Shown: positions 1 to 64,000 of the stretch, piece by piece
Layout: each line of letters opens with the position of its first letter
Numbering within the stretch: position 1 is the stretch's first letter
Assembly: GCA_020722365.1 (NCBI GenBank)
Contig: DYKY01000001.1
Coordinates: 15,357 to 79,356 of the forward strand
DNA length: 64,000 nucleotides
Source of the DNA: Thermoflexus sp.
GTDB lineage: Bacteria; Chloroflexota; Anaerolineae; B4-G1; SLSP01
Direction: 5' to 3'
The notes under the pieces: generated by a model
The model's input: the letters and a program-made list of their open reading frames with translations, nothing else
Database searches by the model: none
What the model was told of the DNA's origin: nothing
Position numbers and translations under genes: made by a program

Positions 1-2
1 CG

Positions 3-116
3 CTGGCGTTTATGGAAGCGCGTTACGCGAAAGGGGCAGTCTCTGCCGGGCGCACGTGGACGCGGGACGAACTCTACGAAGAGCGATTAGGTCGCTATGG
101 CAACCTGGCTGATTGA
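3..116 (+). CDS. Partial CDS, C-terminus of a VapB-like antitoxin. The N-terminus lies outside the window.
   Basis: Frame 3 reads ...MEARYAKGAVSAGRTWTRDELYEERLGRYGNLAD* and its stop overlaps the start region of the downstream PIN gene, the typical antitoxin-toxin arrangement. Confidence 0.4.
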   Translation: MAFMEARYAKGAVSAGRTWTRDELYEERLGRYGNLAD

Positions 117-552
117 CACCAACATCCTGATCTACGCCTACGATCAAGCTGCGCCGGAGAAGCAACGACGCGCCATTGATCTCTTGGCCCACATACGCGC
201 AGCGCGCTTGGGCGCTGTCAGCGCCCAGACCCTATCAGAATTCTTTAGCGTCGCAACGCGCAAATTGACACCGCCTTTGACCCCTGCAGAAGCCGAAAAA
301 CAACTTCAAACCTTTGTGGCGCAATGGTCGGTGCTACCTGTAACGGAGAAAGTAGTTTTGGAAGCCGCACGCGGCGCGCGAATGTACCAGTTTCACTTTT
401 GGGATGCCCAAATCTGGGCCGTGGCGCGGCTCAACGGCCTTTCCCTGGTCTTCAGCGAGGATTTCAGCCTCACTGCCGTTATTGAAGGCGTGCGCTTCGT
501 GAACCCCTTTGCGCCGGATTTTGAATGGGCAAATTGGAAAGATAAGCACTAA
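97..552 (+). CDS. vapC: PIN-domain ribonuclease toxin (VapC family).
   Basis: N-terminus WLIDTNILIYAYD and conserved acidic residues of a PIN fold. 151 aa. The upstream antitoxin-like ORF overlaps. Confidence 0.75.
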   Translation: MATWLIDTNILIYAYDQAAPEKQRRAIDLLAHIRAARLGAVSAQTLSEFFSVATRKLTPPLTPAEAEKQLQTFVAQWSVLPVTEKVVLEAARGARMYQFHFWDAQIWAVARLNGLSLVFSEDFSLTAVIEGVRFVNPFAPDFEWANWKDKH

Positions 553-567
553 CAAAATCGGAAAACC

Positions 568-576
568 TGGTATAAT
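568..576 (+). promoter_or_regulatory. Extended -10 promoter element TGGTATAAT upstream of the TPP riboswitch.
   Basis: TGnTATAAT match located ~30 nt upstream of the aptamer. The same 9-mer recurs at 30601-30609 upstream of the GNAT gene. Confidence 0.4.
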
Positions 577-603
577 AGAACTGTAGCACCTTGAAACGAT
601 ATA

Positions 604-700
604 CCGGCCAGGGGAGCCTGAGACGCAGGCTGAGAGGGTATCCGTCAGATACCGACCCTAGAACCTGATCTGGATCATACCAGCGGAGGGAGGCGCACCC
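604..700 (+). promoter_or_regulatory. TPP (thiamine pyrophosphate) riboswitch aptamer (THI element).
   Basis: Hallmark THI-box core CTGAGA (twice) and ...ACCCTAGAACCTGATCTGGATCATACCAGCGGAGGGA, read directly in the sequence. Downstream genes are a thiamine pyrophosphokinase and a thiamine-type ABC importer. Confidence 0.8.
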
Positions 701-708
701 GATAACAA

Positions 709-751
709 CATCCCTGCACAAGCCCTCCGGCCGGCAGGGATGTTTCTTTGT
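709..751 (+). terminator. Intrinsic terminator acting as the riboswitch expression platform.
   Basis: CATCCCTGC...GCAGGGATG forms a 9-bp stem, followed by TTTCTTTGT. Confidence 0.65.
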
Positions 752-784
752 CAACGGATTGAGCGGATTGAAACGGATTTTTTC
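747..784 (+). repeat. Copy (a) of the triple-heptamer motif TTTGTCAACGGATTGA(G/A)CGGATT..ACGGATTTTTT.
   Basis: Three direct (A/G)CGGATT heptamers at ~10-11-bp spacing. Near-identical copies are at 1683-1719 and on the reverse strand at 62463-62503. Each sits upstream of a gene in the same orientation. Confidence 0.7.
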
Positions 785-840
785 TCGGAAGGCAGACTTT
801 CGACCTTCGACTTCTGGCTTTGGACTATTCCGAGGAGACT

Positions 841-1491
841 ATGCGTATTGTAATCTTCGCCAACGGCATCATCGACAATCCCGCCGAAGCCGCCCGGTGG
901 GTGCGGCCCGGCGATTGCGTCGTCGCAGCGGACGGGGGGACGCGGCACGCGCTGGCCGCCGGCCTCACACCCGACCACGTCATCGGCGACCTGGATTCGC
1001 TTTCGCCGGAGCAGCGCGCGCGCCTCGAAACCGCCGGAACGACGCTGCACGTGCATCCGCCCGCCAAGGATGAAACCGATCTTGAGCTGGCGCTGATGTG
1101 GGCGGCGGCGCAACCAGACGTGACGGAGATCGTCATCCTGGGCGCGCTCGGCGGACGCCCGGATCAGGCGCTTGCCAACCTGCTGCTGCTCGCGTTACCG
1201 GCGTTGGCGGGGCGCGAGACCGTCATCGCCGACAATGCGTGGACAATCCGTTGTCTGCGCGGCGGCGAGACAATGACCTTCCGTGGCCGGCCCGGCGACA
1301 CGCTCTCGCTGCTCCCGCTCGGCGGCGACGCTGCCGGCGTCACAACCGAGGGTCTGGTGTATCCGCTGCGCGACGAAACGCTACACTTCGGCCTCACGCG
1401 CGGTGTCAGCAACGTGTTCGACGGCGAGACGGCAACCGTCTCCCTGCGCACCAGCCTTTTATGGTGTTTGCATCAAAACCAGCGATTTTAA
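841..1491 (+). CDS. thiN: Thiamine pyrophosphokinase.
   Basis: VVAADGGTRHALAAGLTPDHVIGDLDSL matches the TPK catalytic-domain signature (AADgG ... GDfDS). RBS GAGGAG precedes the ATG at 841. The ORF track start at 820 is probably too long. Confidence 0.7.
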   Translation: MRIVIFANGIIDNPAEAARWVRPGDCVVAADGGTRHALAAGLTPDHVIGDLDSLSPEQRARLETAGTTLHVHPPAKDETDLELALMWAAAQPDVTEIVILGALGGRPDQALANLLLLALPALAGRETVIADNAWTIRCLRGGETMTFRGRPGDTLSLLPLGGDAAGVTTEGLVYPLRDETLHFGLTRGVSNVFDGETATVSLRTSLLWCLHQNQRF

Positions 1492-1682
1492 CCGCAAATC
1501 ACGCGAATCTTCGCTAATTCCAAGAAAGCGTCATCATGAACGGGTTCACCAGCGGGGACGAAAATTTCATCACGGAGGCACAAAGGCCACAGAGTTTTCT
1601 GTATTTTTCCGTGTTCTCCGTGTCTCAGGGGTTTATTTACAAGGAGTCTCCATGTAGGGAACCACACCAACGAGGACTAAAA

Positions 1683-1719
1683 TTTGTCAACGGATTGAAC
1701 GGATTTTAACGGATTTTTT
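1683..1719 (+). repeat. Copy (b) of the triple-heptamer ACGGATT motif, upstream of the thiamine SBP gene.
   Basis: TTTGTCAACGGATTGAACGGATTTTAACGGATTTTTT. Confidence 0.7.
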
Positions 1720-1770
1720 AACTTTCAACACGCAACTTGTAACTTTCAACTATTTTTGAAGGAGGTTGAG

Positions 1771-2832
1771 ATGAAATCGCGTATTGTATTGATTGTAGTT
1801 GCGCTCCTGCTACTTGCCGGATGCGCGAAAGCGACACCGGAGGCGGCGACAGGCGAACCCCGCGAGCTGCGGGTCATGGTCTACGACAGCTTCAGCGTCA
1901 GCGAAGACGTCATCGCGCGCTTTGAGGCCGAAAACAACGCCACGGTGCAGTTCCTCAAGGCCGGCGACGCCGGCAAAATGCTCAACCAGGCCATCCTTTC
2001 GCGCGACAATCCCCAGGCCGACGTGCTCTACGGCGTGGACAACACCTTCCTCAGCCGCGCGCTGGATGCCGACATCTTTGAGCCGTACAAGGCAAAGAAC
2101 CTCACCGCCATCCCCGAAGCGCTGCACCTGGATGACCACTACCGCGTCGTCCCCACCGACTTCGGCGACGTGTGCCTCAATTACGACAAAGCCTACTTCG
2201 ACGAGCACGCGCTCACGGTCCCGCAAAGCCTGGCGGATCTGACGAAGCCCGAATACAAGGGCCTGCTCGTCGTGGAAAACCCTGCCTCGTCGTCGCCGGG
2301 ACTGGCCTTTCTCATCGCCACCATCGGCGTTTTTGGCGAGGATCGCTATTTGGACTTCTGGGCCGACTTGCGCGCCAACGACGTGCTGGTCGTGGACGGC
2401 TGGGACACCGCGTACTACAACGAGTTCAGCGGCGGCGCGTATAGCGAAGGCATCCGCCCGCTCGTCGTGAGCTACGCCACCAGCCCCGCCGCCGAAGTCT
2501 ACTTCAGCGAAGGGGCGCTCACCGAGCCGCCGACCGGCGCCGTCACCGCGCCCGGCACGTGCTTCCGCCAGATCGAATTTGCCGGCATCCTCAAAGGCGC
2601 GGAAAATCGCGACCTCGCCGAAGCCTTCATCGAATTTCTGCTCAGCGACAATTTCCAGGCCGACATCCCGCTGCAAATGTGGGTCTTCCCCGCTAACCCC
2701 AACGTAACCCTGCCGCAAGTCTTTACCGACTTTGCCCTCGAAGCCGCGGAACCCGCCGAAGTCCCCGCTGCCGCCATCGAAACCAACCGCGAGCAGTGGA
2801 TCGAGGCGTGGGCGGAAGTTGTTCTTAAGTAG
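1771..2832 (+). CDS. thiB: Thiamine/TPP ABC transporter substrate-binding lipoprotein (ThiB/TbpA-like).
   Basis: Signal peptide with lipobox LLLAGC and a periplasmic-binding-protein (iron/thiamine type) fold pattern. GGAGG RBS precedes the ATG at 1771. Lies in the riboswitch-controlled operon. Confidence 0.6.
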   Translation: MKSRIVLIVVALLLLAGCAKATPEAATGEPRELRVMVYDSFSVSEDVIARFEAENNATVQFLKAGDAGKMLNQAILSRDNPQADVLYGVDNTFLSRALDADIFEPYKAKNLTAIPEALHLDDHYRVVPTDFGDVCLNYDKAYFDEHALTVPQSLADLTKPEYKGLLVVENPASSSPGLAFLIATIGVFGEDRYLDFWADLRANDVLVVDGWDTAYYNEFSGGAYSEGIRPLVVSYATSPAAEVYFSEGALTEPPTGAVTAPGTCFRQIEFAGILKGAENRDLAEAFIEFLLSDNFQADIPLQMWVFPANPNVTLPQVFTDFALEAAEPAEVPAAAIETNREQWIEAWAEVVLK

Positions 2833-2850
2833 ACGGTAGACGGTAGACGG
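2829..2850 (+). repeat. Tandem heptamer repeat (GTAGACG)x3 between the SBP and permease genes.
   Basis: GTAGACGGTAGACGGTAGACGG. A related array lies at 63692-63727. Confidence 0.8.
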
Positions 2851-2870
2851 GGGGAGAGAGGGAGCATAAC

Positions 2871-4559
2871 GTGCCTGACAACATCGATCACGAATCACAA
2901 ATCACGAGTCGCAACTCGCAGCTCTTAACTCGCAACTCGCTCCTCGCTCTTCCCCTTCTCTTTCTCCTGCTCTTTTACTTCTACCCGTTGGGCGAAATTT
3001 TCCGCGTGAGCCTCACGTGGGACGCGGGGCCGGCGCCGGATGCGCTGCTTGCACGGCTGTTCGGCCCGGCGACGCTGCGGACACTCGGCTTCACGGCGGG
3101 ACAGGCACTGCTCTCCACGGCGCTGACGCTGCTGCTCGGCCTGCCGGGAGCTTACGTTGTCGCCCGCTACGACTTCCCCGGCAAGCGCCTGCTCAACGCG
3201 CTGACCACCGTGCCGTTCGTGCTGCCCACCGTCGTCGTGGCGGCGGCGTTCACGGCAGTCCTCGGCCCGCGCTCGCCGCTCAATCAAATGCTGATGAACG
3301 CCTTCGACCTCGCGCACCCGCCGCTCGACCTGCGTTACACGCTAGGCGCGATCCTGCTGGCACACGTCTTCTACAACTACACGCTCGTGCTGCGCATCGT
3401 CGGCGGCTTCTGGGCCAACCTCGACCCGCACCTGGAACAGGCCGCGCGCACGCTCGGCGCGTCGCCGTGGCGCGCCTTCGTCGACGTGACGCTGCCCCTG
3501 CTCATGCCCGCGCTCGCCGCCGCCGCCCTGCTCGTCTTCATCTTCTGCTTTACCAGCTTCGGCGTGATCCTCATCCTCGGCGGGCCGCGCTTCGCCACAC
3601 TCGAAGTCGCCATCTACCGCCAGGCCATCGACATGGGCAACTTTCCGCTCGCCGCCGGGCTGTCGTTCGTCCAAATCCTCTGCACCCTCGCATTGACCGT
3701 CGTCTACACCCGGCTGCAAGGCCGGCTGGCCCGTCCTCTGGAATTGCGCCCGCGGTGGATTACACAACGCCGCCCGCGCACATGGGGCGAAATCGCCTTC
3801 GTGCTCGCCAACGTCGGGCTGGGCGCGGCGCTCCTGGGATTGCCGCTCGTGACGCTCGCCGCCCGCTCCTTCGACGCCGGCCTGCGCTACTACACCGCCC
3901 TCTTCGAGAACCCGCGCGGCTCCATCTTCTACGTGCCGCCGGTCGCCGCGGTGGGCAATTCCGTCAAATTTGCGTTGGGGACGATGGCCCTGGCGCTGCT
4001 GCTCGGTGTGCTTACCGCGACGGCGCTCTACCGCCGCAAACAAGGGTGGATGCTGGACGCGCTGTTTATGCTGCCACTCGGCACCTCCGCCGTCACGCTC
4101 GGCCTGGGCTACCTGCTGGCAATGGCGCGCCCGCCGCTGGCCCTGCGCGGTACGCCCGCCCTCATCGTCTTCGGGCACACCCTTGTCGCGCTGCCGTTCG
4201 TCGTGCGCAACGTTATGCCCGCGCTGCAATCGATCCGCCCATCGCTGCGCGAGGCCGCCGCCACGCTCGGCGCGCCGCCGGCCCGCGTCTTTGCGGAAGT
4301 GGACCTGCCCATCGTCTGGCGCGCGCTTGCCGTCGGTGCAGTCTTCGCCTTCACCGTCTCCATGGGCGAATTCGGCGCCACGTCGATGATCGCCCGCCCG
4401 GAACTCCCCACCATCCCCATCGCCATTTACCGCTTCCTCTCCCAGGCCGGCGCGCTCAACTACGGGCAAGCCCTGGCGATGTCCACCCTCCTCATGGCCG
4501 TCTGCGTCGTCGGCTTCGTCGCCATCGAAAGCCTCCGCCCGCCGGGGAGCGAGTGGTGA
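2871..4559 (+). CDS. thiP: ABC transporter permease with duplicated transmembrane domains (ThiP-like, thiamine/iron(III) type).
   Basis: 562 aa with ~12 predicted TM helices and two copies of the ABC permease EAA-like loop. GTG start with a strong RBS GGGAGAGAGGGAG. Confidence 0.65.
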   Translation: MPDNIDHESQITSRNSQLLTRNSLLALPLLFLLLFYFYPLGEIFRVSLTWDAGPAPDALLARLFGPATLRTLGFTAGQALLSTALTLLLGLPGAYVVARYDFPGKRLLNALTTVPFVLPTVVVAAAFTAVLGPRSPLNQMLMNAFDLAHPPLDLRYTLGAILLAHVFYNYTLVLRIVGGFWANLDPHLEQAARTLGASPWRAFVDVTLPLLMPALAAAALLVFIFCFTSFGVILILGGPRFATLEVAIYRQAIDMGNFPLAAGLSFVQILCTLALTVVYTRLQGRLARPLELRPRWITQRRPRTWGEIAFVLANVGLGAALLGLPLVTLAARSFDAGLRYYTALFENPRGSIFYVPPVAAVGNSVKFALGTMALALLLGVLTATALYRRKQGWMLDALFMLPLGTSAVTLGLGYLLAMARPPLALRGTPALIVFGHTLVALPFVVRNVMPALQSIRPSLREAAATLGAPPARVFAEVDLPIVWRALAVGAVFAFTVSMGEFGATSMIARPELPTIPIAIYRFLSQAGALNYGQALAMSTLLMAVCVVGFVAIESLRPPGSEW

Positions 4560-4674
4560 ATGAGCGAATGGGAGAATCAGCGAATAAAAGAATGGGAAAT
4601 CAAGCATCGAGCATCCGGCTTCAAACAACGACAACTCGACTAACGACTATCAGACTAGCGACTACAGGACTAAA

Positions 4675-5727
<1,053 letters not shown>

Positions 5728-5825
5728 CCATCAATCCAGGCTTCCGGCGTCAGCACCGGCAGTAGATCGCGCAACTGCCCCCACCGCTGTCGGTCGCGGA
5801 TTGTGAATTTCCAGGCGAAAAACCC

Positions 5826-5854
5826 TTGACAAAGGGAAAAACCGGCTGTATAAT
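5826..5854 (+). promoter_or_regulatory. Consensus sigma70 promoter (TTGACA-17bp-TATAAT).
   Basis: Exact -35 TTGACA at 5826-5831 and exact -10 TATAAT at 5849-5854, separated by a 17-nt spacer. Confidence 0.7.
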
Positions 5855-5861
5855 CAATTAT

Positions 5862-5875
5862 AGAACATCTGTTCT
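5862..5875 (+). promoter_or_regulatory. Putative LexA operator (Cheo/Gram-positive-type SOS box) number 1.
   Basis: AGAACATCTGTTCT is a perfect GAAC-N4-GTTC palindrome overlapping the predicted +1 of the consensus promoter. Confidence 0.55.
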
Positions 5876-5923
5876 AATAATATCACACCACGCTTTGGCG
5901 TGTTCTTTTTTCGCTTTAGGATT

Positions 5924-5937
5924 AGAACATTTGTTCA
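5924..5937 (+). promoter_or_regulatory. Putative LexA operator (Cheo-type SOS box) number 2.
   Basis: AGAACATTTGTTCA, GAAC-N4-GTTC. A short hairpin plus T-tract (5886-5910) lies between the two boxes. Confidence 0.5.
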
Positions 5938-5947
5938 TAAATAATTA

Positions 5948-6023
5948 AGACTACAAAAGTCTCAGCCCGTACTTCAACGCAAGTATTTGCTTGAACAGGT
6001 GTCGCACAAGACTTTTGTAGTCT
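5948..6023 (+). repeat. 15-bp perfect inverted repeat (AGACTACAAAAGTCT ... AGACTTTTGTAGTCT) with a ~46-nt loop, in the 5'UTR of the FtsK-paralog operon.
   Basis: Read directly in the sequence. The loop contains a smaller hairpin CAAGtatttgCTTG. The RBS GAGGAG and the ATG at 6044 follow. Confidence 0.8.
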
Positions 6024-6043
6024 CAGTATTGTGAGGAGACCCT

Positions 6044-7171
6044 ATGTCACGTTCACTACGTCCTTATTTGGAATACCAGGCCGATCGGGTAGAAGCCGTG
6101 CTGGCCGCGCATCGTACACCGGGACGCGTCACGGGAGGTACAGTCGGGCCTCGGTCGATCCGCTTCTTCTTGAATCCCGCACCGCACATCCGCTTTGCGT
6201 CGATCAAGCGTTTGGCCGATGACCTGGCGCTGGCGATGCAGGTCCCCACCCTCAACGTCGACCGGGGCAAGGAAGGCGTGATTCTGGAATTCTCCAACCC
6301 CAATCCGCGCCCGGTGACGCTGCTCAATCTGTTACCTGAAGCCATGCCTATGCCGGTAGCTACAGCGCTGTTAGGTCTCACCGACGACGGCGCGCCCTTG
6401 CTCGCGCGGCTATCCGCGCCAGAGGTAGCACACATTCTCGTCTCCGGCACTACGGGGTCGGGCAAGTCGGTGCTGTTGCGGACCATAGCGGCGTCGCTGG
6501 CGCTCACCCACACGCCAAGTCTGCTGCAAATGCTGTGCATCGATCCAAAAGGTCGCGCGTTTCCGGCTTTTAACGGCATCCCCCATCTCACCCGTAAGCC
6601 GATTGTCGATGTAGCGGAGGCATTAGAGGCGCTGCGCTCGGTGGTACGCGTGATGGACTCCCGCGACCGGCGTGGCGAAGCGCCGATCGCCAGCCGCAAC
6701 GCTATCGTTTCGCACGATGAAGGGATACAAGGCACATCCATCCCACGCATCGTCATCTTCATCGACGAGCTGGCCGATTTAGTGATGCAGGGCGAAGCGC
6801 CGTTCACCGACACGTTGACACGCCTTGTCCAGCGTGGCAGACAGGCAGGCATCCACGTCATCGCGGCGACACAGCACCCCTCGTCCGCCATCCTCAGCAG
6901 CGTGATGCGGGCGAATTTTCCACTGCGGCTGGTAGGTCGTGTCGTCTCAGCGGATGATGCCAGAGTCGCATCGGGGAGAGCGGGGACAAACGCGCATCTT
7001 CTCAATGGACGCGGGGATTTTCTGGCAGTCAGTGGTGGGGAAAATCCGATTCGATTTCAAGTAGCCTATATCGATGAGAAGGAGCTTAGACAACAAATGG
7101 CAATGCTGAGCGGCACTGTGGCGCCCTATTCAGCACAGTTGCCGGTATTGGCCTATAGGAGTGCAGCATAA
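6044..7171 (+). CDS. Soluble FtsK/SpoIIIE-family DNA-translocase motor paralog (alpha/beta ATPase domains only).
   Basis: Walker A SGTTGSGKSV and Walker B IVIFIDELADL, collinear with the motor domain of the canonical FtsK at 16085-18496 (IDPK..GIPHL.., ATQ..S). Lacks the N-terminal membrane domain and the gamma winged-helix domain. Confidence 0.8.
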   Translation: MSRSLRPYLEYQADRVEAVLAAHRTPGRVTGGTVGPRSIRFFLNPAPHIRFASIKRLADDLALAMQVPTLNVDRGKEGVILEFSNPNPRPVTLLNLLPEAMPMPVATALLGLTDDGAPLLARLSAPEVAHILVSGTTGSGKSVLLRTIAASLALTHTPSLLQMLCIDPKGRAFPAFNGIPHLTRKPIVDVAEALEALRSVVRVMDSRDRRGEAPIASRNAIVSHDEGIQGTSIPRIVIFIDELADLVMQGEAPFTDTLTRLVQRGRQAGIHVIAATQHPSSAILSSVMRANFPLRLVGRVVSADDARVASGRAGTNAHLLNGRGDFLAVSGGENPIRFQVAYIDEKELRQQMAMLSGTVAPYSAQLPVLAYRSAA

Positions 7172-7556
7172 TATGGAAACGCGAGAACCTTTTGGCAAGC
7201 GGTTAGGACGCTTTGTGGCCTTGATCAGCATCGTCTTCACAGTAGCCTTGGTCGTCGTGGTCACACAACGGCTCAGCCAGGATTCGCTGGCATTGTTGAT
7301 CGGGCTGGCGTGCGGCGTGGGGGCAATGCTGCCGACGCTCCTGCTCGGCGTGGTGATCTGGCGGCGTGAAATGCAACAGCAACAGCAAGTATCCCGGATG
7401 CCAATGGCAACGCCGCCAGTGGTCATCGTGACGCCGCAGGGATTGCCAAATTACGGCGTGCAGCAGCCTGCTCTCAGCGATGGAGGCTTTACCTGGCCGT
7501 GGGCCGGCGTGCAGCAGCCGGCTCGGACATTCACGATTGTCGGCGATGAAGAGTAA
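7161..7556 (+). CDS. Small membrane protein with a poly-Gln tract (2 predicted TM helices).
   Basis: Hydrophobic segments FVALISIVFTVALVVVV and LLIGLACGVGAMLPTLLLGVVIW, followed by QQQQQ and a Pro-rich tail. Start and stop overlap the neighbouring genes (operonic). Confidence 0.5.
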   Translation: MQHNMETREPFGKRLGRFVALISIVFTVALVVVVTQRLSQDSLALLIGLACGVGAMLPTLLLGVVIWRREMQQQQQVSRMPMATPPVVIVTPQGLPNYGVQQPALSDGGFTWPWAGVQQPARTFTIVGDEE

Positions 7557-8460
7557 AACGATAAGCGAGGGCACGATGGGCGCACACTTCAGAAATCTGT
7601 ATGAGCGTTTGAAGACAATGCTGGCGCAGCGCGATACGTTTGCGAGCGATGGTGCGTTGCGCGCACTCTTCGCGGAGCCGCGCCTATGCGAATGGCAGGC
7701 AAATCTGCCCTATACCCACAGCCGCGAGCGGCGCGTCGTACAAACCATCCACTATCTGCACGGCCAGTATAACATCGATCACGAGAACGGTCTGGTGTTG
7801 CTACTCCAGGTGCTCAGTGAGCAGGCCGGCCTAGATGACGACTTCCAGTTGGCCATGAGTGATATGGCCGAGCGGGTGCAATATATGATTCACAAAGACA
7901 ACCGCGAACGACTCAACAAGGTGTTATCCGGGCTGGATTTTGACCCAACACTGCAACCGGAAGCACCCTTCGCCGGTCAAGTCATTGCCGGTACGGGCAA
8001 CGTCGTGATGACGTGCATCGACACGCTGAGGCCAGGGGAGGTCTACCGTCTCGGCGTGATCGGCAGCAGTATGGAACACGAAGGCATCTTCGAAGGCGAC
8101 GAGGTAGTGATGCGCGTCTTTTTCAATTCCGAGTGGCCTGGCGAAGGGGACATGATCGTGACCAAGTATCTGCCTTACGGCGCTGAACCGGAGTTTAGCG
8201 CGGATTTCATCGGGACGGACTTGCTGGGACCGACGCTGAAGGTCTTCCACCAGAAAGCCAACGGCGAGTTCCACCTGGGATGGCGCAAGGACAACGTCGC
8301 CTGGACATCCACAGTATGGAAGCGGCTCGCTGCACCAGGCAACGCGCAGATGATTGTGACACGCTACATCGCGCCCATCGGCAAGGTGATCGACGTCAAA
8401 AAGCGGCGCGTGTGGAATTTTGCAATCCGCACAGGTTTGTGGATTTTGGGAGGTGACTGA
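7546..8460 (+). CDS. Two-domain protein: unknown alpha-helical N-terminal domain plus a C-terminal S24 (LexA/UmuD-like) self-cleaving peptidase domain.
   Basis: GVIGSSMEHEGIFEGDEVV matches the catalytic-Ser motif (G-x-S-M ... GD) and MIVTKYL matches the catalytic-Lys motif (VTVKRL in LexA). A candidate Ala-Gly cleavage site sits in FAGQVIA|GTGNV at ~7987-7992. No recognisable winged HTH at the N-terminus. Confidence 0.65.
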   Translation: MKSKTISEGTMGAHFRNLYERLKTMLAQRDTFASDGALRALFAEPRLCEWQANLPYTHSRERRVVQTIHYLHGQYNIDHENGLVLLLQVLSEQAGLDDDFQLAMSDMAERVQYMIHKDNRERLNKVLSGLDFDPTLQPEAPFAGQVIAGTGNVVMTCIDTLRPGEVYRLGVIGSSMEHEGIFEGDEVVMRVFFNSEWPGEGDMIVTKYLPYGAEPEFSADFIGTDLLGPTLKVFHQKANGEFHLGWRKDNVAWTSTVWKRLAAPGNAQMIVTRYIAPIGKVIDVKKRRVWNFAIRTGLWILGGD

Positions 8461-8705
8461 TGCTATTCAATCTAGCAGCGCGCCGTGAACCGATCCGGCT
8501 CATCGCACGGAACCACAACTACTTTCCACAGCGGTTCATGTGGCGCGGGCAACAATACCGCGTGCATTCAGTCATCCGCGCGTGGACGGAGATGAAGCGG
8601 AAAGGGACCTTGTACTTCTTTCGCGTGCGTTGCCCGGAGGGCGTCTTCGATCTGTGCCAGGATTTGTCGCTCAATGCCTGGTATCTGGCACGGCAGGTAG
8701 AGTAG
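8460..8705 (+). CDS. Hypothetical small protein (81 aa).
   Basis: ATG overlaps the upstream stop (TGATG). No recognisable domain. Confidence 0.4.
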   Translation: MLFNLAARREPIRLIARNHNYFPQRFMWRGQQYRVHSVIRAWTEMKRKGTLYFFRVRCPEGVFDLCQDLSLNAWYLARQVE

Positions 8706-8762
8706 GAAGATGGATAGAGATGGGGAGAGAGATAGAGATAGAGGGCGGGATTGGAGGGAAAA

Positions 8763-9002
8763 ATGGACGTAGGATTGTTGTGGCACGATGGTGGTTCGGC
8801 AGATCTGGCGGGGACGTTGGCACAGGCAGCCAAGCGATATCGCGACCGTTTTGGAGACAAACCCAATGTCTGCTACGTGCACCCAACGCTGTTGCCCGAC
8901 GGCGACCGCAAGGTGAACGGCATTCTGGTACGTCCGTCCGCGCGGGTTTTGCGCCACCATTTCTGGCTCGGGCAGGAGAAGGCCGAGCAACCCACAGCGT
9001 AG
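8763..9002 (+). CDS. Hypothetical small protein (~79 aa).
   Basis: GGAGGG RBS precedes the ATG at 8763. Last gene of the same-strand cluster. Confidence 0.35.
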   Translation: MDVGLLWHDGGSADLAGTLAQAAKRYRDRFGDKPNVCYVHPTLLPDGDRKVNGILVRPSARVLRHHFWLGQEKAEQPTA

Positions 9003-9044
9003 CGCGGTTTCCATACCGCGCGCCCACGTTGATGTAGCGTGGCG

Positions 9045-10010
9045 CTATAGACTCGTCAGTTGTACAATCAGCAAATCGAGGGCGGCCTCGGCTTCCAGTA
9101 ACCCCCGCTTGATGGCGAGGTCACTATCCACAAGTAACTGATAAGCTGCGCGCAACTGCTCCGGTGTGAAATGCTGCGCCTGAGCGCGCAATTTTGAGGT
9201 GACAAACGGCTGCAACTTCAACCGGGCGGCAATATCTGTCTCGCCGGCCCGACGATCGTCCAACCAGCGCACCTGGATTAGCAGCCGGAACTGCCGTACG
9301 ATCATCCCGAAAATTCCCAGCGGGTGCTCCCCCACCTCCAATAGCCGGTGTAGATAGAGCGCCGCATTGCGCGGATCGCGTTGACCGATCGCGTCCACCA
9401 TAGAGAAGATTACGTCGGCGCTTTGAATATAAGGCGCCATAACCTTTACATCCTCGACGGTGATGGATTTGTTCTCCCCACAATACAGCATCAGCTTGCG
9501 GACTTCCTGATCCAGCAAGCGCAGATTCGGTCCGATATTCTGGGCTAACAAGGCAGCGGCCTGGAAATCGATGGCGCCCCGGTGCATTTTCGTCCGCTCG
9601 ACGATCCAGCGGGAAAGGTCTTTCGCGTTAGGGACGGCAAAAGCCTGGATGTTTGCGTTCAGTTTTTTGGCCTGCGTCAGGACGGCGTTCTTTGCAGCAA
9701 GCGCCTTACGCTCACTGAAGATCAGAATTGTAGTGGGCGGGAGGTCTGGCAAATATGCGGCGATTTCGTCGATCTCTTGGGCGGCCCGCCCCTTGGTCTG
9801 CGACAACACTTCGCGCGCGATAACAATGCGCACGTCGCCGAGAAAGGGGGTGGCGCCGCATGCCTGGCGCAGCGTGGCGGCTGTCACGGGGCCTGCCAGA
9901 ACCTCTGTATTGAGGTCACGCAAATCCGGCGTCAGACCTGCTTGTTGGACAATCGAAGCGAGGGCCTCTTCGCGCTGAAGATCATTCTCACCGTAGAGCA
10001 GGTGCAGCAT
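9045..10010 (-). CDS. holA: DNA polymerase III delta subunit.
   Basis: N-terminus MLHLLYGEND and the delta-subunit clamp-loader pattern. Start taken at the internal Met; the ORF track extends it upstream to 10166. Confidence 0.7.
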   Translation of the reverse strand: MLHLLYGENDLQREEALASIVQQAGLTPDLRDLNTEVLAGPVTAATLRQACGATPFLGDVRIVIAREVLSQTKGRAAQEIDEIAAYLPDLPPTTILIFSERKALAAKNAVLTQAKKLNANIQAFAVPNAKDLSRWIVERTKMHRGAIDFQAAALLAQNIGPNLRLLDQEVRKLMLYCGENKSITVEDVKVMAPYIQSADVIFSMVDAIGQRDPRNAALYLHRLLEVGEHPLGIFGMIVRQFRLLIQVRWLDDRRAGETDIAARLKLQPFVTSKLRAQAQHFTPEQLRAAYQLLVDSDLAIKRGLLEAEAALDLLIVQLTSL

Positions 10011-10512
10011 CGTAAACCTGGCGGGTGTGGACGCGAATCCGTTGCAACCCACGGTGATAATCGGTAAACACCGAGGCGATTTCCATACCGGCCACGTTGG
10101 CATCAGTGGTGAATGTCCCCTGCACCCACTCCGCCAGCGTGGGGGCCGCCAGCAAGGCCAGTACATTCAGTAAAATAAGATGGGGCAATCGTTCCAGAGT
10201 TTTACCAATGGATGGCTTTTCCCCTCGAATGCCTAACAGCGTCGCCAGCGTGGTCAACGTCGCGGTGACGACCGTATTCGTGCCACAATTGCGATGCACG
10301 CGCAACGCGCTTTCGCCGGCTTTGAGCCGTTTCAATGCCTCCATCACCGCCGGAACGATCTCTTCTGCTGTCAGCGATGTGTAAATCGTAAACCCCCGTG
10401 GGCCGGATATCCCCATGGCCTGTGCGCCGGGATGTCGCTTGCCGAGCAGGTTAAGTGTGGCGTGTTCCAGGGCATGGTTACGCCGAATACGATGGATAAA
10501 GGATAGATTCAT
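9988..10512 (-). CDS. Hypothetical protein (174 aa).
   Basis: ORF with coding-like codon usage. Motif HRNCGTN. No confident family assignment. Confidence 0.4.
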   Translation of the reverse strand: MNLSFIHRIRRNHALEHATLNLLGKRHPGAQAMGISGPRGFTIYTSLTAEEIVPAVMEALKRLKAGESALRVHRNCGTNTVVTATLTTLATLLGIRGEKPSIGKTLERLPHLILLNVLALLAAPTLAEWVQGTFTTDANVAGMEIASVFTDYHRGLQRIRVHTRQVYDAAPALR

Positions 10513-10513
10513 A

Positions 10514-11413
10514 TTAATCTCCTTCTATGAGCGCAGATGGAGCTACCGGTAGCGCGACCGGATGGGCAATGATCAACAACCGGTATGCCAGGCTGTTGTA
10601 AGGGTGGCATGTCACCAGGGTCAGCCGCTCATCGGCAGTGGGTAAGACATAGTGTGCGTTCTGAATGCGCACCTCAACAGGCTGCCCCGCTTCGGGAAGG
10701 AGAAGTTTCTCGGTGACTGTGTACGTGTAGGTCGCGCCATCTTCCGCCTCGATCAGGATAGTCGCGCCAACATCGAGTTTGTACAAATCGCGGAAGACCT
10801 CACCGTTCGACGTGTTGTGCCCATTCAACACGGTGTTACCCGGCGCCCCGATCTTCGCCGACGTCTCGTGCCATCCGGCCACACGTCGATGGGGAACATC
10901 CCATATCGGCTGCTTCACACCTCCAATCTCAATGTATTTCCAGCCAGTGGGGACAATCGGCGCTTCCAGGTCAATATCCGGGATGAAGAGACGCACCGGG
11001 ACAACACCCTCTTCGATGGCCTCTACTGGCAAGGTATACGTGATGACAGGGTTGGCATCTTCGGGATGCGTGTAGGGGACATAAGTTATCGTGGGGAGGG
11101 GGGTCATCTCTGGCACAAGTGTAGGTATGGCCTCTGGCGCAACAACATCCTCAACCGGCGCTTCCTCTTGGAAAGGCAATAGCGGAACGATGACTTCTGG
11201 GGTAGGCGTCACCACTACCGTGACTACCGGAGCTACATCAGAGGCGTGCAACAGCGCATCGATATTCGGCGCCAGGCTCAGGTAGCCTAGCACGATCCCC
11301 ACAAGGAGCAGGCCCGCTCCTCCCCACACTAACAGATTGACGACACTTAACCTTCTGTTATCCATATCCCCCCAACTGAGGGGTATTATAGCCGATTTTT
11401 GAGCGAGCGACAA
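10514..11413 (-). CDS. Sortase-family transpeptidase with an N-terminal TM anchor and a Pro/Thr-rich linker.
   Basis: Active-site motif LTLVTC (TLxTC) and an upstream His in VLNGHNT. Confidence 0.7.
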   Translation of the reverse strand: MSLAQKSAIIPLSWGDMDNRRLSVVNLLVWGGAGLLLVGIVLGYLSLAPNIDALLHASDVAPVVTVVVTPTPEVIVPLLPFQEEAPVEDVVAPEAIPTLVPEMTPLPTITYVPYTHPEDANPVITYTLPVEAIEEGVVPVRLFIPDIDLEAPIVPTGWKYIEIGGVKQPIWDVPHRRVAGWHETSAKIGAPGNTVLNGHNTSNGEVFRDLYKLDVGATILIEAEDGATYTYTVTEKLLLPEAGQPVEVRIQNAHYVLPTADERLTLVTCHPYNSLAYRLLIIAHPVALPVAPSALIEGD

Positions 11414-11418
11414 CTTTT

Positions 11419-11970
11419 TCAGAAGTTTTGATACACTTCAGGCTTGAGCACGCCAATGAAAGGCAGATTGCGGTACTGCTCGGCGAAGTCGAGACCATAG
11501 CCGATAACGAACTCATCCGGCACTTCGAAGCCGACAAAGTCCAACGGCACCTCAACTTGACGGCGGCTCGGTTTGCTGAGCAGCGTGGCTACGCGGATGC
11601 TGGCAGGCCTACGGGCGGCAAAGTTCCGCAAAATGTACGTCAGCGTGTTGCCGGTATCCACGATATCTTCAACAATGATCACGTTGCGCCCCTGCACATC
11701 ACTCGCCAGATCCAGCAGAATCCGCACGGTGCCCGTACTGGTCGTTCCACGCCCATAGCTGGAGATTTCCATGAAGTCGAGTTCGTGGCGGAAGGTGAGA
11801 TGGCGGGTAAAGTCGGCGAGGAACAAAAACGCACCCTTGAGGATGCAGATCAGGATGGGCAAATCATCGTCGGTGTAGATCGCATTCATCTCGGCGGCCA
11901 GCGTGACAACCCGCTCCTTGATCTCGGCTTCGGAAATCAACACTTTTTCAACATCGTCAAGTAGAGACAT
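11419..11970 (-). CDS. hpt: Hypoxanthine-guanine phosphoribosyltransferase.
   Basis: PRPP-binding motif VIIVEDIVDTGNTL and HPRT family length (183 aa). Confidence 0.85.
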   Translation of the reverse strand: MSLLDDVEKVLISEAEIKERVVTLAAEMNAIYTDDDLPILICILKGAFLFLADFTRHLTFRHELDFMEISSYGRGTTSTGTVRILLDLASDVQGRNVIIVEDIVDTGNTLTYILRNFAARRPASIRVATLLSKPSRRQVEVPLDFVGFEVPDEFVIGYGLDFAEQYRNLPFIGVLKPEVYQNF

Positions 11971-12053
11971 CGTGACCTCCTGAAGATAGCCTTCAGCTAT
12001 CAGCTTTCAGCCAGCAGTTTGCTAGCTGAAAGCCGACTGCTGATGGCTGACCG

Positions 12054-12614
12054 CTACTGCTCGTAAACGCTTGGCTTGAGCATCGCAATGTAGGGCAAGG
12101 TGCGGAAACGGTCGGCGTAATCCAGCCCGTACCCCACCACCCACACGTCGGGAATCTGGAACCCCAGGTAATCCACCGCCACCTCGACCTCGCGGCGGTC
12201 GGGTTTGCTCAGGAGGACGGCAGTGCGCAGTGAGGCCGGCTGGCGCGCGCCGAAGATGCGGTACAGGTATTGCAATGTGTAGCCGGTATCGACGATGTCT
12301 TCTACGATCAAGATGTGCCGCCGGGCGACGTCAGCGCGCGTATCCATGATCATCCGCACTGCGCCGGTCGCCGCGGCGCTGTCCTCGTAACTAGAGAGCG
12401 CGATAAAATCGACGCGATGCGGTACGGTGAGCCGCCGTGCGAGATCGGCCATGAATATGAACGAGCCTTTCAGCACGCCGACAAGTAAAAACTCCTCGTT
12501 GCGCAGTCCGGCATAGTCAGTGCTGATGATGTCGGCCATTTGCTGGACACGCTGCTGGATCGTGGCTTCATCCAACAGGATACGCTCCACAGAATTGGGT
12601 AAGATCATGTCCAT
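12054..12614 (-). CDS. hpt: Second hypoxanthine phosphoribosyltransferase paralog.
   Basis: ILIVEDIVDTGYTL. Start is the internal Met (MDMIL). The ORF track fuses it to an out-of-frame upstream extension. Confidence 0.8.
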   Translation of the reverse strand: MDMILPNSVERILLDEATIQQRVQQMADIISTDYAGLRNEEFLLVGVLKGSFIFMADLARRLTVPHRVDFIALSSYEDSAAATGAVRMIMDTRADVARRHILIVEDIVDTGYTLQYLYRIFGARQPASLRTAVLLSKPDRREVEVAVDYLGFQIPDVWVVGYGLDYADRFRTLPYIAMLKPSVYEQ

Positions 12615-12615
12615 G

Positions 12616-13212
12616 TTATTGCTCCTCAGGTTGAGGGCGTTGCGGCGTCTGGTGATGCGCGCGGCAACGCGCTTCGTAGACTTCGCTGGCGCCGACCAGG
12701 ACGACGGGATCGTCGATGTAGGCCGGCTGGCCGGCGATGAGCCGCTGTGTGCGGCTGGCCGGCGCACCGCAGACGACGCAGATCGCCTGCAATTTCTCCA
12801 CGTGCTCGGCAATCGCCAGCAGTTGAGGGATCGGGCCAAAAGGCGCTCCGCGAAAATCCATGTCCAGTCCGGCGCAGATGACACGTTTACCCTGATCTGC
12901 CAGCGTATTGCACACGTCAACGATCCCTGCGTCAAAAAACTGCACCTCGTCGATGGCGATGACATCAGCAGTCGCATCCAGATGGGCCAGCAGTTCTGCG
13001 CTATCGTTGACGGGGATCGCATTCTCCTGCAACCCGTTATGCGAGGCGATGGCCTTATCCGTGTAGCGCAGATCGATGGCAGGTTTGAAGACCTGAATCT
13101 TTTGGCGGGCAATCACCGCCCGGCGCAAACGACGAATGAGTTCCTCGGTTTTGCCGCTGAACATGCTCCCACAGATGACCTCGATTGATCCGCTACGACC
13201 GTCTTGATTCAT
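12616..13212 (-). CDS. tdk: Thymidine kinase.
   Basis: P-loop [13 protein letters not shown] and C-terminal zinc-ribbon cysteines. Its stop lies 2 nt from the hpt start. Confidence 0.85.
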
Positions 13213-13318
13213 ACGAAGCTCCTGCTTATGGATTTTTACCCTGTCCTTCCCAAAGGCCACATTCGGCGGGAATACAAAACCGTGCGGAGAAGAAAACTCG
13301 TGGAAAACAGAAAATGAA

Positions 13319-13346
13319 ACGAGGCAGGGGATGTCCCCTGCCTCGT
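13319..13346 (-). terminator. Intrinsic terminator downstream of rpmE.
   Basis: GAGGCAGGGGAtgtCCCCTGCCTC stem, followed by a T-rich run on the minus strand. Confidence 0.6.
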
Positions 13347-13353
13347 CGGTAAA

Positions 13354-13842
13354 CTATGCGGCGGTTGCCATTTCCCTGGTGACTTCATCGCCTGGAAGGA
13401 TGTAGCCACGCGCGCGCAAACCCTTTTTCAGATCGGCCAGACCCTTGAGGCCCAGACCCTTGATTTCGGTCAGCCCGTCGTCGCCTTTCTCTTCCAAAAT
13501 GGCAAGCAGGTCGCCGACTTTCTCCAGACCGGCGTCGGCCAGCACTTTCTCCATCCGCCGCCCCAACTCAAGCGTGCTGATGGCCAGTTCAGGGGAAACG
13601 CGTGCGGACTTGCGCTGCTCAAGCTGCTGGAGCGCCTCTTCACGGGCTTGCAGGCGGCGCATAAAGCGATCGACCTGACCTTCGGTGTCCACGATGCGCT
13701 GCTCACCGGTGAAGTACGGGTGGCACTTCGCGCATACGTCAGTGTGCAACTCTGGCACTGTCGCGCCAATCGTCCACACCTCACCGCAAGCACAAATGAC
13801 TTTCGCCTCGGGATACCATGTGGGATGAATCTGCGGTTTCAT
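13354..13842 (-). CDS. rpmE: 50S ribosomal protein L31 fused to a ~90-aa C-terminal extension resembling the RNA polymerase alpha C-terminal domain (HhH).
   Basis: N-terminal 70 aa [38 protein letters not shown] is canonical zinc-ribbon L31. The extension [58 protein letters not shown] matches the alpha-CTD pattern (LELSVRS.N.L...GI.TVGDL....E.EL.KI.N.GKKSL.EIK..L). Confidence 0.7.
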
Positions 13843-14102
13843 GCTGCCACACCTCCTTCAGCAACGACAACGTTCACCCGCTTGCGCCCGTGGACAACGT
13901 CGTACTTGACGCGCCCATCGGCCATTGCGAAGAGGGTGTAGTCCTTGCCCATGCCCACGTTGACGCCGGGCTTGATATGCATTCCCACCTGACGCACGAT
14001 GATATTGCCGGTAATAACGGCTTCCCCACCGTATTTCTTGACCCCGCGCCGCTTGGCGCGACTGTCGCGACCGTTCGTTCCAGTTGCCTTCTTGCGTGCC
14101 AT
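13839..14102 (-). CDS. rpmA: 50S ribosomal protein L27.
   Basis: [29 protein letters not shown] is the canonical L27 N-terminus. Confidence 0.9.
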
Positions 14103-14106
14103 TGTG

Positions 14107-14421
14107 CTATGCTCCCTTCACAATATCGTCAACGCGCAGACGCATGTAAGTCTGGCGATGACCCTGGCGACGGCGATATCGCTCTTTGGGACGATATTTG
14201 AAGATGCGAATTTTGGGACCGCGGAATTCGTCCATGACGGTAGCGCGCACGACCGCGCCCTCGACCGTCGGCTGCCCCACCAACACATGCTCACCGTCAT
14301 CCAACAAATAAACCTGATCCAGTTCCACCTGTGCGCCCACCGGGTACGGAAGCCGCTCGACAATGAGGTCGCTTCCGACGCTGGCCTTGTACTGGTGTCC
14401 TCCCGATTTGATCACTGCGTA
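14107..14421 (-). CDS. rplU: 50S ribosomal protein L21.
   Basis: [17 protein letters not shown].. L21 signature. Start at the internal Met; the longer ORF-track call to 14625 is probably leader. Confidence 0.85.
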
Positions 14422-14644
14422 CACGTTTTCCTCCCTGATCCACAAGCCTATGGTCATAGGCCCTAATACAAAACATGAGCCGACCCCTTGAAGGTTCGGC
14501 TGTCGGGTCATTATAGCTAAGTCGATGAATTTGTCAAACCCCATCGTGCGAGAATGAAACACACCCAAATCAGATTCGGCAACTTGTCTTTTGGCCCTTT
14601 CGGTGTACAAAGCGTGTGATCTCATGGTTTTTACCCCTTGTTAT

Positions 14645-14658
14645 AGAATATATGTTCT
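14645..14658 (+). promoter_or_regulatory. Degenerate Cheo-type LexA box upstream of radA.
   Basis: AGAATATATGTTCT (GAAT-N4-GTTC, 1 mismatch to GAAC-N4-GTTC), 29 nt upstream of the radA ATG. Confidence 0.3.
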
Positions 14659-14686
14659 AGTACAATAAGGGGAGGAGGACAATTCA

Positions 14687-16069
14687 ATGGCGAAACGGGA
14701 AAGTCGCTGGGTCTGCCAGCAATGCAACTGGAGCTACGCGCGACATATGGGCAGGTGTCCCAACTGCGGCGCGTGGGATTCCCTGGTTGAAGTCCCACTG
14801 GAGACGGGGGATAGCGGTACAACAGCATCAGCGCCGCGCAGCGCGCAACGCCCGCAGCCGTTAAGCCAGGTCGATCTCGGCGCGGTGGACCGCATTCCGG
14901 TACTGATGAACGAGTTCTCTCGCGTGCTCGGCGGTGGGTTGGTTCCCGGCTCTATCGTGCTGATCGGCGGTGAACCGGGGATCGGCAAGTCGACGCTGCT
15001 GCTGCAAGTCGCTGCCGCGCTTGGCTCGACCGAGCATCCCGTGCTCTACGTCTCCGGGGAAGAATCCCCCCGGCAGATCAAAATGCGCGCTAAACGCCTG
15101 GGCATTGAGGGCGATCCGCTGTACCTGCTGTCGGAAACCGAGGCCGGCGCCATCCTCGCCCAGGCCGGCGCGATGCAACCCACACCGCAAGCGTTGGTCG
15201 TCGATTCCATCCAAACCGTACACAACGAGGATATGACGTCAGCGGCGGGCAGCGTGAGCCAGGTGCGCGAGTGCGCGGTCAGCTTTCAACGCTGGGCGAA
15301 GGAAAGCGGTGTGCCTGTCTTCGTGGTAGGTCACGTCACCAAACAAGGCTCGATTGCCGGGCCAAAGGTCTTGGAGCATATCGTCGACACGGTGTTGTAT
15401 CTGGAAGGCGACCCCTTCCACACCTACCGGCTGCTGCGCAGCGTGAAGAACCGCTTCGGCGCGACTTCCGAGGTGGGTGTGTTCGAGATGCAAGAGAAGG
15501 GCCTCGTCGAGGTCGCCAATCCTTCGGAAACGTTCCTGGCCGAGCGCATGGTGAACGTGCCGGGATCGACCATCGCCGTCACCATGGAAGGGACGCGTCC
15601 GCTCCTGGTCGAGATTCAGGCGTTGGCGAGCCACACCAGCTTCGGCAACCCGCGCCGCACCGTCAACGGCCTGGACTTCAACCGGCTGCTGCTCACCGTC
15701 GCCGTGCTCACCCGCCGGGTGGGGCTGCGGCTGGACGAGCAGGACATCTTCGCCAACGTCGTGGGTGGGTTGCAAATCGAGGAGCCGGCCGCCGACCTCG
15801 CCGTGGCGGTGGCGCTGGCTTCGAGTCTGCGCGACCAGCCCGTTCCGGCGGACATAGCGGTGGTCGGTGAAGTGGGACTTTCCGGCGAAGTGCGTTCGGT
15901 GAGCCAGTTGGAATCCCGGATGAGCGAGGCTGCGCGTCTGGGCTTCACCAAGATCGTCATCCCGCGAAGCATGCAGCGCAAGCAGTTGCGCCCGCCCGAC
16001 GGGTTAACCCTGATCCCGGTGCGCTCGGTGGGCGAAGCCATCGAAGCTGCGCTAGGGCCAAAACGATAA
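14687..16069 (+). CDS. radA: DNA repair protein RadA/Sms.
   Basis: N-terminal C4 zinc finger (CQQCNW..CPNCGAW), RecA-like P-loop GEPGIGKST, KNRFG motif and C-terminal Lon-like domain. Confidence 0.9.
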   Translation: MAKRESRWVCQQCNWSYARHMGRCPNCGAWDSLVEVPLETGDSGTTASAPRSAQRPQPLSQVDLGAVDRIPVLMNEFSRVLGGGLVPGSIVLIGGEPGIGKSTLLLQVAAALGSTEHPVLYVSGEESPRQIKMRAKRLGIEGDPLYLLSETEAGAILAQAGAMQPTPQALVVDSIQTVHNEDMTSAAGSVSQVRECAVSFQRWAKESGVPVFVVGHVTKQGSIAGPKVLEHIVDTVLYLEGDPFHTYRLLRSVKNRFGATSEVGVFEMQEKGLVEVANPSETFLAERMVNVPGSTIAVTMEGTRPLLVEIQALASHTSFGNPRRTVNGLDFNRLLLTVAVLTRRVGLRLDEQDIFANVVGGLQIEEPAADLAVAVALASSLRDQPVPADIAVVGEVGLSGEVRSVSQLESRMSEAARLGFTKIVIPRSMQRKQLRPPDGLTLIPVRSVGEAIEAALGPKR

Positions 16070-16084
16070 CGAGACATAGAGATT

Positions 16085-18496
16085 ATGACGAAAAGAAGCA
16101 CTTCTTCACGCTCAAACGGCCGCTCCACGTCACGCGGGCGCTCGTCATCGGGCAATCGGCGCACCACGCGCAAGAAACCGCGCGAATCGCTGTGGAATCG
16201 CCTGAGCGCCGAGCAAAAGCTGGACATTGTTGGCTGGATCCTGTTTTTCCTGGCCCTGCTCACAATCCTGAGCTTTATCTCGGCGCAGCAGGGCGCGCTG
16301 ACCGAATGGTGGATTTCGCTCCTGGCACAGACGTTCGGGTGGGGAATGTACGTCGTGCCGCTGTTCTTCGGCGGAGTAGGACTGTGGCTCATCCTGCGCC
16401 GCTTCGAGGATCGCCTTCCAAAAATCGATCCTGAACAGATCGTAGGCGTGATCGCCGGATTCTTTGTCGCGTTGATGACGCTGCATCTCATCACCAGTTT
16501 TGCGTGGCCGCAGATCAACTTCTACCGTCTGGGGGAAGGCGGCAGCGGCGGCGGATTGATCGGCGCGTTGATGCTGGATGTGAGCGTCAAGGCGCTCGGC
16601 AAAGTTGGCGCCACAATCTTCCTCATCCTGGTCTGGATGGTCATCGTGACGTTCATCGCCGGCATCTCGCCCGCCGACGCGGTCCGCCTGCTGAGCGAGC
16701 TCGCCGAGAGGCGGCGAACCACTGGACAGCAGAATATCCCGCCGTGGGATGTGACGCAACTGTCCCTGCCGCCTGACGCGATGACGCCGACAGGCCCCCC
16801 TGCCGGTCCGAAAATCCTCGGTGGCGGCGCCGAAGCGGAATCGTCGAAAGCAGCGCCAGGCCGCAAGAAGAAAGAGGATGAAATCCGCATTAACGTGGCA
16901 GCCCGTCCCACGAACGGCAACGGCGCTCTGGAATTCGAAGGGCCGACGCTGGTGGTAGGGGCGCAGGCGTGGCGCTTGCCGAGCGTTGTCGATGTGCTGG
17001 AAGAGGGCAGCGAGCAATACTACAGCGAGGACCTGATCCGCAAACAAGTCCGCGTCATCGAGAAGACGCTGGAAAGCCTGGGCGCGCCCGTGCGCGTGCG
17101 TGAAATTAACCAGGGGCCGGTGGTCACGCAGTTTGGCACGGAACCGCTCTTTGTCACGGCGCGTACCGGACGTACAACCAAGGTCAAAGTCAGCAAGATC
17201 ACCAGCCTGGCGGATGATCTGGCGCTGGCGCTTTCGGCACGCAGCATCCGCATCCAGGCCCCGATCCCCGGCAAAGGGCTGGTGGGCATTGAGGTGCCCA
17301 ATGAGGAGCCGGCTGTGGTCTCGTTGCGCGACATCATGGAATCAGAGGCTTTCGACAAGCTCAAGGGCCGTCTACGCCTGGGTCTGGGACAGGATGTCTC
17401 CGGGCAGGCGGTGGCGGCGGATCTGCGCGCGATGCCCCACATGCTCATCGCCGGCGCGACAGGCGCGGGCAAGTCGGTGTGCGTGAACTCCGTCATTGCG
17501 GCGCTGCTGTTGCAAAACACGCCGGACACGCTGCGGATGCTGATGGTCGATCCCAAACGGGTCGAACTGACGCAGTACAACGGCATTCCCCATCTATTGT
17601 CACCGGTGATCGTGGACGTAGAACGGGTCGTACCCGCGTTGAAGTGGGTGATGCGCGAGATGGACAGCCGTTACCGTCGCTTCGCACAAGTTGGCTCACG
17701 CAACATCGAGGACTTCAACCAACGCGTGAGCAAAACGACAGGCGAAGCCCCCATCCCCTACATCACCGTGCTGGTGGATGAGTTGGCCGACCTGATGCTC
17801 CAGTCACCGGAAGAGACAGAGCGCGTGCTGTGCCGCCTGGCGCAGATGGCGCGCGCTACGGGCATCCACCTCATCATCGCCACACAGCGCCCCAGCGTGG
17901 ACGTGGTGACGGGGCTGATCAAGGCCAACTTCCCCTCGCGGGTGGCCTTTGCCGTGGCCTCGTCGGTGGACTCGCGCGTGATCCTGGATATGCCGGGGGC
18001 GGAGCGGCTCTTGGGACGCGGCGATATGCTCTTCATGCCGCCGGACGCCAGCCAACCGCTGCGCCTGCAAGGGGCTTTTGTCTCCGACCACGAGCTGGAT
18101 CGCCTGATCAATTTTTGGCGCAAAGCCGTAGAGCCGGGCAAGTCACCGCGGCAAGTGGACTTCCCCAAACCGATGGCTGCCGCCTACACCGACGAGATCG
18201 CACCGGCCCAACCGGCGCTCTTCCCCGACTTCGAGGAAGAGACGAAACTTGCCGGCCAATTCGAGGATGAACTGCTGCCCACCGCCGTGGAGATTTTCCT
18301 GGCTGAAAACCGGGCGTCAGTCTCCCTGCTGCAACGCCGCATGCGCATTGGCTACACGCGCTCCGCGCGGCTGGTGGAGCAACTGACCGACATGGGGATC
18401 GTGATGCTGGAGACCGAGGGGCAGTTCCGCAAAATCAACCGGGCCGTGGCGGAGTCGCTGCTGCAATCGCTGTATCCGGGAGAGAACGAGACATAG
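16085..18496 (+). CDS. ftsK: DNA translocase FtsK (full length: N-terminal TM domain, Pro-rich linker, motor, gamma domain).
   Basis: 4 N-terminal TM helices, Walker A AGATGAGKSV, Walker B VLVDELADL and a gamma-domain-like C-terminus ..RASVSLLQRRMRIGYTRSARLVEQLTDMGIV. Confidence 0.9.
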   Translation: MTKRSTSSRSNGRSTSRGRSSSGNRRTTRKKPRESLWNRLSAEQKLDIVGWILFFLALLTILSFISAQQGALTEWWISLLAQTFGWGMYVVPLFFGGVGLWLILRRFEDRLPKIDPEQIVGVIAGFFVALMTLHLITSFAWPQINFYRLGEGGSGGGLIGALMLDVSVKALGKVGATIFLILVWMVIVTFIAGISPADAVRLLSELAERRRTTGQQNIPPWDVTQLSLPPDAMTPTGPPAGPKILGGGAEAESSKAAPGRKKKEDEIRINVAARPTNGNGALEFEGPTLVVGAQAWRLPSVVDVLEEGSEQYYSEDLIRKQVRVIEKTLESLGAPVRVREINQGPVVTQFGTEPLFVTARTGRTTKVKVSKITSLADDLALALSARSIRIQAPIPGKGLVGIEVPNEEPAVVSLRDIMESEAFDKLKGRLRLGLGQDVSGQAVAADLRAMPHMLIAGATGAGKSVCVNSVIAALLLQNTPDTLRMLMVDPKRVELTQYNGIPHLLSPVIVDVERVVPALKWVMREMDSRYRRFAQVGSRNIEDFNQRVSKTTGEAPIPYITVLVDELADLMLQSPEETERVLCRLAQMARATGIHLIIATQRPSVDVVTGLIKANFPSRVAFAVASSVDSRVILDMPGAERLLGRGDMLFMPPDASQPLRLQGAFVSDHELDRLINFWRKAVEPGKSPRQVDFPKPMAAAYTDEIAPAQPALFPDFEEETKLAGQFEDELLPTAVEIFLAENRASVSLLQRRMRIGYTRSARLVEQLTDMGIVMLETEGQFRKINRAVAESLLQSLYPGENET

Positions 18497-18504
18497 GGGG
18501 ATTT

Positions 18505-18930
18505 TTACGAATGGAGTCTGGCCAGAAACTCGCCCACCTGGACGACCTCGACGGCCAATACATTCAGCCTGGCGACCAAGTCGGCGTCATCGTAGAGGTC
18601 ACGGTCAGATGTCACCAGGAAACAGGGAGCGGCGGCTACAGCCGTAGCAATCACGATGTCGTCTTTGGGATCGCGGCAGGAAGGGAAATCGACGGCGGGA
18701 TCGATAAACAGCGCCAAAGAACGCAACAACGCCACAAACGCTCGCCCCTTACCGGGAGATAGAAAACGCTGCACCTTTGGTCGTTCCATCACACCCGCAA
18801 ATTCATCCACTACCGCAGACGAAACAACCAGAGTGAACTCCCTTTGACGCCATGCCCGATACAATGGCAACTGTTGGCCGGAGGCCGCCATTCTGAGAAG
18901 CAAGTTGGTATCCACAACTGCGTGCATCAA
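18505..18930 (-). CDS. PIN-domain toxin (VapC-like).
   Basis: MMHAVVDTNLLL.. PIN N-terminus and conserved acidic residues. Confidence 0.7.
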   Translation of the reverse strand: MMHAVVDTNLLLRMAASGQQLPLYRAWRQREFTLVVSSAVVDEFAGVMERPKVQRFLSPGKGRAFVALLRSLALFIDPAVDFPSCRDPKDDIVIATAVAAAPCFLVTSDRDLYDDADLVARLNVLAVEVVQVGEFLARLHS

Positions 18931-19235
18931 TCGATCTCTTGGCGTGCCTCGTGAATTAATGCCACTAACTCGTCATCGCTTATATCGGCGACATCCGTAT
19001 CAGCGAACTCGCGCGCAGCAATGGCTTCGTATTCCTCAAACGGTCGTCGCCATTCCTCGGGAGAGAGGGCGGCCAGACGGCGCTCTTGCTCTTCAAGATC
19101 AGGGACAGTCTGGGCCTGCGTGGCAATCACCAACACCTCACTGCCTGGAGGCAGAAGACGCGCTTCAGCAGACCGGCGCAAGCGCACTAGCCCGTTTTTC
19201 TCAACCACACCTCGATAAGCAGCCAAAACGCCCAT
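18927..19235 (-). CDS. Putative cognate antitoxin (AbrB/SpoVT-like?).
   Basis: Small ORF overlapping the PIN start by 4 nt, with an acidic C-terminus. Family assignment is tentative. Confidence 0.45.
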   Translation of the reverse strand: MGVLAAYRGVVEKNGLVRLRRSAEARLLPPGSEVLVIATQAQTVPDLEEQERRLAALSPEEWRRPFEEYEAIAAREFADTDVADISDDELVALIHEARQEID

Positions 19236-19454
19236 ACGACACCTCCCACTTCCTTTTGCCAACCTCGCGGTCGATCCGTCTAAAATCATTATAACACCGG
19301 CGGAAGAAACCACCAAACTGCGGAGATCGTCAACGACGGCCCGTTAACGACGGACATTATCGTCCCAAGCCATCTCGCCTATTGGACGAGGAGGCGACCC
19401 GTGCTAGAATACGGGCAAACGATGTAGAATCGAGGGGGGCTTTCGGAGCAGACA

Positions 19455-20114
19455 ATGCCAACACCAATTCCGTTCGACAAAATTCAGGGCTGGTTCTTCG
19501 ATTTAGACGGCACGCTGATGGACACCGACGATCAAACGGTGGAGAGGCTGGCGCAGCGACTGCGCTTCCTCGGCGACGCGCGCGCACGCCGCCTGGCCCG
19601 GCGCATGGTCATGGCCGGGGAAACGCCGATGAACTACGCGATAACGGCAGTCGATATGGTGGGACTGGACGCTGTGCTCTTCGGCGTCCGGCGCATGATG
19701 CACGCACACACCCATCCCACGTTTCGCCTCATCGAAGGGGTGAAGCCGCTGTTGGCACATCTGGCCGAACGCGCGACGCTGGCGGTGGTGTCGACGCGCT
19801 CCGCCGAGGATGCCGCCGAATTCTTACGACAACATGACCTCACTGATTTCTTTAAACTTACCGTGACCAACGCGACGACGAAGCGCCTCAAACCGCATCC
19901 AGAACCGGTACTGTACGCGGCGAAACAGTTGGGGCTATCGCCGGAGGTCTGCGTGATGGTCGGCGATACAACCATGGACATCCTTTCGGGGCGGCGCGCA
20001 GGGGCATGGGCGATTGGCGTGCTCTGTGGCTTCGGCGAAGAGGCCGAGTTATGGCGGGCCGGCGCGCACCTGGTGTTGCCGTCTACGGCGGATTTGTTGG
20101 GGCTTGTGGAATAG
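19455..20114 (+). CDS. HAD-superfamily hydrolase (subfamily IA, phosphoglycolate-phosphatase-like).
   Basis: Motif I FDLDGTLMDT and C-terminal motifs MVGDTTMDILSGRRAG. Confidence 0.8.
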   Translation: MPTPIPFDKIQGWFFDLDGTLMDTDDQTVERLAQRLRFLGDARARRLARRMVMAGETPMNYAITAVDMVGLDAVLFGVRRMMHAHTHPTFRLIEGVKPLLAHLAERATLAVVSTRSAEDAAEFLRQHDLTDFFKLTVTNATTKRLKPHPEPVLYAAKQLGLSPEVCVMVGDTTMDILSGRRAGAWAIGVLCGFGEEAELWRAGAHLVLPSTADLLGLVE

Positions 20115-20130
20115 GTCGTATGTTTTTATC

Positions 20131-20178
20131 AGCAGATTGAGCAGATTGAGCAGATTTTTGTGGCTGACAAAAAATCTA
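20131..20178 (+). repeat. Tandem 9-mer (CAGATTGAG)x3 followed by an inverted repeat (AGATTTTTGTggctgACAAAAAATCT), likely a bidirectional terminator.
   Basis: Read directly in the sequence between convergent genes (HAD on +, NYN on -). Confidence 0.6.
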
Positions 20179-20201
20179 CTCCATTTGCTGGTTCGAAATC
20201 T

Positions 20202-21299
20202 TCAACGGTCGCCATGGCCGTATAGGCGCAGCCACAGTTCCTCATCTTCGTTCGAGAGGCCGCTTGGCTCCTCATCTTTCGTCGGAATGAGTTGCCGCTT
20301 GCGCTTGACCAGCCTGGTCTGCGAGGGCTTGGATGGGTCCGCCGCAGGTTGACGCTTGCCCGGCTTTTCCGGCGTTGCCGCGGGCGAAGAAACAGAGGCT
20401 TCAGGTTCGCCGCCGAAAATCTCCAGCCAGGTTTCAACTTCCTCAGCAGAAAGCGCCCCGTGCTTTTTCACGACCGGCGGTTTGGGCTGGCGCGGTTTTG
20501 CCTGAGGTTTGGATTCTGGCGGTGGAACACTCTCCGGCGCATCGTGAAAGACTTCCAGCCAGGATTCCACCTCTTCGGGGGAGACCTCATCAGGCTTTCC
20601 TCCATACCCGGCAGGCTTTTCCCGTTTGGGCGGCGGAGGTAGAGATTCCCCCATTTGCTCGGCGATGGAACGCGTAGTGCGCGATGGCGGCATCTGTGGT
20701 GTGGCCTGTTCCAACGCGCGCTGTTTGGCTCGCTGCGCTTGCTTCTTGGAAACGGCATGCACGGCGGGCGGCGCCGGCTCCGGTACGGGTGCGACCTCCG
20801 GTGCAACAGATGCCGCTGATACAGCGTTATCCTCTGCCGCAGCGTGAGCCTCAAAGACCTCCAACCACGCTTCCACTTCCACCGCAGGCACGCCTTCCGG
20901 CTTTTCCTTCTCCACTTCCAACGTTTGGTTCAGCCGCTCCACGAACTCCTGCGCCGACAGCGTCTTTGCGCCGGTCATCCGCGCGTTGTCCAGCACCTCG
21001 CGATCGGACGAAACCACCGTCCAGTTGGGTGCATCGGGCAGCGCGCTCAACCGCTCCTTGATGATGCGGTCCGCCGTGCTGTAATGCCGCGCCGCAAAGA
21101 CGACGCGCACTTCCGGCGAAGAAAGCACCCGTGATGGCCCGCCCGGAATGCCGCCGTCGAAAACGACAATGGCCTTGCGCCGCTCGCGCCCGCTCCAGGC
21201 GCGCAGCTTCACGACCAGTTTGGCCTCATCGTCTGGGTCCTCCAGATCGATATCCGGCAGAGCGGCGATCACGTTATGTCCGTCGATCAAAAAGGGCAT
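20202..21299 (-). CDS. NYN/YacP(Rae1)-like PIN-fold nuclease domain protein with a long disordered C-terminus carrying four acidic W-L-E-V/I-F repeats.
   Basis: N-terminus MPFLIDGHNVIAA...VVFDG...VVFAARHYSTADRII is NYN/YacP-like. The C-terminus contains VEVEAWLEVFEA, EEVESWLEVFHD, EEVETWLEIFGG and DEELWLRLYGHG. Confidence 0.6.
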   Translation of the reverse strand: MPFLIDGHNVIAALPDIDLEDPDDEAKLVVKLRAWSGRERRKAIVVFDGGIPGGPSRVLSSPEVRVVFAARHYSTADRIIKERLSALPDAPNWTVVSSDREVLDNARMTGAKTLSAQEFVERLNQTLEVEKEKPEGVPAVEVEAWLEVFEAHAAAEDNAVSAASVAPEVAPVPEPAPPAVHAVSKKQAQRAKQRALEQATPQMPPSRTTRSIAEQMGESLPPPPKREKPAGYGGKPDEVSPEEVESWLEVFHDAPESVPPPESKPQAKPRQPKPPVVKKHGALSAEEVETWLEIFGGEPEASVSSPAATPEKPGKRQPAADPSKPSQTRLVKRKRQLIPTKDEEPSGLSNEDEELWLRLYGHGDR

Positions 21300-21311
21300 A
21301 GCAGTCCCCTT

Positions 21312-22289
21312 TTACTGCACCGCAAATTGCACAAATCGTTGCATCCTGTGCTCGTCGCTCACACCGGCAAAGGCTTTCCGCAAAGCGGCATACGCCTCGC
21401 GGGTGATGTAGAGCGGTTTTGCCAGTTCCGCCTCTATAGCAGGTTCGGTAGGTTTCTCCCGGAGAACGAGGGCTGCATTGGCGCGTTCGATAATCGCCGC
21501 GCTGACCGTATCCGTGTGCGTATCACCCAGGAGTTCGTTGAGGATAAGTGCCGTCGTTGATGTGACCCACACGCGAATCAGGTTATTCTCGACTTCCTCG
21601 CCCTGTACACAGAAGTAATAGAGGTTAGGATCGTTCGGCGGCGGCACGTCGAAATAAGGCTGAATCTTCGCGCCCGCGCTGGTCGTAATGGAGTAGCGTT
21701 TGATGCCGGTTGCGTTCTCGTACACCCACAGGTTCTTGCTCGGTTTCCGGTTGCCGCTTCTGCGTTCGTGCCATTCCGCCCAGTAATCGTCTGGGTTGGG
21801 AGGCAGCATGTCCGTCTCGAAGTACAGGAATTCCACCAAGTCGCCTTGCCACAGCAGCCAGCCGGTGCGCATATCCGGTTCTGCATCAGGTGTGTTTTGG
21901 GCGACCCTTTGCCGCCGCTGCTCAATCAGGTCGGCATACTGTTGGAGAATCTCCCGCGCTATCACTGTCGGCTCCCCTTCGGTTGTAGGAATCCGGATAG
22001 AGCGCGTCGCCGCAGGGTGCATAAGTTGTGTTCCGCAGTATTCCTTTATGGATTTCCCTGACCTCACGCAGAGCATTTTGTGCTCCACGCCCAGCGCGCC
22101 GTGCATCACGTCTATGTGGAGATTGCTCCATCCTTCGTTGGGGATGCCCTTGGCGGCGCAGTAGACGTAGGCCCAATCGCCTTCCTCGAACTTCCGCCCC
22201 ATCATGACAGCAACTCTGGACGCGAGAAACCGGTGCGCCGCCGTTAGCTCGGCTGCCGAAAAGGCTGGACGTGTGTCTGGGCGTTTCAT
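21312..22289 (-). CDS. Type II restriction endonuclease (PD-(D/E)xK fold, candidate).
   Basis: Translationally coupled (ATGA overlap) downstream of a DNA methyltransferase. Candidate catalytic motif HIDVMHGALGVEHKM (D..E.K). Confidence 0.5.
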   Translation of the reverse strand: MKRPDTRPAFSAAELTAAHRFLASRVAVMMGRKFEEGDWAYVYCAAKGIPNEGWSNLHIDVMHGALGVEHKMLCVRSGKSIKEYCGTQLMHPAATRSIRIPTTEGEPTVIAREILQQYADLIEQRRQRVAQNTPDAEPDMRTGWLLWQGDLVEFLYFETDMLPPNPDDYWAEWHERRSGNRKPSKNLWVYENATGIKRYSITTSAGAKIQPYFDVPPPNDPNLYYFCVQGEEVENNLIRVWVTSTTALILNELLGDTHTDTVSAAIIERANAALVLREKPTEPAIEAELAKPLYITREAYAALRKAFAGVSDEHRMQRFVQFAVQ

Positions 22290-24247
22290 ATCATCCTCCC
22301 TTGACCACGTTGATTGGCGATTTCTGACCGCACAACATCTACGAGTATCTTACGGAACTCTTCATAACTGACGTCAATCATCTCTTCGGCCTCCAGCCGT
22401 GCTTTGAGCCACAGCGCATACAGCTTGCGGCTATCCACTTCATCTTCCCGTTCGACGTGCAGATAATGAACGACGAAGTCTTCAGGCGTTTGGGTGAGAG
22501 CGTTCTTCACAAACGCGCGGATCGCGGCTTTGGTCGCACCGTTGTTACGCAGGGCGGGCGCAGCAGAAGTTGTGTGGGCTTCTTTCTGACAATGGAGTAA
22601 CAAATCGTAACCAACAGCATTTGGCGAAACGAACTGTTTAAACGTCCCGTGCTTTTTGTCGAGCGTTTGGGTGGTCTCGATGCTGAAGCCGCTGGCGGCC
22701 AATGCTTGTTGGAGCGCCGCCCAGACTTTGGCCGACGAGTTGTGGAACATCACGGTGAGCCAGCGCCCCGGTTTGAGCACACGCTGCATCTCGCCGAACG
22801 CTTCCGTCATAAGGGAGCGATACTCGTCCAGCGATTTCCCCTGCACGCGGTTGATGATCGCCTCTTTCTCAACGTTTGTGAAGACGCCCAACCAGGATTC
22901 CCACAGGTAGTTCATCTCCGAATAGTTGATGTTGCCGCCAAAGGGCGGATCGGTGAAAATGTAGTCAATCGTACCGTCCGGTATGGCGCTCAAGTCCGTC
23001 GCGCTCTGCGTGGAGATACAGAACGGGCCAGCGGGCAACGGATTCCAGGTCGCAAAGTATTTCTGGATCGTCTTGGCCTTCCGTTCGAAGACCTGGAAGA
23101 CGTTCTGCTCGTTGAAAATCATCGGCACGTTGTAATTGGCGGTGTTGCTGCTGCCGCCCCAAAAGCGGAATTCCGACAGTTGCGTGACCCGCTGGTAAAG
23201 CGAGGTGACGGTGTACATCAGTTTCACCCCCTCCTCTGCGTCGGGCCAACGGCGGGCGATGTCCCACAAGCGCGCCATCACCCGCAGTTGCCGCGTGGTA
23301 TACAAGGCGTCAATCGAGGTCAGCCCGTGCGAAACCGGCTGCCGCGTGTTGAGTCCCGGTAGAAAGGCGTTGGTAGGATACCATAATTCTCCGGGGACGC
23401 CGTCCACCTCCAACGTCTTGAGCAGCGCCAGGTCGTGTGCATCGGGCGTGGCGGTGGACTCGCGCCGGTCGGAATCGCAACAATGATAGCCCACTTGCAC
23501 CGGATAGGGTTGCGTGCGGTGCAGATGGCTTTTTTTTAAGAGTTTGCCGCAATGAGGGCACGCGAATTCCGTCTTAATTTTGCTTTTGCGCACGTCGGCG
23601 TGTTCGTCGCGGGCCACGTCCCACAGCACGAATTCCTGGTGGCAGTGCTTGCAGAGCAAGCCATAACTCCACACCATATAGTTCATCGGTACCAGTTTAC
23701 CGCACGTGCGACAGTGTGTGCCGTATACCGTTAACGCCTCATCTGCCGTGGCCGCGAGAACGGCTTCGAACGCTGCTCTGTAGCGCGCCGCATCCATAGG
23801 CGTGACGAAGTTGAACGCAATAAAGGTCGCCGCCGGAGAGAGGTCTATGAGAATGGGGATACGTCCGGTTTGCAGCGCCGCCACGCCGGTCATCCCCGAG
23901 CCGCAAAACGGATCAAGCACCAGCCCTCCCGGCGCGGCGTAATGCTCGATCAAGCGCGCAATGGCCTGCGGTGGGACTTTAGTGTGATACGTGTGCGCGT
24001 CGTAGACGTATGTGTTCTTCCCCGCGACGAGTTCCTCGGGCAGCGGCCTGAGCGTGTACGTCGTCGGCGCGAGTGCGTGCTCACGAACAAACTCCGCAAG
24101 CGCGTCGTTCGCGCCAGGTGAATAGGCCCGACTCTCAAAGTCGCGCAGGGTGCGCGGCGCAACACGCAGGTCCAGCGCACGAGCATGCTCAATTTCGAAA
24201 AGGCGTGGCTGTGTAATCACATGCAAGGTCTCTTTCTTAAGTAGCAA
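22286..24247 (-). CDS. DNA methyltransferase (alpha-class N6-adenine/N4-cytosine type, probably m6A) with a Cys-rich zinc-finger target-recognition region.
   Basis: Motif I LDPFCGSGMTG near the N-terminus, motif IV FTDPPFGGN near the C-terminus, with CxxC...CxxC pairs in between. Confidence 0.7.
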   Translation of the reverse strand: MLLKKETLHVITQPRLFEIEHARALDLRVAPRTLRDFESRAYSPGANDALAEFVREHALAPTTYTLRPLPEELVAGKNTYVYDAHTYHTKVPPQAIARLIEHYAAPGGLVLDPFCGSGMTGVAALQTGRIPILIDLSPAATFIAFNFVTPMDAARYRAAFEAVLAATADEALTVYGTHCRTCGKLVPMNYMVWSYGLLCKHCHQEFVLWDVARDEHADVRKSKIKTEFACPHCGKLLKKSHLHRTQPYPVQVGYHCCDSDRRESTATPDAHDLALLKTLEVDGVPGELWYPTNAFLPGLNTRQPVSHGLTSIDALYTTRQLRVMARLWDIARRWPDAEEGVKLMYTVTSLYQRVTQLSEFRFWGGSSNTANYNVPMIFNEQNVFQVFERKAKTIQKYFATWNPLPAGPFCISTQSATDLSAIPDGTIDYIFTDPPFGGNINYSEMNYLWESWLGVFTNVEKEAIINRVQGKSLDEYRSLMTEAFGEMQRVLKPGRWLTVMFHNSSAKVWAALQQALAASGFSIETTQTLDKKHGTFKQFVSPNAVGYDLLLHCQKEAHTTSAAPALRNNGATKAAIRAFVKNALTQTPEDFVVHYLHVEREDEVDSRKLYALWLKARLEAEEMIDVSYEEFRKILVDVVRSEIANQRGQGRMI

Positions 24248-24534
24248 ACTTTACTCTCTGCATCTACGAACTACACGGCGTGACAACTCTTAACAATTTT
24301 CTTTAACGCACTCAACTACCACCAACACCTCCCCAACAGCGTCTCTGCGTGCAGGTCCAGATTGTTGGCGCAACGCCAGCGACAGGAAGGCGTCTTTTTC
24401 TGCAACCGACCCGCCCCCTCAACGTAATCCTATTATAATCAGGGATACCATTTCCCACAAACCGATTTGCCCCTTACGCAGCCCTGACTATAATGCTCTT
24501 AAGTTCACTCGTTAAATCTGTTGACAAAGGAGGC

Positions 24535-25011
24535 ATGATGTCCGACGATAAAATGCAATACCCGGAGCGCGCCGGTGACGTGGGCACGTTGATGGGATGG
24601 TTGAAAGACTTCTTCGGCCATTTCCGCCTGGCCTGGGAATTGTTATGGGATGAGCGCGTCCCATTTGTCACCAAGATCATCCCCATTCTCACGCTCCTCT
24701 ACGTCATCTCACCCGTGGACCTTGTCTCGGGTTTGGCATTTCCAGGAATCGGTGCATTGGATGATCTGACGATTTTCCTGATCGGGATGCGGCTCTTTGT
24801 CGATGTGTGCCCGCCGGCCCTGGTAACCGAACACCAGGCAAAGGACCAACTCGAAATGAGCGCCGCACCGCAGGACGAAGAGCAACCGGCTTCATCGACG
24901 TGGAGGGTTCCACCTACAGCCCAGATCATCGATTTGGAAGCCGAAGAAGTCTCCGGCACAGCCGCAACCGCCGAAGAACCCCCCAAACCGCCCCTCCCCC
25001 ACGTGTGGTAG
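24535..25011 (+). CDS. DUF1232/YkvA-family membrane protein.
   Basis: IIPILTLLYVISPVDLVSGLAFPGIGALDDLTIFLIGMRLF matches the family pattern (LYxISPiDlIPDfIPgiGyLDD). RBS AAAGGAGG. Confidence 0.6.
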   Translation: MMSDDKMQYPERAGDVGTLMGWLKDFFGHFRLAWELLWDERVPFVTKIIPILTLLYVISPVDLVSGLAFPGIGALDDLTIFLIGMRLFVDVCPPALVTEHQAKDQLEMSAAPQDEEQPASSTWRVPPTAQIIDLEAEEVSGTAATAEEPPKPPLPHVW

Positions 25012-25012
25012 T

Positions 25013-26527
25013 ATGAAAACGCTAGTCGAATGTGTCCCCAACTTTAGCGAGGGCCGGCGCGCCGACGTGATTGCGGCGATCGTGGAGGCAATGCGAGCCG
25101 TGCCTGACGCGCGCGTGCTGGACGTCGAATCCGACGCGGACCACAACCGCTCGGTGGTGACACTGGTGGGGCCGCCGGGCGCCGTGCAGGAAGCCGCGTT
25201 CCAGGGGATCAAGACCGCAGCGGCGTTGATCGACCTGGACGTGCATCGCGGCGAACATCCCCGGCTGGGCGCGACGGACGTGGTGCCGTTCGTGCCGGTC
25301 AGCGGCGTGACGATGGCGGATTGTGTGGCGCTCGCCCGTGACCTGGGCCGCCGCGTGGGCGAGGAATTGGGCATCCCGGTGTATTTGTACGAGCAGGCAG
25401 CGCTGCGCCCGGAGCGCGTCAATCTCGAAGACGTGCGGCGCGGCGAATATGAGGCGCTCAAGGCCGAGATCGGCAAGAACCCCGCCCGCGACCCGGATTT
25501 CGGACCGGCGGCGGTGGGCAAGGCCGGGGCGACGATCATCGGCGCGCGGCCTTTCCTGGTGGCGTTCAACACTTACCTCAACACAGACAATGTCAGCATC
25601 GCGCAGAAGATCGCGCGGGCGTTGCGCCACTCCAACGGCGGCTACCGCTACGTCAAAGCGATGGGACTGCTCGTCGCGGGGCAGGCGCAGGTCTCGATGA
25701 ACCTGACCAACTTCACGCAGACGCCGATCCACCGCGTGGTGGAAACGATCCGCAGCGAGGCGGCGCGCTACGGCGTCGCGGTCACGCACACGGAGCTGGT
25801 GGGGCTGATTCCGCAGCAGGCGCTCGTCGACGCGGCGCAGTGGCACTTGCAGCTCGACCTCTTTGAGCCGGGACAAATCCTGGAGAACAAACTCGCGGCG
25901 CTTGACGAAGGCGCGCCGGTCGGCTTTTTGGACGCGGTGGCGGCGAACTCTGCCGCGCCCGGCGGCGGCGCAGTCGCGGCGCTGGCAGGCGCATTGGCGG
26001 CGGCGCTCGTGGCGATGGTCGGGCGGCTGACGGTGGGCAAACGCCGTTACGCCGACGTGCAAGACGAAGCCGCCGAGGCCGTGACGCGGGCGGAGAAACT
26101 CCGTGCCGTGCTCACCGCCGCTATGGACGAGGACAGCGCCGCCTTCGACGCAGTCATGGCAGCTTACAAACTGCCCAAGGTCACCGAGAAAGAACAACGC
26201 GCCCGCGATGCGGCAATCCAGACCGCGACGGCCCACGCCACCGAAGTTCCGCTGGCGACGGCGCGGGCGGCGCTTGAGGCGCTGGAACTCGCGCTGCTCG
26301 TCGCCGGCAAGGGCAACGTCAACGCGGCTTCCGATGCCGCCACCGCCGCGTGGATGGCGATGGCGAGTATCCAAAGCGCGGCGCTCAACGTGCGGGTCAA
26401 CGCCGCCAGCCTCCAGGATGCAGTCCAGAAAGACACCTGGCTCACCGAACTGAACGCCATTGACGCGCGCGCGCAAACGCTGCTCAAAGAGGTACAGACG
26501 GTCGCGGCGCAACGCGCGGGAATATAA
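25013..26527 (+). CDS. ftcD: Bifunctional glutamate formimidoyltransferase / formiminotetrahydrofolate cyclodeaminase (FTCD-like).
   Basis: N-terminus MKTLVECVPNFSEGRR (formiminotransferase) and a C-terminal cyclodeaminase domain with SAAPGGGAVAALAGALAAAL. Confidence 0.8.
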   Translation: MKTLVECVPNFSEGRRADVIAAIVEAMRAVPDARVLDVESDADHNRSVVTLVGPPGAVQEAAFQGIKTAAALIDLDVHRGEHPRLGATDVVPFVPVSGVTMADCVALARDLGRRVGEELGIPVYLYEQAALRPERVNLEDVRRGEYEALKAEIGKNPARDPDFGPAAVGKAGATIIGARPFLVAFNTYLNTDNVSIAQKIARALRHSNGGYRYVKAMGLLVAGQAQVSMNLTNFTQTPIHRVVETIRSEAARYGVAVTHTELVGLIPQQALVDAAQWHLQLDLFEPGQILENKLAALDEGAPVGFLDAVAANSAAPGGGAVAALAGALAAALVAMVGRLTVGKRRYADVQDEAAEAVTRAEKLRAVLTAAMDEDSAAFDAVMAAYKLPKVTEKEQRARDAAIQTATAHATEVPLATARAALEALELALLVAGKGNVNAASDAATAAWMAMASIQSAALNVRVNAASLQDAVQKDTWLTELNAIDARAQTLLKEVQTVAAQRAGI

Positions 26528-26589
26528 TAGCGGCAAATCTTGGGACGCTGATTTGCGCAGATACACGCAGATCATCCCAAAAACAACAC

Positions 26590-26622
26590 AAAGCCCCACT
26601 GGGATCAGTGGGGCTTTTGTAT
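26590..26622. terminator. Bidirectional intrinsic terminator between convergent ftcD and manA.
   Basis: AAAGCCCCACTGGGatcaGTGGGGCTTTTGTATT. Confidence 0.75.
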
Positions 26623-26657
26623 TGAATCTTACGCTTCCAGATGCATATCCAGCCACC

Positions 26658-27923
26658 TCAATCAAAAATCGGGACTTCGACCCTAAACAGTTCGACCGAT
26701 GCTTCCGTGCTCAACTGGAATTCACGCAGACAAGCAGGAATCAGGATAGATTGACCTTGCGGCAAAATAATCCTGCCATCTTCGGAACTAGTGTTCCAAC
26801 CCACAACAACTTTGCCTTTAGTCACCAAAAACAACTTGAGCTTATTTTCAGTCGTCTCTTGTCGCGTCGTTGACGAACTGAGTGTTAGTCTACTGACACG
26901 AAACTCAGAGACAGGCGTTTGATATATTTTTTCTTCTACATCCGGATCATTTCCCAAGACCGAAAGGGAAGCAGGAGTATAATCGATGACGTTGATCAGA
27001 TTTTCAGGATCCGTAAATTTATCCGTCAAACCAACACGCACAACATTGTCAGAGTTAGCCATACATTCAACAATATTGCCTTTTATGTACGCATGCGGAG
27101 TCCCTGCATCGGTGAAGAGTCCTTGCCCCTCCGTAAGGTGAACCAAATTCAACAAGAACATCGCGAAGAGTCCCACATCCGGCCCGGTATACTTTGCCCG
27201 AAGACTTAGAAAGAGAATCTCAATCTCTTCCAAGGAAGAAGATTTGCTCAGCCGTTCAGCTAACTGCTCAATAGCACGCACTAATTCTTTCTGGTAGTCA
27301 ATGGAATTCTTGATCAGCGTCGAGAACAAAGTCTGGATGAGTGTCTGCTGCTTTCGGGAGCCTAAAGGCGCCGGACTAAGCACGCTGGCGCACACGCTTT
27401 TTCCGATAAAATTAGCGATCTCCGGGTAACGGCTTAGGGTTTCTTGAATATCAGCAAAGGGCTTGATCCCCATCAAGGCCGTTAACGAATCAAGTGCGAT
27501 GGCTAGCTCGGGTTTGTGATTCGCATCGGGATAGTGTATAGGATCATGCAGATGCAGAGCGTTTGCCTGTGCCTTGTTGGGATGCACTTGTATGGATAAG
27601 GATTCACCCGCAGATAGTACCTTAAATAAATAGGGTAGTTTATTTGAAAACCTGTTCGCGATCTTGCTTCCCAGAATTTGTACCGGGTATGCATTGATCC
27701 ATTGATCCAAAGGGATTCCCATTTCCCCAACCACGATGTTGGATGGGGCTTTGGGATGAGCGCCTATCCACAATTCAGCATACGGTAATTCGGGTTCCGG
27801 TTGAAAACCTAGTAGATTCGGGATAAAGGCCTGGTCCCCACGGGTACCCCAGGCATAGTGTTGAATCCTGTTTTTCAATAAGTATGGGCGCGCTTCAACA
27901 TAGGGGAGCGTATCGAGAATCAT
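26658..27923 (-). CDS. manA: Mannose-6-phosphate isomerase, class I.
   Basis: YAELWIGAHP and LPYLFKVLSAGESLSIQVHP motifs. GC content is markedly lower (~43-45%) than flanking DNA. Confidence 0.8.
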   Translation of the reverse strand: MILDTLPYVEARPYLLKNRIQHYAWGTRGDQAFIPNLLGFQPEPELPYAELWIGAHPKAPSNIVVGEMGIPLDQWINAYPVQILGSKIANRFSNKLPYLFKVLSAGESLSIQVHPNKAQANALHLHDPIHYPDANHKPELAIALDSLTALMGIKPFADIQETLSRYPEIANFIGKSVCASVLSPAPLGSRKQQTLIQTLFSTLIKNSIDYQKELVRAIEQLAERLSKSSSLEEIEILFLSLRAKYTGPDVGLFAMFLLNLVHLTEGQGLFTDAGTPHAYIKGNIVECMANSDNVVRVGLTDKFTDPENLINVIDYTPASLSVLGNDPDVEEKIYQTPVSEFRVSRLTLSSSTTRQETTENKLKLFLVTKGKVVVGWNTSSEDGRIILPQGQSILIPACLREFQLSTEASVELFRVEVPIFD

Positions 27924-27967
27924 GATATTGCCTCTGATTGATGATCCGGTTAATGCTTTCTTCGCGG

Positions 27968-28780
27968 TTATGTTTCCAAAGCGTAAATATCGCGCCGGGA
28001 CCAACCGGACAACGCGGCGACTTCGCGCGCGGCCTGCGACCGCGAAAGCCCTGCCGCGATGCGATCTGCCAGGGCCATGCACACTTCCTCAGTCCCCCAC
28101 CGGGCCGCATCCTCCGGCGCGCCGGCGATCACAAGCGTGTACTCGCCACGCGGCGGGATTTCTGCAACGTGGACCAACGCGCCCGCCACGTCGCCGCGCC
28201 AGACCTCTTCGTAGTGCTTGGTCAACTCGCGGCACAAGGCGATGGTGCGATTGCCCAAGACAGCATACAGCGCCTCGAGCGTCGCGCGCAGGCGATGCGG
28301 GGCTTCGTAACACACCAGCGTTGCCCGGAGCGCCGCCACTTCCGCGAGGCGCGCCTCCCGCTCGGACTTCTTGCGGGGTAGAAATCCCAGAAAGCAGAAG
28401 CTATCCGTGGGCAGACCCGACACGACCAGCGCCGCCGTGTGCGCCGATGGACCGGGGACCGGAACGACCGGAATCCCCTGCGCGATGGCGGCCTGGATCA
28501 ACGGGTAGCCCGGATCAGAGATGCCGGGCATACCAGCTTCCGAGATCAACGCCACATCGCTGACGGTCAACGTCTCCAGAATCGCGTCGAGCTTGTAACG
28601 TTCATTTCCCTCAAAAAAGGACGTGACCGGCGTACGGATCGCGTGGCGGGCGAGCAGAATACGCGCCTTACGCGTGTCTTCCGCCGCGATGAGCTGCACA
28701 TCCTGGAGAATGCGCACTGCGCGCAAGGTGATGTCCTCCAGATTGCCAATAGGCGTGCCAACGATGTACAGCGTCCCCAT
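27968..28780 (-). CDS. rsmI: 16S rRNA (cytidine1402-2'-O)-methyltransferase.
   Basis: MGTLYIVGTPIGNLEDITLRA...AEDTR tetrapyrrole-methylase-fold RsmI signature. Confidence 0.85.
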   Translation of the reverse strand: MGTLYIVGTPIGNLEDITLRAVRILQDVQLIAAEDTRKARILLARHAIRTPVTSFFEGNERYKLDAILETLTVSDVALISEAGMPGISDPGYPLIQAAIAQGIPVVPVPGPSAHTAALVVSGLPTDSFCFLGFLPRKKSEREARLAEVAALRATLVCYEAPHRLRATLEALYAVLGNRTIALCRELTKHYEEVWRGDVAGALVHVAEIPPRGEYTLVIAGAPEDAARWGTEEVCMALADRIAAGLSRSQAAREVAALSGWSRRDIYALET

Positions 28781-28787
28781 GCACGAC

Positions 28788-29483
28788 CTAATGATTCTTG
28801 GTAAAAGTGATCACCGCCAGCGATTGCGAGCAAAGACCAGAGAAATCCAGGGCAATCTCTTGTGAAACCGGCAGATGATTCGGGTTGTTCTTGTCATGAA
28901 TCTGCACGCGGAACACGCCTCTGAGTTCCTGCGGATTGTTGAGGAGGAACTGCTCCCATCCCGAATCGCCGTAGTTTTGTTTGTCGCCGGAGTTGACAAC
29001 CACGTCGATGCCGCCGCCCCAGACATGAATGGGATAGCCGCGCAGGTGATTACCGTCGATATCGACGACGGTGCCAGCGATCCCCAACCAGTTGCAGCCG
29101 TAGAGCGGCGTCTCGTACACAATCTCATAGGTGAAGGGCCAGGGTGAACGGGTAACGCGCGGCGTCGGCGTCGGCGTGTTCGTCGGCGTGGCGGACGGTG
29201 TGATGGGGGTCGGTGTGCGGGTCGGCGTCGGTGTAAAAGTTGCCGGCGGCGTTGGTGTGATGGTGGGCGTGGGGGTCGGCGTCCACGTTGCTATCGGCAG
29301 GCTCTCCGGCGTCGGGGACGGCGTGTTGGTGGCGACGACGGCAATCTGCCGCGGGGGCGGCGGGAAGGGGTTGAAAGGCAGGTAGGGATTGATCGCGATC
29401 ATGATATAGCAAAGGACCGTGATGAGGGTCAAAGCCAGCATCACCAGACTTAGAACATTGAACAACCGATCTCTGCTTCCCAT
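28788..29483 (-). CDS. Membrane-anchored protein with a Pro/Thr-rich linker and a C-terminal globular domain.
   Basis: N-terminal TM segment, then TPTPTPTITPTPPATFTPTPTRTPTPI linker. 10-nt gap to the upstream PPIase gene. Confidence 0.5.
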   Translation of the reverse strand: MGSRDRLFNVLSLVMLALTLITVLCYIMIAINPYLPFNPFPPPPRQIAVVATNTPSPTPESLPIATWTPTPTPTITPTPPATFTPTPTRTPTPITPSATPTNTPTPTPRVTRSPWPFTYEIVYETPLYGCNWLGIAGTVVDIDGNHLRGYPIHVWGGGIDVVVNSGDKQNYGDSGWEQFLLNNPQELRGVFRVQIHDKNNPNHLPVSQEIALDFSGLCSQSLAVITFTKNH

Positions 29484-29492
29484 GGTTCTCTC

Positions 29493-30446
29493 CTACGGTG
29501 TGGATGAAACAAAACGTTCGATGGTCGCTGCTGCGCGCAGTCCTTCCAGCCACTCCCGGGAGGCTTTTTCGCGCAGCAGGCGCATATGCTCAGGGTCGAT
29601 TTCCATATCAGGGACTCTTTCAACAAGCTGGACGATGTGGTACCCCATACTGCTCTGGATTACATCACTGAACTGCCCTGGCTGGAGGGCGAAAGCCGCC
29701 GCCTCCACTTCCGGGGCAATCAGGATCCCCTTCGGGAAGAGGCCAAGATCGCCGCCGGTATCGCGGGTACTGGTATCTTGCGAATACGTACGCGCCAGGC
29801 TCACAAAGTCGTCGCCGGCCTGGAGTTGGCTAAGGATTTGAAGCGCCTCCTCCTCGGTGTTGACAAGGATGTGTCGCGCGTGGATGTGCTCGCCGTGCGT
29901 GGGCACAGCCTCGACGGCGCGGTTGGCCATCTGCGTGGCGATCATATCGCGGCGCAGCCGGACGCGGAATTCCTCCGATGACATGCCCTGATCGGTGAGC
30001 CACTGTTGGAACGCCTCCTCCCCGGTTTCCTCACGGAGCGTCTGGATGGTGCTGTCGAGTTCTTCATCGGTGATGGTGACGCCCGCAGCCTGGGCAGCCT
30101 GCTCAATCAGTACCTGGTTGATCATCATTTCCAATACCAGCGTGCGTCCCTGCTCCAACGCATCCTGGCCTTCAGCGGTGGAGGTGTCCTGGCCCGCCGC
30201 CGCCATCGATTCCACGTAGAGTGCTACCTCGCGCTCGTAATCGGCGAGGAGAATGGGCTGTCCGTTGACCAAAGCCGCCTGTGGTTCCGGCGTCGGCGAA
30301 GGCGTCATTGTTGGGGTGACAGGAGTAGGCGTGTTCGGCGCCGGTGCGTCGACAGTCTGTGGGGTCAGGGTTAGGTCGGTACACGCGGTCAAGATAAGCG
30401 TCCCCAACAACGCCGCCCACAACCACACGCGAATTTGTTTCATCGG
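29493..30446 (-). CDS. Parvulin-type peptidyl-prolyl cis-trans isomerase lipoprotein (PrsA/SurA-like).
   Basis: Lipoprotein signal LLGTLILTAC and parvulin core HILV...GGDLGLF. Confidence 0.7.
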   Translation of the reverse strand, partial: PMKQIRVWLWAALLGTLILTACTDLTLTPQTVDAPAPNTPTPVTPTMTPSPTPEPQAALVNGQPILLADYEREVALYVESMAAAGQDTSTAEGQDALEQGRTLVLEMMINQVLIEQAAQAAGVTITDEELDSTIQTLREETGEEAFQQWLTDQGMSSEEFRVRLRRDMIATQMANRAVEAVPTHGEHIHARHILVNTEEEALQILSQLQAGDDFVSLARTYSQDTSTRDTGGDLGLFPKGILIAPEVEAAAFALQPGQFSDVIQSSMGYHIVQLVERVPDMEIDPEHMRLLREKASREWLEGLRAAATIERFVSSTP

Positions 30447-30600
30447 GTTTCCTCCTCGAATGTAAGTCGAAAGTTCAAAGTCGAACGTCCAAAGTCTGCA
30501 AGTCAAGGCGCTACTTTTGACGGCCTGCTTTGATTCTTTCTCATTATAGACTGAGGCGCAGTTAACGCAATCTACGCGCTGAAGCAAACTTCGCTCAAAA

Positions 30601-30609
30601 TGGTATAAT
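30601..30609 (+). promoter_or_regulatory. Extended -10 TGGTATAAT upstream of the GNAT gene.
   Basis: Identical 9-mer to the one at 568-576. Confidence 0.35.
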
Positions 30610-30668
30610 TTCACCTAACCTGGATAGACCGAAACCCAAAAGAGCCTTCGACAACAGGAACAGTAGAG

Positions 30669-31634
30669 ATGACAGTAGTTAACGTGAGAGCGCACAGCGG
30701 CGTCAGGCCGGTGGATCCACAACGGGACGCGCTGGCGATTGTCGATCTGATTGCGCTCGGCTTTGAGAACGAGCTAGACCCACAAGGGCTGAAGATGCTA
30801 ACGCAGATGCGCCAGGCTGCACAGCGTCGTGCGTTGTCTTCAATGGGACTGAGCACAGACCTGGAACCAACCGGCTTTGTGTGGGTCGAAGAAGGGCGCA
30901 TTGTCGGCAATCTATCGCTGCGCTACGCGCTCCCAAGCCGCAGCCGAGGCCAGATGATCGGCAACGTGGTCGTTCACCCAGAGTACCGGGGGATGGGCAT
31001 CGGGCGCGCGATGGTCGAAGCGGCTGTTACCGCGGCACAGCAACAAGGCGCGCGGTGGATCGGCCTGGAGGTGCGGGGGGACAACCCCGTGGCATGTGGG
31101 TTGTATGCGCGCATAGGCTTCGAGGCGGTGGGACGGCAACTGCACCTCCTCCGGCCGGCGAACGTCACCTGGCCCAACGGGATGGACACAGCTTTAGTAT
31201 GGCGGGCCAGCAAGCCAAAGGATCGTCTCCTGTGGATGCGATTGGCCGACGAAATCTACAGTCGACGCCAGAAGTGGGTGCTCGAAATCCGGCCTAACGA
31301 ATACACCTACGGTGGCTTCGAACGCAAGCTCGATCTGTGGTTTTCCGGCGAGCGCGAAGAGGCCTGGCTGCACGGCGAAACCGAGGCGCGGCTGGCCTTA
31401 CGCGTCAAAACCGACAGGCGTAGCCGGTTTCACGTTTGGGATATGCTCGTTCACTCACAAATGGGGGAAACTGGCGCGCGAGCGATTGTCGCGCAAGCGC
31501 TACACACAACGCGGCAGTTTGCGCCATGGCCGGTGATCGCACTTATCGCCGATCAGGAAGTGCTGGCGCAAGCTCTGTACGATGTGGGCTTCAAATTGCA
31601 CCGTTCCCTGGTACAGATGGTGTTGGAACTATAA
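30669..31634 (+). CDS. GNAT-family N-acetyltransferase with an extra C-terminal domain.
   Basis: Acetyl-CoA-binding motif VVVHPEYRGMGIGRAMVEAAV. Confidence 0.7.
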   Translation: MTVVNVRAHSGVRPVDPQRDALAIVDLIALGFENELDPQGLKMLTQMRQAAQRRALSSMGLSTDLEPTGFVWVEEGRIVGNLSLRYALPSRSRGQMIGNVVVHPEYRGMGIGRAMVEAAVTAAQQQGARWIGLEVRGDNPVACGLYARIGFEAVGRQLHLLRPANVTWPNGMDTALVWRASKPKDRLLWMRLADEIYSRRQKWVLEIRPNEYTYGGFERKLDLWFSGEREEAWLHGETEARLALRVKTDRRSRFHVWDMLVHSQMGETGARAIVAQALHTTRQFAPWPVIALIADQEVLAQALYDVGFKLHRSLVQMVLEL

Positions 31635-32362
31635 AGCGCGCTGGCGCAAGGCTTCGTAGAGAGCCAATGAGCCGGCGACGGCGGCGTTGAGCGAATTGAT
31701 CTGTCCGCGCATAGGGATGGATACCAACCAATCGCAACGCTCGCGAACCAGTCGCCGCAGTCCCGCGCCCTCGCTACCCACGACGATGGCCAGCGGCAAC
31801 GTCATGTTCGTCTCCACGTAGGATCGCGCGCCGGGTGCATCTTCCAATCCGGCAATCCACACATCGAGCGCCTTGAGCCGCTCGATTTCTTTCGCCAGGT
31901 TGGTTACTTGCGCCACAAGGAGATGTTCCACGGCCCCCGACGAGGTATTGACCGTAGCGGGGGTGACGCCGGGCGCGCGGCGCTCCTGAATCATAACACC
32001 GTGCACACCCACAGCCTCGGCGGTGCGCAACAAACTTCCCAGGTTGTGAATATCCTGAATCAAATCGAGGAGCAAGAGCAACGGAGGTTCCTGTCGTGCG
32101 CGGGCCAGGTCCAATATGGCGTGGACGTCGGCATAGGGATAAGCGGAGGTTTCCAACGCCACGCCCTGGTGTTCCTCGTGGCCAAGGGTGCGCTCGAGAA
32201 GCTGGCGGGAACATTTCTCGATAGGGATGCGCCGTTGCTGCGCTGCGGCCGTAATCGCGTCGATGATGGGCGCGCGGGCGGCGCCCTCAAGCAAGAGCAA
32301 GCGCGTGGGCTGCCGGCGTCCGGCGCGCAGCGATTCGTGAACCGCCTGCCGCCCGAAGAGCC
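31629..32362 (-). CDS. rlmB: 23S rRNA (guanosine-2'-O)-methyltransferase RlmB (SpoU/TrmH family).
   Basis: SPOUT C-terminal motifs LVVGSEGAGL and INSLNAAVAGSLALYE. Probable GTG start (MREWLFGRQAVHESL) just downstream of the cysS stop. The ORF track extends upstream out of frame. Confidence 0.7.
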
Positions 32363-32385
32363 ACTCGCGCACGGGCGTTACCTCG

Positions 32386-33834
32386 TCAGACCAGCCGCCA
32401 TGTCGTCTCGTCGGGGCCGTCTTCGATGAGAATCCCCAGTTCCGCCAGACGGCTGCGGATAGCATCCGCCCGGCCCCACTCCCGCGCCTCACGGGCCTGC
32501 TGCCGCAGTTCCAGCAAGAACGCCACCAAACCTGCGACGGTCGCCCCGCCTTCGCGCTCTTCCAGGTCGTCGGGCACAATGCCAAGAACCTTGCCCCCCA
32601 AATCGCGGAAGATGCGGTCCATCGCCGCCAATGTGCCCATAGCGTGATGCGGATTCTCGTCCAGATGACGGTTGACTTCCTTGACAAACTCGAACAAGGT
32701 CGCCAGCGCCTGTGGAGTGTTAAAATCGTCATCCATCGCCGCCTGGAAATCCTCACGGTAGTCATCCAGACCGCCAACCTGAGCTAAAACGGCCGTCCCC
32801 GCCGCCGAGGCAGCGTCTTTCATTGCATAGCGGAGCTTGCGCACGGTGTTGTGCAGACGGCCAATGCCACGTTGCGCCGCCTGGAGTGCATCACGGCTGA
32901 AATCGACCGGCCCCCGGTAGTGGCTACTGAGGATGAAATATCGGATCGCCTCGGCGGAGTACAGGCTAAGCGCATCCTTGATTGTGAGGAAGTTGCCCAG
33001 GCTTTTGCTCATCTTCACGCCGTTGACCGTCAGTGAACCGACGAGCAGCCAGTAATTAGCGAAAGGCACCGCATTGTGGGCTTCGGCCTGTGCGATTTCG
33101 CACTCGTTGTGAGGGAAGATGTTTTCCAGACCGCCGCCGTGGATATCGAAGGTTTCGCCCAGGTATTTGGTTGCCATCACCGAACACTCGATGTGCCAGC
33201 CGGGATAACCTTCGCCCCATGGACTGGGCCAGCGCATCAGATGTTCAGGATCAGCACGTTTCCAGAGTGCAAAGTCGGCAGGATGGCGCTTTTCCTCACG
33301 CACTTCGACACGTGCGCCAGCCTGCTGCTCGTCAACCTGACGTTGGGAGAGCTTGCCGTATTCCGGAAACTTTTCAACAGAGAAGTAAACGTTGCCGTCC
33401 ACCTCGTAAGCGTAACCACGGGTGAGCAGGTCCTCAACCCAGACGACGATCTCGGGGACGTGACACGTAGCGCGCGGAGCGATGTTGGGCCGGAGGACGC
33501 CCAACGCATCCATGTCATTGTTGAAGCTGGTGATGTAGGTCTCAACAAGTTCCATAGGCTCAACGCGGTCGCGGCGCGCGCCCCGGCTAATGCGATCCTC
33601 GCCGTTGCCCAGCAGGTGCCCCACATCGGTGAAATTGCGCACGTACCGGACGTTATAGCCGAGATAGCGCAGATAACGCACGATCGTGTCCATGGCAACG
33701 TATGTCTTGGCATGTCCGAGATGGGCGTGATCGTACACCGTCGGTCCGCAGGCATACAAGCTAACATGCTCTGGACGGAGTGGTTTGAAGCGCTGCACTT
33801 CACGGCTGAGGTAGTTGTAAACTCTGAGGGCCAT
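32386..33834 (-). CDS. cysS: Cysteine--tRNA ligase.
   Basis: HIGH motif HLGHAKTY and KMSKS motif KMSKSLGN. Confidence 0.9.
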
Positions 33835-33851
33835 AATCCGCAACTCCCCAG

Positions 33852-34940
33852 TTATTCACCGTTGCCGGGCCGGGCAAAAATCATCCTCCCGGCCGCCGTT
33901 TGCAGAATTTTGCTCACGGTCACGTCAATGGTTTGGCCGATAAAGCGCATACCCTCTTCGACCACAACCATAGTGCCATCGTCAAGATACCCCACCCCCT
34001 GATTCTGCTCTTTCCCGGCCTGGAGGACGTGAATCGCAAAACTCTCCCCCGGAAGCAGGACGGTCTTGACGGCATTCGCCAATTCGTTCACATTGAGCAC
34101 GGGGACGGCCTGAAGTTCAGCCACGCGGTTGAGATTGTAGTCATTAGTGAGAATGGAGCCGCCCATCTCTTTCGCCAGCGCGATGAGCTTATCGTCCACC
34201 TCGCGCACACCCGGGGCGTCGGCATCGGTGAGACGCACCGGCACAGGGGAGTCCTCCTGTAATCGTCGCAAGATTTCCAGCCCGCGTCGTCCACGATTGC
34301 GGCGCAATGTGTCGGCGGAGTCGGCCACGTGCTGCAATTCGTTCAACACAAACAGCGGTACAATCAATTCGCCCTGGATAAAACCGGTGCGACAAATATC
34401 GGCAATCCGCCCATCGATGATGACGCTGGTATCCAGCAACACCGCCGGTTTACATTGCGCTTCGGTTTCACTGACGGTGATAGCCGGGGGCTCGCCGTGA
34501 AAAATGCGTCCACGCAGGGCTTGTAACAGGTCGGGGCGCATCATTGCGATCGTCAAACCGATGTAGCCAAAGGCAGCCGCAACGATGAAAGGAAGAAACT
34601 GTCCCAGGGGCCGTGGCAGCAGTGATAGGGGGTAAGCTGCGATAGCGCCCAAAGCCAGGCCCAGGAACAAGCCCACCGTCGCCGAGAAGATGACATGCGC
34701 CGGGAGTTGTTGGATGACTCGACGCAGTCGAGTGAAAGGCTTCAGCGTCAGCCTTGGCATAAAGATGAAACCGAAAAGCGCCCCAATAACGCCGCCAGCG
34801 ATGGTGACGTAGAGGTGAATCGCTTGAGGAATTGAGGGAATTTGAACAATTTGAATGCCTAGTGCTGCTCCTGCCGAACCAAAAACAATGACACCGATGA
34901 TGCGGAGTATAAAGGTTATCTCCATAAATAATATCTCCAT
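33852..34940 (-). CDS. yacL: PIN/TRAM-domain membrane protein (YacL-like).
   Basis: N-terminal TM helices, central PIN (VLLDTSVIIDGRI) and a C-terminal TRAM-like beta domain. Sits immediately upstream of cysS, as in Bacillus. Confidence 0.65.
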   Translation of the reverse strand: MEILFMEITFILRIIGVIVFGSAGAALGIQIVQIPSIPQAIHLYVTIAGGVIGALFGFIFMPRLTLKPFTRLRRVIQQLPAHVIFSATVGLFLGLALGAIAAYPLSLLPRPLGQFLPFIVAAAFGYIGLTIAMMRPDLLQALRGRIFHGEPPAITVSETEAQCKPAVLLDTSVIIDGRIADICRTGFIQGELIVPLFVLNELQHVADSADTLRRNRGRRGLEILRRLQEDSPVPVRLTDADAPGVREVDDKLIALAKEMGGSILTNDYNLNRVAELQAVPVLNVNELANAVKTVLLPGESFAIHVLQAGKEQNQGVGYLDDGTMVVVEEGMRFIGQTIDVTVSKILQTAAGRMIFARPGNGE

Positions 34941-35175
34941 AAAGAGCAATAGTGGTAGCAATGAGATAGACATATAAATGCATTTTAAGTTGCTTACGGT
35001 CAATCTTAGCACGGTCATAAGAAAAGTCAAAACATTGACATTATCAAAATTTTCGCTATAGTCGAGGTTGAGATCGTTTGCAGGATAACCCATCCGAAAA
35101 CTCTCCATCGATTTGCCGGAAACGCCGGCAAGAAGAATTCTCGGATAGAGGCTTAATCTTTACAGGAGTGAGAAA

Positions 35176-35424
35176 ATGGCACGATGTCCCGAATGTAACA
35201 GCAAATTGGTCATCCCGCCTGATATAGCGCGGTGGGATCGTATTTTCTGCGAAGCATGTGGCACTGAACTCGAAGTTGTGGATGTCAATCCTCTGGAACT
35301 CGAGGCAGTCTACGATTTCGAGGATGACGACAATGCACTGGATGAGCTAGAGGAAGATGAAGACGATCTGGAATGGGAAGAAGAAGATGATGATGATGAT
35401 GAAGATGAAGAAGACGAATGGTAG
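35176..35424 (+). CDS. LysW-like zinc-ribbon protein with a ~40-aa polyacidic C-terminal tail ending in EDEW.
   Basis: MARCPECNSKL...FCEACGTELEVVDVNPLELE parallels LysW (CPECGAEL...CEDCGAELEVVGLDPLRLE). Then comes DDDNALDELEEDEDDLEWEEEDDDDDEDEEDEW. Confidence 0.5.
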   Translation: MARCPECNSKLVIPPDIARWDRIFCEACGTELEVVDVNPLELEAVYDFEDDDNALDELEEDEDDLEWEEEDDDDDEDEEDEW

Positions 35425-35466
35425 AGGCTTCTAGCCGTCAGCCTATGCAAATTGTGACGCTACAGC

Positions 35467-35502
35467 GAACAGGCCATCGAGATTTCGATGGCCTGTTCAT
35501 TT
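35467..35502. terminator. Intrinsic terminator after the LysW-like gene.
   Basis: GAACAGGCCATCGAgatttTCGATGGCCTGTTCATTT. Confidence 0.7.
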
Positions 35503-35517
35503 GGTTGGCTGAAGTGA

Positions 35518-37152
35518 CTACATCGCCCGGCGTGATAGGAAGAAGAGCGCGCCCACAGCGACAGCCAGGATCACGACGATGATGCCGGTGATACGCAAAA
35601 CCGTGTTGAGCACGCGGGTAATGCTGCCAGGTTTCTCGGTATCGGCAGTGGTCTTGGCCGGTTCAGGCGTCCCAGAACTCTCAGGCTGGGTTTCGGCCTC
35701 CGCGGTAGCGCCCTCGTCCTGCGCGTAGCCCAGGTTGAGCGAAGAAACCTGCCCGGCGGTCAGAGGGATATTCCATTGTCCGGTATCGGTAAGTTTATAA
35801 CCAGAAGGCGGTGTGTGACGCAGAATGTAGTTGCCCGGCTCAAGGTTCTGGAAACAATAAGGCTCGGAGATTCCATCAGTTCTGTAGGTTCCTGCCGGCC
35901 CAGACATGCCTACGAGGGTGATTTCAGCATTCGGCAACGCCATCTCGCCCTCTTGCCGGAACATGTCGTTATTTTCGTCAAAATACGCCAGTACACACAG
36001 CGAAGTTGTATCACCGGCGGGTGCAGCCGGTAGACTGCCGGCAGCGGCAGGGGTTGCTGTTTCCGCGGGCGCCGGCTCAGTCGGTTGAACGGTCGTCTCA
36101 GGCTGCGTTTCAGGTGTTGTAGTGGGCGCAGCAAGCGGCTTCCCGGAGATGATCACTTCCTGACCGACAACCAGGAAGTCATCGATGACGGTGCCCGCAT
36201 TGAGACGCCGTAACTCGTCCAGGTCTACACCATACTGGATCGCCAGGCCGAGCATCGTATCGCCAGGAACGACAATGTGGACGACCGAGCCATCAGGCCG
36301 TGGCGTGGGTGTAGACTGTGGCACGATGGGGACAGGAGTAGGTTGCACCTCCGAGGTCGGCGGCGGGGGTTCGGGGGTTGACGTGGCAGGCGTGCCTTGC
36401 GAAACCACTTTCAAGATCATATTGTCCGTATATGCATCGTTGTGCGTGTTCGGCCATTTCCCAAAGGAATTCGTGAAGAATGTCACCGCACCGCTCGCGC
36501 CGACGGTAGCCTGTACCGGTCCCACCAACCCAAATTTGTCGTAGTGATAGTAGGGCGAACTCCAAACGATGTTAGGACTATAAGGGTCCGTGCCGCCGTT
36601 GGGGTCGATACCAACCCGAAAGTAGAAGGAATACGGATCGCCACAGGATGTAGCAGGCCCGCTAGATTCAGCACATGACCAGGCGTGAGCATAGTAAGAT
36701 GCTTCAACAACAGTTCCGGGTGCAACGTTGCGCACCACCTGAAAATGACCGGCGTTCTGTTTTCTACTATACGTAAAACACAAAGTGGCATAGTACCCAC
36801 TGTAAATGCGAAGTGGGTCCAAGAACGGTGGTTCTTTGGGAATGACTTTACACTCTGGGCGGCCATAATCGCCTTCCTGCCACCAGGTGACCCACCCCTC
36901 TGGTGTGTAAATTTCACCCCACTGCGTCCCGTTGAAGGTATCGCGCGTCCAGTTATTGGGGTTGGGCGAAGAATTGTCCATAGGCCGGCCAATCCCCTCA
37001 ATTCCTGGATTGACTAACAGGTTCGTGCCAATCTCTTGCTGCAGGGGCGCATTGAGCTCGCGTGCAGCCGCCAGTGGAACCAGAATCAGCGTGGACAAGG
37101 TGAGCGCCAATAACAACAGCGCCCCCAATCCTTTCAAGCTTTTCTTTCTCAT
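35518..37152 (-). CDS. Secreted, C-terminally membrane-anchored LysM-domain protein.
   Basis: Signal peptide. LysM core VVHIVVPGDTMLGLAIQYGVDLDELRRLNAG. Pro/Thr-rich linkers. C-terminal TM GIIVVILAVAVGALFFL. Confidence 0.6.
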   Translation of the reverse strand: MRKKSLKGLGALLLLALTLSTLILVPLAAARELNAPLQQEIGTNLLVNPGIEGIGRPMDNSSPNPNNWTRDTFNGTQWGEIYTPEGWVTWWQEGDYGRPECKVIPKEPPFLDPLRIYSGYYATLCFTYSRKQNAGHFQVVRNVAPGTVVEASYYAHAWSCAESSGPATSCGDPYSFYFRVGIDPNGGTDPYSPNIVWSSPYYHYDKFGLVGPVQATVGASGAVTFFTNSFGKWPNTHNDAYTDNMILKVVSQGTPATSTPEPPPPTSEVQPTPVPIVPQSTPTPRPDGSVVHIVVPGDTMLGLAIQYGVDLDELRRLNAGTVIDDFLVVGQEVIISGKPLAAPTTTPETQPETTVQPTEPAPAETATPAAAGSLPAAPAGDTTSLCVLAYFDENNDMFRQEGEMALPNAEITLVGMSGPAGTYRTDGISEPYCFQNLEPGNYILRHTPPSGYKLTDTGQWNIPLTAGQVSSLNLGYAQDEGATAEAETQPESSGTPEPAKTTADTEKPGSITRVLNTVLRITGIIVVILAVAVGALFFLSRRAM

Positions 37153-37413
37153 TGTTTTGTGCCTCCTTAAATTTAGTTCACAGCACAGTGTTTTGGTTCG
37201 TCCATCCCCTTACAGAACACAACCGCCAGCGTCGCAGTCAAGTCAGCGCCGGCGGTAGGGCCTAACCCGCGAAATCTTGCCCAACGAGTAAGAAAATGGG
37301 CGTCACCGGCCCTCTCCGTTCTGGCTCGTTCAGGTTAGGATGACGAAGTCGCAGTGTGTTTAACAACACTCACGAAAATTATAGCATAGCGATAGGTGTT
37401 GTCAAACACAACC

Positions 37414-38352
37414 TCACTTGCCAACTTTTTGCGCATAGGTGGTGAAAAGGTCGCCCAGGTTGATCCGCAGCGCCACTTCGCGCAGTTTCAGCCACGTCAC
37501 CAGGCGCTCCAAAGGGCGTCCCACCAAGGGCAATAGCGCCGTCACCCGGCTCGCCAGATAACCCGCTTGCAGATAACGGCCCTGCGCCCCCATCCATCGC
37601 ACACGGAATCCGGCCTTGTTCAGCATAGCGACCAACGTATGGCGTGAGAAGTAGAACAGGTGCATTTCCATATACCAGGGCCAACGCCGGCCCATCAAGC
37701 GCGAGAAGAGGCTATCGATGTCCATCGTATGGACGACAAGCAGACCACCAGGTTCGAGCGCGCGCCACGCGGCCTGCAATGTACTGAATGGATCGGGGAC
37801 ATGTTCGATCACGTCCCACATCGTAACCACACTGAAATGACCGGCGGGAAAATCGGCGTTTTCGAGCGTGCCCAGGTGCATCTGCAGGCCCTGCGCGCGG
37901 GCTTGTTCGACCGCCCATGTGCTCGGTTCAATGCCCCAGGCATCCCACCCATGGCGCATCGCAATGTCCACAAAGACACCAGTATGCGCCCCCACATCGA
38001 GCAACCGACGCCCATTGGCGGGGCCGGTAAAGCGTTCCATAGGCCGCAGATGGTGTTCGAAGGTCAACACGCGCCCCTCGCGTTCTTCGACGTACAGGGG
38101 GTCTTGCACGGCTTCGTAGATGTCAAGCACCTCAGCGCTTTGCGGTCTGGGATCAGCATAGACAAATCCGCACTGGTTACATGCGACGATGGGGCCGTGA
38201 TAACCATAACCGCCACTGGTGCAAGCGTAGGAATTCCAGTCGGCATGCTTTTGGCGATCGAGGGTGGAAGGGATGCGCACCACGTAATCATCCGCCCCGC
38301 ACAGGTTACAGCGGATGTGCTCCAGCGGAGGCTCGGGTTCGAGGGACGTCAT
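37414..38352 (-). CDS. Class I SAM-dependent methyltransferase with an N-terminal zinc ribbon.
   Basis: CNLCGADDY...C..C pairs, then motif [12 protein letters not shown]. Confidence 0.7.
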
Positions 38353-39104
38353 GCCGCCTTCCCCAACAGGCGCATGCGGAAGAGACGCAGGACGGTATAG
38401 AGCGCCTTTACAATCTCGTTCCGCGATATTTTGGACACACCCTGTTGGCGGTTCTGGAAAATGATGGGGACTTCACCGACGTTCCAACCGGCACGTTGCA
38501 CCCGGTAAAGCATTTCGATAAGAAAAGAATAGCCGTTGGAGAAAATCTGGTCGAGGGCAATGGACTCTAACACTTGGCGGCGATAACAACGAAAACCGGC
38601 GGTCGTATCGTGCGCTTGCAGACCAAGTAACACCCGAGCGAAGGCGTTCGCCCCCCAGCTCAGCATCTTGCGGGGCAACGTACACTCGATGGCGGCGCCG
38701 CCCGGCACGTAGCGGCTGCCGATCACCAGATCGTAGCCCTGCCCAATCTTGGCAACCATATCGGGAATGTTTTTGGGCGGATGCGAGAAGTCGGCGTCCA
38801 TCGTGATGATGAGATCGTACCCGGCAGCGATCGCCTTGTGGAAGCCGGCAATGTACGCCGTGCCCAAGCCCAGCTTGCCGGCGCGGTGAATGCCATGGAC
38901 GCGGCCCGGATGCTCATCCGCCAGCCGCTCGGCGATGGCGCCGGTGCCGTCAGGCGAGTTGTCATCGACGATAATAACGTCAACGACAACGGGCAACGCG
39001 AGAAGCTGGGTGACGAGCGCTTCGATGTTCTCTTTTTCGTTATAGGTTGGGACGATGACGGTTGTTTTCATTGGTTTTTCCATAGATTTATTCAGGGAAG
39101 ACAA
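38349..39104 (-). CDS. GT2 glycosyltransferase, polyprenol-phosphate mannose/glucose synthase (Dpm1-like).
   Basis: [17 protein letters not shown]...[10 protein letters not shown]. Confidence 0.75.
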
Positions 39105-39487
39105 GTGAAACCTTGTTCGGCGAAATGACGGTCAAAGGTGAAAACCTGACGAATGCCTAAATGCCGCATCAGAGCGAAGCTGGTACAATCCACAAGGCTA
39201 AGCTGTCGTTGACGATGGGTCAGCAAAACATTCACCGCCAGATTGTGCATGTCAACGTCTATCCACTCGATATGGAGTGGGCCCAGCATATCTTCGTGCA
39301 GTGTCGCCACGGCATCCACGCCCAAGCGATGCTGCACCAAAGCCGTAGTCTCAAGCACAATGTAATTACTGGTAATGAACTGCGCATCCTGAGTTAGCCA
39401 CGTTCGCCAGGCTGCGCCCGCCGAAATGTGAAAACGATCCCCGCGATTCAAAATCGCCAGAAATGCAGATGTGTCAACGAAAATCAC
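39092..39487 (-). CDS. vapC: PIN-domain toxin VapC.
   Basis: [13 protein letters not shown]... PIN fold. 4-nt overlap with the upstream RHH gene. Confidence 0.7.
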
Positions 39488-39747
39488 AGCGCGGCATCCT
39501 CGTAAGCTTGTACCAGATAGAGATCGTGATTCTCTGCCAAATCGGGCAGCTCACTATGATAGCGTCCCACAGCCGCAATAGCGCGACGCCGGCGTTCATC
39601 CGAGGAAACCACCACCTCGCGCTTAGTCTGCAACAGCATATCCACCGCCTCGCGCACCAGTTCGGCTACGGCGACTTGATAGTGGGCCGACAATTCTTTC
39701 AGCACGCGATATTGTTGTTCTTCCAACTGGATTTGGGTACGGATCAT
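39484..39747 (-). CDS. vapB: Ribbon-helix-helix antitoxin (VapB/CopG-like).
   Basis: MIRTQIQLEEQQYRVLKELSAHYQVAVAELVREAV is an RHH pattern. Confidence 0.6.
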   Translation of the reverse strand: MIRTQIQLEEQQYRVLKELSAHYQVAVAELVREAVDMLLQTKREVVVSSDERRRRAIAAVGRYHSELPDLAENHDLYLVQAYEDAAL

Positions 39748-39932
39748 GGCACTCCTTGCTATGATAACATGCTTACACTTTTGCCATCATGATACCATAA
39801 ATACTCGAGACTACATAGCTACTACCGCTCTCCAATATTGAATGCATGACACAGTATGCATTGTAACGTGTTGGGGGAATTCGGCAAGGAGGGAATTATC
39901 AAGACATGCAAGTGGTATGTGAATATGGTGCG

Positions 39933-40742
39933 TCATCGGTTTAGCCGTCGGTACAGAGGAAGCATCAGTCTCAATAACCATTGAGAAACTCGTCCATAAT
40001 GTTTGGCATAGAAATATATCAGACTATCATAGTAAGCGTTTTGTGCTTTTGGATTCTTCTTTAGGCTCTGTCCACCTAAGTGAACAATCTCAACCTGGGG
40101 ATTGTAATATACTTTCCAACCGGCCTTGCGGATGCGCAAACACCAATCATTATCCTCGAAGTACATGAACATATTCTCATCCAGCAATCCTGTCTGTTCG
40201 ATGGCGGCGCGACGCGCCAGCAGACACGCGCCGGAAACCCAATCTACGGGTTGTGTTTGTTCCGTCGCCCAATCGTGGAGATGACGGTGCAAGGCCACTT
40301 GGTTGAAACCACGCCGCAGTAGATAACCCGGCGTAGGATCGCCGCCAAAAGCGTAGGGCTGCGGCGTCCCATCCGGGCGTAACAGGCGTGGACTGACGGC
40401 GCCGGCTTCCGGGTGGGTGTCCATAAAGCGCACCAGGGTGCGCAACGATCCCGGTTTGACGATGGTATCGCTGTTGAGCAGCAAAATGTAGGATACATCT
40501 GCGTTGACGGCGCGAATCCCCAGATTGTTGCCGCGCGCAAAGCCCAGGTTTTCCGCACTGCGGATAAGTTGCACGTCCGGGAAGTCGCGCGCGACCATGT
40601 CGGCGCTGCCGTCGGTGGAGGCGTTGTCTACGACGATGATGTGGTAATCCAGGCCGGCCGCGCCGTCCGGGATGGAGTGCAGGCAGGCGGCGAGGAGGTC
40701 GGCGGTGTTCCAGGAGAGGAGGAGGAGGGCGAGGGTTGTCAT
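39933..40742 (-). CDS. GT2 glycosyltransferase (rhamnosyl/galactosyl-transferase-like).
   Basis: LSWNTADLLAACL...IIVVDNASTDGS, DxD-containing GT-A fold. Confidence 0.7.
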   Translation of the reverse strand: MTTLALLLLSWNTADLLAACLHSIPDGAAGLDYHIIVVDNASTDGSADMVARDFPDVQLIRSAENLGFARGNNLGIRAVNADVSYILLLNSDTIVKPGSLRTLVRFMDTHPEAGAVSPRLLRPDGTPQPYAFGGDPTPGYLLRRGFNQVALHRHLHDWATEQTQPVDWVSGACLLARRAAIEQTGLLDENMFMYFEDNDWCLRIRKAGWKVYYNPQVEIVHLGGQSLKKNPKAQNAYYDSLIYFYAKHYGRVSQWLLRLMLPLYRRLNR

Positions 40743-41680
40743 GAGGGTTGCGCTTTATGGGCGCTCAGCACATAAGTTTCGCCACGTACCCCTATGTGTT
40801 GGACCAACCAATCGTCCAGTTTACGCAACCGCCGGGCCAGTTTGATTTCGCGTTCACGTGAACCAAGCCGGAGATGACCGGCTACTACATTGGCGAACGC
40901 CTGGGGGGTTTGGTAACTTTCCACGACAAAATGTTGGCGAATGAGGTCAATGGCCTCCGAGCCGGTAATATCTTCAAAAGGCGAGCGGGGCGGCAGAACA
41001 AAAGCGGCCGGCGCTTGACGGTTAGGAAGAAGATATTTGTAAACTCGCGCCATCAAACGGTTGAAGATGTGCAGGGGCTTGCGCCAATAAGGGACTTCGG
41101 TGGGGAGGATGAACAAGAAAAAGTAGCGCAATAAGCGCCCGGCGAGCGAAGGTTCCATGTGATCCAGACAAATCAACGCGCCGCCGGGTTTCAGGGATTT
41201 TTCGATTTGCGCCATCAGGCTGGGCAAATCCAACACGTGGTGGAACGCCGCGATTGCCAATACCACGTCATAGGTATTCGCCGCCAATCCTAGCCGATTA
41301 AGATCGCCCACAAACAAGTTGACCGCGCCGGGCCAATGTTCAGCTTGATGGCGGGTCGCAATTTGCCGCATACCTTCTCGCACCAACCCCCAGGAAATAT
41401 CTACTCCATCTACACGGCAGCCCCGGCGGGCTAACTGGATGGCAAGATCGCCACTGGCGCAGGCCAATTCCAGGATATGTTTCCCGCGCGCCACCGCCAG
41501 GTCGAGGGTGTGCGCAAGTAGGTCCCCGGCGACGACCGCGGCCAGTTCTGGATCCCGCGTCGCAGCCAGACTCATATCTACCTCGCCACGCGCCCGACGC
41601 TCCCAGAAGTCCGCTTCTTGACGGAGCATTTCGTAGTATGCAGGTGTACCAATATCGTCGGTTGAGATTTTGTTTGGCAT
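40739..41680 (-). CDS. Class I SAM-dependent methyltransferase.
   Basis: Motif I ILELACASGDLAIQLA. Confidence 0.65.
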   Translation of the reverse strand: MPNKISTDDIGTPAYYEMLRQEADFWERRARGEVDMSLAATRDPELAAVVAGDLLAHTLDLAVARGKHILELACASGDLAIQLARRGCRVDGVDISWGLVREGMRQIATRHQAEHWPGAVNLFVGDLNRLGLAANTYDVVLAIAAFHHVLDLPSLMAQIEKSLKPGGALICLDHMEPSLAGRLLRYFFLFILPTEVPYWRKPLHIFNRLMARVYKYLLPNRQAPAAFVLPPRSPFEDITGSEAIDLIRQHFVVESYQTPQAFANVVAGHLRLGSREREIKLARRLRKLDDWLVQHIGVRGETYVLSAHKAQPS

Positions 41681-41702
41681 AAGCCTTCCTTAAATTGGGA
41701 AA

Positions 41703-42857
41703 TTATCCGGCATTGATAAGCTGCAAAATCGTAGTGACGCGCTGCTGCCAATCGTGGGCAGCCGCCACAGCCTCCGCTTGCTGATGGAAAACGCAGGCTG
41801 CGGTATTCTGGGCAACCTGGAGGGCGGCGGCTACCCATGCCTGGGGTGAATCGGCCAGCGTACACCAGTCCGCATAACGGGCCAGTTCTTGCGTTGCCGT
41901 CGCCACAACCGGCACTCCCGCCGCCGCATATTCAAACAACTTAACGGGGTTCACGGCCTGTGTCAATGGCCCTATTTTAAACGGGATCAAAGCCACATCG
42001 AAGCCGGCCAGGTATTCGGGCAATTGGGTATAGGGGCGCGGCCCCAGGATATGCAGATTAGCCGGTAATGAGGTGGGTGGGGGGATTTCCCATGGGCCGA
42101 TAACAATCACACTGCTATGCGGGGCAGCTTGCGCCAGGGCCATCATGCTGTCTAAGTCAGTCCACGGCCCAATGGTCCCAATGTAGCCGAAACGCGGATG
42201 CGGGTAGGTCTGTAGATCGGCAGCTTCGGTCAACCCGGCGCGCGCACGGGAAAAATGTGCTACATCCACACCGTTTGGAATCAGGTGGGTGTTGGCATTG
42301 ATCTGGCGGCATTTTTCTAGCAGGGGCTGTGCTGTCGCCAGTACGAGATCGGCGCGGCGGAGTAAATCGCGCTCCATCGCGGTGATGAGGGCGTGTTCCT
42401 GTCCGCTGAAAAAACCAGGGTAGTTATCCATGCAATCGAAGACTACCCGGCGCTCATGCAAATGGCCCATAAGATCAACATCGGTGGGGAAAGACAGCCA
42501 GAGCAAGGGGGCGGAGATAGCCAGGCGGCGCATGATCGGACGTAATTGAGCCGCCAACCACCGCTGATTCAGGCGGTTAATGTTCCGCGCCCGACGGCTA
42601 AAGGGCAAGGCCGGGGCAGGAGTGAAGAGCCACAAGGATTCACCCAATGACTCCAGGGTGGGTCGCCAACGCCGTCGCGTCGTTTGGCGCATCGTTCGCC
42701 AAATGTGCGTGGCAAAGGAGTAGCTGACCGGATTTACATACAGGACCCGGTGGGTCGCAGCCAGCCGTTCGGCCAGATGCTGTGGGCGTTGTTTGATGCT
42801 GCGCCAATCGTTGACGCCACAAAAAACGATGTCATTCATACGCGCGGCCCAGCCCAC
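41703..42857 (-). CDS. Glycosyltransferase, GT-B fold (GT1/GT4-like).
   Basis: Length and C-terminal GT-B pattern. Tentative. Confidence 0.5.
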   Translation of the reverse strand: MGWAARMNDIVFCGVNDWRSIKQRPQHLAERLAATHRVLYVNPVSYSFATHIWRTMRQTTRRRWRPTLESLGESLWLFTPAPALPFSRRARNINRLNQRWLAAQLRPIMRRLAISAPLLWLSFPTDVDLMGHLHERRVVFDCMDNYPGFFSGQEHALITAMERDLLRRADLVLATAQPLLEKCRQINANTHLIPNGVDVAHFSRARAGLTEAADLQTYPHPRFGYIGTIGPWTDLDSMMALAQAAPHSSVIVIGPWEIPPPTSLPANLHILGPRPYTQLPEYLAGFDVALIPFKIGPLTQAVNPVKLFEYAAAGVPVVATATQELARYADWCTLADSPQAWVAAALQVAQNTAACVFHQQAEAVAAAHDWQQRVTTILQLINAG

Positions 42858-43975
42858 CAGTTTTCAAGTATATCTACAATACGTTTTGCGGTCTGACCGT
42901 CGCCATACGGATTGCTGGCCTGGGCCATCGCGCTATAGGCGTGTTGATCGGAAAGCAGATGGGTGGTTTCCCTGACGATTGACTCCGTATCTGTGCCCAC
43001 CACGCGCAGGGTGCCGGCGGCAATGCCCTCAGGACGCTCGGTAACGTTGCGCAATACCAGCACCGGCTTTCCCAGACTTGGCGCTTCTTCCTGAATGCCG
43101 CCCGAATCGGTGAGAATCAGATAGGCGCGTTGCATCAGATGAACAAACGGTTCGTAATCCAGCGGCTCGACCAGGTGGACGCGCGCGACCTGGCTTAACT
43201 CGGCCTCCACGATTTGCCGCACAACCGGGTTTTTATGGACGGAAAAAACTATAACGATATCGTTGAAAGCCTGCACCAACTGCCGGATGGCTGCGCAGAT
43301 ATTCCGAATAGGTTGGCCCCAGTTTTCCCGGCGGTGGGCCGTGACCAGAAGCACGCGTGCTCGATCAAAATTCAGGCTATTCAAAGGCGCGGTATCGAAC
43401 GTGTAAGGACGGTGTGCGACGGACAAAAGCGCATCAATGACAGTATTCCCGGTAACGTAAATGTGGGCGTCGGGTATATTTTCGCGCAAGAGGTGCTCGC
43501 GGGCTGCTGGTGTAGGCGCAAAGTGCAGGTCGGCCAAAACGCTGGTGAGCCGCCGATTCATTTCTTCCGGGAAGGGTTGGAATTTGTCGTAGGTGCGCAA
43601 ACCCGCCTCGATGTGGCCGATGGGGATTTTGAGATAGTAAGCTGCCAATGAGGCCGCCAAGACTGTCGTTGTGTCGCCTTGCACCAACACAATGTCGGGG
43701 CGCTCTGTTTCCAGAATCGGCTTGAGGCTCAGCATGGCCTGCGTCGTGATCTCGAAGGGGCTTTGTCCGGCGCGCATCAGGTCTAAATCGTAATCGGGCG
43801 TGATGGCAAACAGGCGCAAGACCTGATCGAGCATCTCGCGGTGTTGCGCAGTAACCACCACAACCTGGCGCAAGCGGTCGGGGCGTTGGGCGAGGCATTG
43901 AATGACCGGCGCCATCTTAATGGCCTCGGGGCGGGTGCCGAAAATGGTCATGACCTTAACTAACTTTGACAGCAT
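42836..43975 (-). CDS. wecB: UDP-N-acetylglucosamine (or UDP-2,3-diacetamido-hexuronate) 2-epimerase, non-hydrolysing (WecB/WbpI family).
   Basis: MTIFGTRPEAIKMAPVI N-terminus and full-length epimerase_2 pattern. Confidence 0.8.
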   Translation of the reverse strand: MLSKLVKVMTIFGTRPEAIKMAPVIQCLAQRPDRLRQVVVVTAQHREMLDQVLRLFAITPDYDLDLMRAGQSPFEITTQAMLSLKPILETERPDIVLVQGDTTTVLAASLAAYYLKIPIGHIEAGLRTYDKFQPFPEEMNRRLTSVLADLHFAPTPAAREHLLRENIPDAHIYVTGNTVIDALLSVAHRPYTFDTAPLNSLNFDRARVLLVTAHRRENWGQPIRNICAAIRQLVQAFNDIVIVFSVHKNPVVRQIVEAELSQVARVHLVEPLDYEPFVHLMQRAYLILTDSGGIQEEAPSLGKPVLVLRNVTERPEGIAAGTLRVVGTDTESIVRETTHLLSDQHAYSAMAQASNPYGDGQTAKRIVDILENWWAGPRV

Positions 43976-44894
43976 ACACCTCCAGAGTATGTCCCAGCCC
44001 GGCCATTTCCAGAGGGCTTAATGCCATCTCTTTCAATCGAATCAGGGCTTGGATGGGTGCACTTTGCAAAACGGGTGCTGGCTTACTGATTCCAGGGTGA
44101 GACTGAGATACCGCCGTAGCTACAGAGGTGTTCTTACCAAATATCCGACGAAATGAAGGGTCAACTTTGCGGGTGCGAATATGGGATATTCGAAAACCGG
44201 CAGATTTCAACGCAAATGTAAGTGTCTGGGGTGTAAAGAAGAGCAAATGTTCCCTTGATACATGATAGCCATACCAATCTGGCCCTTCTTGACGCGCGCG
44301 CAGACTGGCGGCATTAGGCGTCGAAAGGGCAACAACGCCGCCGGGTTTAAGGATCCGCGCTATTTGACCGAGTTCATCAAGTGGAGAACGAACATGTTCG
44401 ATTACTTCCCACAAGGTGACAACATCCACTGATGCATCAGGCAAATCTGCTGTTTGCAAAGTTCCGCCGATGACGTCCAATCCAGATTCGCGCGCTATTT
44501 TAACTGCCGGCGCAGATAATTCGACCCCCAACGGTTGCCATCCCGCTTTACCAGCAAGTAACAAAAACCTGCCAAACGCACATCCCACATCCAATAGTGT
44601 GCCGCGTTGCGGGTGCAAGCGAGCAAGCTCATGAAGCCGATCCTGTTCCACTTTTGAAGCAATAAGCGGGCCAACCTTGTAGATTGAATAGCCAATCTGA
44701 GTTCCTACATGGGCTTCGAAGTAATCTGCTTTTTGGTAGATAGAATTCAATGCTTCTTCTGAAGGAAATGGATGAACACAACAAAGTGAACAGTTACAGC
44801 AACGAACAATCGTCCGTCCATCTGTTTCCCGGACTATGAGTTCGGCTTTATTTCCGTTACATAGTACACATGAAAATGTTGATTCTATAGCCAT
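43956..44894 (-). CDS. Class I SAM-dependent methyltransferase with an N-terminal Cys-rich zinc ribbon.
   Basis: CVLCNG...CCNCSLCC, then LLDVGCAFGRF. Confidence 0.7.
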   Translation of the reverse strand: MAIESTFSCVLCNGNKAELIVRETDGRTIVRCCNCSLCCVHPFPSEEALNSIYQKADYFEAHVGTQIGYSIYKVGPLIASKVEQDRLHELARLHPQRGTLLDVGCAFGRFLLLAGKAGWQPLGVELSAPAVKIARESGLDVIGGTLQTADLPDASVDVVTLWEVIEHVRSPLDELGQIARILKPGGVVALSTPNAASLRARQEGPDWYGYHVSREHLLFFTPQTLTFALKSAGFRISHIRTRKVDPSFRRIFGKNTSVATAVSQSHPGISKPAPVLQSAPIQALIRLKEMALSPLEMAGLGHTLEVYAVKVS

Positions 44895-44896
44895 CT

Positions 44897-46192
44897 CTAT
44901 TCTGCTATCTCGGTTAGAACTGTCGCAAGTCGCCGGGTAAGCATACGCCGATCAAAACGGGTCAACAACGTCTCCGATGAGCAGTAGTCATCAGGCTGAG
45001 TATACACCGTTTCAAACATCGTTAACAATGCCTCGGCAATGGCAGCGGCGTCATCTGGCAGGGCAACTGTGCCAATTTGTTCCTGAGCAACAATGTCGCT
45101 AATCAGGCCAGACGGCGCCAGCGCCAGAATGGGGCGGCGGGCTGCCAGGTATTCGAAAAACTTGTTCGTAAACGTCATGCGCGCCAATTCTGTGTTGGGC
45201 AAGACAAGCAACAAGACGTGAGCCTGGCGCATGGTTGCGATGGCTACATCATGCGTGACAAAACCGGCAATATCCACATAATTTTCCAGTCCTTTGAGCC
45301 GGGCATGGTAATCAGGCGCAATCTGCCCAACAAATCTAACTGACACAGCGTTGCGAAAATCGGCACTTTGCTCTAACGCCAGTCGCAATCCTTCTGGGAA
45401 GGCGTTATTCACTTGTGGGCCGAGAATAGTCCCTGCATACGTTATCACAAACTTGTTACCCGTCACGGGTGGCGGCGGGCCGATAAAATCTTCCGGGTCA
45501 AAGCCATTGGTGATGGTGAGACATTTTGAGGCCACTTGCGGCCCGAAAACTTGCTGGGTTTGCTGCATCAGAGGTTCTGTGACCATCACCGCGCGGTCAC
45601 AGGTCTCTAGGATCCGTCGCTCGATCCGGCGCTGGCGCGCAAAGTGCCCGCCGCCCAGCGCGCGCAATGCCGGGTTCCCTACCGTCCAGGCATCCCGGAA
45701 GTCGGCCACCCACGGCAACCTATGATGTATGTGCAATTTATGTCCAATCAGATGCACAGAATTGGGGGGCGACGTTGTCAGCAGCGCATCACATGGGAAT
45801 TCTTGCAACGCCTGTAGGCAGGTTTGATAGGCTTTTTCAACCCAAAGCACGTTGGTGTCGGGGACGAAAGCCCGGCGCAACGCCTGCACGAGATGTTGTT
45901 TGCCGCGCGCGCCTTTCCCTGGTTTACCAGACGGTTCCGCGATCGGTAGGGCCGTTTTTGGGGAAGGAGGGCGTATCATCTGTAGCCACTTCGGCCATCC
46001 TACTCGATAAACTGGCAGACCTGATGGTATATCCCGGACGAGACTTTCATCCGGGTTCCAGTCTGTATCTGAACACACCACTACCGGCTGCCAGCCAAAT
46101 TCCGGCAGGTATTTAGCAAATTTGGTCACGCGGATGGCGCCGGTGCCACCTTGTGGGGGAAAGTCGAAGGAGACGATCAGAACGCGCTTCAT
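44897..46192 (-). CDS. GT4-family glycosyltransferase.
   Basis: GT-B fold with E..E C-terminal motif. 431 aa. Confidence 0.6.
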   Translation of the reverse strand: MKRVLIVSFDFPPQGGTGAIRVTKFAKYLPEFGWQPVVVCSDTDWNPDESLVRDIPSGLPVYRVGWPKWLQMIRPPSPKTALPIAEPSGKPGKGARGKQHLVQALRRAFVPDTNVLWVEKAYQTCLQALQEFPCDALLTTSPPNSVHLIGHKLHIHHRLPWVADFRDAWTVGNPALRALGGGHFARQRRIERRILETCDRAVMVTEPLMQQTQQVFGPQVASKCLTITNGFDPEDFIGPPPPVTGNKFVITYAGTILGPQVNNAFPEGLRLALEQSADFRNAVSVRFVGQIAPDYHARLKGLENYVDIAGFVTHDVAIATMRQAHVLLLVLPNTELARMTFTNKFFEYLAARRPILALAPSGLISDIVAQEQIGTVALPDDAAAIAEALLTMFETVYTQPDDYCSSETLLTRFDRRMLTRRLATVLTEIAE

Positions 46193-47391
46193 GATATCGC
46201 AAACCCTTCTCGCAACCGCCGCGCCGCCTCATGCAGCGTGACTTCTTTCTTGGCAAAATTGAAGCGCACGCGGGTTCTGCCCCCTGAACCGGCGTAGAAA
46301 CTCGATCCTGGCACTACCGCGACGCCAACCTCACGCGCAATGTATTCGGCGAAGGCCCGGTCGTTACTCCATTCCGGCAAATACGTCTCGCCGCGCTGCC
46401 AGGTCAAGTCGCCAAAGTCGGCCATCACGTAGTAAGCGCCTTCGGGCCGGCAATAGGGCATTGCGGCCGCGTCCAGCGCTGCCAGCAGGAGCTCACGGCG
46501 CGCGCTATATTGCGCTCGCATATCAACATAATAGGATTCCGGCAAGCCCAATGCGACACAGCCGGCCGCTTGAAAAGGCGCGGGGGCGCACACGGTGAGG
46601 TAATCATGGACTTTGCGAATGAGCGCAGTCAACGGTTCAGCCGCCACTGCCCAACCCACCCGCCAGCCGGTCACGGCATACGTCTTCCCCAGGCCGCAGA
46701 TGGTCACTGTGCGATCCTGCATCCCCGGCAGGCTGCCAATGCTGATATGGCGGCGTCCATCATAGAGAATGTGTTCGTAGATTTCATCGGTGACGGCGAT
46801 TACCCCAAATTCCTGGCACAGCGCCGCGATGGTTTCTAATTCGGGTTGGGTGAAGACCCGTCCGGTAGGGTTGTGAGGGGTATTGAGCAAAATTAGCCGG
46901 GTGCGCGTGTTAAATGCCGCGCGCAGTTCATCTGGATCAAAGGTGTAGGTCGGCTCGCGCAAAGGCACAAAGCGTGGGCGCGCGCCGGCCATCTGGCAGT
47001 CAGGGACATAATTTTCATACCAGGGTTCCAGAATGATGACTTCGTCGCCGGGTTCGGTCAGGGCCAGCAGCGTTGACATAATGGCTTCGCTGACGCCACA
47101 TGTCACCGTGACCTCGGTTTCGGGATCGGCCGGGATGTGATTGTAGCGGGCCGATTTCGTGGCAATCGCTGCGCGAAAGTCCGGTGAGCCAAACGGGAAG
47201 GTGTATTGGTTGTCGCCGCTCTGAATGGCGGTTACCGCCGCGGCCAGGACCGCCGGCGGGGAATCAAAGTCCGGCAGTCCTTGCGATAGATTGACGGCGT
47301 CGGTTTCGTCTCCCAGGCGCGTCATCTCCCGGATGACGGATTCCTGGAAGGGCGCAGTACGGCGTGAGAATGGCTTGTGCTGGATGCTCAT
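46189..47391 (-). CDS. PLP-dependent aminotransferase, class I/II (AspB/methionine-aminotransferase-like).
   Basis: Fold-type I pattern with the PLP lysine in ICGLGKTYAVTGWRVGW. Confidence 0.7.
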   Translation of the reverse strand: MSIQHKPFSRRTAPFQESVIREMTRLGDETDAVNLSQGLPDFDSPPAVLAAAVTAIQSGDNQYTFPFGSPDFRAAIATKSARYNHIPADPETEVTVTCGVSEAIMSTLLALTEPGDEVIILEPWYENYVPDCQMAGARPRFVPLREPTYTFDPDELRAAFNTRTRLILLNTPHNPTGRVFTQPELETIAALCQEFGVIAVTDEIYEHILYDGRRHISIGSLPGMQDRTVTICGLGKTYAVTGWRVGWAVAAEPLTALIRKVHDYLTVCAPAPFQAAGCVALGLPESYYVDMRAQYSARRELLLAALDAAAMPYCRPEGAYYVMADFGDLTWQRGETYLPEWSNDRAFAEYIAREVGVAVVPGSSFYAGSGGRTRVRFNFAKKEVTLHEAARRLREGFAIS

Positions 47392-47406
47392 ACGCTCCTC
47401 CCCCGC

Positions 47407-48510
47407 TCAGGCGTAAAATTGGCGGATGGTTTCGATCACATAGGCGACGTTTTCATCACTGATTTCAGGGTTCATGGGTAAGGAAACGACCTCACGACAG
47501 ATCGCTTCAGTTTCAGGACACTGCGGCGTCTCTAGCCCCAACCCCTTGTGTTCCCACATAGGCTTGGGCCAGTGAATCAACGTTTCAACGCTATTTTCTT
47601 TGAGATGGCTGACCAGCGCGTCCCGCTGCGGTGTGCGGATGACGTAGTTCTGATAAATGTCGTGGTAGGCGTCGCCCGCAAAATGCGGCAAGCGTAAGTC
47701 GCCCACGTCAGACAAGCCGTCCCGGTACAACTCGGCCACTTCTCGCCGGCGCATGAGCCATTGCGGCAGATGGCGCAATTTGACATCCAACACCGCCGCG
47801 TGCAGATTGTCCAGCAAACAGGAGAAACCGTGATAGTGATACTCGCCAGTCTCGCGGTCTTCGCCGTTGTAGCGCAGGCGGGCGATCTTGGTGGCGATTT
47901 CTTCGTCATCCGTGGTGACGATCCCGGCGTCGCCCAACGCCCCCAACACTTTGAAAGGATAAAAGCTGAAGCAGCCGGTCAATCCGAAGGACCCGGCCAT
48001 TTTGCCTTTGAACGTTGCGCCCAACGCCTGGGCCGCATCCTCAACGACGATCAGATTGTGCTTTGCCGCAGCCGCCATCAGTCGTTCCATATCGCAGATG
48101 CGTCCGTTCAGGTGGACGGGCATCACGGCTTTGGTTTTGGGGGTAATAGCGCGCTCCATAGCATCCATGTCCATGTTGTAATCTTCGGTTACATCCACCA
48201 ACACCGGGGTTGCTCCTACCAGGACAATGGCCGATACGCTGGCGACAAAGGTGTGCGCCGGCACAATCACTTCGTCGCCTGGCCCAATCCCGGCGGCGAT
48301 CAGCGAAAGGTGCAGGGCGTGAAACCCGCTATTCAGGCCCACGGCATAGCGTGTCCCGACGAAATCGGCCAGATTTTGTTCAAACTGCTTGAGGTCTTTG
48401 CGATAAATCAAATCGCCTCGGCCCAGCACATCCTGAATTGTGCCATCTATTTCGGCCTTCATGCGTTGGTAATGGACATTGGGTTCAACAAAACGGACTT
48501 TGTAAGCCAT
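47407..48510 (-). CDS. DegT/DnrJ/EryC1/StrS-family sugar aminotransferase.
   Basis: GDEVIVPAHTFVASVSAIV and PLP-Lys region. Start at the internal Met MAYKV. Confidence 0.75.
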   Translation of the reverse strand: MAYKVRFVEPNVHYQRMKAEIDGTIQDVLGRGDLIYRKDLKQFEQNLADFVGTRYAVGLNSGFHALHLSLIAAGIGPGDEVIVPAHTFVASVSAIVLVGATPVLVDVTEDYNMDMDAMERAITPKTKAVMPVHLNGRICDMERLMAAAAKHNLIVVEDAAQALGATFKGKMAGSFGLTGCFSFYPFKVLGALGDAGIVTTDDEEIATKIARLRYNGEDRETGEYHYHGFSCLLDNLHAAVLDVKLRHLPQWLMRRREVAELYRDGLSDVGDLRLPHFAGDAYHDIYQNYVIRTPQRDALVSHLKENSVETLIHWPKPMWEHKGLGLETPQCPETEAICREVVSLPMNPEISDENVAYVIETIRQFYA

Positions 48511-48535
48511 TGGGGTCTCCTCGTTCTGCAAAATT

Positions 48536-49513
48536 TTAACGATTAAGCAATTTCTGTACTGCTGTGATGATATCTTTCGCAGCAGGATAATAGACTTTTT
48601 CCAACGATGCACTCATCGGCGCCGGTGTATCCGGCAAGGCGACGCGCAGAATCGGCGCTTTCAAAGACGCAAACACCTCGCAGACGACTCTGGCAGCGAC
48701 TTCGGCGGCAAAACCGCATGTTAACCACGCCGCATCCGCTACCACCAGCCGTCCGGTTTTGGCGACCGATTGAAAAATCAAGGCATCATCCAGGGGTTTC
48801 AGGGTGCGCACGTCAATCACTTCAATTTCAATGCCGGCGCCGGCCAGGTCTGCGGCCGCCTTCAGCGCTTCCTGGGTCATATAGGATGTTGCCACGACGG
48901 TCACGTCGCTTCCAGAACGCCGCAGGGCGGCTTTGCCAATCGGAACTTCATACAATTCTTCCGGCACGTCATCGCTATAGGCATACAACCAACGGTCGTC
49001 TATGTAAATGACCGGGTCTTCGTCGCGGATGGCGGCGATCAACAACCCTTTAGCGTCGTAAGCTGTGGCGGGCATCACCACTTTCAGGCCGGGGATGTGC
49101 GCGTAGAGCGCCTGGAAAGCCTGGGAGTGTTGCGCCGCTTGTTCGCCGCCCCGGTTGATGATAGCGCGCATCACGACCGGGACGCCGATATGCCCCCCGA
49201 ACATATAGCGCCAGTTGGCTGCCTGATTGACGATTTGTTCCACGGCCAGCAAAGCAAAGTCCATACGCGGGTGGATGACCACCGGTCGCATACCGGCCAA
49301 CGCGGCGCCGATGGCGGCCCCGGTCACCGCATTCTCCGAGATGGGGGTGTCGAAGACCCGTTCCGGGCCAAAACGATCTTTCAGACCGGTGGTGGTATTG
49401 CCCACATACCACGGGCTATTCACACCCTGTCCCAGCAAGAAAACGGAAGGATCCGCTTCCATCATTTGGCGAGTCGCTTCGTTAATGGCTAAGCCATAAG
49501 ACAGTTCTCTTAA
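48536..49513 (-). CDS. TPP-dependent dehydrogenase E1 component, beta subunit-like (transketolase C-terminal type).
   Basis: MLRELSYGLAINEA...FDTPISENAVTGAAIGAALAGMRPVV. Confidence 0.7.
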   Translation of the reverse strand, partial: LRELSYGLAINEATRQMMEADPSVFLLGQGVNSPWYVGNTTTGLKDRFGPERVFDTPISENAVTGAAIGAALAGMRPVVIHPRMDFALLAVEQIVNQAANWRYMFGGHIGVPVVMRAIINRGGEQAAQHSQAFQALYAHIPGLKVVMPATAYDAKGLLIAAIRDEDPVIYIDDRWLYAYSDDVPEELYEVPIGKAALRRSGSDVTVVATSYMTQEALKAAADLAGAGIEIEVIDVRTLKPLDDALIFQSVAKTGRLVVADAAWLTCGFAAEVAARVVCEVFASLKAPILRVALPDTPAPMSASLEKVYYPAAKDIITAVQKLLNR

Positions 49514-49523
49514 CATAGCACTC

Positions 49524-50531
49524 CTATGGGGCAAACACGTAGTCGTGGAGGGTGTTTGGGTCTGGATACGGACTTTGACGCGCAAAGGCAATGGCCGCGG
49601 CGACTTCATCCGTTACGCATTGCCGCAGGTGGGTCACGTCGGCGTGGGTCAAGACACCCTGATGGAGCAGGCGGGTCTCGAAAGATTGGATGGGACAACG
49701 CGCTTGCCACTCGGCCAGTTCTTCCGGGCTACGCAGTCCTTTGTCAATATCGTAATTCGGCCCTACATGCCCCCGCCAGCGATAGGTGCGACATTCGATG
49801 AACGTTGGCCCATGGCCTTGCCGCGCGCGAGCTACCGCTTCACTTGTGGTGTGATACACAGCCAAAATATCGTTTCCATCTATACGTGGAGCCGGCATCC
49901 CATGGACAGCCGCCAGTGCGTCCAGATTATCAGCCGGCCGGCGATCCCGAATATGCACATGGCTGGAATACAAATTATTCTCGCAGACAAAAATCACCGG
50001 AGCTTTGCGAAACGCAGCGAGGTTGAGCGACTCATAGAAGCCGCCTTCTTCGGTAGCGCCGTCGCCAAAAAAGACCACGGCAACTTTGGCCGTTCCCTGC
50101 ATTGCACAGGCGATGGCCGCGCCAACGGCCAGCGGCAAGCCGGCGCCGACCATCGCCGATGTTCCCGGCAGACCCACTTCAGGGGCCGCGATATGCATTG
50201 AGCCGCCGCGCCCCCTGGAACAGCCGGTTTCTTTGCCTAAAACCTCGGCGACCATCGCCCGCAGATCGCCACCCTTGGCCAGGTAATGCCCATGCGAGCG
50301 ATGATTCCCAAAAATATAATCGTCGGTTTCGAGCGCTTGACAAACGCCCACGGCAACCGCTTCTTCGCCAATGTAGAGGTGAACGGGACAGCGAATTTCG
50401 CCCGCCGCGACCATATCGGCCAGCCGCTCCTCGGTTTCGCGGATGCGGAGCATTGCGACGTACATAGAACGCAGCATTTCAGCGGGAATGTCAGTTGTGC
50501 TTTCTGCTTGGGTGGATAAATGTGTTTGCAT
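49524..50531 (-). CDS. TPP-dependent dehydrogenase E1 component, alpha subunit-like.
   Basis: TPP-binding motif GDGATEEGGFYESLNLAA. Confidence 0.7.
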   Translation of the reverse strand: MQTHLSTQAESTTDIPAEMLRSMYVAMLRIRETEERLADMVAAGEIRCPVHLYIGEEAVAVGVCQALETDDYIFGNHRSHGHYLAKGGDLRAMVAEVLGKETGCSRGRGGSMHIAAPEVGLPGTSAMVGAGLPLAVGAAIACAMQGTAKVAVVFFGDGATEEGGFYESLNLAAFRKAPVIFVCENNLYSSHVHIRDRRPADNLDALAAVHGMPAPRIDGNDILAVYHTTSEAVARARQGHGPTFIECRTYRWRGHVGPNYDIDKGLRSPEELAEWQARCPIQSFETRLLHQGVLTHADVTHLRQCVTDEVAAAIAFARQSPYPDPNTLHDYVFAP

Positions 50532-50541
50532 ACGGGTAGCC

Positions 50542-51507
50542 TTAATCTATTTTGAGTTTTTCGTCGAAACCGTACTTTTTATACCATTCGATGTAGGCAC
50601 GCAGGCCGGCTTCAAACGTGTAAGTAGGCGTCCAACCCAAAAGTTGTTGCGCTTTCGTTGCATCGGCAATCAGGCGGTTGACTTCGCCAATCCGGGCGCC
50701 TACGTAGACCGGCTCAATTTGGCCTTTCTTTCCGCAAAATTCGATAATCATATTCGCCAGATCGACGATACTGATCTCGCTGCCGGTACCGAAATTGATC
50801 GGTTCAGGAATGGGATCGGGATGATGCAGAATCAAGTCATAGGCATTGACGGTGTCTTCTATGTAGGTGTAATCGCGTGTCTGCCGGCCGTCGCCAAAAA
50901 TCATCGGGGGGACATTGCTGAGCACGCGCCGGGTGAAGATGGAGATGACGCCGCCGTAGCCCAGGTCGCGCTGGCGCGGGCCAAACACGTTGAAGGGTCG
51001 GACAATGGTAATGTCCATTCCATAAGTCTGAATATAGGCGTGGCACATACGGTCGGCGGCGATTTTACTGGCGCCATAGGGGTGCGGCGCGTTGAGGGGA
51101 TGCGATTCGTTGATGGGTACCTGGAGCGCCGAGCCATAGACCTCGCTGCTGGAGGCATAGATAACTTTGCGGGTGTCGTAGAGCCTGGCGGCTTCCAACA
51201 CATTCTGCGTTCCCAGGACATTGATATCATAGGTCAGGCGTGGTTCAATGTACGAGCGGTCCACATGCACTTGCGCCGCCAGGTGTAACACCACCTCAAC
51301 ATCCCGCATCAACTTTTCCAGCAAATCAAAGTCGCGGATGTCGCCTTTGACCAACTTGAAATTGCGATAATCCAGGAGATGCCGGACATTCATCAAATTG
51401 CCGCTCAGGAAATTGTCCAGGCAGACGACCGTGTGTCCCGCTTTGGTGTATTTGTCACATAAGTGGCTGCCGATGAAGCCGGCGCCGCCGGTGATTAAAA
51501 GTTTCAT
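50542..51507 (-). CDS. NAD-dependent nucleotide-sugar epimerase/dehydratase (SDR family).
   Basis: Rossmann motif ITGGAGFIGSHL and catalytic YxxxK (YGASK). Confidence 0.8.
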   Translation of the reverse strand: MKLLITGGAGFIGSHLCDKYTKAGHTVVCLDNFLSGNLMNVRHLLDYRNFKLVKGDIRDFDLLEKLMRDVEVVLHLAAQVHVDRSYIEPRLTYDINVLGTQNVLEAARLYDTRKVIYASSSEVYGSALQVPINESHPLNAPHPYGASKIAADRMCHAYIQTYGMDITIVRPFNVFGPRQRDLGYGGVISIFTRRVLSNVPPMIFGDGRQTRDYTYIEDTVNAYDLILHHPDPIPEPINFGTGSEISIVDLANMIIEFCGKKGQIEPVYVGARIGEVNRLIADATKAQQLLGWTPTYTFEAGLRAYIEWYKKYGFDEKLKID

Positions 51508-51545
51508 GCTGTACTCCTTTGTTCCCTTGGGGTAGAAATGTGTTT

Positions 51546-52802
51546 CTATGTGCGTTCTGAAACGAGTTCATTCAAAACCTGGGCAATCCGTTCCATGTTT
51601 TTGCTGTTCTCAAATTGAGCGATGTAGGCTTGATCGGATTGGAAGTTTCTAAATTCTCCATGGCGCCATTGCGCAAAGATATTTTGTAATTGCTGCTTCA
51701 TTTTTGCGCGGTCGAAAGAAAGGACAAACCCGGCCTGGGCTTCACGGATGAGACGCGCCGGGTCACCCTCTGCTGGCAATAACCCTAGAATGGGCCTATT
51801 CATCCGCATATATTCGTACAGTTTGGTGGGCGTCCACTGGGCATACGGCGGCATCACTACGAAGACGAAATCTCCGCCCATCGCAAATGATAACGCCTTT
51901 CGCCGGGGCAGATTGAGAATACATATCGTATTAGGTTGCTTCAAGGAATGAGCCGCTGTTGCTCCCCGCCCAATGAAAAACACCTCTGCGGTCGGTTCTA
52001 GTTCATTAACCACGCTGAGAAAAGTACGAATGGATTCTTCAAAAGCCGGGTAATAAGTACCAAGAAAGGAAATGGTGATTCTATCCGATGGCGCTGGACG
52101 GGGTGTCAGGCCAGCAAAGGTGGTCTCTTCATAGCCATTGGTGACAATGGCGACTTTGTCTTCGGGGATATGATACAGGTCTGCCCAGCGTTGTTTAACA
52201 TGCCAATGCACCACCACTATCTTGTCAGCAGTCTGTAGAATTTGACTTTCCGCCCTTCGAATCTGGCGCTTATACCACCAGCGCAACGGCGCTATGAGAC
52301 CGCGGTCCAGTTCTGCATTGAGAAAATCATTGACGGCCCACCCGTCTTGGAAATTGGCGACCCAGGGAATGTCAAATTCTTGTCTCAAGCGCATAGCCAC
52401 AAAGGCGGTGGTAAAAATGGGGGAGACGCTATAAATGACATCTATTTTCTCGCGCTGGAGGATATCCCGGGCCGCTTGATATGCTGGGCGCAGCCAGGCT
52501 TGATAAGAGTCAGGGAAATCGGCTGCGATTTTTAGCTTGCGGCGCGTATAGGACAACCAGCGTGGCGGCTCATAGTGACCAACGCGACACACTTCGGTTT
52601 CCGCAGGGATTTCTTTCAGAGTGCTGTACTCCTTGTCATAACTGACGCTTTCAGCAGCCGAAAGAATAATGGGGCGCCAACCGAGCGGCGGCAGGTATTT
52701 AGCAAACGCCAGTCCGCGCCAACTTGAAGCGAGGGGGGAAAAAGTATAGTCAATATACAATAATTTTTTCATTGATCGTACTGCCCTCAAATATTGGCCC
52801 AT
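51546..52802 (-). CDS. Glycosyltransferase (GT-B, GT4-like).
   Basis: Length and composition. Tentative. Lower GC than the genome average. Confidence 0.45.
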   Translation of the reverse strand: MGQYLRAVRSMKKLLYIDYTFSPLASSWRGLAFAKYLPPLGWRPIILSAAESVSYDKEYSTLKEIPAETEVCRVGHYEPPRWLSYTRRKLKIAADFPDSYQAWLRPAYQAARDILQREKIDVIYSVSPIFTTAFVAMRLRQEFDIPWVANFQDGWAVNDFLNAELDRGLIAPLRWWYKRQIRRAESQILQTADKIVVVHWHVKQRWADLYHIPEDKVAIVTNGYEETTFAGLTPRPAPSDRITISFLGTYYPAFEESIRTFLSVVNELEPTAEVFFIGRGATAAHSLKQPNTICILNLPRRKALSFAMGGDFVFVVMPPYAQWTPTKLYEYMRMNRPILGLLPAEGDPARLIREAQAGFVLSFDRAKMKQQLQNIFAQWRHGEFRNFQSDQAYIAQFENSKNMERIAQVLNELVSERT

Positions 52803-54283
52803 AATCGGGTGAATTTCTCGGACGCGTTCCGCAGATAGGCGAAAACTGTTGCTTGTTCTGATTCAGTCAAGACTTTACTTACAAAGGCGAGTGCGATGAA
52901 AAGCAGCCCACTGACCGTTAGTTTAACCAAGAGCGAGAGTACTGGCGCGGTTAGGTTGAGACTATAACCCACGCCGAGGGTGATGAAGACGCATACCGCG
53001 AGGCGAGCTAACGTCTTCCAATCATGCCCGACAGGATAGATTCTTTCCATCCACAGATAGAGTAATCCGTCTAGCAGCAAATAGGCGGCTACAGTCGTTA
53101 ATGCTGCACCAAGCGCGCCCATGATTGGTAGAACTAGAAAATTGATACCGATATTAAAACCGGCGGCTATGATGCAGATTATCGAAGTCACTTCCGGCTT
53201 TTTGACTAACAGACCCGCCAGTGAGCCAGAGATTGTCGCAAAATATAACAGATAGGCAAACGTTACCAGAGGCACAAATCGCACCGCTTCCAGATATTGC
53301 GGGTTGGCGCCAAAGGTGGTCACGAAAATTCGCACCAAGTCGCCGCTGCCCAGGCTAATCATCAAGTAGACGAAGCTGCCAATCAGACAGTAATAGACCA
53401 ACAGTCGCCGCAATAAGGCTTTAATGTCCGTCTCCGCATTGCGCGCTGCATAGCCAAAAAAGAAAGGGTCAATCAAAAGACTGGCCGGCGCTGCCAGCAC
53501 AATCCGAAAGATGTTGGCTAAATTGTAGGAGAGGGAATAAACTCCCACCACCCCCGCCCCGGCGAAGCGCAGCAGCAACAGCCGGTCGGACACTTCCAAA
53601 CCCCATACTGCCAACCCACTGAATATAAAGGGGAGCCCGAGTCGCAGCAATTGTTTGAACAGCCCTAAATCAAAATTGAAACGCACATAGCGCCTGGAAA
53701 ACAATCCCATCAGAACTAAAGTTAGCCCACTGGCGATGGCGCCAGATTCAAAATACCCTTCCACACCGCGTTGCCCGTATACAATGAAAAGCAATTTCAG
53801 AACAAAATCGGCCAGAAACCCGAACAGGGAGAAGCCCACATACATCCCGGCTTTTTTCTCCAGTCGGAAAAGGTTATAAGGCACATTCTGCAACTGGGTG
53901 AAAATAAAGACCCATCCCAATCTTTGGATGGCGCCTTCATTACCACTGGCCTGGAACAGTAATCGGCAGATCAAAGTGGATTGGGTAAGCAGAAACAATC
54001 CACCTAACCCCGAAACCACAATATACCATAACCAGGTGGTTCCCACCAGCTTTTTTAATTGCGCCCCCTCCATTTCGTAATACAGTCGCACCAGGCCATT
54101 GAGCACCCCGGCGCTGAGAACGAGGCTGGTTAAGCCCATGATGGTGGTGAGAACTGAAATAATTCCATAATCGGCTGCCGGAAAGAAGCGCAAGTAGAGG
54201 GGCAACATAATAAACCGCAGCGCGGTCTGGAGAATGTTTCCCACTCCGTAGGTCAGAAACTTGTTGAGGATATTTTTGAGCAT
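52787..54283 (-). CDS. wzx: Oligosaccharide flippase (Wzx/MOP-superfamily polysaccharide transporter).
   Basis: 498 aa, ~12-14 TM helices, typical polysaccharide biosynthesis protein N-terminal pattern. Confidence 0.65.
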   Translation of the reverse strand: MLKNILNKFLTYGVGNILQTALRFIMLPLYLRFFPAADYGIISVLTTIMGLTSLVLSAGVLNGLVRLYYEMEGAQLKKLVGTTWLWYIVVSGLGGLFLLTQSTLICRLLFQASGNEGAIQRLGWVFIFTQLQNVPYNLFRLEKKAGMYVGFSLFGFLADFVLKLLFIVYGQRGVEGYFESGAIASGLTLVLMGLFSRRYVRFNFDLGLFKQLLRLGLPFIFSGLAVWGLEVSDRLLLLRFAGAGVVGVYSLSYNLANIFRIVLAAPASLLIDPFFFGYAARNAETDIKALLRRLLVYYCLIGSFVYLMISLGSGDLVRIFVTTFGANPQYLEAVRFVPLVTFAYLLYFATISGSLAGLLVKKPEVTSIICIIAAGFNIGINFLVLPIMGALGAALTTVAAYLLLDGLLYLWMERIYPVGHDWKTLARLAVCVFITLGVGYSLNLTAPVLSLLVKLTVSGLLFIALAFVSKVLTESEQATVFAYLRNASEKFTRLWANI

Positions 54284-54289
54284 GGCGGG

Positions 54290-55018
54290 CTACGGTTTCC
54301 AGGCCAGACGGTGTTTTTCTACATCCAATACATTTTGTAGGTCAAGCCCTTTGCTGCCTATCCATAGACCACCACCGGAGCCCAAACTGGCGTCCGTGAA
54401 CAAGGTTTGGTATAAATAAGGTTCTAACGGCTTGTAATAATACTTGCGGTTAGCGTCATGGAGAACCACCACGCCAGTCTCTTTGATCAGAGCGTAAGCT
54501 TTAACTAAACAGTCTTTGCGCGCTCTTCCATCTACCAGGATGAAGTCAAACGGGCCGAACGCGGTAGGAAACTCGATATAATCTTTCAGATCGGTATAGC
54601 TACCATCTTCATCTTCATCGCTCCACGGCAAATGGTTAGGGGAAACATGGAAGATTTCTATCTTGGGGCCATTTTTTGAGCGTTTTTTGAAAATGCGGAG
54701 AACTCTATCCAGCGTCTCGAAGCCTGTCCGGGTGAGTTGCCCCCGCAGATAAACACAGCGCCAGCCTTCTGCATCATGCGTTTCCTGGACGGGCGTTGCA
54801 TTCATCAGGCGCAGCATAAACTGCTGCCATCCATGGTTATGCTCTACTGCCATCCACTCCGCACTTTCTGGGATGAGCTGTGAAAAATAGAGCGTACTAT
54901 ACCCTGAGCCCCACTCTAAACACCGGGCCGGGTGGAGCTTTCGCAGGATTTCTTCAACAATGGCAATCTCTTTATCGGCCATGTAGGGTTTGATGGGGAT
55001 CGTGTTGAGTAATTTCAT
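54290..55018 (-). CDS. Putative class I SAM-dependent O-methyltransferase (macrocin-O-MT/TylF-like).
   Basis: CLEWGSGYSTLYF motif-I-like. Tentative. Confidence 0.45.
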   Translation of the reverse strand: MKLLNTIPIKPYMADKEIAIVEEILRKLHPARCLEWGSGYSTLYFSQLIPESAEWMAVEHNHGWQQFMLRLMNATPVQETHDAEGWRCVYLRGQLTRTGFETLDRVLRIFKKRSKNGPKIEIFHVSPNHLPWSDEDEDGSYTDLKDYIEFPTAFGPFDFILVDGRARKDCLVKAYALIKETGVVVLHDANRKYYYKPLEPYLYQTLFTDASLGSGGGLWIGSKGLDLQNVLDVEKHRLAWKP

Positions 55019-55027
55019 ATTGAAATA

Positions 55028-55861
55028 TCAAAACTTCTGAAAGATTAGAATGCGCATATCGGTATAGCGCGCCGGCATGGGAGCGAACAACCTGTCCCAC
55101 GGCTCAAAAAAAGCCAATAAGGCTCGCTTGATTCGTTGCCCCATGCTAGGGTGTGCCGCCGACGTGGTGACGGCCTGCCCCTCTGTGGAGGACGTGACCT
55201 GTGGGGATTTGGGACGTCGCCGGGCCACTTGCGCCATGAACCAACGGTAGAAACGGACTCCTAACCGAGGCATTCCATATTCCAATATCAAGCGGCAACC
55301 GGCTTGATTAAAGGTGTCTATATAGTCCTGCCGCGACCGGATCACGATGTAGGGGCTGGGATTCCGTTGGGCGACTTTGATCGGCGAAAAATCCATCACC
55401 AGAATATGTCCCCTGGGTTGCAGCACGCCAGTCATACGGCTGATGGCCTGCGAGAAGCTACCCGGCTCAAGGATGTGTTGCAGAACGTTGACACCTATCA
55501 CTAGATCGAAGGACGCCGCCGGCAAATCCAGCTCTTCCAGACTGGTCGCCAGGAGCTTTACCTTGGGATTGCTCGCAAACCGTTGCCGGGTGTAGGCGAT
55601 GGTTTCGGGGCTTAAATCAATGCCGGTGATTTCCGGTTGATAATAGTCAGAGAACCGCGCGATCATGTCGCCAGTGCCACATCCCACGTCCAGGATTTTC
55701 GTATGGGCTGTGATAGAAACCCCGGCGCGGGTCAGGGCGCGTTGAAGCGCCTCCAGCCGCCGCTGCTGGTCATACGCGTAGAGAATCGGATCACTCTCCC
55801 CCGTATGACCGTGCGTTCTAAATCGGCCATCCCAAAAAAGTTTCGGATTGAAACCATTCAC
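55028..55861 (-). CDS. Class I SAM-dependent methyltransferase.
   Basis: Motif I ILDVGCGTGDM. Confidence 0.7.
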   Translation of the reverse strand: MNGFNPKLFWDGRFRTHGHTGESDPILYAYDQQRRLEALQRALTRAGVSITAHTKILDVGCGTGDMIARFSDYYQPEITGIDLSPETIAYTRQRFASNPKVKLLATSLEELDLPAASFDLVIGVNVLQHILEPGSFSQAISRMTGVLQPRGHILVMDFSPIKVAQRNPSPYIVIRSRQDYIDTFNQAGCRLILEYGMPRLGVRFYRWFMAQVARRRPKSPQVTSSTEGQAVTTSAAHPSMGQRIKRALLAFFEPWDRLFAPMPARYTDMRILIFQKF

Positions 55862-56976
55862 GGGTTGTATGCCTCCAGCAAGGCTTGATAGATACGCTCG
55901 ACTTTAGCCATTTCGGTATAATAGTCGTTGCGTTCCAGGATAACCTGGCGATTAAAGGCCCCAAACACACGTCTGATGGCTGCACTTTCCAGGAGATAGA
56001 CAATTTTGTCCGCCAGTATTGCCGGATTGCGTAAGGGAACTAAAAAACCACCTTTGCCCTCTGCCACCCACTGGCGATTATCTCCAAAATCCGTGATGAC
56101 GACCGGCAGCGCACATGCCATCGCTTCGGCGGTGCTGGCCGCCAGCCCCCCATCGGAGAGGGAAGTGGAAACGTAGACGTCGGAGAGTGTCAGATAATCC
56201 GGCAATTCGTGATTGGGAATGGCTCCCACAAACTTGAGCTGTTCAGCGATGCCCAAAGTGCTTGCCAATTGTTCCAGTTGAGTGCGCAGCGCCCCATTGC
56301 CGGCAATAATGAAGCGCGCGTCGGGAACTTTCTCCAGAACCAATGGCGCTGCCCGTACCAGCGATTCAATATCATAGATGGGGTTGAGGCTGCGCAAGGA
56401 AATCACGACCGGGCAGTGTGGCGCTATTCCCAACCGCGCACGCAAAGCGTCGTTCTGCGGCGCGGGACAGAATCTTTTGGTGTCCACGCCGAAGTAAATC
56501 ACCCGAATTTTGGCTTGAGCCGCCCCCAATGCCGTCATGGTTTCTACCAGGTGGTCGGCATCACAGGTGATGAAATCGGCGTTTTTTAGCGCAAATTTAA
56601 CGCTCCACTTGAAAAACCATGATTCACCGGGCTTGACGACCACGTCGGATCCCCAGGGCGTGATCACAAAGGGATGAAACTGACATAATGCGCCCCAGAA
56701 GCCATAGCCTAGCGCGTCATGGGCGTGGAGGAGGTCGGGTTTGAGCTTACGGATGTTCCGATAAATTTGCAGAACTTGAAAAGCCAGATTGATGCCTCTA
56801 ACCGGAGTATTCCCTATTTTTAGTGGCTGCAAAAGGTGTAGCCTGACATCCGCCGGCGGGTTGGCGCCGAAGGGCTTTTGCGAAATTAAATGGACTTCAT
56901 GACCAACGTCGGCGAAATACTTAACCCACCTTTGTGTATGAATCGAACTGGCATCAGCAAGATAACAGAGTTTCAC
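55858..56976 (-). CDS. GT4-family glycosyltransferase.
   Basis: GT-B fold, 372 aa. Confidence 0.6.
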   Translation of the reverse strand: MKLCYLADASSIHTQRWVKYFADVGHEVHLISQKPFGANPPADVRLHLLQPLKIGNTPVRGINLAFQVLQIYRNIRKLKPDLLHAHDALGYGFWGALCQFHPFVITPWGSDVVVKPGESWFFKWSVKFALKNADFITCDADHLVETMTALGAAQAKIRVIYFGVDTKRFCPAPQNDALRARLGIAPHCPVVISLRSLNPIYDIESLVRAAPLVLEKVPDARFIIAGNGALRTQLEQLASTLGIAEQLKFVGAIPNHELPDYLTLSDVYVSTSLSDGGLAASTAEAMACALPVVITDFGDNRQWVAEGKGGFLVPLRNPAILADKIVYLLESAAIRRVFGAFNRQVILERNDYYTEMAKVERIYQALLEAYNP

Positions 56977-56982
56977 AGCGCC

Positions 56983-57210
56983 TCACTCAGTCACAATCGC
57001 CGTCTGCGCTCCGTGTGATCCCGAACCGACGCCCAGGTTCACATCCGGCTGCGGCAGATCCAGCTCGGCGAAGAACACTGCCGACATATTCTCATCATAG
57101 TGCTGCCCGGTATGCACCAGGATTTCGGTATGATTCTGCCGCAGGGCGCGACTTACCGGCCCGGCCTTAATGAATTGCGGGCGCGCACCGACGATGGAAA
57201 CTATTTTCAT
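56983..57210 (-). pseudogene. Truncated N-terminal fragment (~75 aa) of a UDP-GlcNAc 2-epimerase.
   Basis: [23 protein letters not shown]...[12 protein letters not shown] matches a WecB N-terminus but terminates after ~75 codons. An intact wecB is at 42836-43975. Confidence 0.6.
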
Positions 57211-57223
57211 CACGAATGCATCC

Positions 57224-57733
57224 TCATACCACACACCGACAACCACATTCCAGATCCAATGTGACAGGCGAGAGATAATGATCGGTTTTTTCGCGCCGAA
57301 AGTGTAACACCAGAGAGGTATAGGGGTCAAACACCACGACATCTTTGATGCCTTGCGCCAGATAAAAACGTGGCGCAAATTCCAGGTCTTTGGCCTCATA
57401 CCCTTTACTCACGACCTCAATCACCGCTTCCGGTATCAGGGTGATGGCGGTTTCTTCTTCCGCAGGTCTGCTGCAAAAGATGGCAATATCTGGCCGCTTC
57501 AGGGAACCATCGGGAAAAGTAACATAAACATCCGAAATGTGCAGACAGGCACACCCTTCGGCTACGGTATGTGGTCGAGGCGTGGGTTGAATCGTCGCGC
57601 GAATACGATCAATCGCTTCTTGATGTTTCCACACCGGGTGCGCTTCCCACAAAGGCAATCCCCCTACGATTTCCAGGCGCACGCCCACATCATCGGCTTG
57701 TTGAAATAGATGTTCCAGACTGCTTTGCGCCAT
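57224..57733 (-). CDS. Uma2-family (DUF820) PD-(D/E)xK endonuclease-like protein.
   Basis: 169 aa. Motifs ...EAVIEVVS...[13 protein letters not shown] typical of Uma2. Confidence 0.6.
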
Positions 57734-57749
57734 AACGTTTGTATCTCTC

Positions 57750-59069
57750 TTACCCTTGCCCCACCCGCCGGTAAATCAACCCGGCTCGCTGCGCCTGTTC
57801 CGCACTGAACGCGCCGCGTCCATCCACCACAATCGGCGTGGTTAGCGCGGCCCGGAGTGCGCGCAGGTCTATGTTCTGATACTCCGTATGTTTGACCATC
57901 ACCACGACCGCATTGCATCCCTGCGCCATCGCCAGCACGTTGCCCTGATAACCCGGCACGAAGGGGTCATGAACCAGCACCTCCGCACTCCATTCCCGCA
58001 ACCACGTCGCCAGCACCTCGCTGGGACTGTTGCGCGTATCGTCGGAGTCTTCCAGGTAAGCGTAGCCCAACACCAGAATGCGCGTCTCTTCCAACTCCTT
58101 GCCGGCGATCTCCAGGGTCTCTTCCAGCAATTTGAGGATGTGCAACGGCATCCCATCATTGACGGCGCGCGCGGCCGGGATGAGCCGAATGGGAATTTTG
58201 TTCCACGCTTCGTAGGCCAGCAGCCACGGGTCTTTGGTGATGCAGTGTCCGCCGACGCCGGCGCCCGGATAGAGCATCATCCGCCCTGGCGACTTGTTCA
58301 CCAGCTCGCGCACTTTCCACACATCCCCGCCGACCGCCTCGCAGATCAACGCCACTTCATTGGCAAAGGCGATGTTCACGTCACGGTAGGCGTTCTCCAC
58401 CGTCTTCACCAGCTCCGCCGTCACGCAATCCGCCGGGTCGAGATCCGCCTGGACGATGTGACGATAGAGTGCGATCATCGTTTGCGCCGTTTCCGGCGTT
58501 TCACCGCCGCAGACGCGACTCACGCCGCGCAAATTGGCGAGCAACTTCCCCGGCATCACCCGCTCTGGGCAATGACCGAGGTAAAAATCAACGTTGGCGC
58601 GCTTGCCGGACGATTCTTCCAGCAAAGGTTTGACCAGGCGCGCCATCGTGCCGGGCGCGATGGTCGATTCAACAATAATCAGCGCACCGGACTGCAACAC
58701 CGGGCCGAGATCGCGCAAGGCGCTCCGCAAGGCAACGTACTGCGGCACGTGCTGCTCATCCACTGGCGTCTCCACACTGATGGTGACGACATCGCAATCG
58801 TGCAGGTCAGCATACTGCGTGGTTGTGTGCAGCCGCCCCTCCGCAACAACCGTTGCCAACAGCTCAGCCAGCCCCGGCTCGCGTCCCTCGATAGGCGAAA
58901 TCCCGGCGTTGATCGCATTCACGCGCTCCGCCTTGAGGTCCACGCCTACCACGTTGAATCCTGCCTCGGCGAACAGACACGCCACCGGCAATCCCACGTA
59001 CCCCAGCCCGATTACACCGAGCCGGGCAGTCTGCGTAGAAATTCTCTGCTGCAAAAAATCCAAACTCAC
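57750..59069 (-). CDS. UDP-N-acetyl-D-glucosamine/mannosamine 6-dehydrogenase (WbpA/WecC family).
   Basis: N-terminal NAD motif LGVIGLGYVGLPVA and the UDP-glucose/GDP-mannose dehydrogenase family pattern. Confidence 0.8.
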   Translation of the reverse strand: MSLDFLQQRISTQTARLGVIGLGYVGLPVACLFAEAGFNVVGVDLKAERVNAINAGISPIEGREPGLAELLATVVAEGRLHTTTQYADLHDCDVVTISVETPVDEQHVPQYVALRSALRDLGPVLQSGALIIVESTIAPGTMARLVKPLLEESSGKRANVDFYLGHCPERVMPGKLLANLRGVSRVCGGETPETAQTMIALYRHIVQADLDPADCVTAELVKTVENAYRDVNIAFANEVALICEAVGGDVWKVRELVNKSPGRMMLYPGAGVGGHCITKDPWLLAYEAWNKIPIRLIPAARAVNDGMPLHILKLLEETLEIAGKELEETRILVLGYAYLEDSDDTRNSPSEVLATWLREWSAEVLVHDPFVPGYQGNVLAMAQGCNAVVVMVKHTEYQNIDLRALRAALTTPIVVDGRGAFSAEQAQRAGLIYRRVGQG

Positions 59070-59070
59070 C

Positions 59071-60075
59071 CTACACCTCGATCACGCACTGCGTTTTACC
59101 AGATTCGACGACCGCCAATGCCAGACGTAAAGCAACCAATCCGTCAACGCCACTTACCGGCACAGGAGTGTTGTTCAGCACCGCAGATGTGAAGGCTTCC
59201 AGTTCGGCCCGTAAAGGCTCGTAACGTTGGATGGGATAACGCACCATCCGCCCCTCACGCACACCCTTAAGGATGCTGAGATGGTTCCAGGCCGAGCCAC
59301 TCACTTCGGCGTTCTCGTAGAAGAAGAGATCTTGCATAAGATCATCAGCGCGGAACATCCCCTTCTCACCGAGCACCACAACCTCGCGCACCTTTTGCGG
59401 CGTCAGCCAGTTGATGTCCAACACGCCGGTCATCTCATTGTCGAAGCGCAAGAGTGCCGTCACCAAATCCTCGTGCTCCGTGTGAATACGCTGCTCCGTC
59501 TCGGCAAAGACGCGCACCGGCTCGGCTCCACTGATGAAGCGCATCAAGTCCAGATCGTGCGGTGCCAGATCAATAACCACGCCCACATCCCGCACGCGGG
59601 GTGGAAACGGTCCCACGCGCCGGCACACGATCTGGAAAATCTTCCCCAATTCACCTGCCGCCAGGTGCGCCTTCAACGCCTGGATTGCCGGGCTGAAGCG
59701 CATGATATGGCCGACCATCAAGCGCCGCCCAAGCGCCTCGGCATAGTCGATGAGCGTCTGCGCCTCCTCCACAGTTGCAGCAATCGGCTTCTCGACCAGC
59801 ACATCGGCGCCGGCGCGCATCGCCATTTCCGCCACTTCCCGGTGGTAGCGCGTCGGGACGGCAACCGTGACCACATCCGGTTGCTCGTGTTCCAGCAGTT
59901 CGCGGTAATCCACGTAGGCCGGGACACCATGCTTGGCAGCGATCTGTTGCCCCATCTGTGGATTGACGTCCGCCACGCCAACAAGTTTGGTTTGGGCGAT
60001 CTCCGTGTAGACACGCGCATGATGCTGTCCCATCGCGCCAACGCCGATGACAGCGGCTTTCAAGTGTGCGCTCAT
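59071..60075 (-). CDS. Gfo/Idh/MocA-family oxidoreductase (WbpB-like UDP-GlcNAcA 3-dehydrogenase).
   Basis: AVIGVGAMGQHHARVY Rossmann N-terminus. Adjacent to the DegT aminotransferase and an LbH acetyltransferase. Confidence 0.7.
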   Translation of the reverse strand: MSAHLKAAVIGVGAMGQHHARVYTEIAQTKLVGVADVNPQMGQQIAAKHGVPAYVDYRELLEHEQPDVVTVAVPTRYHREVAEMAMRAGADVLVEKPIAATVEEAQTLIDYAEALGRRLMVGHIMRFSPAIQALKAHLAAGELGKIFQIVCRRVGPFPPRVRDVGVVIDLAPHDLDLMRFISGAEPVRVFAETEQRIHTEHEDLVTALLRFDNEMTGVLDINWLTPQKVREVVVLGEKGMFRADDLMQDLFFYENAEVSGSAWNHLSILKGVREGRMVRYPIQRYEPLRAELEAFTSAVLNNTPVPVSGVDGLVALRLALAVVESGKTQCVIEV

Positions 60076-61156
60076 TCGCCCTCCATAAAGCCGTTAACCG
60101 CCGTGACGATGACATCCAAATCGGTTTGAGTCAACGCCGGATGCACCGGCAGCGAGAGCACTTCTTCTGTGGCCCGCTCGGCTTCCGGCAAGTGCTGGGC
60201 GTAGCCCAACTGCTGCGTGTAATACGTCTGCTGGTGAATTGCCACGGGATAGTAGATGCCGAATCCGATCCCGTTTGCCTTGAGATGCTCTATCAATGCA
60301 TCGCGACGACCATCAGGGACGCGGATGGTGTACTGGTGGAACACGTGAACGTACCCGTCAGGCGTAACCGGGACGCCAACCCCGCGCAGATTCGCGTTGA
60401 GATAGCGCGCATTGGCGATGCGGGCCGCGTTGAATTGCTCCAGTTTGTGGAGCTGCGCCAACCCAATGGCCGCGTGAACATCGGTCATGCGAAAATTGAA
60501 GCCGAGTTCGTCGTGGTAATAGCGCCGTCTCATCCCATGCTGGCGAATGACCTGGCAGTTCTCGGCAATGCGCGCGTCGTTGGTGGTGATCATACCACCT
60601 TCCGCCGAGGTAATATTTTTGGTGGGATAGAGCGAGAACGTACCCGTTCCCCACGCGCCAGCGCGCTTGCCGTGCAGAGACGCTCCGTGGGATTGGCAGG
60701 CGTCCTCGATCACAACCAGACCATACTTGTCGGCCAAAGTCTGAATCGCGTCCATGTCGGCCATCAGCCCGAACAAGTGCACCGGTAAAATCGCCTTCGT
60801 GCGCGGTGTGATGGCAGCCTCGATCTGCGCCGGGTCCAGGTTGAACGTCGCCGGATCGATGTCCACGAAGACCGGCCTGGCTCCGGTGAACAAGACGCTG
60901 TTCGCCGATGCAATGAACGTAAACGGCGAGGTGATGACCTCATCCCCAGGGCCGATGTCGTGCGCCAGCAGCGCCACGTGCAGCGCCGTCGTCCCGCTGC
61001 TGGTCGCAATCGCATACTGCACGCCGCACATCGCAGCGAAAGCTTCCTCGAAAGCCTTGACTCGTGGCCCTTGCGCCAGCATACCGGAATCCAAAACTTC
61101 AAGAACTGCTTGTTTTTCTTCATCCCCGATGAGGGGTTTTGCAATGGAAATCACTG
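60072..61156 (-). CDS. DegT/DnrJ/EryC1-family aminotransferase (WbpE-like).
   Basis: GDEVITSPFTFIASANSV and PLP-Lys in FSLYPTKNITS. Probable GTG start with a GGAGG RBS. Confidence 0.75.
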
Positions 61157-61762
61157 TGCCTGCCTCCAGATTTTTAATGGGATAGAAAGCATTTCGTGAC
61201 AGTCGGGACACTGCGCGACGATTCTGTCCTCTTCTTCGTGGTCTGCGACCAACCGGTGTCCGCACGCGCACACAAACCCGATCAGCCGCGCCGGATTGCC
61301 GACGACCAACCCGTGCGCGGGCACATCTTTGGTGACGACAGCGCCCGCGCCCACCATCGCCCACTCGCCAACAACGACCTTGGGCAAGATCGTAGAATTC
61401 GCACCGAGCGCCGCCCCGCGCTTGATCACGATCCGCCCCAACACCCAATCGTCGGCGGCTTTCAACGACCCGTCGGAATTCACCGCACGCGGGAAATTGT
61501 CGTTGGTGAAGCACACGTGCGGGCCAACGAAGACGCCATCTTCGATCTCGACGCCGTGGTAAATCGAGACGTAGTTCTGCACCTTGACGTTGTCGCCAAT
61601 CCGCACGCCAAAGTCCACGTAGACGCCCTTGCCGAGGATACAGTTTTGGCCGATCTGCGCATCCTCGCGCACCTGGCACTGATGCCATATGCTGGTACCG
61701 GAACCGATGTGCGCCTTGTCCGAAACGTCCGCCGTAGGGTGAATTCTCACATTGTCATGCAT
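61151..61762 (-). CDS. Left-handed beta-helix (hexapeptide-repeat) N-acetyltransferase (WbpD-like) with a C-terminal zinc ribbon.
   Basis: Hexapeptide repeats IGSGTSIWHQCQVREDAQIGQNCILGKGVYV and C-terminal CACG...CPDC. Confidence 0.7.
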   Translation of the reverse strand: MHDNVRIHPTADVSDKAHIGSGTSIWHQCQVREDAQIGQNCILGKGVYVDFGVRIGDNVKVQNYVSIYHGVEIEDGVFVGPHVCFTNDNFPRAVNSDGSLKAADDWVLGRIVIKRGAALGANSTILPKVVVGEWAMVGAGAVVTKDVPAHGLVVGNPARLIGFVCACGHRLVADHEEEDRIVAQCPDCHEMLSIPLKIWRQAQ

Positions 61763-61763
61763 A

Positions 61764-62387
61764 CTACCCCCGCTCCTCCAACAACCCCCGTATCCGCGCC
61801 GCCACCATCTCGATCGCCACCTCGTTGAAGCCGCCCTCGGGGATGATCACGTCGGCATAACGCTTGCTCGGCTCGACGAACTCCTGATGCATCGGGCGTA
61901 CCGTCGCCATATACTGTGCAATGACCGACTCGAACGTCCGCCCCCGCTCCTGCATATCGCGCTGGAGGCGGCGAATCAAGCGGATGTCACTGGCCGTATC
62001 GATGAAGAGCTTCACGTCAAACAACCTGCGCAATTCCGGCTCGGCAAAAATGAGGATGCCTTCCACCAGCACGATCGGAGCCGGCTCCACGTGGATGGTC
62101 TCATCGGTGCGCACGTGCCGGGTAAAATCATAGACCGGGATTTCGGCAGGATAGCCGTTGCGCAGCAAAGTCAGATGTTCGATCATCAGGCTCGTTTCCA
62201 GCGCATCCGGATGATCGAAGTTCAGGCTTTGGCGTTCCTCCAACGTCAGGTGACGTAAATCCTTGTAATAGGCATCGTGCGGGATACACGCGATGTGCTC
62301 CGCGCCGACGCGCTCCAGGATGCGGTTCGCCACCGTCGTCTTGCCAGACCCGGTTCCCCCCGCCACACCAATGATAATCGAACGCAT
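61764..62387 (-). CDS. udk: Uridine kinase.
   Basis: P-loop GVAGGTGSGKTT and the Udk family pattern. Confidence 0.85.
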   Translation of the reverse strand: MRSIIIGVAGGTGSGKTTVANRILERVGAEHIACIPHDAYYKDLRHLTLEERQSLNFDHPDALETSLMIEHLTLLRNGYPAEIPVYDFTRHVRTDETIHVEPAPIVLVEGILIFAEPELRRLFDVKLFIDTASDIRLIRRLQRDMQERGRTFESVIAQYMATVRPMHQEFVEPSKRYADVIIPEGGFNEVAIEMVAARIRGLLEERG

Positions 62388-62462
62388 AGACCCTCCCTTC
62401 AGACAGTCGGGTAGTCTTGAGTCAAGTAGTCTTGAGTAGCCGAAATTTCCAGATCGCGTTTT

Positions 62463-62503
62463 GGCTGAAAAATCCGCTCGGTCCGTTCAATCCGTTGACA
62501 AAT
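62463..62503 (-). repeat. Copy (c) of the triple-heptamer CGGATT motif (reverse strand), upstream of udk.
   Basis: Reverse complement reads TTTGTCAACGGATTGAACGGACCGAGCGGATTTTTCAGCC. Confidence 0.65.
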
Positions 62504-63512
62504 CCTCAGCGTCTGGCTCTACGATTGCCGGTTGCGTAGGCGCTTTGCGGCGGAGATGATAGTGCCCGAGAACGGCAATCAACAAGGCTAACATCCCTAC
62601 CGCTTCCAACGGCGCACCGGGATTGTATACCGCTTCATAACGCGGGAGCGCATCCCGTTGTATCTCAAGCCGAACATCGTCGGCAAACAATGCCCCGTCG
62701 TCCTGCAACGTCGTCTCCACAAGCAGTTTGCCATCGGCGCTGCGGTAGACCTGCACCTGGATCGGGGCGTCGGTCTCGCGCAGCCGGCTGATGCGAAAAA
62801 CATAACCCACCTGGGGCAGCGCAAAATAAGCTTCGGGCGCCTCGCCGGTCAACGCCAGGCGCACCTGATCCTGTGGTTCGTCGCGCGCCGAGGGTGACAG
62901 AGGCAAAACCTGCCCCTGTTCATCGAACGCCTGCACAATCAACCCCACACTGTTTCCTTTGGGAACAAAGTATAGCCCATATTGCCCTGTCCGCAACAGC
63001 ATAAACCGGCTGGGGGAAACATCGTCGCGGGCCGGCAATGTCAATCCGCGCTCCGGGATAGTGATAGGCGTCGCGGGCCAGGCGATCACGTCCGACTGCT
63101 TCCAGCCCCATACCGTCTGTATTCCCCATCCCGCGATAATGAGCACGCCGGCCACACATGCCAGGACCTGGAGCCGGCGACTGGATCGCGTCCTCTCTTT
63201 CCAGTGTTCAAACAGGTCATCGAAGCGCGCAGCGACGATCAATGCCAGCCAGGCAAGGAGCGCGCGCATCCACAGCGACGTGCGCACCGTGAGCAAGCCG
63301 ACCGTTGCCAGCGGTGTGGTCCACATCTTGAGGGTTGGGCGCAGCCCGGCCAGCCAGCGTGCGTAAACGGGACTGGTGGAGATCGACACTGGAGCCTGGG
63401 GGAGAAACAACACGATGGCCTGGATGACCAATAGTGCGATGAGGGCTTCGACCAGTCTTCTATCCGCACCGAGCCATTGCCACACCTGGTTGAGTATCTG
63501 TCGCGCCCGCAT
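62487..63512 (-). CDS. Integral membrane protein (possibly ResB/Ccs1-like).
   Basis: N-terminal TM helices and a large extracytoplasmic domain. Start taken at MRARQIL. The ORF-track N-terminal extension overlaps the tRNA and is rejected. Confidence 0.4.
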   Translation of the reverse strand: MRARQILNQVWQWLGADRRLVEALIALLVIQAIVLFLPQAPVSISTSPVYARWLAGLRPTLKMWTTPLATVGLLTVRTSLWMRALLAWLALIVAARFDDLFEHWKERTRSSRRLQVLACVAGVLIIAGWGIQTVWGWKQSDVIAWPATPITIPERGLTLPARDDVSPSRFMLLRTGQYGLYFVPKGNSVGLIVQAFDEQGQVLPLSPSARDEPQDQVRLALTGEAPEAYFALPQVGYVFRISRLRETDAPIQVQVYRSADGKLLVETTLQDDGALFADDVRLEIQRDALPRYEAVYNPGAPLEAVGMLALLIAVLGHYHLRRKAPTQPAIVEPDAEDLSTD

Positions 63513-63568
63513 AGTTCCCTTCGCTATTGAGCTACAAAAAAGGTCCCGTCGACTCCGGGGCCGGAGAG

Positions 63569-63641
63569 AGCCACCCTTGGGAATTGAACCCAAAACCTGG
63601 CGCTTACGAAGCGTCTGCTCTGCCGATTGAGCTAGGGTGGC
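63569..63641 (-). tRNA. tRNA-Thr (anticodon CGU).
   Basis: Cloverleaf folded by hand: 7-bp acceptor stem GCCACCC/GGGTGGC, D-arm GCTC..GAGC, anticodon loop TTCGTAA, T-arm TTGGG-TTCAATT-CCCAA. One A:C mismatch in the anticodon stem. Candidate TTGCCA-17-TATAAT promoter upstream on the minus strand. Confidence 0.75.
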
Positions 63642-63691
63642 GATTACAAACGCCATTATACTCAGAACTACGCATATGGCAAGCTGATTCA

Positions 63692-63727
63692 GTAGACGGT
63701 AAACAGTAGACGGTAGACGAGTAGACG
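63692..63727 (+). repeat. Degenerate tandem heptamers (GTAGACG family).
   Basis: AGTAGACGGTAAACAGTAGACGGTAGACGAGTAGACG. Same unit as at 2829-2850. Confidence 0.75.
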
Positions 63728-63889
63728 AAACGTAAGCCCGGCGATACTGCAACTTTGTCCCATAATCGACGTAATAAGGATGTCGAAAATGGCATTTGTG
63801 CCGTCCGAGGCAACTTTTGACAAAGTGACCATTCGACGTTACACTTAAGCAAGATAGATCAAAAGCATATCACGCGGGAGGTAAACACA

Positions 63890-64000
63890 ATGGCAACCTT
63901 ATTGGAAAAAGTATCCACGCTGATTTCGGCGAATCTCCATTCCCTGGTCGATAGGGCGCTCAAGAACAACAGTGTCGCCGTGATCGATCAATACATCCGC
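63890..64000 (+). CDS. pspA: PspA/IM30 (Vipp1) family protein, N-terminal fragment. Continues beyond the window.
   Basis: MATLLEKVSTLISANLHSLVDRALKNNSVAVIDQYIR parallels the PspA N-terminus (..F.RF.DIVNANINALLDKAEDPEKMIRQ.IR). Candidate promoter TTGACA-17-TACACT upstream. Confidence 0.5.
   Translation, partial: MATLLEKVSTLISANLHSLVDRALKNNSVAVIDQYIR

Follow-up and report, generated by a model that had tools for sequence, protein, structure and literature searches.

The closest described counterparts of the element considered here are the REP/BIME/REPIN repeats of Proteobacteria, associated with RAYT, which are extragenic, present in high copy number and co-transcribed in intercistronic positions, and which occur as singles, as hairpin-forming inverted pairs and in mosaic clusters, with several families per genome and occasional intragenic copies (PMC3733652; PMC3116915). 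A classical REP unit is a short imperfect palindrome, and a further criterion is a terminal tetranucleotide tag, either GTAG or CGTC, on one side (PMC3733652). MITEs, such as the Correia elements of Neisseria, have inverted arms of ~30 nt with TG...CA termini, lie beside genes, are transcribed into mRNA hairpins and show insertion polymorphism between related genomes. Heptamer direct repeats, namely the cyanobacterial STRR and the TAACTGA repeats of Beggiatoaceae, Cyanobacteria and Bacteroidetes, are short, intergenic and mostly directed toward a nearby start codon, with unrelated genes downstream; an RNA-level role has been proposed for the TAACTGA repeats located upstream of start codons (MacGregor, 2015; PMC4679880). 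Finally, putative mobile promoters are highly similar upstream regions that precede non-homologous genes in one genome (Matus-Garcia et al., 2012; PMC3488235).

An element with features of all these systems occurs in the window, the whole 64,000-nt stretch of Thermoflexus sp. DNA that was analysed. The first-pass annotation compared it with the boxes of OmpR/PhoB-type response regulators, and mentioned a lineage-specific promoter class and a REP-type element as alternatives. Arrays of the OmpR/PhoB kind, such as the pho box, consist of direct repeats approximately one helical turn apart, with a period of 11 bp.

The module in the window

Three look-alike copies were found at the positions originally annotated and, as had also been claimed, all of them point to the next start codon, that of TPK (ATG 841), of the thiamine SBP (~1772) or of udk (ATG 62387, minus strand) (Table 1). 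The 20-mer TTGTCAACGGATTGARCGGA has exactly three matches in the window, even when up to three mismatches are allowed, against a chance expectation of 0.00 obtained from 100 dinucleotide-preserving shuffles. The lone heptamer RCGGATT is not enriched (34 occurrences in the window, 23.7 expected), and the non-randomness is limited to the composite module.

Copy 1 is laid out as a T-run, a TTGTCA head, three (A/G)CGGATT units and a second T-run, and the conserved unit is the octamer AACGGATT rather than a heptamer. In its basic form the module comprises ~37 nt, in which a TTGTC head behind a T-rich lead-in is followed by three AACGGATT octamers 9–10 nt apart and by a T-run, and its boundaries are sharp, at position −1 and at about +35. 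The periodicity of ~10.5 bp first assigned to it had to be corrected, since the measured spacing of the units is 9–10 nt (mean ~9.5 nt): copies 1 and 2 have a first interval of 9 nt and a second of 10 nt (units at 754/763/773 and 1690/1699/1709), and in copy 3 both intervals are 9 nt. The description as a triple array holds for copies 1 and 2, but in copy 3 the middle unit is degenerate (ACGGACC) and there is no clean triple. The three copies are thus real, while the spacing, the clean triple in copy 3 and the promoter-proximal position of copy 1 did not survive.

This last point follows from the organization of the TPK leader. Copy 1 begins at the terminator U-run of the TPP riboswitch and is placed ~170 nt downstream of the promoter; being located behind promoter, riboswitch and terminator, it belongs to the transcribed leader and not to the promoter. 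Its position is retained at the orthologous loci L019, L027 and L066, where equivalent promoter boxes (TGGTATAAT/TGCTATAAT) are present. Promoter, riboswitch, terminator, module, leader and gene follow one another in this order with the TPP riboswitch in the window and at these three loci, with an FMN riboswitch in L042 and with a cobalamin riboswitch in L091. The TPK orthologues share 81–84% protein identity and 54–69% identity at synonymous third positions, and the module at the orthologous sites differs at only 2–3 of 37 positions in an alignment read by eye; its conservation across species thus exceeds that of synonymous sites.

Copy 2 sits within a lineage-specific insertion of ~230 nt in the TPK-thiB spacer, where several repeat families form a mosaic; the orthologous spacer of L019 comprises 40 nt and lacks the module, and that of L066 carries a CACGAAT-type palindrome. 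Sequence related to the GCGAAT-type unit at the start of the spacer also occurs in L097, and the conserved motif ahead of copy 2 precedes the module in L012 and L024 as well. At copy 3, the upstream ORF terminates inside the module (TTG TCA ACG GAT TGA, stop at 62487–62489).

The leaders that adjoin the module (TTTCAAC, GACTTTC) are perfect head-to-tail heptamer repeats. A GACTTTC-type leader without the module lies downstream of a TATAAT box at ~30460–30500 (minus strand), and another in L074. Two further elements were recognized in the window. The sister element of the AGCAGATT family occupies the spacer between convergent genes (folding z = −2.0 and −2.6), and a degenerate reversed copy falls behind a TATAAT box (24489–24494) and ahead of an SD/ATG (24528–24537), hence inside a 5′ leader.

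Table 1. Features of the window associated with the module, in order of position.
Feature	Position	Strand	Details
Sigma-70-type promoter (CTAACA, 16 nt, TG-n-TATAAT)	549..576	+	Drives the riboswitch-TPK transcript
TPP riboswitch aptamer	600..708	+	RF00059, 69.2 bits, E = 1.6e-11
Riboswitch terminator hairpin and U-run, running into copy 1	707..749	+	−22.8 kcal/mol, z = −4.45
Module, copy 1	747..784	+	TTTGTCAACGGATTGAGCGGATTGAAACGGATTTTTT; upstream of TPK
GACTTTC-type heptamer-repeat leader, copy 1 to TPK SD	795..829	+	
GCGAAT-type sister unit, start of TPK-thiB spacer	1490..1519	+	30-mer 93% identical in L096
Remnant of reversed CACGGA-type sister unit	1604..1626	-	Reads TTTTTCCGTGTTCTCCGTGTCTC on the + strand
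Conserved motif AGGAGTCYCC..GGGA..CAC.CCAACG	1641..1672	+	10–12 nt upstream of copy 2
Module, copy 2	1683..1719	+	TTTGTCAACGGATTGAACGGATTTTAACGGATTTTTT; upstream of thiamine SBP (thiB)
TTTCAAC heptamer tandem repeat, copy 2 to thiB SD	1716..1751	+	Five copies
Sister element, AGCAGATT family	20126..20193	+	Three units at 9-nt spacing and partial inverted arm
Degenerate reversed copy	24506..24527	-	CACTCGTTAAATCTGTTGACAA on the + strand
Repeat-rich leader CTCAAGACTA/CTTGACTCAAGACTA, copy 3 to udk SD	62404..62443	-	
Module, copy 3	62463..62503	-	TTTGTCAACGGATTGAACGGACCGAGCGGATTTTTC; upstream of udk

Abundance, forms and placement

Public sequences contain more than 113 loci with the exact 20-mer, and no fewer than 95 of these loci belong to 21 Anaerolineae/Chloroflexota genome bins, with 11–19 copies in each of the richest bins among the matches listed. 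In total, 124 sites were located across 729 kb of sampled sequence. All these copy numbers are biased by the selection of 8-kb chunks that contain a match, and the source genomes are mostly metagenome bins; by extrapolation, each genome would have near-identical copies numbering around a hundred or more. Such a profusion of copies, whatever the gene, is essentially the distribution that the first-pass annotation had itself set against its regulatory reading. The neighbouring genes share no function, and the 20 downstream genes tested fall in unrelated Pfam families.

The module appears alone, in tandem arrays (L042, L103, L087) and in head-to-head inverted pairs predicted to form hairpins of 25–30 bp. 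The pairs account for 22 of the 124 sites, reach folding energies near −40 kcal/mol (z = −5.35) and have the TTGTCAACGGATTG arm first in ~11 of 14 cases, whereas the folding of single modules does not exceed that of shuffled sequences (z = −0.2 to −0.4). Singles outnumber paired copies ~4.6 to 1 and stop sharply after the T-run; this excess and these ends are not obviously predicted if singles are "decayed halves". Among 37 non-seed arms, conservation is 95% or higher in the octamer cores, and the spacer positions are variable. The same architecture, with other octamers, defines a superfamily (AGCAGATT, CACGAATT, ACACGGAT, GCGAATT, ACAGGATT and CACAGATT), and all three units switch together from one sister family to another.

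In spacers between co-directional genes, forward copies prevail over reverse ones (43 and 12, 78% and 22%; n = 55, p = 3e-5), and the reverse copies directly adjoin the SD. Forward single copies lie at a median of 17 nt past the upstream stop or terminator and 41 nt before the downstream ORF, and the distance from module to start codon is 11–110 nt. The stop codon of the upstream ORF falls inside the module, at nt 13–15, in 12 of the 43 forward copies, and other frames add ~5 more. Convergent spacers hold eight sites and divergent spacers are not enriched (9 of 86 sites; baseline, 62 of 367 spacers). One copy lies in-frame in carB, in the inter-domain linker of CarB (TSTDSTDGTDKER), and others are found in further long ORFs. 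At six loci the module comes directly after the terminator of a riboswitch of one of the three classes (TPP, FMN or cobalamin), and in L064, L016 and L024 sigma-70-like promoters are found 30–55 nt upstream of it. The copies are therefore located in transcribed spacers (after or overlapping upstream stops, at terminator U-runs, in 5′ leaders) and occasionally in coding linkers, which means that the module is co-transcribed with its neighbours.

An 85-nt cassette of module, leader and SD precedes unrelated genes at seven loci (L008, L010, L018, L051, L069, L072, L113), and in L020, L097 and L074 the module stays with the 3′ end of the upstream gene when the downstream gene differs. Among the loci checked, genes flanked by copies are ordinary ones and encode Fpg and OMP decarboxylase/PRTase (Pfam), as well as a protein whose N-terminus appears P-loop-like by eye.

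Comparison with known systems and weighing of the explanations

Taken together, these observations favor, with a probability of roughly 55%, the view that the module is a REP/BIME/MITE-like dispersed repeat that has spread through the Anaerolineae (Chloroflexota) and is co-transcribed with its neighbours. Of the original readings, the REP-type alternative came closest to the evidence, in that there are many copies irrespective of gene, but the strict definition of a REP fails and the placement is non-random with respect to transcription. The module shares with REP/BIME/REPIN elements the high copy number, the extragenic location and the existence of singles, inverted pairs and clusters; in contrast, it consists of three direct repeats within 37 nt, and is found mostly in sense just after stops or in 5′ leaders, and no RAYT gene was seen in the loci checked. 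A single module is no palindrome, hairpins being formed by the paired forms only, and its ends (T-TTGTCAACGG and CGGATTTTT) carry neither GTAG nor CGTC, which sets it apart from the classical REPs. The paired form has the terminal inverted repeats of a MITE and resembles Correia elements in its arms, termini, location beside genes, transcription as mRNA hairpins and insertion polymorphism, but single arms are far commoner than pairs, each arm is internally triplicated, and neither a target-site duplication nor a parent IS was found (inspection of the flanks of ~10 paired copies revealed nothing in common beyond, at most, a single T). No transposase or parent element was seen in the loci. The resemblance to STRR and TAACTGA repeats extends to a distribution across phyla (PMC4679880); however, the module is a discrete unit, with three members fixed at 9–10 nt, a conserved head, a T-run tail and inverted pairs, and not a variable-length array of perfect head-to-tail heptamers. 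Unlike the module itself, the leaders beside it in the window are true repeats of this kind.

The notion of OmpR/PhoB-type boxes that add thiamine-specific, protein-level control to the riboswitch is extremely improbable. Thiamine genes do follow two of the copies in the window and the direct repeats are about one helical turn apart, but udk follows the third, more than 100 others precede unrelated genes, and the module is present in either orientation, in hairpin pairs and in carB, with no coherent regulon. The spacing of 9–10 bp comes near the 11 bp of the pho box but is shorter. The copies are near-identical, and they lie past promoters and terminators rather than at or just upstream of a −35 box, copy 1 being far downstream of its promoter and others 30–55 nt past TATAAT-like boxes. 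The second layer of thiamine control inferred earlier is likewise unsupported, given that copy 1 is part of a riboswitch-controlled leader and that orthologous thiB spacers lack copy 2. A promoter for a lineage-specific alternative or ECF-type sigma factor, with TGTCAAC providing a −35 "AAC", the third CGGA serving as −10 and transcription starting at the terminal T-run, is very unlikely as well. Its geometry would suit the median distances to the flanking features, most co-directional copies are forward, and the recurrent 85-nt cassette, like the 230-nt insert before thiB, recalls mobile promoters (PMC3488235). Nevertheless, such a promoter would bypass TPP, FMN and cobalamin riboswitches at six loci, the 22% of reversed copies would fire into the upstream gene, and copies are present in convergent spacers and inside carB. 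No −10-like hexamer exists, nothing is conserved past the T-run, no promoter-like match with −35/−10 boxes at 16–18 bp overlaps any copy, and the organism uses TTGACA/TATAAT promoters of the canonical type, in some cases immediately before the module; in larger cassettes any promoter lies upstream of it. On this evidence the module is not a promoter, nor is it an operator for particular genes, and in the window it adds no thiamine-specific layer of control.

Two broader functional readings are each unlikely. One extends the response-regulator idea beyond the thiamine genes to the genome at large: the three octamers, one helical turn apart and all on the same side of the DNA, would serve as sites for a multimeric DNA-binding protein, for example a nucleoid-associated protein, a global regulator or a transcriptional roadblock/insulator between transcription units. 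The 9–10-bp phasing, the conserved cores with variable spacers, the concerted change of the three units and the location at gene ends just past terminators agree with this, and both orientations and inverted pairs are natural for double-stranded DNA sites. Against it stand the lack of a coherent regulon and of enrichment in promoter-rich divergent spacers, the copies downstream of promoters and within coding sequence, and the insertion polymorphism; moreover, near-identical, sharp-ended copies are typical of copying and not of independently evolved operators, and no candidate protein was identified. The other, equally doubtful, places the function in the RNA, where an unstructured sense AACGGAUU x3 plus U-run in leaders and intercistronic spacers would be bound by an RNA-binding protein or ribonuclease. 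Transcription of the copies, the prevalence of the sense orientation, the lack of intrinsic structure in singles, the proximity to start codons, the G-poor heptamer-repeat leaders that often come next and the conservation above synonymous sites are consistent with this possibility, and a similar role was proposed for the TAACTGA repeats (PMC4679880). It is weakened by the 12 antisense copies, right beside the SD, among the 55 in co-directional spacers, the sites in convergent spacers, the orthologous thiB spacer devoid of the module and the retention of the module at the 3′ end of upstream genes. In the paired forms the motif would be buried in a stem, and these show no strand asymmetry (−493.5 and −492.7 kcal/mol summed; 12 and 14 G-U pairs). 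In addition, a period of 9–10 nt would be long for the known ring-type RNA binders.

According to the preferred explanation, that of a dispersed repeat, the module would propagate by insertion or duplication, like a non-autonomous REP/BIME/MITE-type element, and selection would purge the copies that are harmful to expression, which would explain the bias toward the sense orientation and toward the reading frame with the earliest stop. Most likely, the phased octamers would be the binding array of a protein that copies or maintains the element, each sister family representing a different "dialect", and the paired forms probably act incidentally as RNA or DNA hairpins. The sense bias, the TTGTCAACGGATTG-first arms, the retention at orthologous sites and the conservation above synonymous sites fit a functional cis-element equally well.

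Possible significance for the Anaerolineae

If the module is an RNA cis-element, it would tune how many unrelated mRNAs are translated or processed, or how stable they are. A further idea, tentative and rather improbable, is that the module and its sister dialects serve as arrays recognised by multimeric, sequence-specific proteins of an uncharacterised family, and mark the boundaries of transcription units. Such arrays, located at gene ends, terminator U-runs and leaders, would span the Anaerolineae and apparently the Zixibacteria, each octamer family would be read by its own paralogue, and the system would amount to a lineage-wide means of insulation, processing or post-transcriptional tuning, spread by the self-copying of its sites.

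Sequence, spacing and forms of the module

In the window, a search for the 20-mer TTGTCAACGGATTGARCGGA that tolerates up to three mismatches finds 748 (+), 1684 (+) and 62482-62501 (-) and no other site, against an expected count of 0.00 from shuffled sequences, and the three sequences that the first-pass annotation had described before TPK, thiB (the thiamine SBP gene) and udk (copies 1, 2 and 3) lie where it had located them. The repeated unit, which it had read as a triple heptamer with a period of about 10.5 nt, is best described as the octamer AACGGATT, and the measured period is about 9.5 nt: successive units are 9 and 10 nt apart in copies 1 and 2 and 9 nt apart throughout in copy 3. 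The triple array holds in copies 1 and 2 and breaks down in copy 3, where the middle unit is the degenerate ACGGACC. The bare heptamer, found 34 times in the window against 23.7 expected, is not enriched; what is non-random is only the composite module of about 37 nt. No promoter-like match overlaps any of the three window copies in a sigma-70 consensus scan, and the RNA structure of single copies does not rise above background (z = -0.2 to -0.4).

Inverted pairs account for 22 of 124 sites, span 53-97 nt and fold into long hairpins, as in L012, where the paired copy reaches -40.7 kcal/mol (z = -5.35; L-numbers denote public loci of about 8 kb sampled for containing the exact 20-mer). Tandem arrays are found in L042, L103 and L087. 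The same three-unit architecture, with 9-10-nt spacing, is also built from other octamers (AGCAGATT, CACGAAT, ACACGGA, GCGAATT, ACAGGATT and CACAGATT), and within each of these sister families a change of octamer affects the three units, and the two arms of a pair, alike. In the paired copies of L012, L013, L043, L061, L092, L107 and L109 the consensus differs between arms, TTGTCAACGGATTGAACGG versus ATGTCAACGGATTCAACGGATG, which produces a recurrent G-G mismatch at the stem's first spacer; the arm's C variant also eliminates the in-frame TGA. In paired copies, folding energy and G-U pairs favour neither the transcribed strand nor its opposite, so selection on an RNA hairpin specifically is not supported.

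Two larger forms were also observed. A cassette of about 85 nt in bins DAOUGD and JAKQHY joins the module to GATCCTMTCATTCYGTAAATCCTGTTATTTT and GGAGG, like a portable leader, and recurs before unrelated genes (L008, L010, L018, L051, L069, L072, L113). At L062 3551-3649, compared with L060 and L049, an insertion of about 97 nt between module and SD holds two short CGGAT-containing palindromes, GGCGGATCACAATCCGCC and GCGCCGGATTATGATCCGGCGC.

Distribution and position relative to genes

When one genome per species was scanned for the exact 20-mer, more than 113 loci were returned, which is a lower bound; at least 95 come from 21 bins labelled Anaerolineae, Anaerolineales or Chloroflexota, and single bins hold 11-19 copies among the matches listed. 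The first-pass annotation had named hundreds of copies placed without regard to gene starts, or none outside the window, as outcomes that would count against its regulatory reading: copies do abound elsewhere, and extrapolation from the five module-related sites in the 64 kb of the unselected window suggests a number per genome of the order of a hundred or more. In a sample of 729 kb, biased toward loci holding a copy, a tolerant search gave 158 arms, which merge into 124 sites. The module has sharp edges, at position -1 and about +35, with nothing conserved outside them in the approximately 100 copies compared, and in 37 arms outside the exact-seed picks variation falls in the head and spacer positions, the octamer cores being at least 95% conserved. 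Twenty downstream genes belong to unrelated families, which include oxidoreductases, sugar-isomerase-like barrels, an aminotransferase, KdpC, Fpg, a class II aminoacyl-tRNA synthetase, a sulfatase, MFS and ABC transporters, AdoHcy hydrolase, Sua5, Rrf2-type and NarL-type regulators, and others.

The TTGTCAACGGATTGAACGGATT motif also occurs on Zixibacteria-binned contigs (L078, L106, L007, L023; 42-45% GC) and on Ignavibacteria-binned L112, just past gene ends (in L112, between nuoB and nuoC), through either horizontal spread or mis-binning. Other matches were set aside: those in Polynucleobacter, L044 (labelled Erythrobacter, same coding context), L005, L006 and L022 are embedded in conserved coding contexts and appear to be chance matches; those in Clostridia, Bacteroidales, Opitutaceae and Caldicoprobacterales have no further units; and two in viral contigs (41-42% GC) are coding chance matches with no third unit.

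With gene calls made by a codon model, single copies in co-directional spacers are found in sense orientation 43 times and in antisense 12 times (p = 3e-5), and the bias extends to about 11 of 14 paired copies. Neither divergent spacers (9 sites) nor convergent ones (8 sites) show an excess of sites over a baseline of 62 and 54 spacers. Sense copies adjoin the upstream gene, at a median of 17 nt from its stop codon. The upstream ORF stops at module nt 13-15 in 12 of the 43, and in about five more it stops in other frames or reads through; such a bias toward the earliest stop frame would be expected from selection on random insertions into gene ends. Copy 3 of the window is itself a case in which the upstream ORF stops within the module (TTG TCA ACG GAT TGA). 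When L074 is compared with L020 and L097, in which the downstream gene differs, the module remains at the end of the upstream gene, and the heptamer leader goes with the downstream gene.

Some copies lie in frame within ORFs. A variant that lacks the TGA encodes TSTDSTDGTDKER in the CarB linker between the two synthetase halves, a PMT_2 glycosyltransferase ORF contains a reversed copy in frame, and OMP-decarboxylase and phosphoribosyltransferase (pyrF-pyrE) domains are joined in one long ORF across a paired copy. The long ORFs that read through modules may be true in-frame insertions or fusions; otherwise they are artefacts of gene calling in stop-free frames.

Features of the window and of sampled loci (positions refer to the window unless a locus is named)
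Feature	Position	Strand	Remarks
Sigma-70-type promoter	549-576		CTAACA, 16 nt, TG-n-TATAAT
TPP riboswitch	600-708		Downstream of the 549-576 promoter
Strong terminator hairpin	After TPP riboswitch		-22.8 kcal/mol, z = -4.45; U-run merges into copy 1
Module copy 1	747-784	+	Before TPK
GACTTTC-type repeat leader, then SD, then TPK start codon	841 (start codon)		3' of copy 1
AGGAGTCYCC motif	1641-1672; L012 ~3180-3208; L024; L045 ~3879	L024: minus	
Module copy 2	1683-1719	+	Before thiB
GCGAAT-type and CACGGA-type units	TPK-thiB spacer		
AGCAGATT-type hairpin element	20126-20193		Fills convergent spacer
Degenerate reversed module copy	24506-24527		Between TATAAT box and SD
Module copy 3	62463-62503	-	Before udk
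Tandem heptamer repeats	1716-1751, 2829-2850, 2887-2940, 4547-4594, 4627-4673, 11988-12048, 30464-30496, 63690-63727		
In-frame module ACGTCAACGGATTCAACGGATGGAACGGAT, giving TSTDSTDGTDKER	L083 1251-1287	minus	Carbamoyl-phosphate synthase large subunit linker
Long ORFs reading through modules	L057 985-2418, L075 2650-4095, L047 3-1490, L062 1-2028		

Riboswitch leaders and the TPK-thiB spacer

The promoters used in the window are of the canonical sigma-70 type. Promoter, TPP riboswitch and terminator all precede copy 1, which therefore lies within a riboswitch-controlled leader, and the order promoter, riboswitch, terminator, module, leader and TPK is common to three other species (L019, L027 and L066). 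A comparable arrangement is found after an FMN riboswitch and terminator, with four tandem modules at a 55-nt period (L042 2296-2760), and after a cobalamin riboswitch and terminator, with one module and a lipoprotein gene (L091 2147-2500). In L064, L016 and L024 the module is preceded, at a distance of 30-55 nt, by a good sigma-70-like promoter. These terminator cases were inspected individually; an automated test for upstream-terminator enrichment was too permissive, with 33% of control positions positive.

The window is syntenic with the Anaerolineae/Chloroflexota loci L019 and L066 at 79-87% nucleotide identity, and a contig of assembly GCA_973415095.1 encodes a TPK protein identical to that of the window. 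Among the window, L019 and L066, TPK is 81-84% identical, and synonymous third positions just 54-69%. The TPK-thiB spacer is 40 nt long and module-free in L019, holds a CACGAAT-type palindrome in L066, and measures about 280 nt in the window (1491-1771), where copy 2 sits inside a mosaic insert of about 230 nt. Several repeat units and what may be a -10-like box, TTTATTTAC, are present in this lineage gain, and thiBPQ may therefore have gained its own leader or promoter, which, speculatively, might partly uncouple it from the upstream TPP riboswitch. A further conserved motif (AGGAGTCYCC..GGGA..CAC.CCAACG), without an Rfam match, precedes the module by 10-12 nt ahead of three unrelated genes; since in L024 it falls just 3' of a TATAAT box, it may be a 5'-terminal leader hairpin.

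The spacers of the window are also full of short tandem heptamers (TTTCAAC, GTAGACG, ATCACAA/TCGCAAC, CGACTAA, TCAGCTN as a hairpin, GACTTTC and CGTCTAC), most of them G-poor and just upstream of the SD, whose copy number varies among the window, L019 and L066; they are similar to the STRR repeats of cyanobacteria and to TAACTGA repeats (PMC4679880). Heptamers are included in the 5' end of the called thiamine ABC permease ORF (2871-2975), and their number differs between species by non-multiples of three, so the true start is probably downstream of the called GTG. A small spacer ORF (35176-35424), which carries CxxC...CxxC motifs and closes with a long acidic tail whose last residues are EW, looks by eye like a candidate zinc-ribbon amino-group carrier (LysW-like) protein.

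Nature of the element and its implications

The best supported reading is that of a dispersed, insertion-type repeat family carried in transcripts, REP/BIME/MITE-like in its behaviour. The first-pass annotation had favoured OmpR/PhoB-type response-regulator boxes, with a lineage-specific promoter class or a REP-type element as alternatives. Both the boxes and the promoter class fail on distribution, position and orientation, and the module is better regarded as transcribed leader than as promoter; a promoter located at the module would bypass three riboswitch classes (TPP, FMN and cobalamin). The REP-type proposal stands as to behaviour and not as to definition: the unit, unlike a strict REP, is non-palindromic and lacks a GTAG or CGTC tag (tag criterion, PMC3733652), and no RAYT gene was seen in the sampled loci. 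It also departs from the definition of a MITE, as no target-site duplication was seen by eye and no parent element was found in the sampled loci, the genes between inverted copies (L057, L009, L069, L109) being ordinary. Likeness to a DnaA box, a sigma-28 promoter or a CsrA site was dropped because the matches are poor.

No Rfam family covers the module, either at the gathering threshold in the window and 34 loci or in an E-value search of 1400-1800; the Rfam searches returned only TPP, FMN and cobalamin riboswitches and tRNAs. Searches of the literature on the sequence, on Anaerolineae repeats and on Chloroflexi REP/RAYT found no description of it. Among published systems the closest are those of REP/REPIN type (PMC3116915, PMC3733652), direct heptamer repeats that lie 5' of start codons, TAACTGA among them (PMC4679880), and cassettes of mobile promoters (PMC3488235). 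The kind of element, dispersed extragenic repeats, is known, and the module itself appears to be undescribed.

The module represents an apparently uncatalogued repeat superfamily in a poorly studied, environmentally dominant class, with an unusual architecture of three phased octamers, concerted dialects (the sister families) and optional hairpin pairing. A false lead is removed, given that there is no evidence here of the second, protein-level control proposed for the thiamine genes, and the repeat will mislead attempts to infer regulons from motifs in Anaerolineae. Gene callers will fuse or extend ORFs across it; in practical terms, it can serve as a marker for annotation and binning of Anaerolineae sequence. 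The repeat reshapes spacers: it is a source of stop codons and of added peptide linkers, and it is placed behind riboswitch terminators. Some results are open to a functional reading, at the RNA level or as a DNA-binding array, namely the retention of the module at orthologous sites, the conservation of octamer cores between variable spacers, the strong sense bias, paired copies included, and a degree of conservation higher than that of synonymous sites. With the last two, the module may well have a genuine function.

Follow-up and report, generated by a model that had tools for sequence, protein, structure and literature searches.

We identified a control region, 5826 to 5937 on the forward strand of the window (the whole 64-kb stretch of DNA analysed here), in which a weak terminator-like element is flanked by two predicted LexA operators; the parts of the region and the genes of the operon behind it lie on this + strand. 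The unusual trait of the region is the predicted small terminator hairpin that separates the two repressor sites and keeps a constant spacing to the second. Two LexA operators around such an element had been proposed in the initial annotation, the sequences of which were all found at their positions, with a gap of 48 nt between box 1 and box 2. Both boxes are predicted LexA operators, and this assignment is strongly supported by their conservation and by lexA promoters of the lineage, which carry the motif as well. We give about an even chance to the reading that 5826 to 5937 is the SOS control region of a conserved FtsK-like operon of Anaerolineae, where operator 1 would block initiation and LexA at operator 2 would aid a weak terminator. 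Termination and roadblocking are steps that we infer from sequence geometry only.

Promoter P1 (5826 to 5854) is composed of TTGACA (5826-5831), a 17-nt spacer and TATAAT (5849-5854), and matched the consensus at 12/12 positions in the promoter scan. Box 1 (5862-5875, AGAACATCTGTTCT), an exact GAAC-N4-GTTC, starts 7-8 nt past the −10 of this full-consensus promoter; in its extended form, LexA operator 1 covers 5861 to 5876 (TAGAACATCTGTTCTA). The predicted +1 of P1, around 5860-5862, falls on the first bases of box 1. The overlap of box 1 with the +1 of a consensus promoter, as initially annotated, was thus borne out by the coordinates and by the scan. This architecture of P1 and box 1 recurred at paralogous and orthologous loci with a single box: nearly all of 36 such loci had the box after the −10, the exceptions being L035 and L043, where it directly followed the −35.

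The whole module (P1, box 1, hairpin, T-tract and box 2) was kept in 18 distinct close relatives. Hexamers, half-sites, T-tract and box 2 spacer were the conserved parts of these 18 leaders, and the spacers of P1 and box 1, the loop of the hairpin and the linker from T-tract to box 2 differed in sequence. The P1 hexamers were identical in 18/18 leaders and enclosed 15 sequence variants of the spacer. Similarly, TA-GAAC/GTTC-TA of box 1 was invariant around a free 4-nt spacer (nine variants).

What argues for LexA as the protein that recognizes these boxes? The exact GAAC-N4-GTTC motif occurred four times in the 64 kb, against 0.87 expected, a number reached by one out of 100 shuffled controls; the two matches other than box 1 and box 2, at 26785 and 36823, lie inside ORFs. 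An exact box was found upstream in 46/46 Chloroflexota loci at which the short FtsK-like ATPase that follows in the window has a homologue, nearly always in the form TTGACA-17-TATAAT-N5-6-TAGAAC-N4-GTTCTA. With a chance expectation of about 0.006 exact boxes per 400 nt, its presence in all 46 loci excludes a chance origin of the arrangement. Furthermore, four Anaerolineae lexA genes carry GAAC-N4-GTTC between the −35 and −10 of their promoters, which read TTGAC(a/t)TA-GAACnnnnGTTC-gTGGTATAAT, and this points to the motif as the LexA box of the lineage. The lexA, recA and uvrA genes of the source genome are absent from the 64-kb window. The radA promoter in the window has a box with one mismatch that fills the spacer of TTGTTA-17-TACAAT.

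LexA motifs of the GAAC-N4-GTTC type have been described in Actinobacteria and Firmicutes, and Chloroflexi have variants of them (PMC4951493). The boxes described here share the palindromic core of these operators, known as the Cheo box in Firmicutes and Actinobacteria and occurring as variants in Chloroflexi such as Dehalococcoides. They likewise overlap the promoter or +1, are present in the lexA promoters of the lineage, as for autoregulation, and lie upstream of the repair gene radA. Their preferred extended form, however, is TAGAAC-N4-GTTCTA and not CGAAC-N4-GTTCG.

Between the two boxes, the leader contains a hairpin followed by a U-tract (CACGC-UUUG-GCGUG plus U-tract, 5889 to 5911), which resembles a weak intrinsic terminator. 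The hairpin (CACGC-tttg-GCGTG, 5889-5902) has a 5-bp stem with four G-C pairs and a 4-nt loop, and the T-tract (TTCTTTTTT, in RNA UUCUUUUUU, 5903-5911) abuts its stem. The element is located about 50 nt from the start of the P1 transcript and was flagged as terminator-like in the scan; no terminator-like site was detected on the + strand from the upstream stop codon (5727) to the hairpin. Folding of nucleotides 5861-5911 yielded −12.5 kcal/mol (z = −3.6). In 17/18 leaders a hairpin was predicted with its stem abutting the T-tract, at −4.2 to −8.6 kcal/mol, the value of −4.2 belonging to L061, where the stem runs into the T-tract and refolding gives a fuller hairpin.

The T-tract was identical in 15/18 leaders and the stem nearly invariant, around a loop that varied in sequence and in length (4-6 nt). 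Changes in the stem comprised one double change from A-U to G-C (L061) and one register shift (L010), whereas L008 showed an unrepaired break, together with an altered box 2 spacer. The variable loop length over a kept stem, and the compensatory change in L061, speak for a hairpin that acts as RNA and not as a protein site. Support from covariation is nevertheless thin, as the single compensatory change in L061 stands against the unrepaired break in L008, and the hairpin is weak, at about −6 to −8 kcal/mol. AGAAC of box 1 can alternatively pair with GUUCU, spanning the 3′ arm and the U-tract; this pairing gives the lowest-energy fold of L004, but not that of the window. The leader matched no riboswitch or leader family in Rfam, and a permissive Rfam scan of 5700-6150 returned matches at chance level (E ≥ 2.5). 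Over the whole window, the Rfam gathering scan detected a TPP riboswitch (600-708) and one tRNA only.

Box 2 (5924-5937, AGAACATTTGTTCA) is likewise an exact GAAC-N4-GTTC; the extended operator 2 (5923 to 5937, TAGAACATTTGTTCA) starts 10-11 nt past the U-tract. Relative to P1, box 2 extends from about +62 to +76 and lies within the transcribed region. Its half-sites were invariant and its spacer was ATTT in 17/18 leaders. The linker from the T-tract to TAGAAC measured 10-11 nt in 18/18 leaders, in 17 different sequences among the 18; this constant length with a free sequence fits a geometric coupling of U-tract and operator. By comparison, 23 to 28 nt separated box 1 from the T-tract. Bacterial RNA polymerase (E. 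coli) comes to a halt 14 nt short of an EcoRI-E111Q roadblock (PMC5499547), and LexA is among the natural roadblock proteins (PMC10310618). Counted 14 nt upstream of TAGAAC (5923), position 5909 is reached, which is within the U-tract (5903-5911). The predicted stall position of the polymerase, about 14-15 nt before box 2, would therefore coincide with the U-tract, as a matter of geometry only.

The same spacing data bear on the dual-operator cooperative repression raised in the initial annotation. In the form considered here, two LexA dimers would touch each other through looped or bent DNA of 48 bp, with the T-tract as a bend and no role for RNA. LexA is known to bind tandem sites cooperatively (PMC4951493), the 18 leaders retain two high-quality operators, the T6 run could introduce a bend, and in the window the 62 bp from start to start (48 nt between the boxes) correspond to about six helical turns. 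Documented tandem LexA sites, however, are 1-10 bp apart (PMC4951493), compared with 48 nt here. Over the 18 leaders, moreover, the start-to-start spacing took values of 59, 60, 61, 62, 63 or 64 bp, a drift of half a helical turn, so that helical phase was not conserved. All of the length variation resided between box 1 and the hairpin; the distances from hairpin to T-tract to box 2 were rigid, which points to the terminator with box 2 as the unit, and not box 1 with box 2. In addition, the GC palindrome has a variable centre of 4-6 nt and adjoins a U-tract, the signature of a terminator. With the 48-nt gap and the 59-64 bp drift, cooperative tandem repression of the classical kind was not borne out, and we consider it improbable.

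A second explanation assigns box 2 to a promoter of its own. P2 would make the mRNA, P1 and box 1 would yield a LexA-controlled RNA of about 50 nt only, and the terminator would end this RNA and also insulate P2 from upstream transcription. L072, a distant relative, indeed has the equivalent box inside a full TTGACA-17-TATAAT, directly after the lexA terminator; a real promoter around this box means that a second promoter may be ancestral. In the window, box 2 is bracketed by a weak candidate, TTAGGA-18-AATAAT (8/12); several leaders retain, in the interval between T-tract and box 2, a TTGNNA-like hexamer that stands 3 nt ahead of GAAC. On the other hand, no −10 was conserved past box 2, the best pairs matching at 5-8 of 12 positions with hexamers that differed from leader to leader. 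L010 and L059 have only 4-5 nt from the end of box 2 to the ribosome-binding site, too little to accommodate a −10 and a leader. The sole unpaired stretch of the putative short RNA, from box 1 to the hairpin, was conserved less than any other part of the module, which speaks against an RNA acting in trans through a seed. A perfectly conserved consensus P1 would also be hard to explain for a functionless stub. The second internal promoter of the initial annotation was not supported in the window, given these unconserved pairs and the lack of room in L010 and L059, and a two-promoter arrangement is unlikely in our estimation.

The ancestry of the module may be reflected in L055, L069 and L072, where lexA immediately precedes the FtsK-like gene and the T-tract of the lexA terminator is followed 12-13 nt later by GAAC. 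A tblastn search of the retrieved FtsK-like loci placed lexA next to the gene only in L055; L069 and L072 were reached through LexA homologues. In L055 and L069 the box after the lexA terminator is GAACATTTGTTC itself and the junction of T-tract and box resembles the one of the window; L055 and the window share TCTTTTTTCGCTTT and the extended operator 2. It looks as if the module was built from an older junction, a lexA terminator followed by the LexA-boxed promoter of the FtsK-like gene, that survives in distant relatives. A phage origin was rejected, as viral contigs had no match to the module pattern.

Such an ancestry invites the view that hairpin and T-tract are a decayed lexA terminator and box 2 is redundant, with P1 and box 1 as the parts that matter. 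The similar junction in L055 and L069 would agree with a relic, as would the single-box loci that function without the module, including L075, which carries the same operon, and the combination in L008 of a broken hairpin with a changed box 2 spacer. A relic is expected to decay at neutral rate, though, and the T-tract, the half-sites and spacer of box 2 and the linker length were the most conserved parts while neighbouring bases diverged freely. This strong conservation counts against a relic, which we regard as very unlikely.

In the mechanism that we favor, the consensus sigma-70 promoter P1 would fire at about 5861, and LexA on operator 1 (+1 to +15), a site deduced from sequence and conservation, would bind there and block initiation. 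The short 5-bp hairpin with its U-tract, about 50 nt into the transcript, would be a weak intrinsic terminator, and LexA on operator 2 would act as a roadblock that holds the active site of RNA polymerase in the U-tract. The roadblock would make the weak terminator efficient against polymerases escaping operator 1. It would also stop read-through from the upstream ABC-transporter gene, which is co-directional and for which no terminator of its own was detected. Upon RecA-stimulated cleavage of LexA both operators would be emptied, initiation freed and the terminator weak again, resulting in strong expression of the operon. Hairpin, U-tract and operator 2 would then constitute a damage-switchable terminator, turned off by LexA cleavage, a part of the proposal that we put forward tentatively and hold to be possible but rather doubtful. 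Of the three readings suggested in the initial annotation, a LexA-controlled short leader transcript or attenuator would be compatible with the data and is the one favored here, in part by inference.

Some points weigh on the other side of this mechanism. The single-box paralogues and L075 manage without the module, which counts against it. The fixed spacing between T-tract and box could be an inheritance from an ancestral promoter with its −35 in that interval, as in L072, the TTGNNA-like hexamers of several leaders being a remnant. Furthermore, a terminator past its own strong promoter would lower induced expression unless it is weak, as is assumed here. One possibility is that the terminated RNA of about 50 nt, with its palindromic operator, pairs with other SOS mRNAs that transcribe their operators.

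Other features of the leader were considered and rejected. The large stem predicted downstream of box 2 is a palindromic repeat element inserted in the 5′ UTR (5947 to 6026), with 15-nt perfect inverted termini (AGACTACAAAAGTCT / AGACTTTTGTAGTCT) that form a long stem in the leader fold. It was missing from most related leaders, and further copies lie in the leader of L064 and, at unrelated positions, in L054 and L048; we concluded that it is a dispersed repeat and not part of the regulator. A GTG-initiated ORF of 14 codons (5900-5944), running through T-tract and box 2, has no ribosome-binding site; its GTG is missing in L010 and its frame shifted in L007, and it was dismissed as a leader peptide. 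A long-range helix between the RNAs of box 1 and box 2 was present in the 200-nt fold. The two are complementary because both are the same palindrome, and since the box 1 spacer never complements the ATTT of box 2, this pairing was discarded as a selected feature.

The first gene of the regulated operon has a ribosome-binding site GAGGAG (6033-6038), read from the sequence, and an ATG at 6044-6046 that agrees with the gene call. This gene (6044 to 7171) encodes a short soluble ATPase of the FtsK/SpoIIIE family with 375 aa, which matched PF01580 (1e-34) and PF17854 (1.5e-9); its Pfam hits included neither an FtsK membrane domain nor a gamma domain. More than 2600 homologues were retrieved, and every one with a named source came from Anaerolineae or Chloroflexota. 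A canonical FtsK is encoded separately in the window (16085-18496). The second gene (7173 to 7556, gene call) encodes a small protein of 127 aa without a Pfam family; its two hydrophobic segments were read by eye as membrane helices. It followed the ATPase gene in nearly all loci that reached far enough downstream.

The third gene (7576 to 8460) encodes a protein of 294 aa with an N-terminal death-like domain and a LexA-type S24 self-cleavage domain. Its Pfam matches were weak (bDLD1, 0.017; Peptidase_S24, 0.031). It shared 39% identity with the C-terminal domain of a LexA-like protein, and hhalign matched it to a LexA alignment with a probability of 98.3%, with the Ala-Gly site and the GxSM serine in register. 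Ala-Gly, Ser and Lys were invariant among 16 members of this family. No helix-turn-helix was detected and the N-terminus resembles a death-like domain; the protein was therefore rejected as a second DNA-binding LexA for box 2. The dual-box module and the S24/death-like gene co-occurred in L001-L010, but a strict link between them was rejected, as L075 has the gene behind a single-box promoter. A DUF6504 protein (8460-8705; PF20114 at 7.6e-7) and an ORF of 83 aa (8751-9002) complete the operon; both were conserved downstream in loci adjoining holA.

An FtsK-family gene under LexA control is also known from E. coli, where ftsK is SOS-inducible through the dinH promoter; the ATPase of the window, in contrast, is a separate soluble paralogue of 375 aa. 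YneA, ChiZ, DivS and SosA are SOS cell-division inhibitors of Gram-positive bacteria encoded adjacent to lexA. A small membrane protein is also encoded beside lexA in L069 and L072, but the membrane protein of the operon has no detectable similarity to these inhibitors. A role of the cassette in division arrest is conjecture. In the literature searched, no LexA regulon of Anaerolineae or Chloroflexi with this cassette, nor one with DUF6504, was described, and the set of short FtsK-like ATPase, membrane protein and S24/death-like protein was not found as an SOS cassette.

More than one LexA site per transcription unit is found in E. coli lexA, the colicin genes and ydjM, in B. subtilis lexA and yqjW and in Verrucomicrobia lexA, where tight repression is needed, as for the operon of the window. 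In these known cases the tandem sites are spaced by 1-10 bp and control initiation (PMC4951493), whereas here the second site is in the transcribed leader, with a terminator-like hairpin and a U-tract in between. A protein site downstream of the start is shared with roadblock repression by CodY and CcpA in B. subtilis and by PurR and LacI in E. coli. The same order of hairpin, T-rich tract and protein site about 10-15 bp further on is seen in eukaryotic Pol I terminators (Reb1/Nsi1/TTF-I). Pol I halts 15 bp upstream of the Reb1 site, in the T-rich element, and release needs the upstream hairpin (PMC12366685). The resemblance would be a functional one, of geometry only, and while the Pol I roadblock is constitutive, the one in the window would be lifted by DNA damage. 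We know of no bacterial case in which a LexA operator is coupled to a leader terminator, and, to our knowledge, no LexA regulon has a described layer of SOS control after initiation.

LexA regulation is usually accounted for by simple promoter occlusion. If the favored mechanism is true, the operator-terminator-operator leader would add a checkpoint at elongation and termination to the SOS response, that is, a second, post-initiation layer of control. It would provide a compact example of repressor-conditional intrinsic termination, and its damage-switchable terminator would be a bacterial counterpart of the Pol I terminators made of hairpin, T-rich element and roadblock protein. The comparative data define an SOS cassette new to the literature searched, a soluble FtsK-like motor together with a small membrane protein, which is widespread in filamentous Anaerolineae. 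In the present clade, the cassette adds a LexA-type self-cleaving domain, with Ala-Gly, Ser and Lys intact, fused to a death-like domain, and this composition suggests DNA-damage-triggered signalling beyond transcriptional derepression.

The control region filled the 316 nt that separate two genes of the forward strand, one for an ABC-transporter ATPase (4675-5727), the last ORF of its plus-strand run, and one for a 375-aa FtsK/SpoIIIE-family ATPase (6044-7171), whose Pfam matches included neither the membrane nor the gamma domain of FtsK. The promoter scan found P1, a 12/12 match to TTGACA-17-TATAAT (5826-5854), whose position predicts that transcription starts where box 1 (AGAACATCTGTTCT, 5862-5875) begins, at about 5860-5862. 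Further along the same strand lay a hairpin, CACGC-tttg-GCGTG (5889-5902), directly followed by the T-tract TTCTTTTTT (5903-5911), the two being terminator-like in the scan, and then box 2 (AGAACATTTGTTCA, 5924-5937), 48 nt from box 1. Two boxes, hairpin and T-tract were all found as the initial annotation had described them. The 64-kb window held four exact GAAC-N4-GTTC copies against 0.87 expected, the remaining two within ORFs. No terminator-like site was detected by the scan between the end of the ABC-transporter ATPase gene (5727) and the leader hairpin (5889). A TPP riboswitch (600-708; Rfam RF00059, 69 bits) preceded the plus-strand ORF run (820-5727). Downstream of the FtsK-like gene came, on the forward strand, genes for a 127-aa protein with two hydrophobic segments (7173-7556), a 294-aa protein (7576-8460) and a DUF6504 protein (8460-8705), then an 83-aa ORF (8751-9002); holA was the next gene, on the opposite strand. 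The wider neighbourhood was ordinary chromosome of an uncultured bacterium of the Anaerolineae (Chloroflexota), with sortase, rpmE, radA, a canonical ftsK (16085-18496), cysS and others.

At the level of sequence, the identification of both palindromes as LexA operators, already proposed in the initial annotation, is secure, since the boxes at homologous loci, lexA promoters, the radA promoter and the documented motif all agree. GAAC-N4-GTTC is documented as the motif that LexA recognises in Firmicutes and Actinobacteria, and variants of it are known from Chloroflexi (PMC4951493). We fetched 47 loci encoding relatives of the short FtsK-like protein from GTDB species genomes: an exact box stood at most 400 nt upstream in 46/46 Chloroflexota loci, and the sole locus without one was an Acidimicrobiales gene with 29% identity. 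The 36 single-box loci shared a stereotyped order, cTTGACA, 17 nt, TATAAT, 5-6 nt, TAGAAC-N4-GTTCTA, which is also that of P1 and box 1. For lexA the evidence came from promoters of relatives; lexA, recA and uvrA of the source genome lie outside the window. The metagenomic contig L055 carried a complete lexA directly 5' of the FtsK-like gene, and its product served as query for further Anaerolineae lexA loci. Four distinct lexA promoters were compared, and all have the form TTGAC(a/t)-TA-GAACnnnnGTTC-gTGG-TATAAT, in which the box separates -35 from -10, as would be expected for autoregulation. In the window, radA (14687-16069) was preceded by TAGAATATATGTTCTAG, a LexA box with one mismatch plus flanks. 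It coincides exactly with the 17-nt spacer between the TTGTTA and TACAAT hexamers of a promoter (14638-14666) and is likely a third LexA operator. A second perfect consensus promoter, TTGACA-16-TATAAT (14510-14537, minus strand), points away from radA toward ORFs 13999-14625. Two contigs from a different, AT-richer organism (L052, 1116-1205; L063, 3407-3496) contained LexA-type boxes in an array: a unit of about 45 bp, with TATAGAACATATGTTCTA after a T9 run, occurs three times head to tail.

The two-box region is a real SOS control region, beyond chance. The ten closest genomic loci (L001-L010, 79-92% protein identity) all carried two boxes, spaced 59-64 bp. A metagenome scan with the pattern 'box, 22-42 nt, TTYTTTTT, 6-20 nt, TAGAAC-N4-GTTC' returned 19 stretches, 15 of them the same leader before the same gene; viral contigs gave no match to this pattern. 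Eighteen distinct leader versions were aligned and dissected segment by segment. Invariant were the -35 and -10 hexamers and, in both boxes, TA-GAAC and GTTC-TA; the T-tract read TTCTTTTTT in 15 leaders and the box 2 spacer ATTT in 17. The promoter spacer occurred in 15 sequence variants, the box 1 spacer in nine, and the hairpin loop varied in sequence. Between T-tract and TAGAAC we counted 17 sequence variants with a constant length of 10 or 11 nt, while box 1 and T-tract lay 23-28 nt apart. This pattern of constraint defines a rigid unit of hairpin, T-tract, fixed gap and box 2; the distance from box 1 to box 2 is not rigid.

Two of the three readings offered in the initial annotation gained no support from this comparison. 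Cooperative repression from dual operators was not supported, although it keeps some probability: tandem LexA sites in the literature are 1-10 bp apart (PMC4951493), whereas the present boxes are separated by 48 nt, and among the 18 leaders their distance varies by half a helical turn. For a second internal promoter, every -35/-10 combination placing box 2 in or near a promoter was scored. The best reached 5-8/12, with hexamers differing from leader to leader (window: TTAGGA-18-AATAAT, 8/12), and in L010 and L059 only 4-5 nt separate the end of box 2 from the ribosome-binding site; such a promoter is not supported in the window's clade. In the distant relative L072, the equivalent box lies within a full consensus promoter just past the lexA terminator, so a promoter around box 2 may be ancestral and since lost. 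The third reading, a short leader transcript or attenuator, is compatible with all data. Of all parts of the module, the stretch from box 1 to the hairpin is conserved least, which makes a small RNA that acts in trans through a conserved seed unlikely; a terminator acting in cis is simpler.

The label 'weak attenuator' proved fair. The 5-bp stem CACGC/GCGUG, with a loop of 4-6 nt, abuts the U-tract in 17/18 leaders. Predicted stabilities as segmented ranged from -4.2 to -8.6 kcal/mol, the former being an under-count for L061, whose stem extends into the T-tract. The hairpin is much weaker than lexA terminators of the same lineage; the stem in L055 has 13 pairs, and those of L069 and L072 are long and GC-rich as judged by eye. 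Covariation support is thin since the stem hardly varies: L061 has a different stem, in which an A-U pair is replaced by G-C through a double change, L010 a register moved by one pair, and L008, also the sole leader with an altered box 2 spacer, an unrepaired C·A mismatch. As the palindrome's centre changes length, it appears to behave like an RNA stem-loop, and a protein site is unlikely. The 3' arm and the start of the U-tract read GUGUUCU in RNA, complementary to AGAAC of either box; the corresponding GCGTGTTCT (5898-5907), which includes the LexA half-site GTTCT, is present in 15/18 leaders. This pairing, the minimum-energy fold in L004, could form an antiterminator and might account for the conserved C that interrupts the U-tract.

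How these parts might act together can be outlined as follows. LexA at operator 1, over +1, would block initiation at the very strong promoter P1, and the leader terminator would be intrinsically weak. Operator 2 starts 10-11 bp past the U-tract. Bacterial RNA polymerase stops 14 nt ahead of an EcoRI-E111Q roadblock (PMC5499547), and LexA is listed with proteins reported to block elongation (PMC10310618). Since 14 nt back from the start of TAGAAC (5923) is 5909, inside the U-tract, LexA on operator 2 would hold the polymerase where hairpin and weak hybrid can release it. Termination would be efficient with LexA present and poor after its cleavage. Polymerases reading through from the ABC-transporter gene would likewise be stopped at operator 2 and the terminator, which operator 1 cannot achieve alone. 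Eukaryotic Pol I terminators likewise consist, in this order, of a hairpin, a T-rich tract and, about 15 bp downstream, a roadblock protein (PMC12366685). We consider the chances about even that LexA represses P1 and that the leader carries a conserved terminator and, further downstream, a second operator working post-initiation; the full LexA-conditional, roadblock-assisted mechanism is clearly less likely than not. The parts (LexA boxes, consensus promoter, intrinsic terminator) are familiar, and our literature search found no earlier description for LexA of the operator-terminator-operator order with a fixed terminator-operator distance.

Loci with an adjacent lexA hint at the module's origin. 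In L055, L069 and L072 the order is lexA, terminator, LexA box(es), FtsK-like gene, membrane protein, holA; the downstream synteny is shared with the window. The L055 junction reads TCTTTTTTCGCTTT-GAAC-TAGAACATTTGTTCA, its window counterpart TCTTTTTTCGCTTT-AGGAT-TAGAACATTTGTTCA; the FtsK-like proteins of L069 and L072 share just 42-43% identity with the window's. The junction would be either old and strongly constrained or transferred by recombination. Because in L075 only one box, GAACATTTGTTC, directly 3' of P1, precedes the same five genes, the segment of about 62 bp from box 1 to T-tract behaves as an insertion or duplication probably specific to the window's clade.

Leaders are hypervariable 3' of box 2, and the segment up to the ribosome-binding site is an insertion hot spot. 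In the window it holds an 80-nt element (5947-6026) with perfect 15-nt inverted termini, AGACTACAAAAGTCT...AGACTTTTGTAGTCT, which dominates the predicted RNA fold of the leader and is not part of the conserved module. Copies sharing the termini with varying interiors occurred at unrelated positions in related genomes (L054, 8197-8292; L048, near 904) and in the leader of L064 (1593 onward), so the element looks like a small dispersed repeat, MITE- or REP-like. Short tandem repeats, GATTCGCTGATTCGCCAATTCGC..., fill this space in L001 (about 1560-1640), L002, L056 and L065; L005 and L006 have another insert, and L008 about 180 extra nt.

The ATPase and membrane-protein genes followed the box in nearly all loci reaching far enough downstream. 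Genomes carry several paralogous copies of this pair, a short soluble ATPase and a two-helix membrane protein of about 130 aa, and each copy stands behind its own LexA-boxed consensus promoter (window, 6044-7556; loci L011-L047; for example L008+L011, L009+L013, L025+L026, L021+L034+L038). In L069 and L072 the pair lies directly 3' of lexA, a position that in Gram-positive bacteria is taken by genes for SOS cell-division inhibitors. The copy beside holA has the DUF6504 protein and the neighbouring 83-aa ORF as a conserved end of its SOS operon (L001-L010, L015-L018, L032, L036, L075); the literature searched held no mention of DUF6504 and no description of the operon under this SOS control region. 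The 294-aa protein is confined to the window's clade of Anaerolineae (about 50 sequence clusters). Its C-terminal half has 39% identity to the catalytic domain of a LexA-like protein, and hhalign gave a probability of 98.3% against the LexA profile, aligning an invariant I-A-G with the LexA V-A-G cleavage site and G-x-S-M with the catalytic serine; Ala-Gly, Ser and Lys are invariant in 16 family members. The N-terminal half weakly matched bacterial death-like domain 1 (bDLD1), a family recorded for other clade members too. On these grounds the protein appears to join a self-cleaving S24 module, derived from LexA and responsive to RecA, to an adaptor domain in place of the DNA-binding domain, and its gene is itself predicted to be LexA-controlled.

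Follow-up and report, generated by a model that had tools for sequence, protein, structure and literature searches.

LexA-type autopeptidases are standard sensors of RecA-ssDNA filaments, and Death-fold domains are standard adaptors in regulated cell death and innate immunity. The third gene of a five-gene operon in the 64-kb stretch of Thermoflexus DNA analysed here (the window) encodes a protein that unites features of both. With LexA of Escherichia coli and of Thermotoga maritima (3k2z), the gene 3 protein shares the S24 fold, an Ala-Gly site and a Ser/Lys dyad, and it has the same layout of an N-domain, a linker bearing the A-G pair, and a catalytic domain. Unlike LexA, it has no winged helix-turn-helix (wHTH) and carries a bacterial Death-like domain, bDLD1, in its place; its cleavage loop is 8-12 residues shorter; it has 17 additional residues inserted at 241-257 and a tail at the C-terminus; and its gene is the target of predicted LexA boxes, whereas LexA is the protein that binds them. 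UmuD and UmuD' resemble the gene 3 protein in being non-DNA-binding S24 proteins of an SOS-type operon, although the Foldseek match to them is weaker than that to LexA. RecA*-stimulated autoproteolysis removes the N-terminal part of UmuD, and by analogy the same may be proposed for the gene 3 protein, but UmuD sheds a 24-residue arm whereas the gene 3 protein would shed a folded domain of 120 amino acids. The partner of UmuD is the adjacent Y-family polymerase UmuC, whereas no polymerase gene is found in or near the gene 3 operon, a search for Y-family (IMS) genes having returned none within +/-10 kb and none at the other loci.

The second point of comparison is the bDLD1 domain, also called EAD3, a six-helix homotypic adaptor that is elsewhere fused to caspases and STAND NTPases; in known fusions its partners are trypsin-like, caspase and CHAT peptidases, and a neighbouring gene for an iSTAND or other NTPase supplies a second bDLD1 (PMC7159879, PMC8195603). 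The vWA-MoxR-iSTAND/VMAP ternary conflict systems have the same PF20689 adaptor fused to a peptidase, and likewise belong to a filamentous multicellular lineage (Kaur et al. 2020, 2021; PMC7159879, PMC8195603). In contrast to those systems, the gene 3 peptidase is LexA-type, there is no second bDLD1 and no vWA, MoxR or STAND in cis, and the gene sits in a vertically inherited SOS-type operon. The papers that define bDLD1 make no mention of S24 or LexA (PMC7159879, PMC8195603). No published bDLD1-S24 architecture was found in the literature, and a combined full-text search gave nothing relevant. Structural similarity to the CARD-protease of bacterial gasdermin defence (PDB 9frr) and to animal CARD-caspases is modest; these belong to another protease class and are activated by induced proximity, in contrast to the internal self-cleavage at an A-G bond proposed for the gene 3 protein.

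The gene 3 protein and its two domains

Gene 3 (7576..8460) encodes 294 amino acids; it lies on the plus strand, as do all features described below except the LexA boxes, which are given without strand. The reading frame is real and conserved, with 53 homologue clusters, every one of them from Anaerolineae/Chloroflexota MAGs. An earlier note on this DNA had placed the start at 7546, but the ATG at 7576 (MGAHF...) is the most likely start, because 51 of the 53 clusters begin there, a GAGG ribosome-binding site lies 6 nt 5' of it, and a start at 7546 would create an 11 nt overlap with the upstream gene. The motifs quoted in that note are all found in the protein, in which a Death-like domain (residues ~1-120) is followed by a short linker and then by the S24 domain.

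That the C-terminal half (residues ~130-276; 7963..8403) is a LexA/UmuD-type catalytic domain, as the earlier note had proposed, is borne out by alignment, by profile matches at the level of the family, and by structural comparison. The window protein alone reaches an E of 0.033 and 14.3 bits against Pfam Peptidase_S24 (PF00717; cut-off 23.3), and 13 of 36 family members match this model at E <= 0.01, the best with an E of 7.5e-6. A phmmer search of PDB sequences with the single protein returned nothing, a family profile being needed for a match; that profile finds the Thermotoga LexA 3k2z with an E of 0.0047. In Foldseek the best 19 matches are all LexA chains, with UmuD' next, at a probability of 1.00, and the target-normalised TM is 0.66-0.72 for LexA entries that consist of the C-domain only. 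Both catalytic residues are present on careful alignment. Ser165 (codon 8068-8070) aligns with S119 of E. coli LexA, and its surrounding G163-S-S165-M166, which had been correctly singled out as the counterpart of the LexA serine motif, aligns with G117-M-S119-M of that protein and with GESM of T. maritima LexA. The lysine had been sought in the wrong strand: MIVTKYL had been equated with VTVKRL of LexA, but the lysine of IVTKYL, K197, belongs to the strand before, and the catalytic residue is Lys222 (codon 8239-8241) in GPTLKVF, aligned with K156 of E. coli LexA, a placement on which the family profile, the LexA alignment and the strand order in the structure model agree.

The candidate scissile bond, Ala138-Gly139 in FAGQVIA|GTG (codons 7987..7992), had likewise been picked out before and holds up, being matched in the alignments by A84-G85 of E. 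coli LexA and by the cleavage site of T. maritima LexA. Ala138-Gly139, Ser165 and Lys222 are invariant in 36 of 36 aligned homologues, as are the flanks of the site, G-x-V-x-A-G-x-G, and the G-x-S-M and T-L-K motifs are invariant across sequences down to 45% identity. Given that the site and the dyad are invariant, self-cleavage of the gene 3 protein at A138|G139 is probable. The spacing between this bond and Ser165 is 27 residues, whereas E. coli LexA has 35 and the nearest LexA-like relatives have 39; the hairpin of the cleavage loop is therefore shorter, and the way in which it reaches the active site may not be the same. Confidence in the structure model is low around residues 141-150 and 241-257.

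The N-domain (7576..7935) had been described as an unknown, helical domain of 150 residues without a wHTH. It is indeed helical and has no wing, but it spans about 120 residues in six helices, and it belongs to a described family, bDLD1/EAD3 (PF20689), rather than being a standard HTH. On its own, the window protein reaches 15.9 bits with PF20689 (cut-off 25), and 26 of 36 family members match it, the best at 3.6e-10. A reciprocal HMM of the N-domain matches 1400 cluster representatives at E <= 0.001 and 901 at E <= 1e-10; all 87 of the matches that were scanned carry PF20689 (best 9.7e-25), with NACHT, nSTAND, caspase, CHAT and Roc-COR as partner domains. The domain has the six-helix Death-like fold, and its identity to bDLD1 repeats in a caspase protein is 26-40%, while the LexA DNA-binding domain PF01726 finds no match in the window protein or the family members. 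These comparisons mark the N-domain as a bDLD1 adaptor for protein-protein contacts and not as a DNA-binding domain. The window has no second bDLD1, nor do 21 related loci; the other four operon proteins do not resemble bDLD1, and no STAND, vWA or MoxR domains were found among the neighbouring genes; the 'EAD principle', by which a second copy of the adaptor is borne by a neighbouring NTPase or core gene, does not hold at these loci.

The operon, its promoter and its distribution

The operon encodes, in order, an FtsK-like ATPase, a protein with two transmembrane (TM) helices, the bDLD1-S24 protein, a DUF6504 protein and a 79-residue protein, and this five-gene order is fixed in all loci that encode the bDLD1-S24 protein. 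Gene 1 (6044..7171) specifies a soluble FtsK-like ATPase of 375 residues (Pfam FtsK_SpoIIIE 1e-34, FtsK_alpha 1.5e-9, and NCBIfam) in which the alpha and beta motor domains are present, carrying GTTGSGKS as Walker A and FIDELAD as Walker B, while the N-terminal TM domain and the gamma domain are missing; it is 71-92% identical between loci. It is not the housekeeping FtsK, because a canonical FtsK of 803 amino acids is encoded in the same window (16085-18496), and gene 1 is its paralogue. Gene 2 (7173..7556; 127 amino acids) has two predicted TM helices, read from the sequence, and a C-terminal tail conserved in the alignment, RTFTIVGxEE; searches of Pfam, NCBIfam, PADLOC and PHROGs gave no family match. 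Gene 4 (8460..8705; 81 amino acids) is a DUF6504 gene (Pfam 7.6e-7), and gene 5 (8763..9002), which closes the cassette in every case, encodes the 79-residue protein, conserved in the alignment and without a family match. An Rfam search over 5600-9200 gave nothing credible.

The gene 3 stop overlaps the gene 4 start (TGATG), and a GGAGG ribosome-binding site lies within the last codons of gene 3 (LGG); judging from this junction, which was compared in 12 loci, gene 4 is translationally coupled to gene 3. The C-terminal ILGG of the gene 3 protein was considered as a ubiquitin-like or second cleavage motif and rejected, because in 11 of the 12 loci these codons double as the GGAGG of the DUF6504 gene that overlaps gene 3. 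A possible link of DUF6504 to ImuB-type mutasome proteins was considered and dropped, the homologues found being all small stand-alone Chloroflexi proteins; no mention of DUF6504 was found in the literature.

Upstream of gene 1 lies a sigma-70 promoter (5826..5854) with 12 of 12 matches to TTGACA-17 nt-TATAAT, both hexamers of which are nearly invariant in 10-11 otherwise divergent loci. Seven nucleotides 3' of its -10 hexamer is a perfect GAAC-N4-GTTC, box 1 (AGAACATCTGTTCT, 5862..5875), invariant as TATAGAAC-N4-GTTCTA in 11 of 11 loci, and a second perfect copy, box 2 (AGAACATTTGTTCA, 5924..5937), is kept in 10 of 11. Between the boxes is a GC hairpin followed by a T-run (CACGCTTTGGCGTG TTCTTTTTTC, 5889..5912), a terminator- or attenuator-like leader found at 10 of 11 loci, with a fold z-score of -4.6 for 5860-5945. 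Boxes and promoter are conserved while the rest of the intergenic DNA is unalignable, and perfect boxes in the related loci occur almost exclusively at the operon promoter. GAAC-N4-GTTC is the (SOS/Cheo-type) motif at which LexA binds in Firmicutes, Actinobacteria and Chloroflexi (PMC4951493), and with the identity of the motif taken from that literature, we infer that the operon is a predicted member of the LexA (SOS) regulon. Elsewhere in the window, a similar box lies 5' of radA and another perfect GAAC-N4-GTTC at 36823; a perfect copy at 26785 is inside a coding region and was put down to chance.

About 10 Anaerolineae species share the operon, and in them the bDLD1-S24 gene is inherited vertically, with holA synteny, and not sporadically as is typical of a conflict system. 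Neither PADLOC nor PHROGs returned a match for the bDLD1-S24, TM, DUF6504 or 79-residue proteins, and no relative of the gene 3 protein was found in the viral contigs scanned; an origin from a phage or a known defence system is therefore not supported. Sister lineages with the same synteny possess a four-gene operon without the S24 gene, also with LexA boxes, and in a distant counterpart of the operon the first gene is a canonical wHTH-S24 lexA, likewise boxed. The nearest S24 relatives of the gene 3 protein are about 90 clusters of 249-residue Anaerolineae LexA-like repressors (P0051-P0053), with which it has in common SMEHEGIFEGD, GDMIVTKY and LGWRKDN and an insert between two lysine-bearing strands. 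From these relationships, the S24 domain of gene 3 is apparently LexA-derived, its wHTH head having been replaced by bDLD1, and the best explanation is that gene 3 was inserted into an older, four-gene, LexA-repressed Anaerolineae operon, with which it would be co-transcribed.

A self-cleaving switch and competing readings

Taken as a whole, the explanation that we prefer, with a rough probability of 0.55, is that gene 3 encodes a predicted LexA-derived, SOS-induced, self-cleaving switch in which cleavage separates the Death-like adaptor from the S24 module. DNA damage, or another build-up of RecA-ssDNA filaments, would inactivate the canonical LexA of the genome and de-repress the operon; the boxes and promoter are seen in the sequence, and the regulation is what they imply. 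The bDLD1-S24 protein would then cut itself at A138|G139, stimulated by RecA* in the manner of LexA and UmuD, as the invariant site and dyad suggest. More speculatively, the cut may part the adaptor from a presumably dimeric S24 module and so alter the oligomeric state or availability of the adaptor, turning on or off an interaction with a bDLD1-bearing partner of caspase or STAND type encoded elsewhere or, alternatively, with the FtsK-like and membrane proteins that the operon itself encodes. Such a mode would be UmuD-like, the state of a non-DNA-binding SOS protein being set by RecA*-dependent autoproteolysis, with a Death-fold adaptor as the part released.

The earlier note had offered two alternatives, a UmuD-like, damage-activated protein with a functional released N-domain, or a highly divergent LexA, and by sequence the former appears the better fit. 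In the latter, the gene 3 protein would itself be the SOS repressor, binding DNA through its helical N-domain, and some observations lean that way: the window has no other lexA, LexA boxes stand before the operon as they do before autoregulated lexA genes, and a GTDB scan with two peptide patterns found the motif-sharing LexA-like relatives only in assemblies without the bDLD1-S24 gene. The missing canonical lexA, correctly reported before, is a statement about the window, where no other S24 or lexA reading frame occurs in 64 kb, the rest of the genome lying outside its scope. However, the N-domain is a bona fide bDLD1 with neither HTH nor wing, the protein scores 12 bits against the lexA model TIGR00498 (cut-off 110.95), the same boxes precede operons that lack gene 3 as well as one headed by a canonical wHTH lexA, and recognition of GAAC-N4-GTTC is a property of the LexA wHTH (PMC4951493). 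The operon itself lies behind two canonical LexA boxes, which require a separate, DNA-binding LexA, and a repressor role for the gene 3 protein is scarcely credible. It is also very improbable that the C-domain is an inactive S24 remnant whose sole role is to dimerise the Death-like domain as a scaffold, with no proteolysis; the shortened cleavage loop and the low Pfam score of the window protein would suit such a scaffold, but Ala-Gly, Ser165, Lys222, G-x-S-M and T-L-K remain invariant down to 45% identity, which indicates catalytic constraint and would not otherwise be expected.

There are two further readings. A peptidase effector acting in trans would be brought by its bDLD1 to a signalling complex, like the bDLD1-trypsin and bDLD1-caspase proteins of vWA-MoxR/iSTAND conflict systems, and would mainly cut another protein, possibly the 2-TM protein or the DUF6504 protein of the operon, or an unlinked one. 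The usual joining of bDLD1 to effector peptidases and NTPases is in keeping with this, as is the invariant dyad; the shortened loop could disfavour cleavage in cis, and for UmuD and LexA trans cleavage is known, both inside a dimer and from one dimer to another. Yet the invariant G-x-V-x-A-G-x-G, in exact alignment with the LexA self-cleavage site, would be superfluous in a pure trans enzyme, S24 peptidases are not known to act on a dedicated heterologous substrate, and no STAND, vWA or MoxR core and no second bDLD1 are nearby, so that a trans-acting effector seems distinctly unlikely. Still unlikely, though ranked above it, is a regulator internal to the operon that would serve an SOS division or chromosome checkpoint, in which the intact protein would use its bDLD1 to keep the FtsK-like motor, the 2-TM protein (a candidate inhibitor of division during SOS) or both in a fixed state. 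Cleavage triggered by RecA*, or decay at a later time, would reset that state, and no Death-domain partner elsewhere would take part. Strict operon linkage, translational coupling, vertical inheritance and the lack of a bDLD1 partner in cis all accord with this arrangement; ftsK of E. coli is induced in the SOS response, and SOS division inhibitors are usually small membrane proteins. Against it, bDLD1 is known for homotypic pairing and not for binding FtsK-type proteins, the other four operon proteins are unlike bDLD1, and the four-gene core functions without gene 3 in sister lineages, so that the gene 3 product is an add-on.

Implications for DNA-damage signalling in Anaerolineae

Returning to the SOS-induced self-cleaving switch, one extension of it, tentative and on balance doubtful, is that RecA*-triggered autoproteolysis frees bDLD1 or lifts from it a dimerising brake imposed by the S24 domain, after which bDLD1 seeds or prevents homotypic assembly with bDLD1-bearing effectors of caspase or STAND type whose genes lie elsewhere in the genome. 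If this extension is true, DNA damage or phage-induced RecA activation would be coupled directly to Death-fold cell suicide or immunity in filamentous multicellular Anaerolineae, as a bacterial counterpart, built from a recycled LexA, of the DNA-damage-induced Death-domain signalling of animals.

The conserved, LexA-boxed Anaerolineae operon that encodes the soluble FtsK paralogue and the 2-TM, DUF6504 and 79-residue proteins was previously unremarked, and for DUF6504 the SOS response would be a first, predicted functional context. The gene 3 protein would further illustrate how a LexA transcription factor can be converted, by a domain swap, into a post-translational signalling switch. If the protein does cleave itself, it would be a simple case of a DNA-damage signal entering Death-domain signalling in a multicellular bacterium, and the locus as a whole suggests a direct link from the DNA-damage alarm to Death-domain signalling in a small group of filamentous Chloroflexi.

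A Death-like domain joined to a LexA-type autopeptidase

The gene for the fusion protein, the third of its operon, lies within a long ORF ending at 8460, for which the earlier note had proposed ATG 7546 as the start. That start creates an 11-nt overlap with the upstream gene, whose stop codon extends to 7556, whereas ATG 7576 is preceded by GAGG, 6 nt upstream, and its equivalent (MGAHF...) is the start in 51 of 53 homologue clusters; the gene is therefore taken as 7576-8460 on the forward strand, encoding 294 aa.

The N-terminal domain, originally left unassigned, is bacterial Death-like domain 1 (bDLD1, or EAD3; PF20689). The window protein itself gives a weak match (E 0.016), and 26 of 36 family members match PF20689, with a best E of 3.6e-10. 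When a profile of residues 1-126 was searched against 1.84 billion cluster representatives, it recovered 1400 proteins at E <= 0.001, 901 of them at E <= 1e-10, ranging from 100 to 1561 aa, in which the domain is N-terminal, C-terminal, internal or tandem. All 87 of the top matches that were scanned carry PF20689; their partner domains include NACHT, nSTAND1/3, AAA_16, caspase, CHAT, Roc-COR-LRR and EAD7, and Peptidase_S24 is absent among the 25 most frequent families listed for these matches. Identity to the four bDLD1 repeats of one caspase protein is 26-40%. Kaur et al. (PMC7159879, PMC8195603) place bDLD1/EAD3 in vWA-MoxR-iSTAND/VMAP conflict systems, where it acts as a homotypic adaptor and is found joined to trypsin-like peptidases, among others; S24 and LexA appear in neither paper.

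The C-terminal domain is an S24 peptidase, and the LexA-type catalytic domain proposed from the sequence has held up, an identity settled by evidence from the family rather than from the window protein alone. Taken by itself, that protein gives weak matches to Peptidase_S24 (E 0.033) and lexA TIGR00498 (12 bits), and none in a phmmer search of the PDB. PF00717 is matched by 13 of the 36 homologues (best E 7.5e-6), a family profile aligns to Thermotoga LexA 3k2z over the cleavage site and Ser motif, and the best PDB matches to an AlphaFold model of the protein (mean pLDDT 78) are 19 LexA chains and then UmuD', with TM 0.66-0.72 against entries consisting only of the C-terminal domain. When the residues are aligned with those of E. 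coli LexA and of three LexA-like proteins from Anaerolineae, the candidate scissile Ala-Gly and Ser motif picked out earlier fall into register, A138-G139 with LexA A84-G85 and S165 (in GSSM) with S119. The lysine has to be moved: MIVTKYL, previously equated with VTVKRL, carries K197 on the preceding strand (LexA VVVARI), and it is K222, in GPTLKVF, that corresponds to LexA K156. The predicted cleavage site and putative catalytic dyad are invariant in 36 sequences diverging to 45% identity.

Beyond the family itself, the S24 domain is closest to 'LexA' proteins of ~249 aa from Anaerolineae, which form about 90 clusters. These have SMEHEGIFEGD, GDMIVTKY and LGWRKDN in common with the bDLD1-S24 protein, as well as an insert between the two strands, and the S24 domain is therefore a descendant of a local LexA lineage. 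It differs from its LexA relatives in an insert at 241-257, modelled with low confidence, and in a C-terminal tail, and the distance from Ala-Gly to Ser is shorter, at 27 residues, than in E. coli LexA (35) or in P0051, one of the ~249-aa relatives (39).

A five-gene operon and its predicted promoter

In all recovered loci the bDLD1-S24 gene stands third in a row of five genes that share one orientation and either lie close together or overlap. Gene 1 encodes a 375-aa FtsK-like ATPase with alpha and beta motor domains, intact Walker A and B motifs, and neither TM nor gamma domain; gene 2 a protein of 127 aa with two predicted TM helices; gene 4 an 81-aa DUF6504 protein; and gene 5 a conserved 79-aa protein. 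The flanks differ between loci, often with a holA-DUF6391-sortase block downstream. In 11 of 12 loci the bDLD1-S24 stop codon and the DUF6504 start share nucleotides (TGATG or ATGA), and in 11 of 12 the C-terminal L-G-G codons also supply the GGAGG Shine-Dalgarno for DUF6504 (8446-8462), which accounts for what looks like a conserved peptide motif at the C-terminus. Of the operon's proteins, bDLD1-S24 evolves fastest: at the most divergent locus it retains 45% identity, while the FtsK-like protein retains 71%, DUF6504 67%, the 79-aa protein 72% and holA 61%. A single scan of 185,579 species genomes recovered the gene from MAGs of 10 species, every one in the Anaerolineae/Chloroflexota, and none was found in the viral contigs scanned. 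The architecture is genuine, if unexpected, and is restricted to a few uncultivated species.

Within the 316 bp upstream of the FtsK-like gene, a perfect match to the promoter TTGACA-17-TATAAT (5826-5854) is followed 7 nt downstream by LexA box 1, AGAACATCTGTTCT (5862-5875), by a GC hairpin with a T-run (5889-5912) and, 3' of the hairpin, by box 2, AGAACATTTGTTCA (5924-5937). A passage of PMC4951493 citing Fernandez de Henestrosa 2002 names GAAC-N4-GTTC as the site of LexA in Firmicutes and Actinobacteria and reports variants from Chloroflexi. Perfect copies occur at only four sites in the 64 kb, the remaining two lying at 26785 (inside a coding region) and 36823, and in the fetched loci perfect boxes stand almost exclusively at the operon-promoter position. 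Among 11 loci compared, whose intergenic DNA is unalignable beyond these elements, the promoter hexamers and box 1 are kept in all 11 and the hairpin and box 2 in 10, a pattern that marks the predicted promoter and LexA boxes as conserved. The hairpin resembles a terminator or attenuator and could serve as either in the leader; alternatively, it could mark where a very short transcript induced by the SOS response has its 3' end. The 5' UTR (5946-6026) also holds a window-specific pair of 19-nt elements, AAGACTACAAAAGTCTCAG and AAGACTTTTGTAGTCTCAG, whose cores are mutual reverse complements; the pair is not conserved in the other loci, where different short repeats are found.

Elsewhere in the window, an SOS-like box, TAGAATATATGTTCTA (14643-14658), precedes a radA/sms-like gene (14687-16069) by about 30 nt. 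It has one mismatch to GAAC-N4-GTTC and the same extended palindrome as the operon boxes, which suggests that radA belongs to the same LexA regulon. Immediately 3' of radA is a canonical FtsK of 803 aa (16085-18496), with N-terminal TM segments, motor and C-terminal gamma-like wHTH; the operon's 375-aa ATPase is therefore a paralogue, putatively SOS-specific.

Related operons

Three further loci were reached through DUF6504 homologues. Two of them, L023 and L024, share holA synteny with the bDLD1-S24 loci and have the order FtsK-like, TM, DUF6504, small protein, without the bDLD1-S24 gene; in L023, LexA boxes surround the -10 hexamer. The more distant L022 has the order canonical lexA (PF01726 plus PF00717), a 266-aa protein with no family match, FtsK-like, TM, DUF6504 and small protein, and two LexA boxes flank its -10 hexamer. 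It follows that the four-gene core, a conserved LexA-boxed operon across Anaerolineae, is an old module of the group, presumably under LexA control, and that one subclade acquired the bDLD1-S24 gene by insertion between TM and DUF6504.

The L022 lexA (2968-3642) has RGEASGDALLSEGD at the position of LexA G-x-S-M and no obvious Ala-Gly site, and may be non-cleavable or atypically cleaved. In L025, from the genome encoding P0051, a perfect box, TAGAACCTATGTTCTA (within 6920-6990), lies upstream of a 60-aa ORF directly downstream of the lexA-like gene, which itself has no clear box upstream.

Proposed function of the fusion

Expression of the operon would be damage-inducible, and the bDLD1-S24 protein would undergo RecA*-stimulated self-cleavage at A138|G139, splitting Death-like adaptor and S24 module apart and thereby altering what the adaptor can bind. 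Its nearest functional counterpart would be UmuD, an S24 protein of the SOS response that does not bind DNA and is switched by autoproteolysis. The catalytic domain of the bDLD1-S24 protein is LexA-like, and the protein lacks a polymerase partner. A divergent LexA, the other option raised in the earlier note, is very unlikely: the protein has no DNA-binding domain, and the boxes occur both with and without its gene.

As to what a damage-switched adaptor would bind, there is no second bDLD1 in the 64-kb window or in any fetched locus, and thus the usual paired-EAD arrangement is not found in cis. One candidate partner is a caspase or STAND protein that carries bDLD1 and is encoded at another site in the genome; alternatively, the bDLD1-S24 protein could act on products of its own operon, regulating the FtsK-like and membrane proteins. 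Both bDLD1 and S24 are already known as domains; their fusion, its SOS-operon context and the exchange of a LexA domain for an adaptor domain were not found in the literature searched. The LexA-boxed four-gene core places DUF6504 in an SOS context.

Follow-up and report, generated by a model that had tools for sequence, protein, structure and literature searches.

To our knowledge, the site of ribosomal protein bL31 is the only protein-protein bridge between the 30S subunit's head and the 50S subunit's central protuberance. The protein is anchored on the central protuberance (5S rRNA, uL5), its C-terminal part rests on the 30S head (uS13, uS19), and it modulates both subunit association and head movement (PMC5137454). 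The variation in bL31 that is on record consists of a 15-aa loop in the type B protein and of short tails (PMC5137454). A literature search gave no description of a fusion between L31 and the C-terminal domain of the RNA polymerase alpha subunit (alpha-CTD), nor of a Chloroflexota ribosome structure, and the COG r-protein paper makes no mention of an L31/alpha-CTD fusion. Among the solved bacterial ribosomes, we know of no precedent for a folded, mobile domain at the bL31 site that binds a partner or nucleic acid.

The alpha-CTD is the part of RNA polymerase (RNAP) that catches promoter DNA, activators and NusA. Its surface of the R265/G296/K298/E302 type contacts the DNA backbone, and this surface overlaps the one used for the acidic NusA AR2. 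In coupled complexes of E. coli, the partner of alpha-CTD-I is NusA AR2 and that of alpha-CTD-II is NusA-N, and the docking sites of RNAP, NusG and NusA are at uS3/uS10 and uS2/uS5 (bioRxiv 10.1101/2020.03.01.972380).

Here we describe a protein in which these two elements are joined. It is encoded in a 64,000-nucleotide stretch of a Thermoflexus sp. genome (assembly GCA_020722365.1, contig DYKY01000001.1), which was analyzed as a whole and is referred to below as the window. Judged from its sequence, it is the authentic bL31 of this organism, to which a domain derived from the alpha-CTD has been added, and the combination is both real and conserved.

The rpmE fusion gene and its relatives

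The fusion is encoded by rpmE (13354..13842, minus strand, stop codon included), a single ORF of 162 aa with an ATG start that is the last of three minus-strand genes, rplU-rpmA-rpmE. The rplU gene for bL21 (14107..14424, minus strand) is of ordinary length and has a GTG start after GGGAGG, and the TGA stop of the rpmA gene for bL27 (13839..14102, minus strand) overlaps the ATG of the L31 gene as ATGA; the L31 gene is translationally coupled to rpmA within an r-protein operon. About 80 nt 5' of rplU there is a promoter-like site (14510..14537, minus strand), identified by its match to the sigma-70 consensus, in which TTGACA and TATAAT are separated by 16 nt and all 12 of 12 positions agree. 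An intrinsic-terminator-like hairpin (13318..13347, minus strand) of 13 pairs, nine of them G-C, with a T-rich tail after it, begins 7 nt past the L31 stop codon. The untranslated leader of rplU, of about 80 nt, matched no Rfam family, and the Rfam scan of the window placed no RNA family close to the operon; a TPP riboswitch at 600-708 (plus strand, 69.2 bits) and tRNA-Thr(CGT) at 63568-63641 (minus strand) were the only Rfam/ARAGORN matches in the window.

Directly downstream of the operon are the genes for thymidine kinase (TK; 12616-~13209, minus strand) and for tandem hypoxanthine/guanine phosphoribosyltransferase paralogues (HPRT; 11419-11970 and 12054-~12611, minus strand), next to which is a sortase-like gene (10514-11413), and on the other flank are divergent RadA and FtsK. 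Pfam places Ribosomal_L21p and Ribosomal_L27 at the syntenic positions in relatives, and on related contigs these two are followed in the identical order by a 162-aa L31, TK and two Pribosyltran genes. A tblastn search of the window found neither a second L31 nor an rpoA gene.

The preliminary description of this locus, made from the sequence before any database search, had taken the N-terminal part of the protein to be canonical zinc-binding L31, and this is borne out over about 65 residues. The zinc-type bL31 domain (aa 1-65; 13648..13842, minus strand) matches PF01197 (Ribosomal_L31) over aa 1-64 with 85.5 bits at a cut-off of 27, covering model positions 1-64 of 65, and it passes the NCBIfam L31 equivalogs TIGR00105 (79.7 vs 38.35) and NF000612 (83.4 vs 70). 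The zinc cysteines C17, C19, C37 and C40, in the type A arrangement CxC ... CxxC, are invariant in 57 aligned sequences, and all four are kept in every one of the 120 homologues among the matches listed. When the N-domain of the fusion model, which is predicted with moderate pLDDT, was compared with known structures by Foldseek, the top 48 matches were bL31 chains, with 44-66 aligned columns and 30-56% identity.

A full-protein search of 5.8 billion proteins returned at least 120 clusters, 157-183 aa in length and 65-94% identical. Those that have a name are called '50S ribosomal protein L31 [Anaerolineae bacterium]', and for many of the clusters there are precomputed matches to PF01197 and PF03118 together. 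An alignment of the extension only, designated A2, was used for profile and genome searches, and when one genome per GTDB species was scanned with it, 61 loci were recovered, every one of them in Chloroflexota/Anaerolineae MAGs, including Anaerolineales and Thermoflexales. L31 domain and extension form one continuous ORF in 58 of these, the other three being partial or missed by the ORF pattern used. Relative to the four closest loci (L001-L004; dS 0.4-0.8, with synonymous sites unsaturated), the extra domain has a dN/dS of 0.03-0.08 and the L31 domain one of 0.016-0.03, and in the linker helix the value is above that of both flanking domains. Because the ORF is continuous across loci and dN/dS is low, the extension is a translated and selected part of the protein. 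The suggestion of a lineage-specific extension made in the preliminary description therefore stands, in that many Anaerolineae species have kept the fusion and purifying selection acts on it; the tether to nucleic acid or RNAP that the same description put forward is a hypothesis.

The same description had raised the prospect of a frameshift or sequencing error joining two genes, and an error of this kind (frameshift, sequencing or assembly) that fused rpmE with a separate, small alpha-CTD gene could be suggested by one database record. RefSeq lists the last 79 aa of the fusion found in Bellilinea-type genomes as a protein of its own, WP_236839300.1 ('DNA-directed RNA polymerase subunit alpha C-terminal domain-containing protein'), as if there were two genes. 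However, the frame runs unbroken through the window copy and the copies of 58 independent species-level genomes, as it does through the very Bellilinea-type loci that carry the 79-aa annotation, there is no internal stop in the fusion ORF, a strong Shine-Dalgarno sequence precedes the L31 ATG only, and the sole terminator-like element sits after the complete ORF. We consider an artefact vanishingly improbable and reject it, because the ORF is intact in 58 of the 61 related loci.

The three Bellilinea-type loci (L066, L067 and L068) each have an intact fusion ORF of 158 aa, located in L066 at 3764-4240 (GCA_001306055.1, LGHJ01000013.1). The L31 part of the fusion is uncalled in these genomes, so that L31 seems to be missing from their annotation, and such under-annotation can distort both surveys of r-protein presence or absence and marker-gene sets. 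SelB is encoded nearby, and a selenocysteine/stop codon within the Bellilinea-type gene was considered and rejected, as the ORF is merely under-annotated. The fusion architecture is visible in databases as two Pfam domains, although it is uncharacterised and partly mis-annotated. More divergent L31 fusions that have the alpha-CTD-like module together with its characteristic insertion (described below) are represented by P0140, P0259 and P0261, and the P0140 subtype has the same L21-L27-L31-TK-HPRT synteny as the window. The L31 domain of P0261 (149 aa, encoded on a 4.58-Mb Chloroflexota contig) is without the zinc cysteines; the L31-CTD fusion exists on a non-zinc L31 background too.

The alpha-CTD-like domain and its origin

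Residue 64, at which the Pfam L31 model stops, falls within a long helix that is predicted by AlphaFold to span aa 53-81 and to connect the extra domain with the end of bL31 that contacts the 30S. The continuation of this helix (aa 66-83; 13594..13647, minus strand) has a pLDDT of 67-85, and it leads into the alpha-CTD-like (HhH)2 domain (aa 84-148; 13399..13593, minus strand), the assignment of which draws on Pfam, a PDB profile search, Foldseek, hhalign and BLASTP. Directly behind the domain is an L-P-G-D-(E) motif (aa 149-153; 13384..13398, minus strand), where in 57 sequences L149, P150, G151 and D152 never vary and E153 is at least 90% conserved, and the protein ends in an acidic/Ala tail of low pLDDT (aa 154-162; 13357..13383, minus strand) that terminates in ...ATAA. 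The domain core is slightly acidic (-1.8, vs -2.5 for the Anaerolineae RpoA CTD), and the tails across the family, which are 5-31 aa long and consist of one-third Glu and one-third Ala, have a net charge of about -5 (-5.3).

The tail ends in -AA in 86 of the 120 window-type fusions among the matches listed (72%), with 48 in -EAA, vs -EEITV or -EDIVV in Bellilinea-type tails (P0140/P0413). Such conserved C-terminal peptides suggest a possible docking or degradation signal. They would also be in line with an extension and -AA/acidic tail that act off the ribosome, in autoregulation of the operon, in ribosome-ribosome pairing during hibernation or as a degron for free L31, a reading that we regard as very improbable. 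In its favour, HhH domains can pair with one another, as the alpha-CTD does with NusA AR2 (10.1101/2020.03.01.972380), but a degron alone leaves the conservation of the whole domain unexplained.

The C-terminal segment had been likened in the preliminary description to the RpoA C-terminal fold pattern, and profile, fold and homology to the lineage's own RpoA CTD now agree that the extension is of the alpha-CTD (HhH)2 type. The check proposed there, a search against PF03118 (RNA_pol_A_CTD), gave a clear match for the sister fusion subtype P0140 (43.4 bits), and many close homologues of the window protein have a precomputed match, whereas the window protein itself is borderline, its match over aa 83-142 reaching 23.0 bits with the entire sequence as query and 24.5 bits with the extension taken by itself, at a cut-off of 23.8. 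The other NCBIfam matches of the extension were to the C-terminal ends of RpoA models only. Searched against all PDB sequences, the A2 profile had significant matches to RNAP alpha only (E 1.5e-6 to 1e-3, the best being Thermus 1doq), and HMMER aligned the invariant R and the G-x-G-x-K hairpin of the family with the matching residues of the alpha-CTD.

The full-length AlphaFold2 model, built from a 57-sequence alignment with a mean pLDDT of 70.8, consists of a three-stranded N-domain, the long helix, a five-helix domain (aa 88-145) and a disordered tail, in an arrangement in which the domain orientation is unreliable (pTM 0.38). Foldseek aligned the C-domain of this model with the cyanobacterial alpha-CTD 9dvt_A at a TM of 0.90 and an rmsd of 0.9 Å. 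For a domain-only model (pLDDT 64.4) the top 49 PDB matches were RNAP alpha-CTDs, the two models together giving target-normalised TM values of up to 0.87-0.90 at an rmsd of 0.9-1.2 Å, with E-values that are weak (at least 0.024) for so small a domain at a pLDDT of 64. The Pfam scan of the window fusion found PF01000 and PF01193 to be absent, and the domain instead follows bL31. Hence the extra domain is alpha-CTD-like in fold and descent and is not an RNAP subunit.

The descent of the domain can be specified further. The L31 extension aligns by hhalign with residues 251-315 of Longilinea arvoryzae RpoA at 98% probability (E 2e-13, 35% identity, one gap), and by BLASTP with the RpoA protein P0271 at E 1e-10. 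An 'EKGD' insertion of 4-5 residues between the hairpins is found in Anaerolineae RpoA CTDs and in all of the fusion modules but not in the E. coli or Thermus CTDs. A word-indexed search with the extension alone recovered the same fusion family only, and the wider module family needed an exhaustive HMMER search with A2 of 1.84 billion cluster representatives, which gave 687 matches at E <= 1e-3, with 88 at E <= 1e-10. Against so large a database ordinary alpha-CTDs do not score high enough to appear, and the matches therefore represent a closer sub-family, which takes in RpoA proteins such as P0271, with homologues named Bellilinea, Longilinea arvoryzae, Anaerolineaceae and Chloroflexota. Since PF01000, PF01193 and PF03118 are all present in each of the 120 P0271 homologues among the matches listed, RpoA retains its own CTD, which makes the L31 domain an additional copy; a relocation of the CTD from RpoA to L31 was therefore rejected. 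In the simplest reading, the extra domain of L31 would be a duplicate of the lineage's own RpoA alpha-CTD.

L31 is one of several proteins to which this module is attached. With the same 'EKGD' insertion it is found in metagenomic fusions at the C-terminus of bL21 (P0242, P0257 and P0267; Pfam Ribosomal_L21p + RNA_pol_A_CTD) and at that of bS16 (P0222; Pfam Ribosomal_S16 + RNA_pol_A_CTD), and Pfam detects the same module in the C-terminal region of NusA (P0232 and P0258). In the NusA-type proteins P0232, P0258, P0131, P0164 and P0246, one or two modules stand before a long acidic region, behind which the Chloroflexota-type NusA end in a basic/aromatic stretch (...RRRKPGRRREDWEDYY). Some of the RpoA-type proteins P0138, P0167, P0144 and P0209 have two or three CTDs in tandem (by Pfam, for example, in P0138 and P0209). 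There are also membrane proteins (P0170, P0166, P0168, P0185, P0194 and P0251) that have an N-terminal alpha-CTD-like module and a predicted membrane segment, and in P0170 this cytoplasmic N-terminal module occurs with GH18 and Ig-like domains.

A possible docking arm at the subunit interface

The residues of the L31 domain can be compared with those of the E. coli alpha-CTD, where R96, G131, K133 and D137 have their counterparts in R265, G296, K298 and E302 under an E. coli numbering that is self-consistent. The Thermus alignment from HMMER agrees with this correspondence. In the L31 family G131 is invariant and R96, K133 and D137 are each at least 90% conserved, and the second hairpin, I-K-G-[FLV]-G-L-K-A-L-A-D, resembles the canonical HhH motif. 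The other three of the seven DNA-contact positions that make up the 265 determinant are changed in the family, with what we take to be positions 268, 294 and 299 occupied by K/E/N, by G (the invariant G129) and by G/A/S, respectively. The equivalents of N268, N294 and S299 are thus not conserved, and consequently DNA recognition of the alpha-CTD type may be lost.

The site at which the domain is attached can be judged from bL31 in solved ribosomes. In the structures of the Foldseek list, about 44-50 N-terminal residues of bL31 are modelled in the 50S subunit alone and 60-69 in the 70S ribosome, a difference seen in the 50S vs 70S pairs 5o60 vs 5o61 and 5mmi vs 5mmm, and this fits a C-terminal part of bL31 that needs the hold of the 30S head to be ordered. 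It is at this place that the extension begins. From the model we infer that the helix of the fusion would jut from the top of the head and central protuberance and hold the domain about 25-40 Å or more away.

We consider it fairly probable that the extension functions as a tethered arm for ligand binding, carried by a genuine bL31. On each 70S ribosome, a helical arm of about 25-30 residues would stand at the upper end of the subunit interface and bear at its tip a mobile (HhH)2 module with an acidic tail, and the module would act as a tethered device for capture or docking, much like the alpha-CTD on RNAP or the bL12 CTD on the stalk. Candidate ligands would be the backbone of a nucleic-acid duplex (DNA or RNA) or a protein partner, such as an acidic HhH domain of the kind in NusA, or RNAP, and docking would tie the translating ribosome, or control of the head and bridge B1c, to that ligand.

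The module might instead be intrinsic to the ribosome and bind a nearby rRNA helix or tRNA (h41/h42 of the 30S head, the A-site finger or 5S rRNA) with no external ligand, thereby strengthening or adjusting bridge B1c and head swivel in the manner of the r-protein extensions of eukaryotes and organelles, an explanation that we see as possible if somewhat unlikely. In its favour, subunit association and head movement are already modulated by bL31 (PMC5137454), the family shows no variation in the GxG hairpin or at the R/K positions that backbone-binding HhH motifs typically have, and the dN/dS values of the domain and of the L31 core given above denote strong constraint; moreover, the acidity of the domain need not be an obstacle, as HhH hairpins bind backbones through main-chain atoms at any net charge. 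A docking module is nevertheless preferred to an rRNA staple because the extension, net acidic with an acidic tail, differs from the basic extensions buried in rRNA and is of a kind uncommon among rRNA-embedded extensions, because the counterparts of R265, G296, K298 and E302 are retained, and because evolution is faster in the helix and linker than in the domain, as a spacer would lead one to expect. In addition, nearly the same module is present on bL21, bS16, NusA, RpoA and membrane proteins, which points to a portable docking module rather than a site-specific staple, for which a fit to rRNA would have had to evolve repeatedly.

If the arm does dock, its ligand could lie in the transcription machinery. 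A ribosome-borne alpha-CTD that binds NusA, DNA near or upstream of the elongating polymerase, or regulators would hold ribosomes at transcription complexes or at the nucleoid, and such a link between transcription and translation, which overlaps with the docking arm proposed above, is in our estimation rather unlikely. The module is derived from the RpoA CTD, the R265- and K298-type residues are kept, and the Chloroflexota-type NusA bear the same C-terminal module (P0232, P0258); because alpha-CTDs hold NusA in the E. coli complexes, the binding of NusA or DNA by a copy on the ribosome is a concrete possibility. On the other hand, N268, N294 and S299 are not conserved, and the C-terminus of bL31 is at the top of the head on the interface side, from where an arm of about 30 residues may fall short. 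A simple copy of E. coli coupling is disfavoured because this C-terminus is far from uS3/uS10 and uS2/uS5.

Extending the argument to the other fusions, we regard it as decidedly unlikely that the alpha-CTD copies of Chloroflexota on bL31, bL21, bS16, NusA and RpoA form a shared HhH docking code that links the ribosome to transcription complexes or the nucleoid. If true, this would amount to built-in coupling or to ribosome-DNA tethering, distinct from the NusG-uS10 and NusA-uS2/uS5 bridges of E. coli, and only if the coupling reading is true would the L31 fusion be a novel kind of system. The alpha-CTD copy on bL31, together with its sister copies on bL21, bS16 and NusA, presents a testable hypothesis of a link between translation and transcription, one that would be specific to a lineage within a large and poorly studied phylum.

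Comparison with known systems

The closest relative of the N-terminal part is bL31 of type A (RpmE), and like it the window fusion is complete, has the four cysteines, passes the equivalog models and is predicted to have the fold of the 70S chains. The fusion has 162 aa where an ordinary bL31 has about 70, and the known variants of bL31 are without an added folded domain, whereas the fusion has one. With the RpoA alpha-CTD (PF03118; 1doq, 1lb2, 9dvt) the L31 domain has in common a compact (HhH)2 fold at the end of a flexible linker. The two differ in that the former is joined to the alpha N-terminal domain and the L31 copy to a ribosomal protein, in the changes at N268, N294 and S299, and in the LPGD motif and acidic tail that stand behind the L31 domain.

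NusA AR1/AR2 are, like the L31 extension, tethered acidic (HhH)2 modules on a core protein of the expression machinery, but those of E. coli have no insertion like that of the L31 module, and they belong to a transcription factor, not to a ribosomal protein. The principle proposed for the L31 arm, a folded domain on a flexible tether with which the ribosome captures ligands, is the same as in the bL12 CTD, bL9 and bS1. These have unrelated folds and positions, and the function that is demonstrated for them is inferred for the L31 arm.
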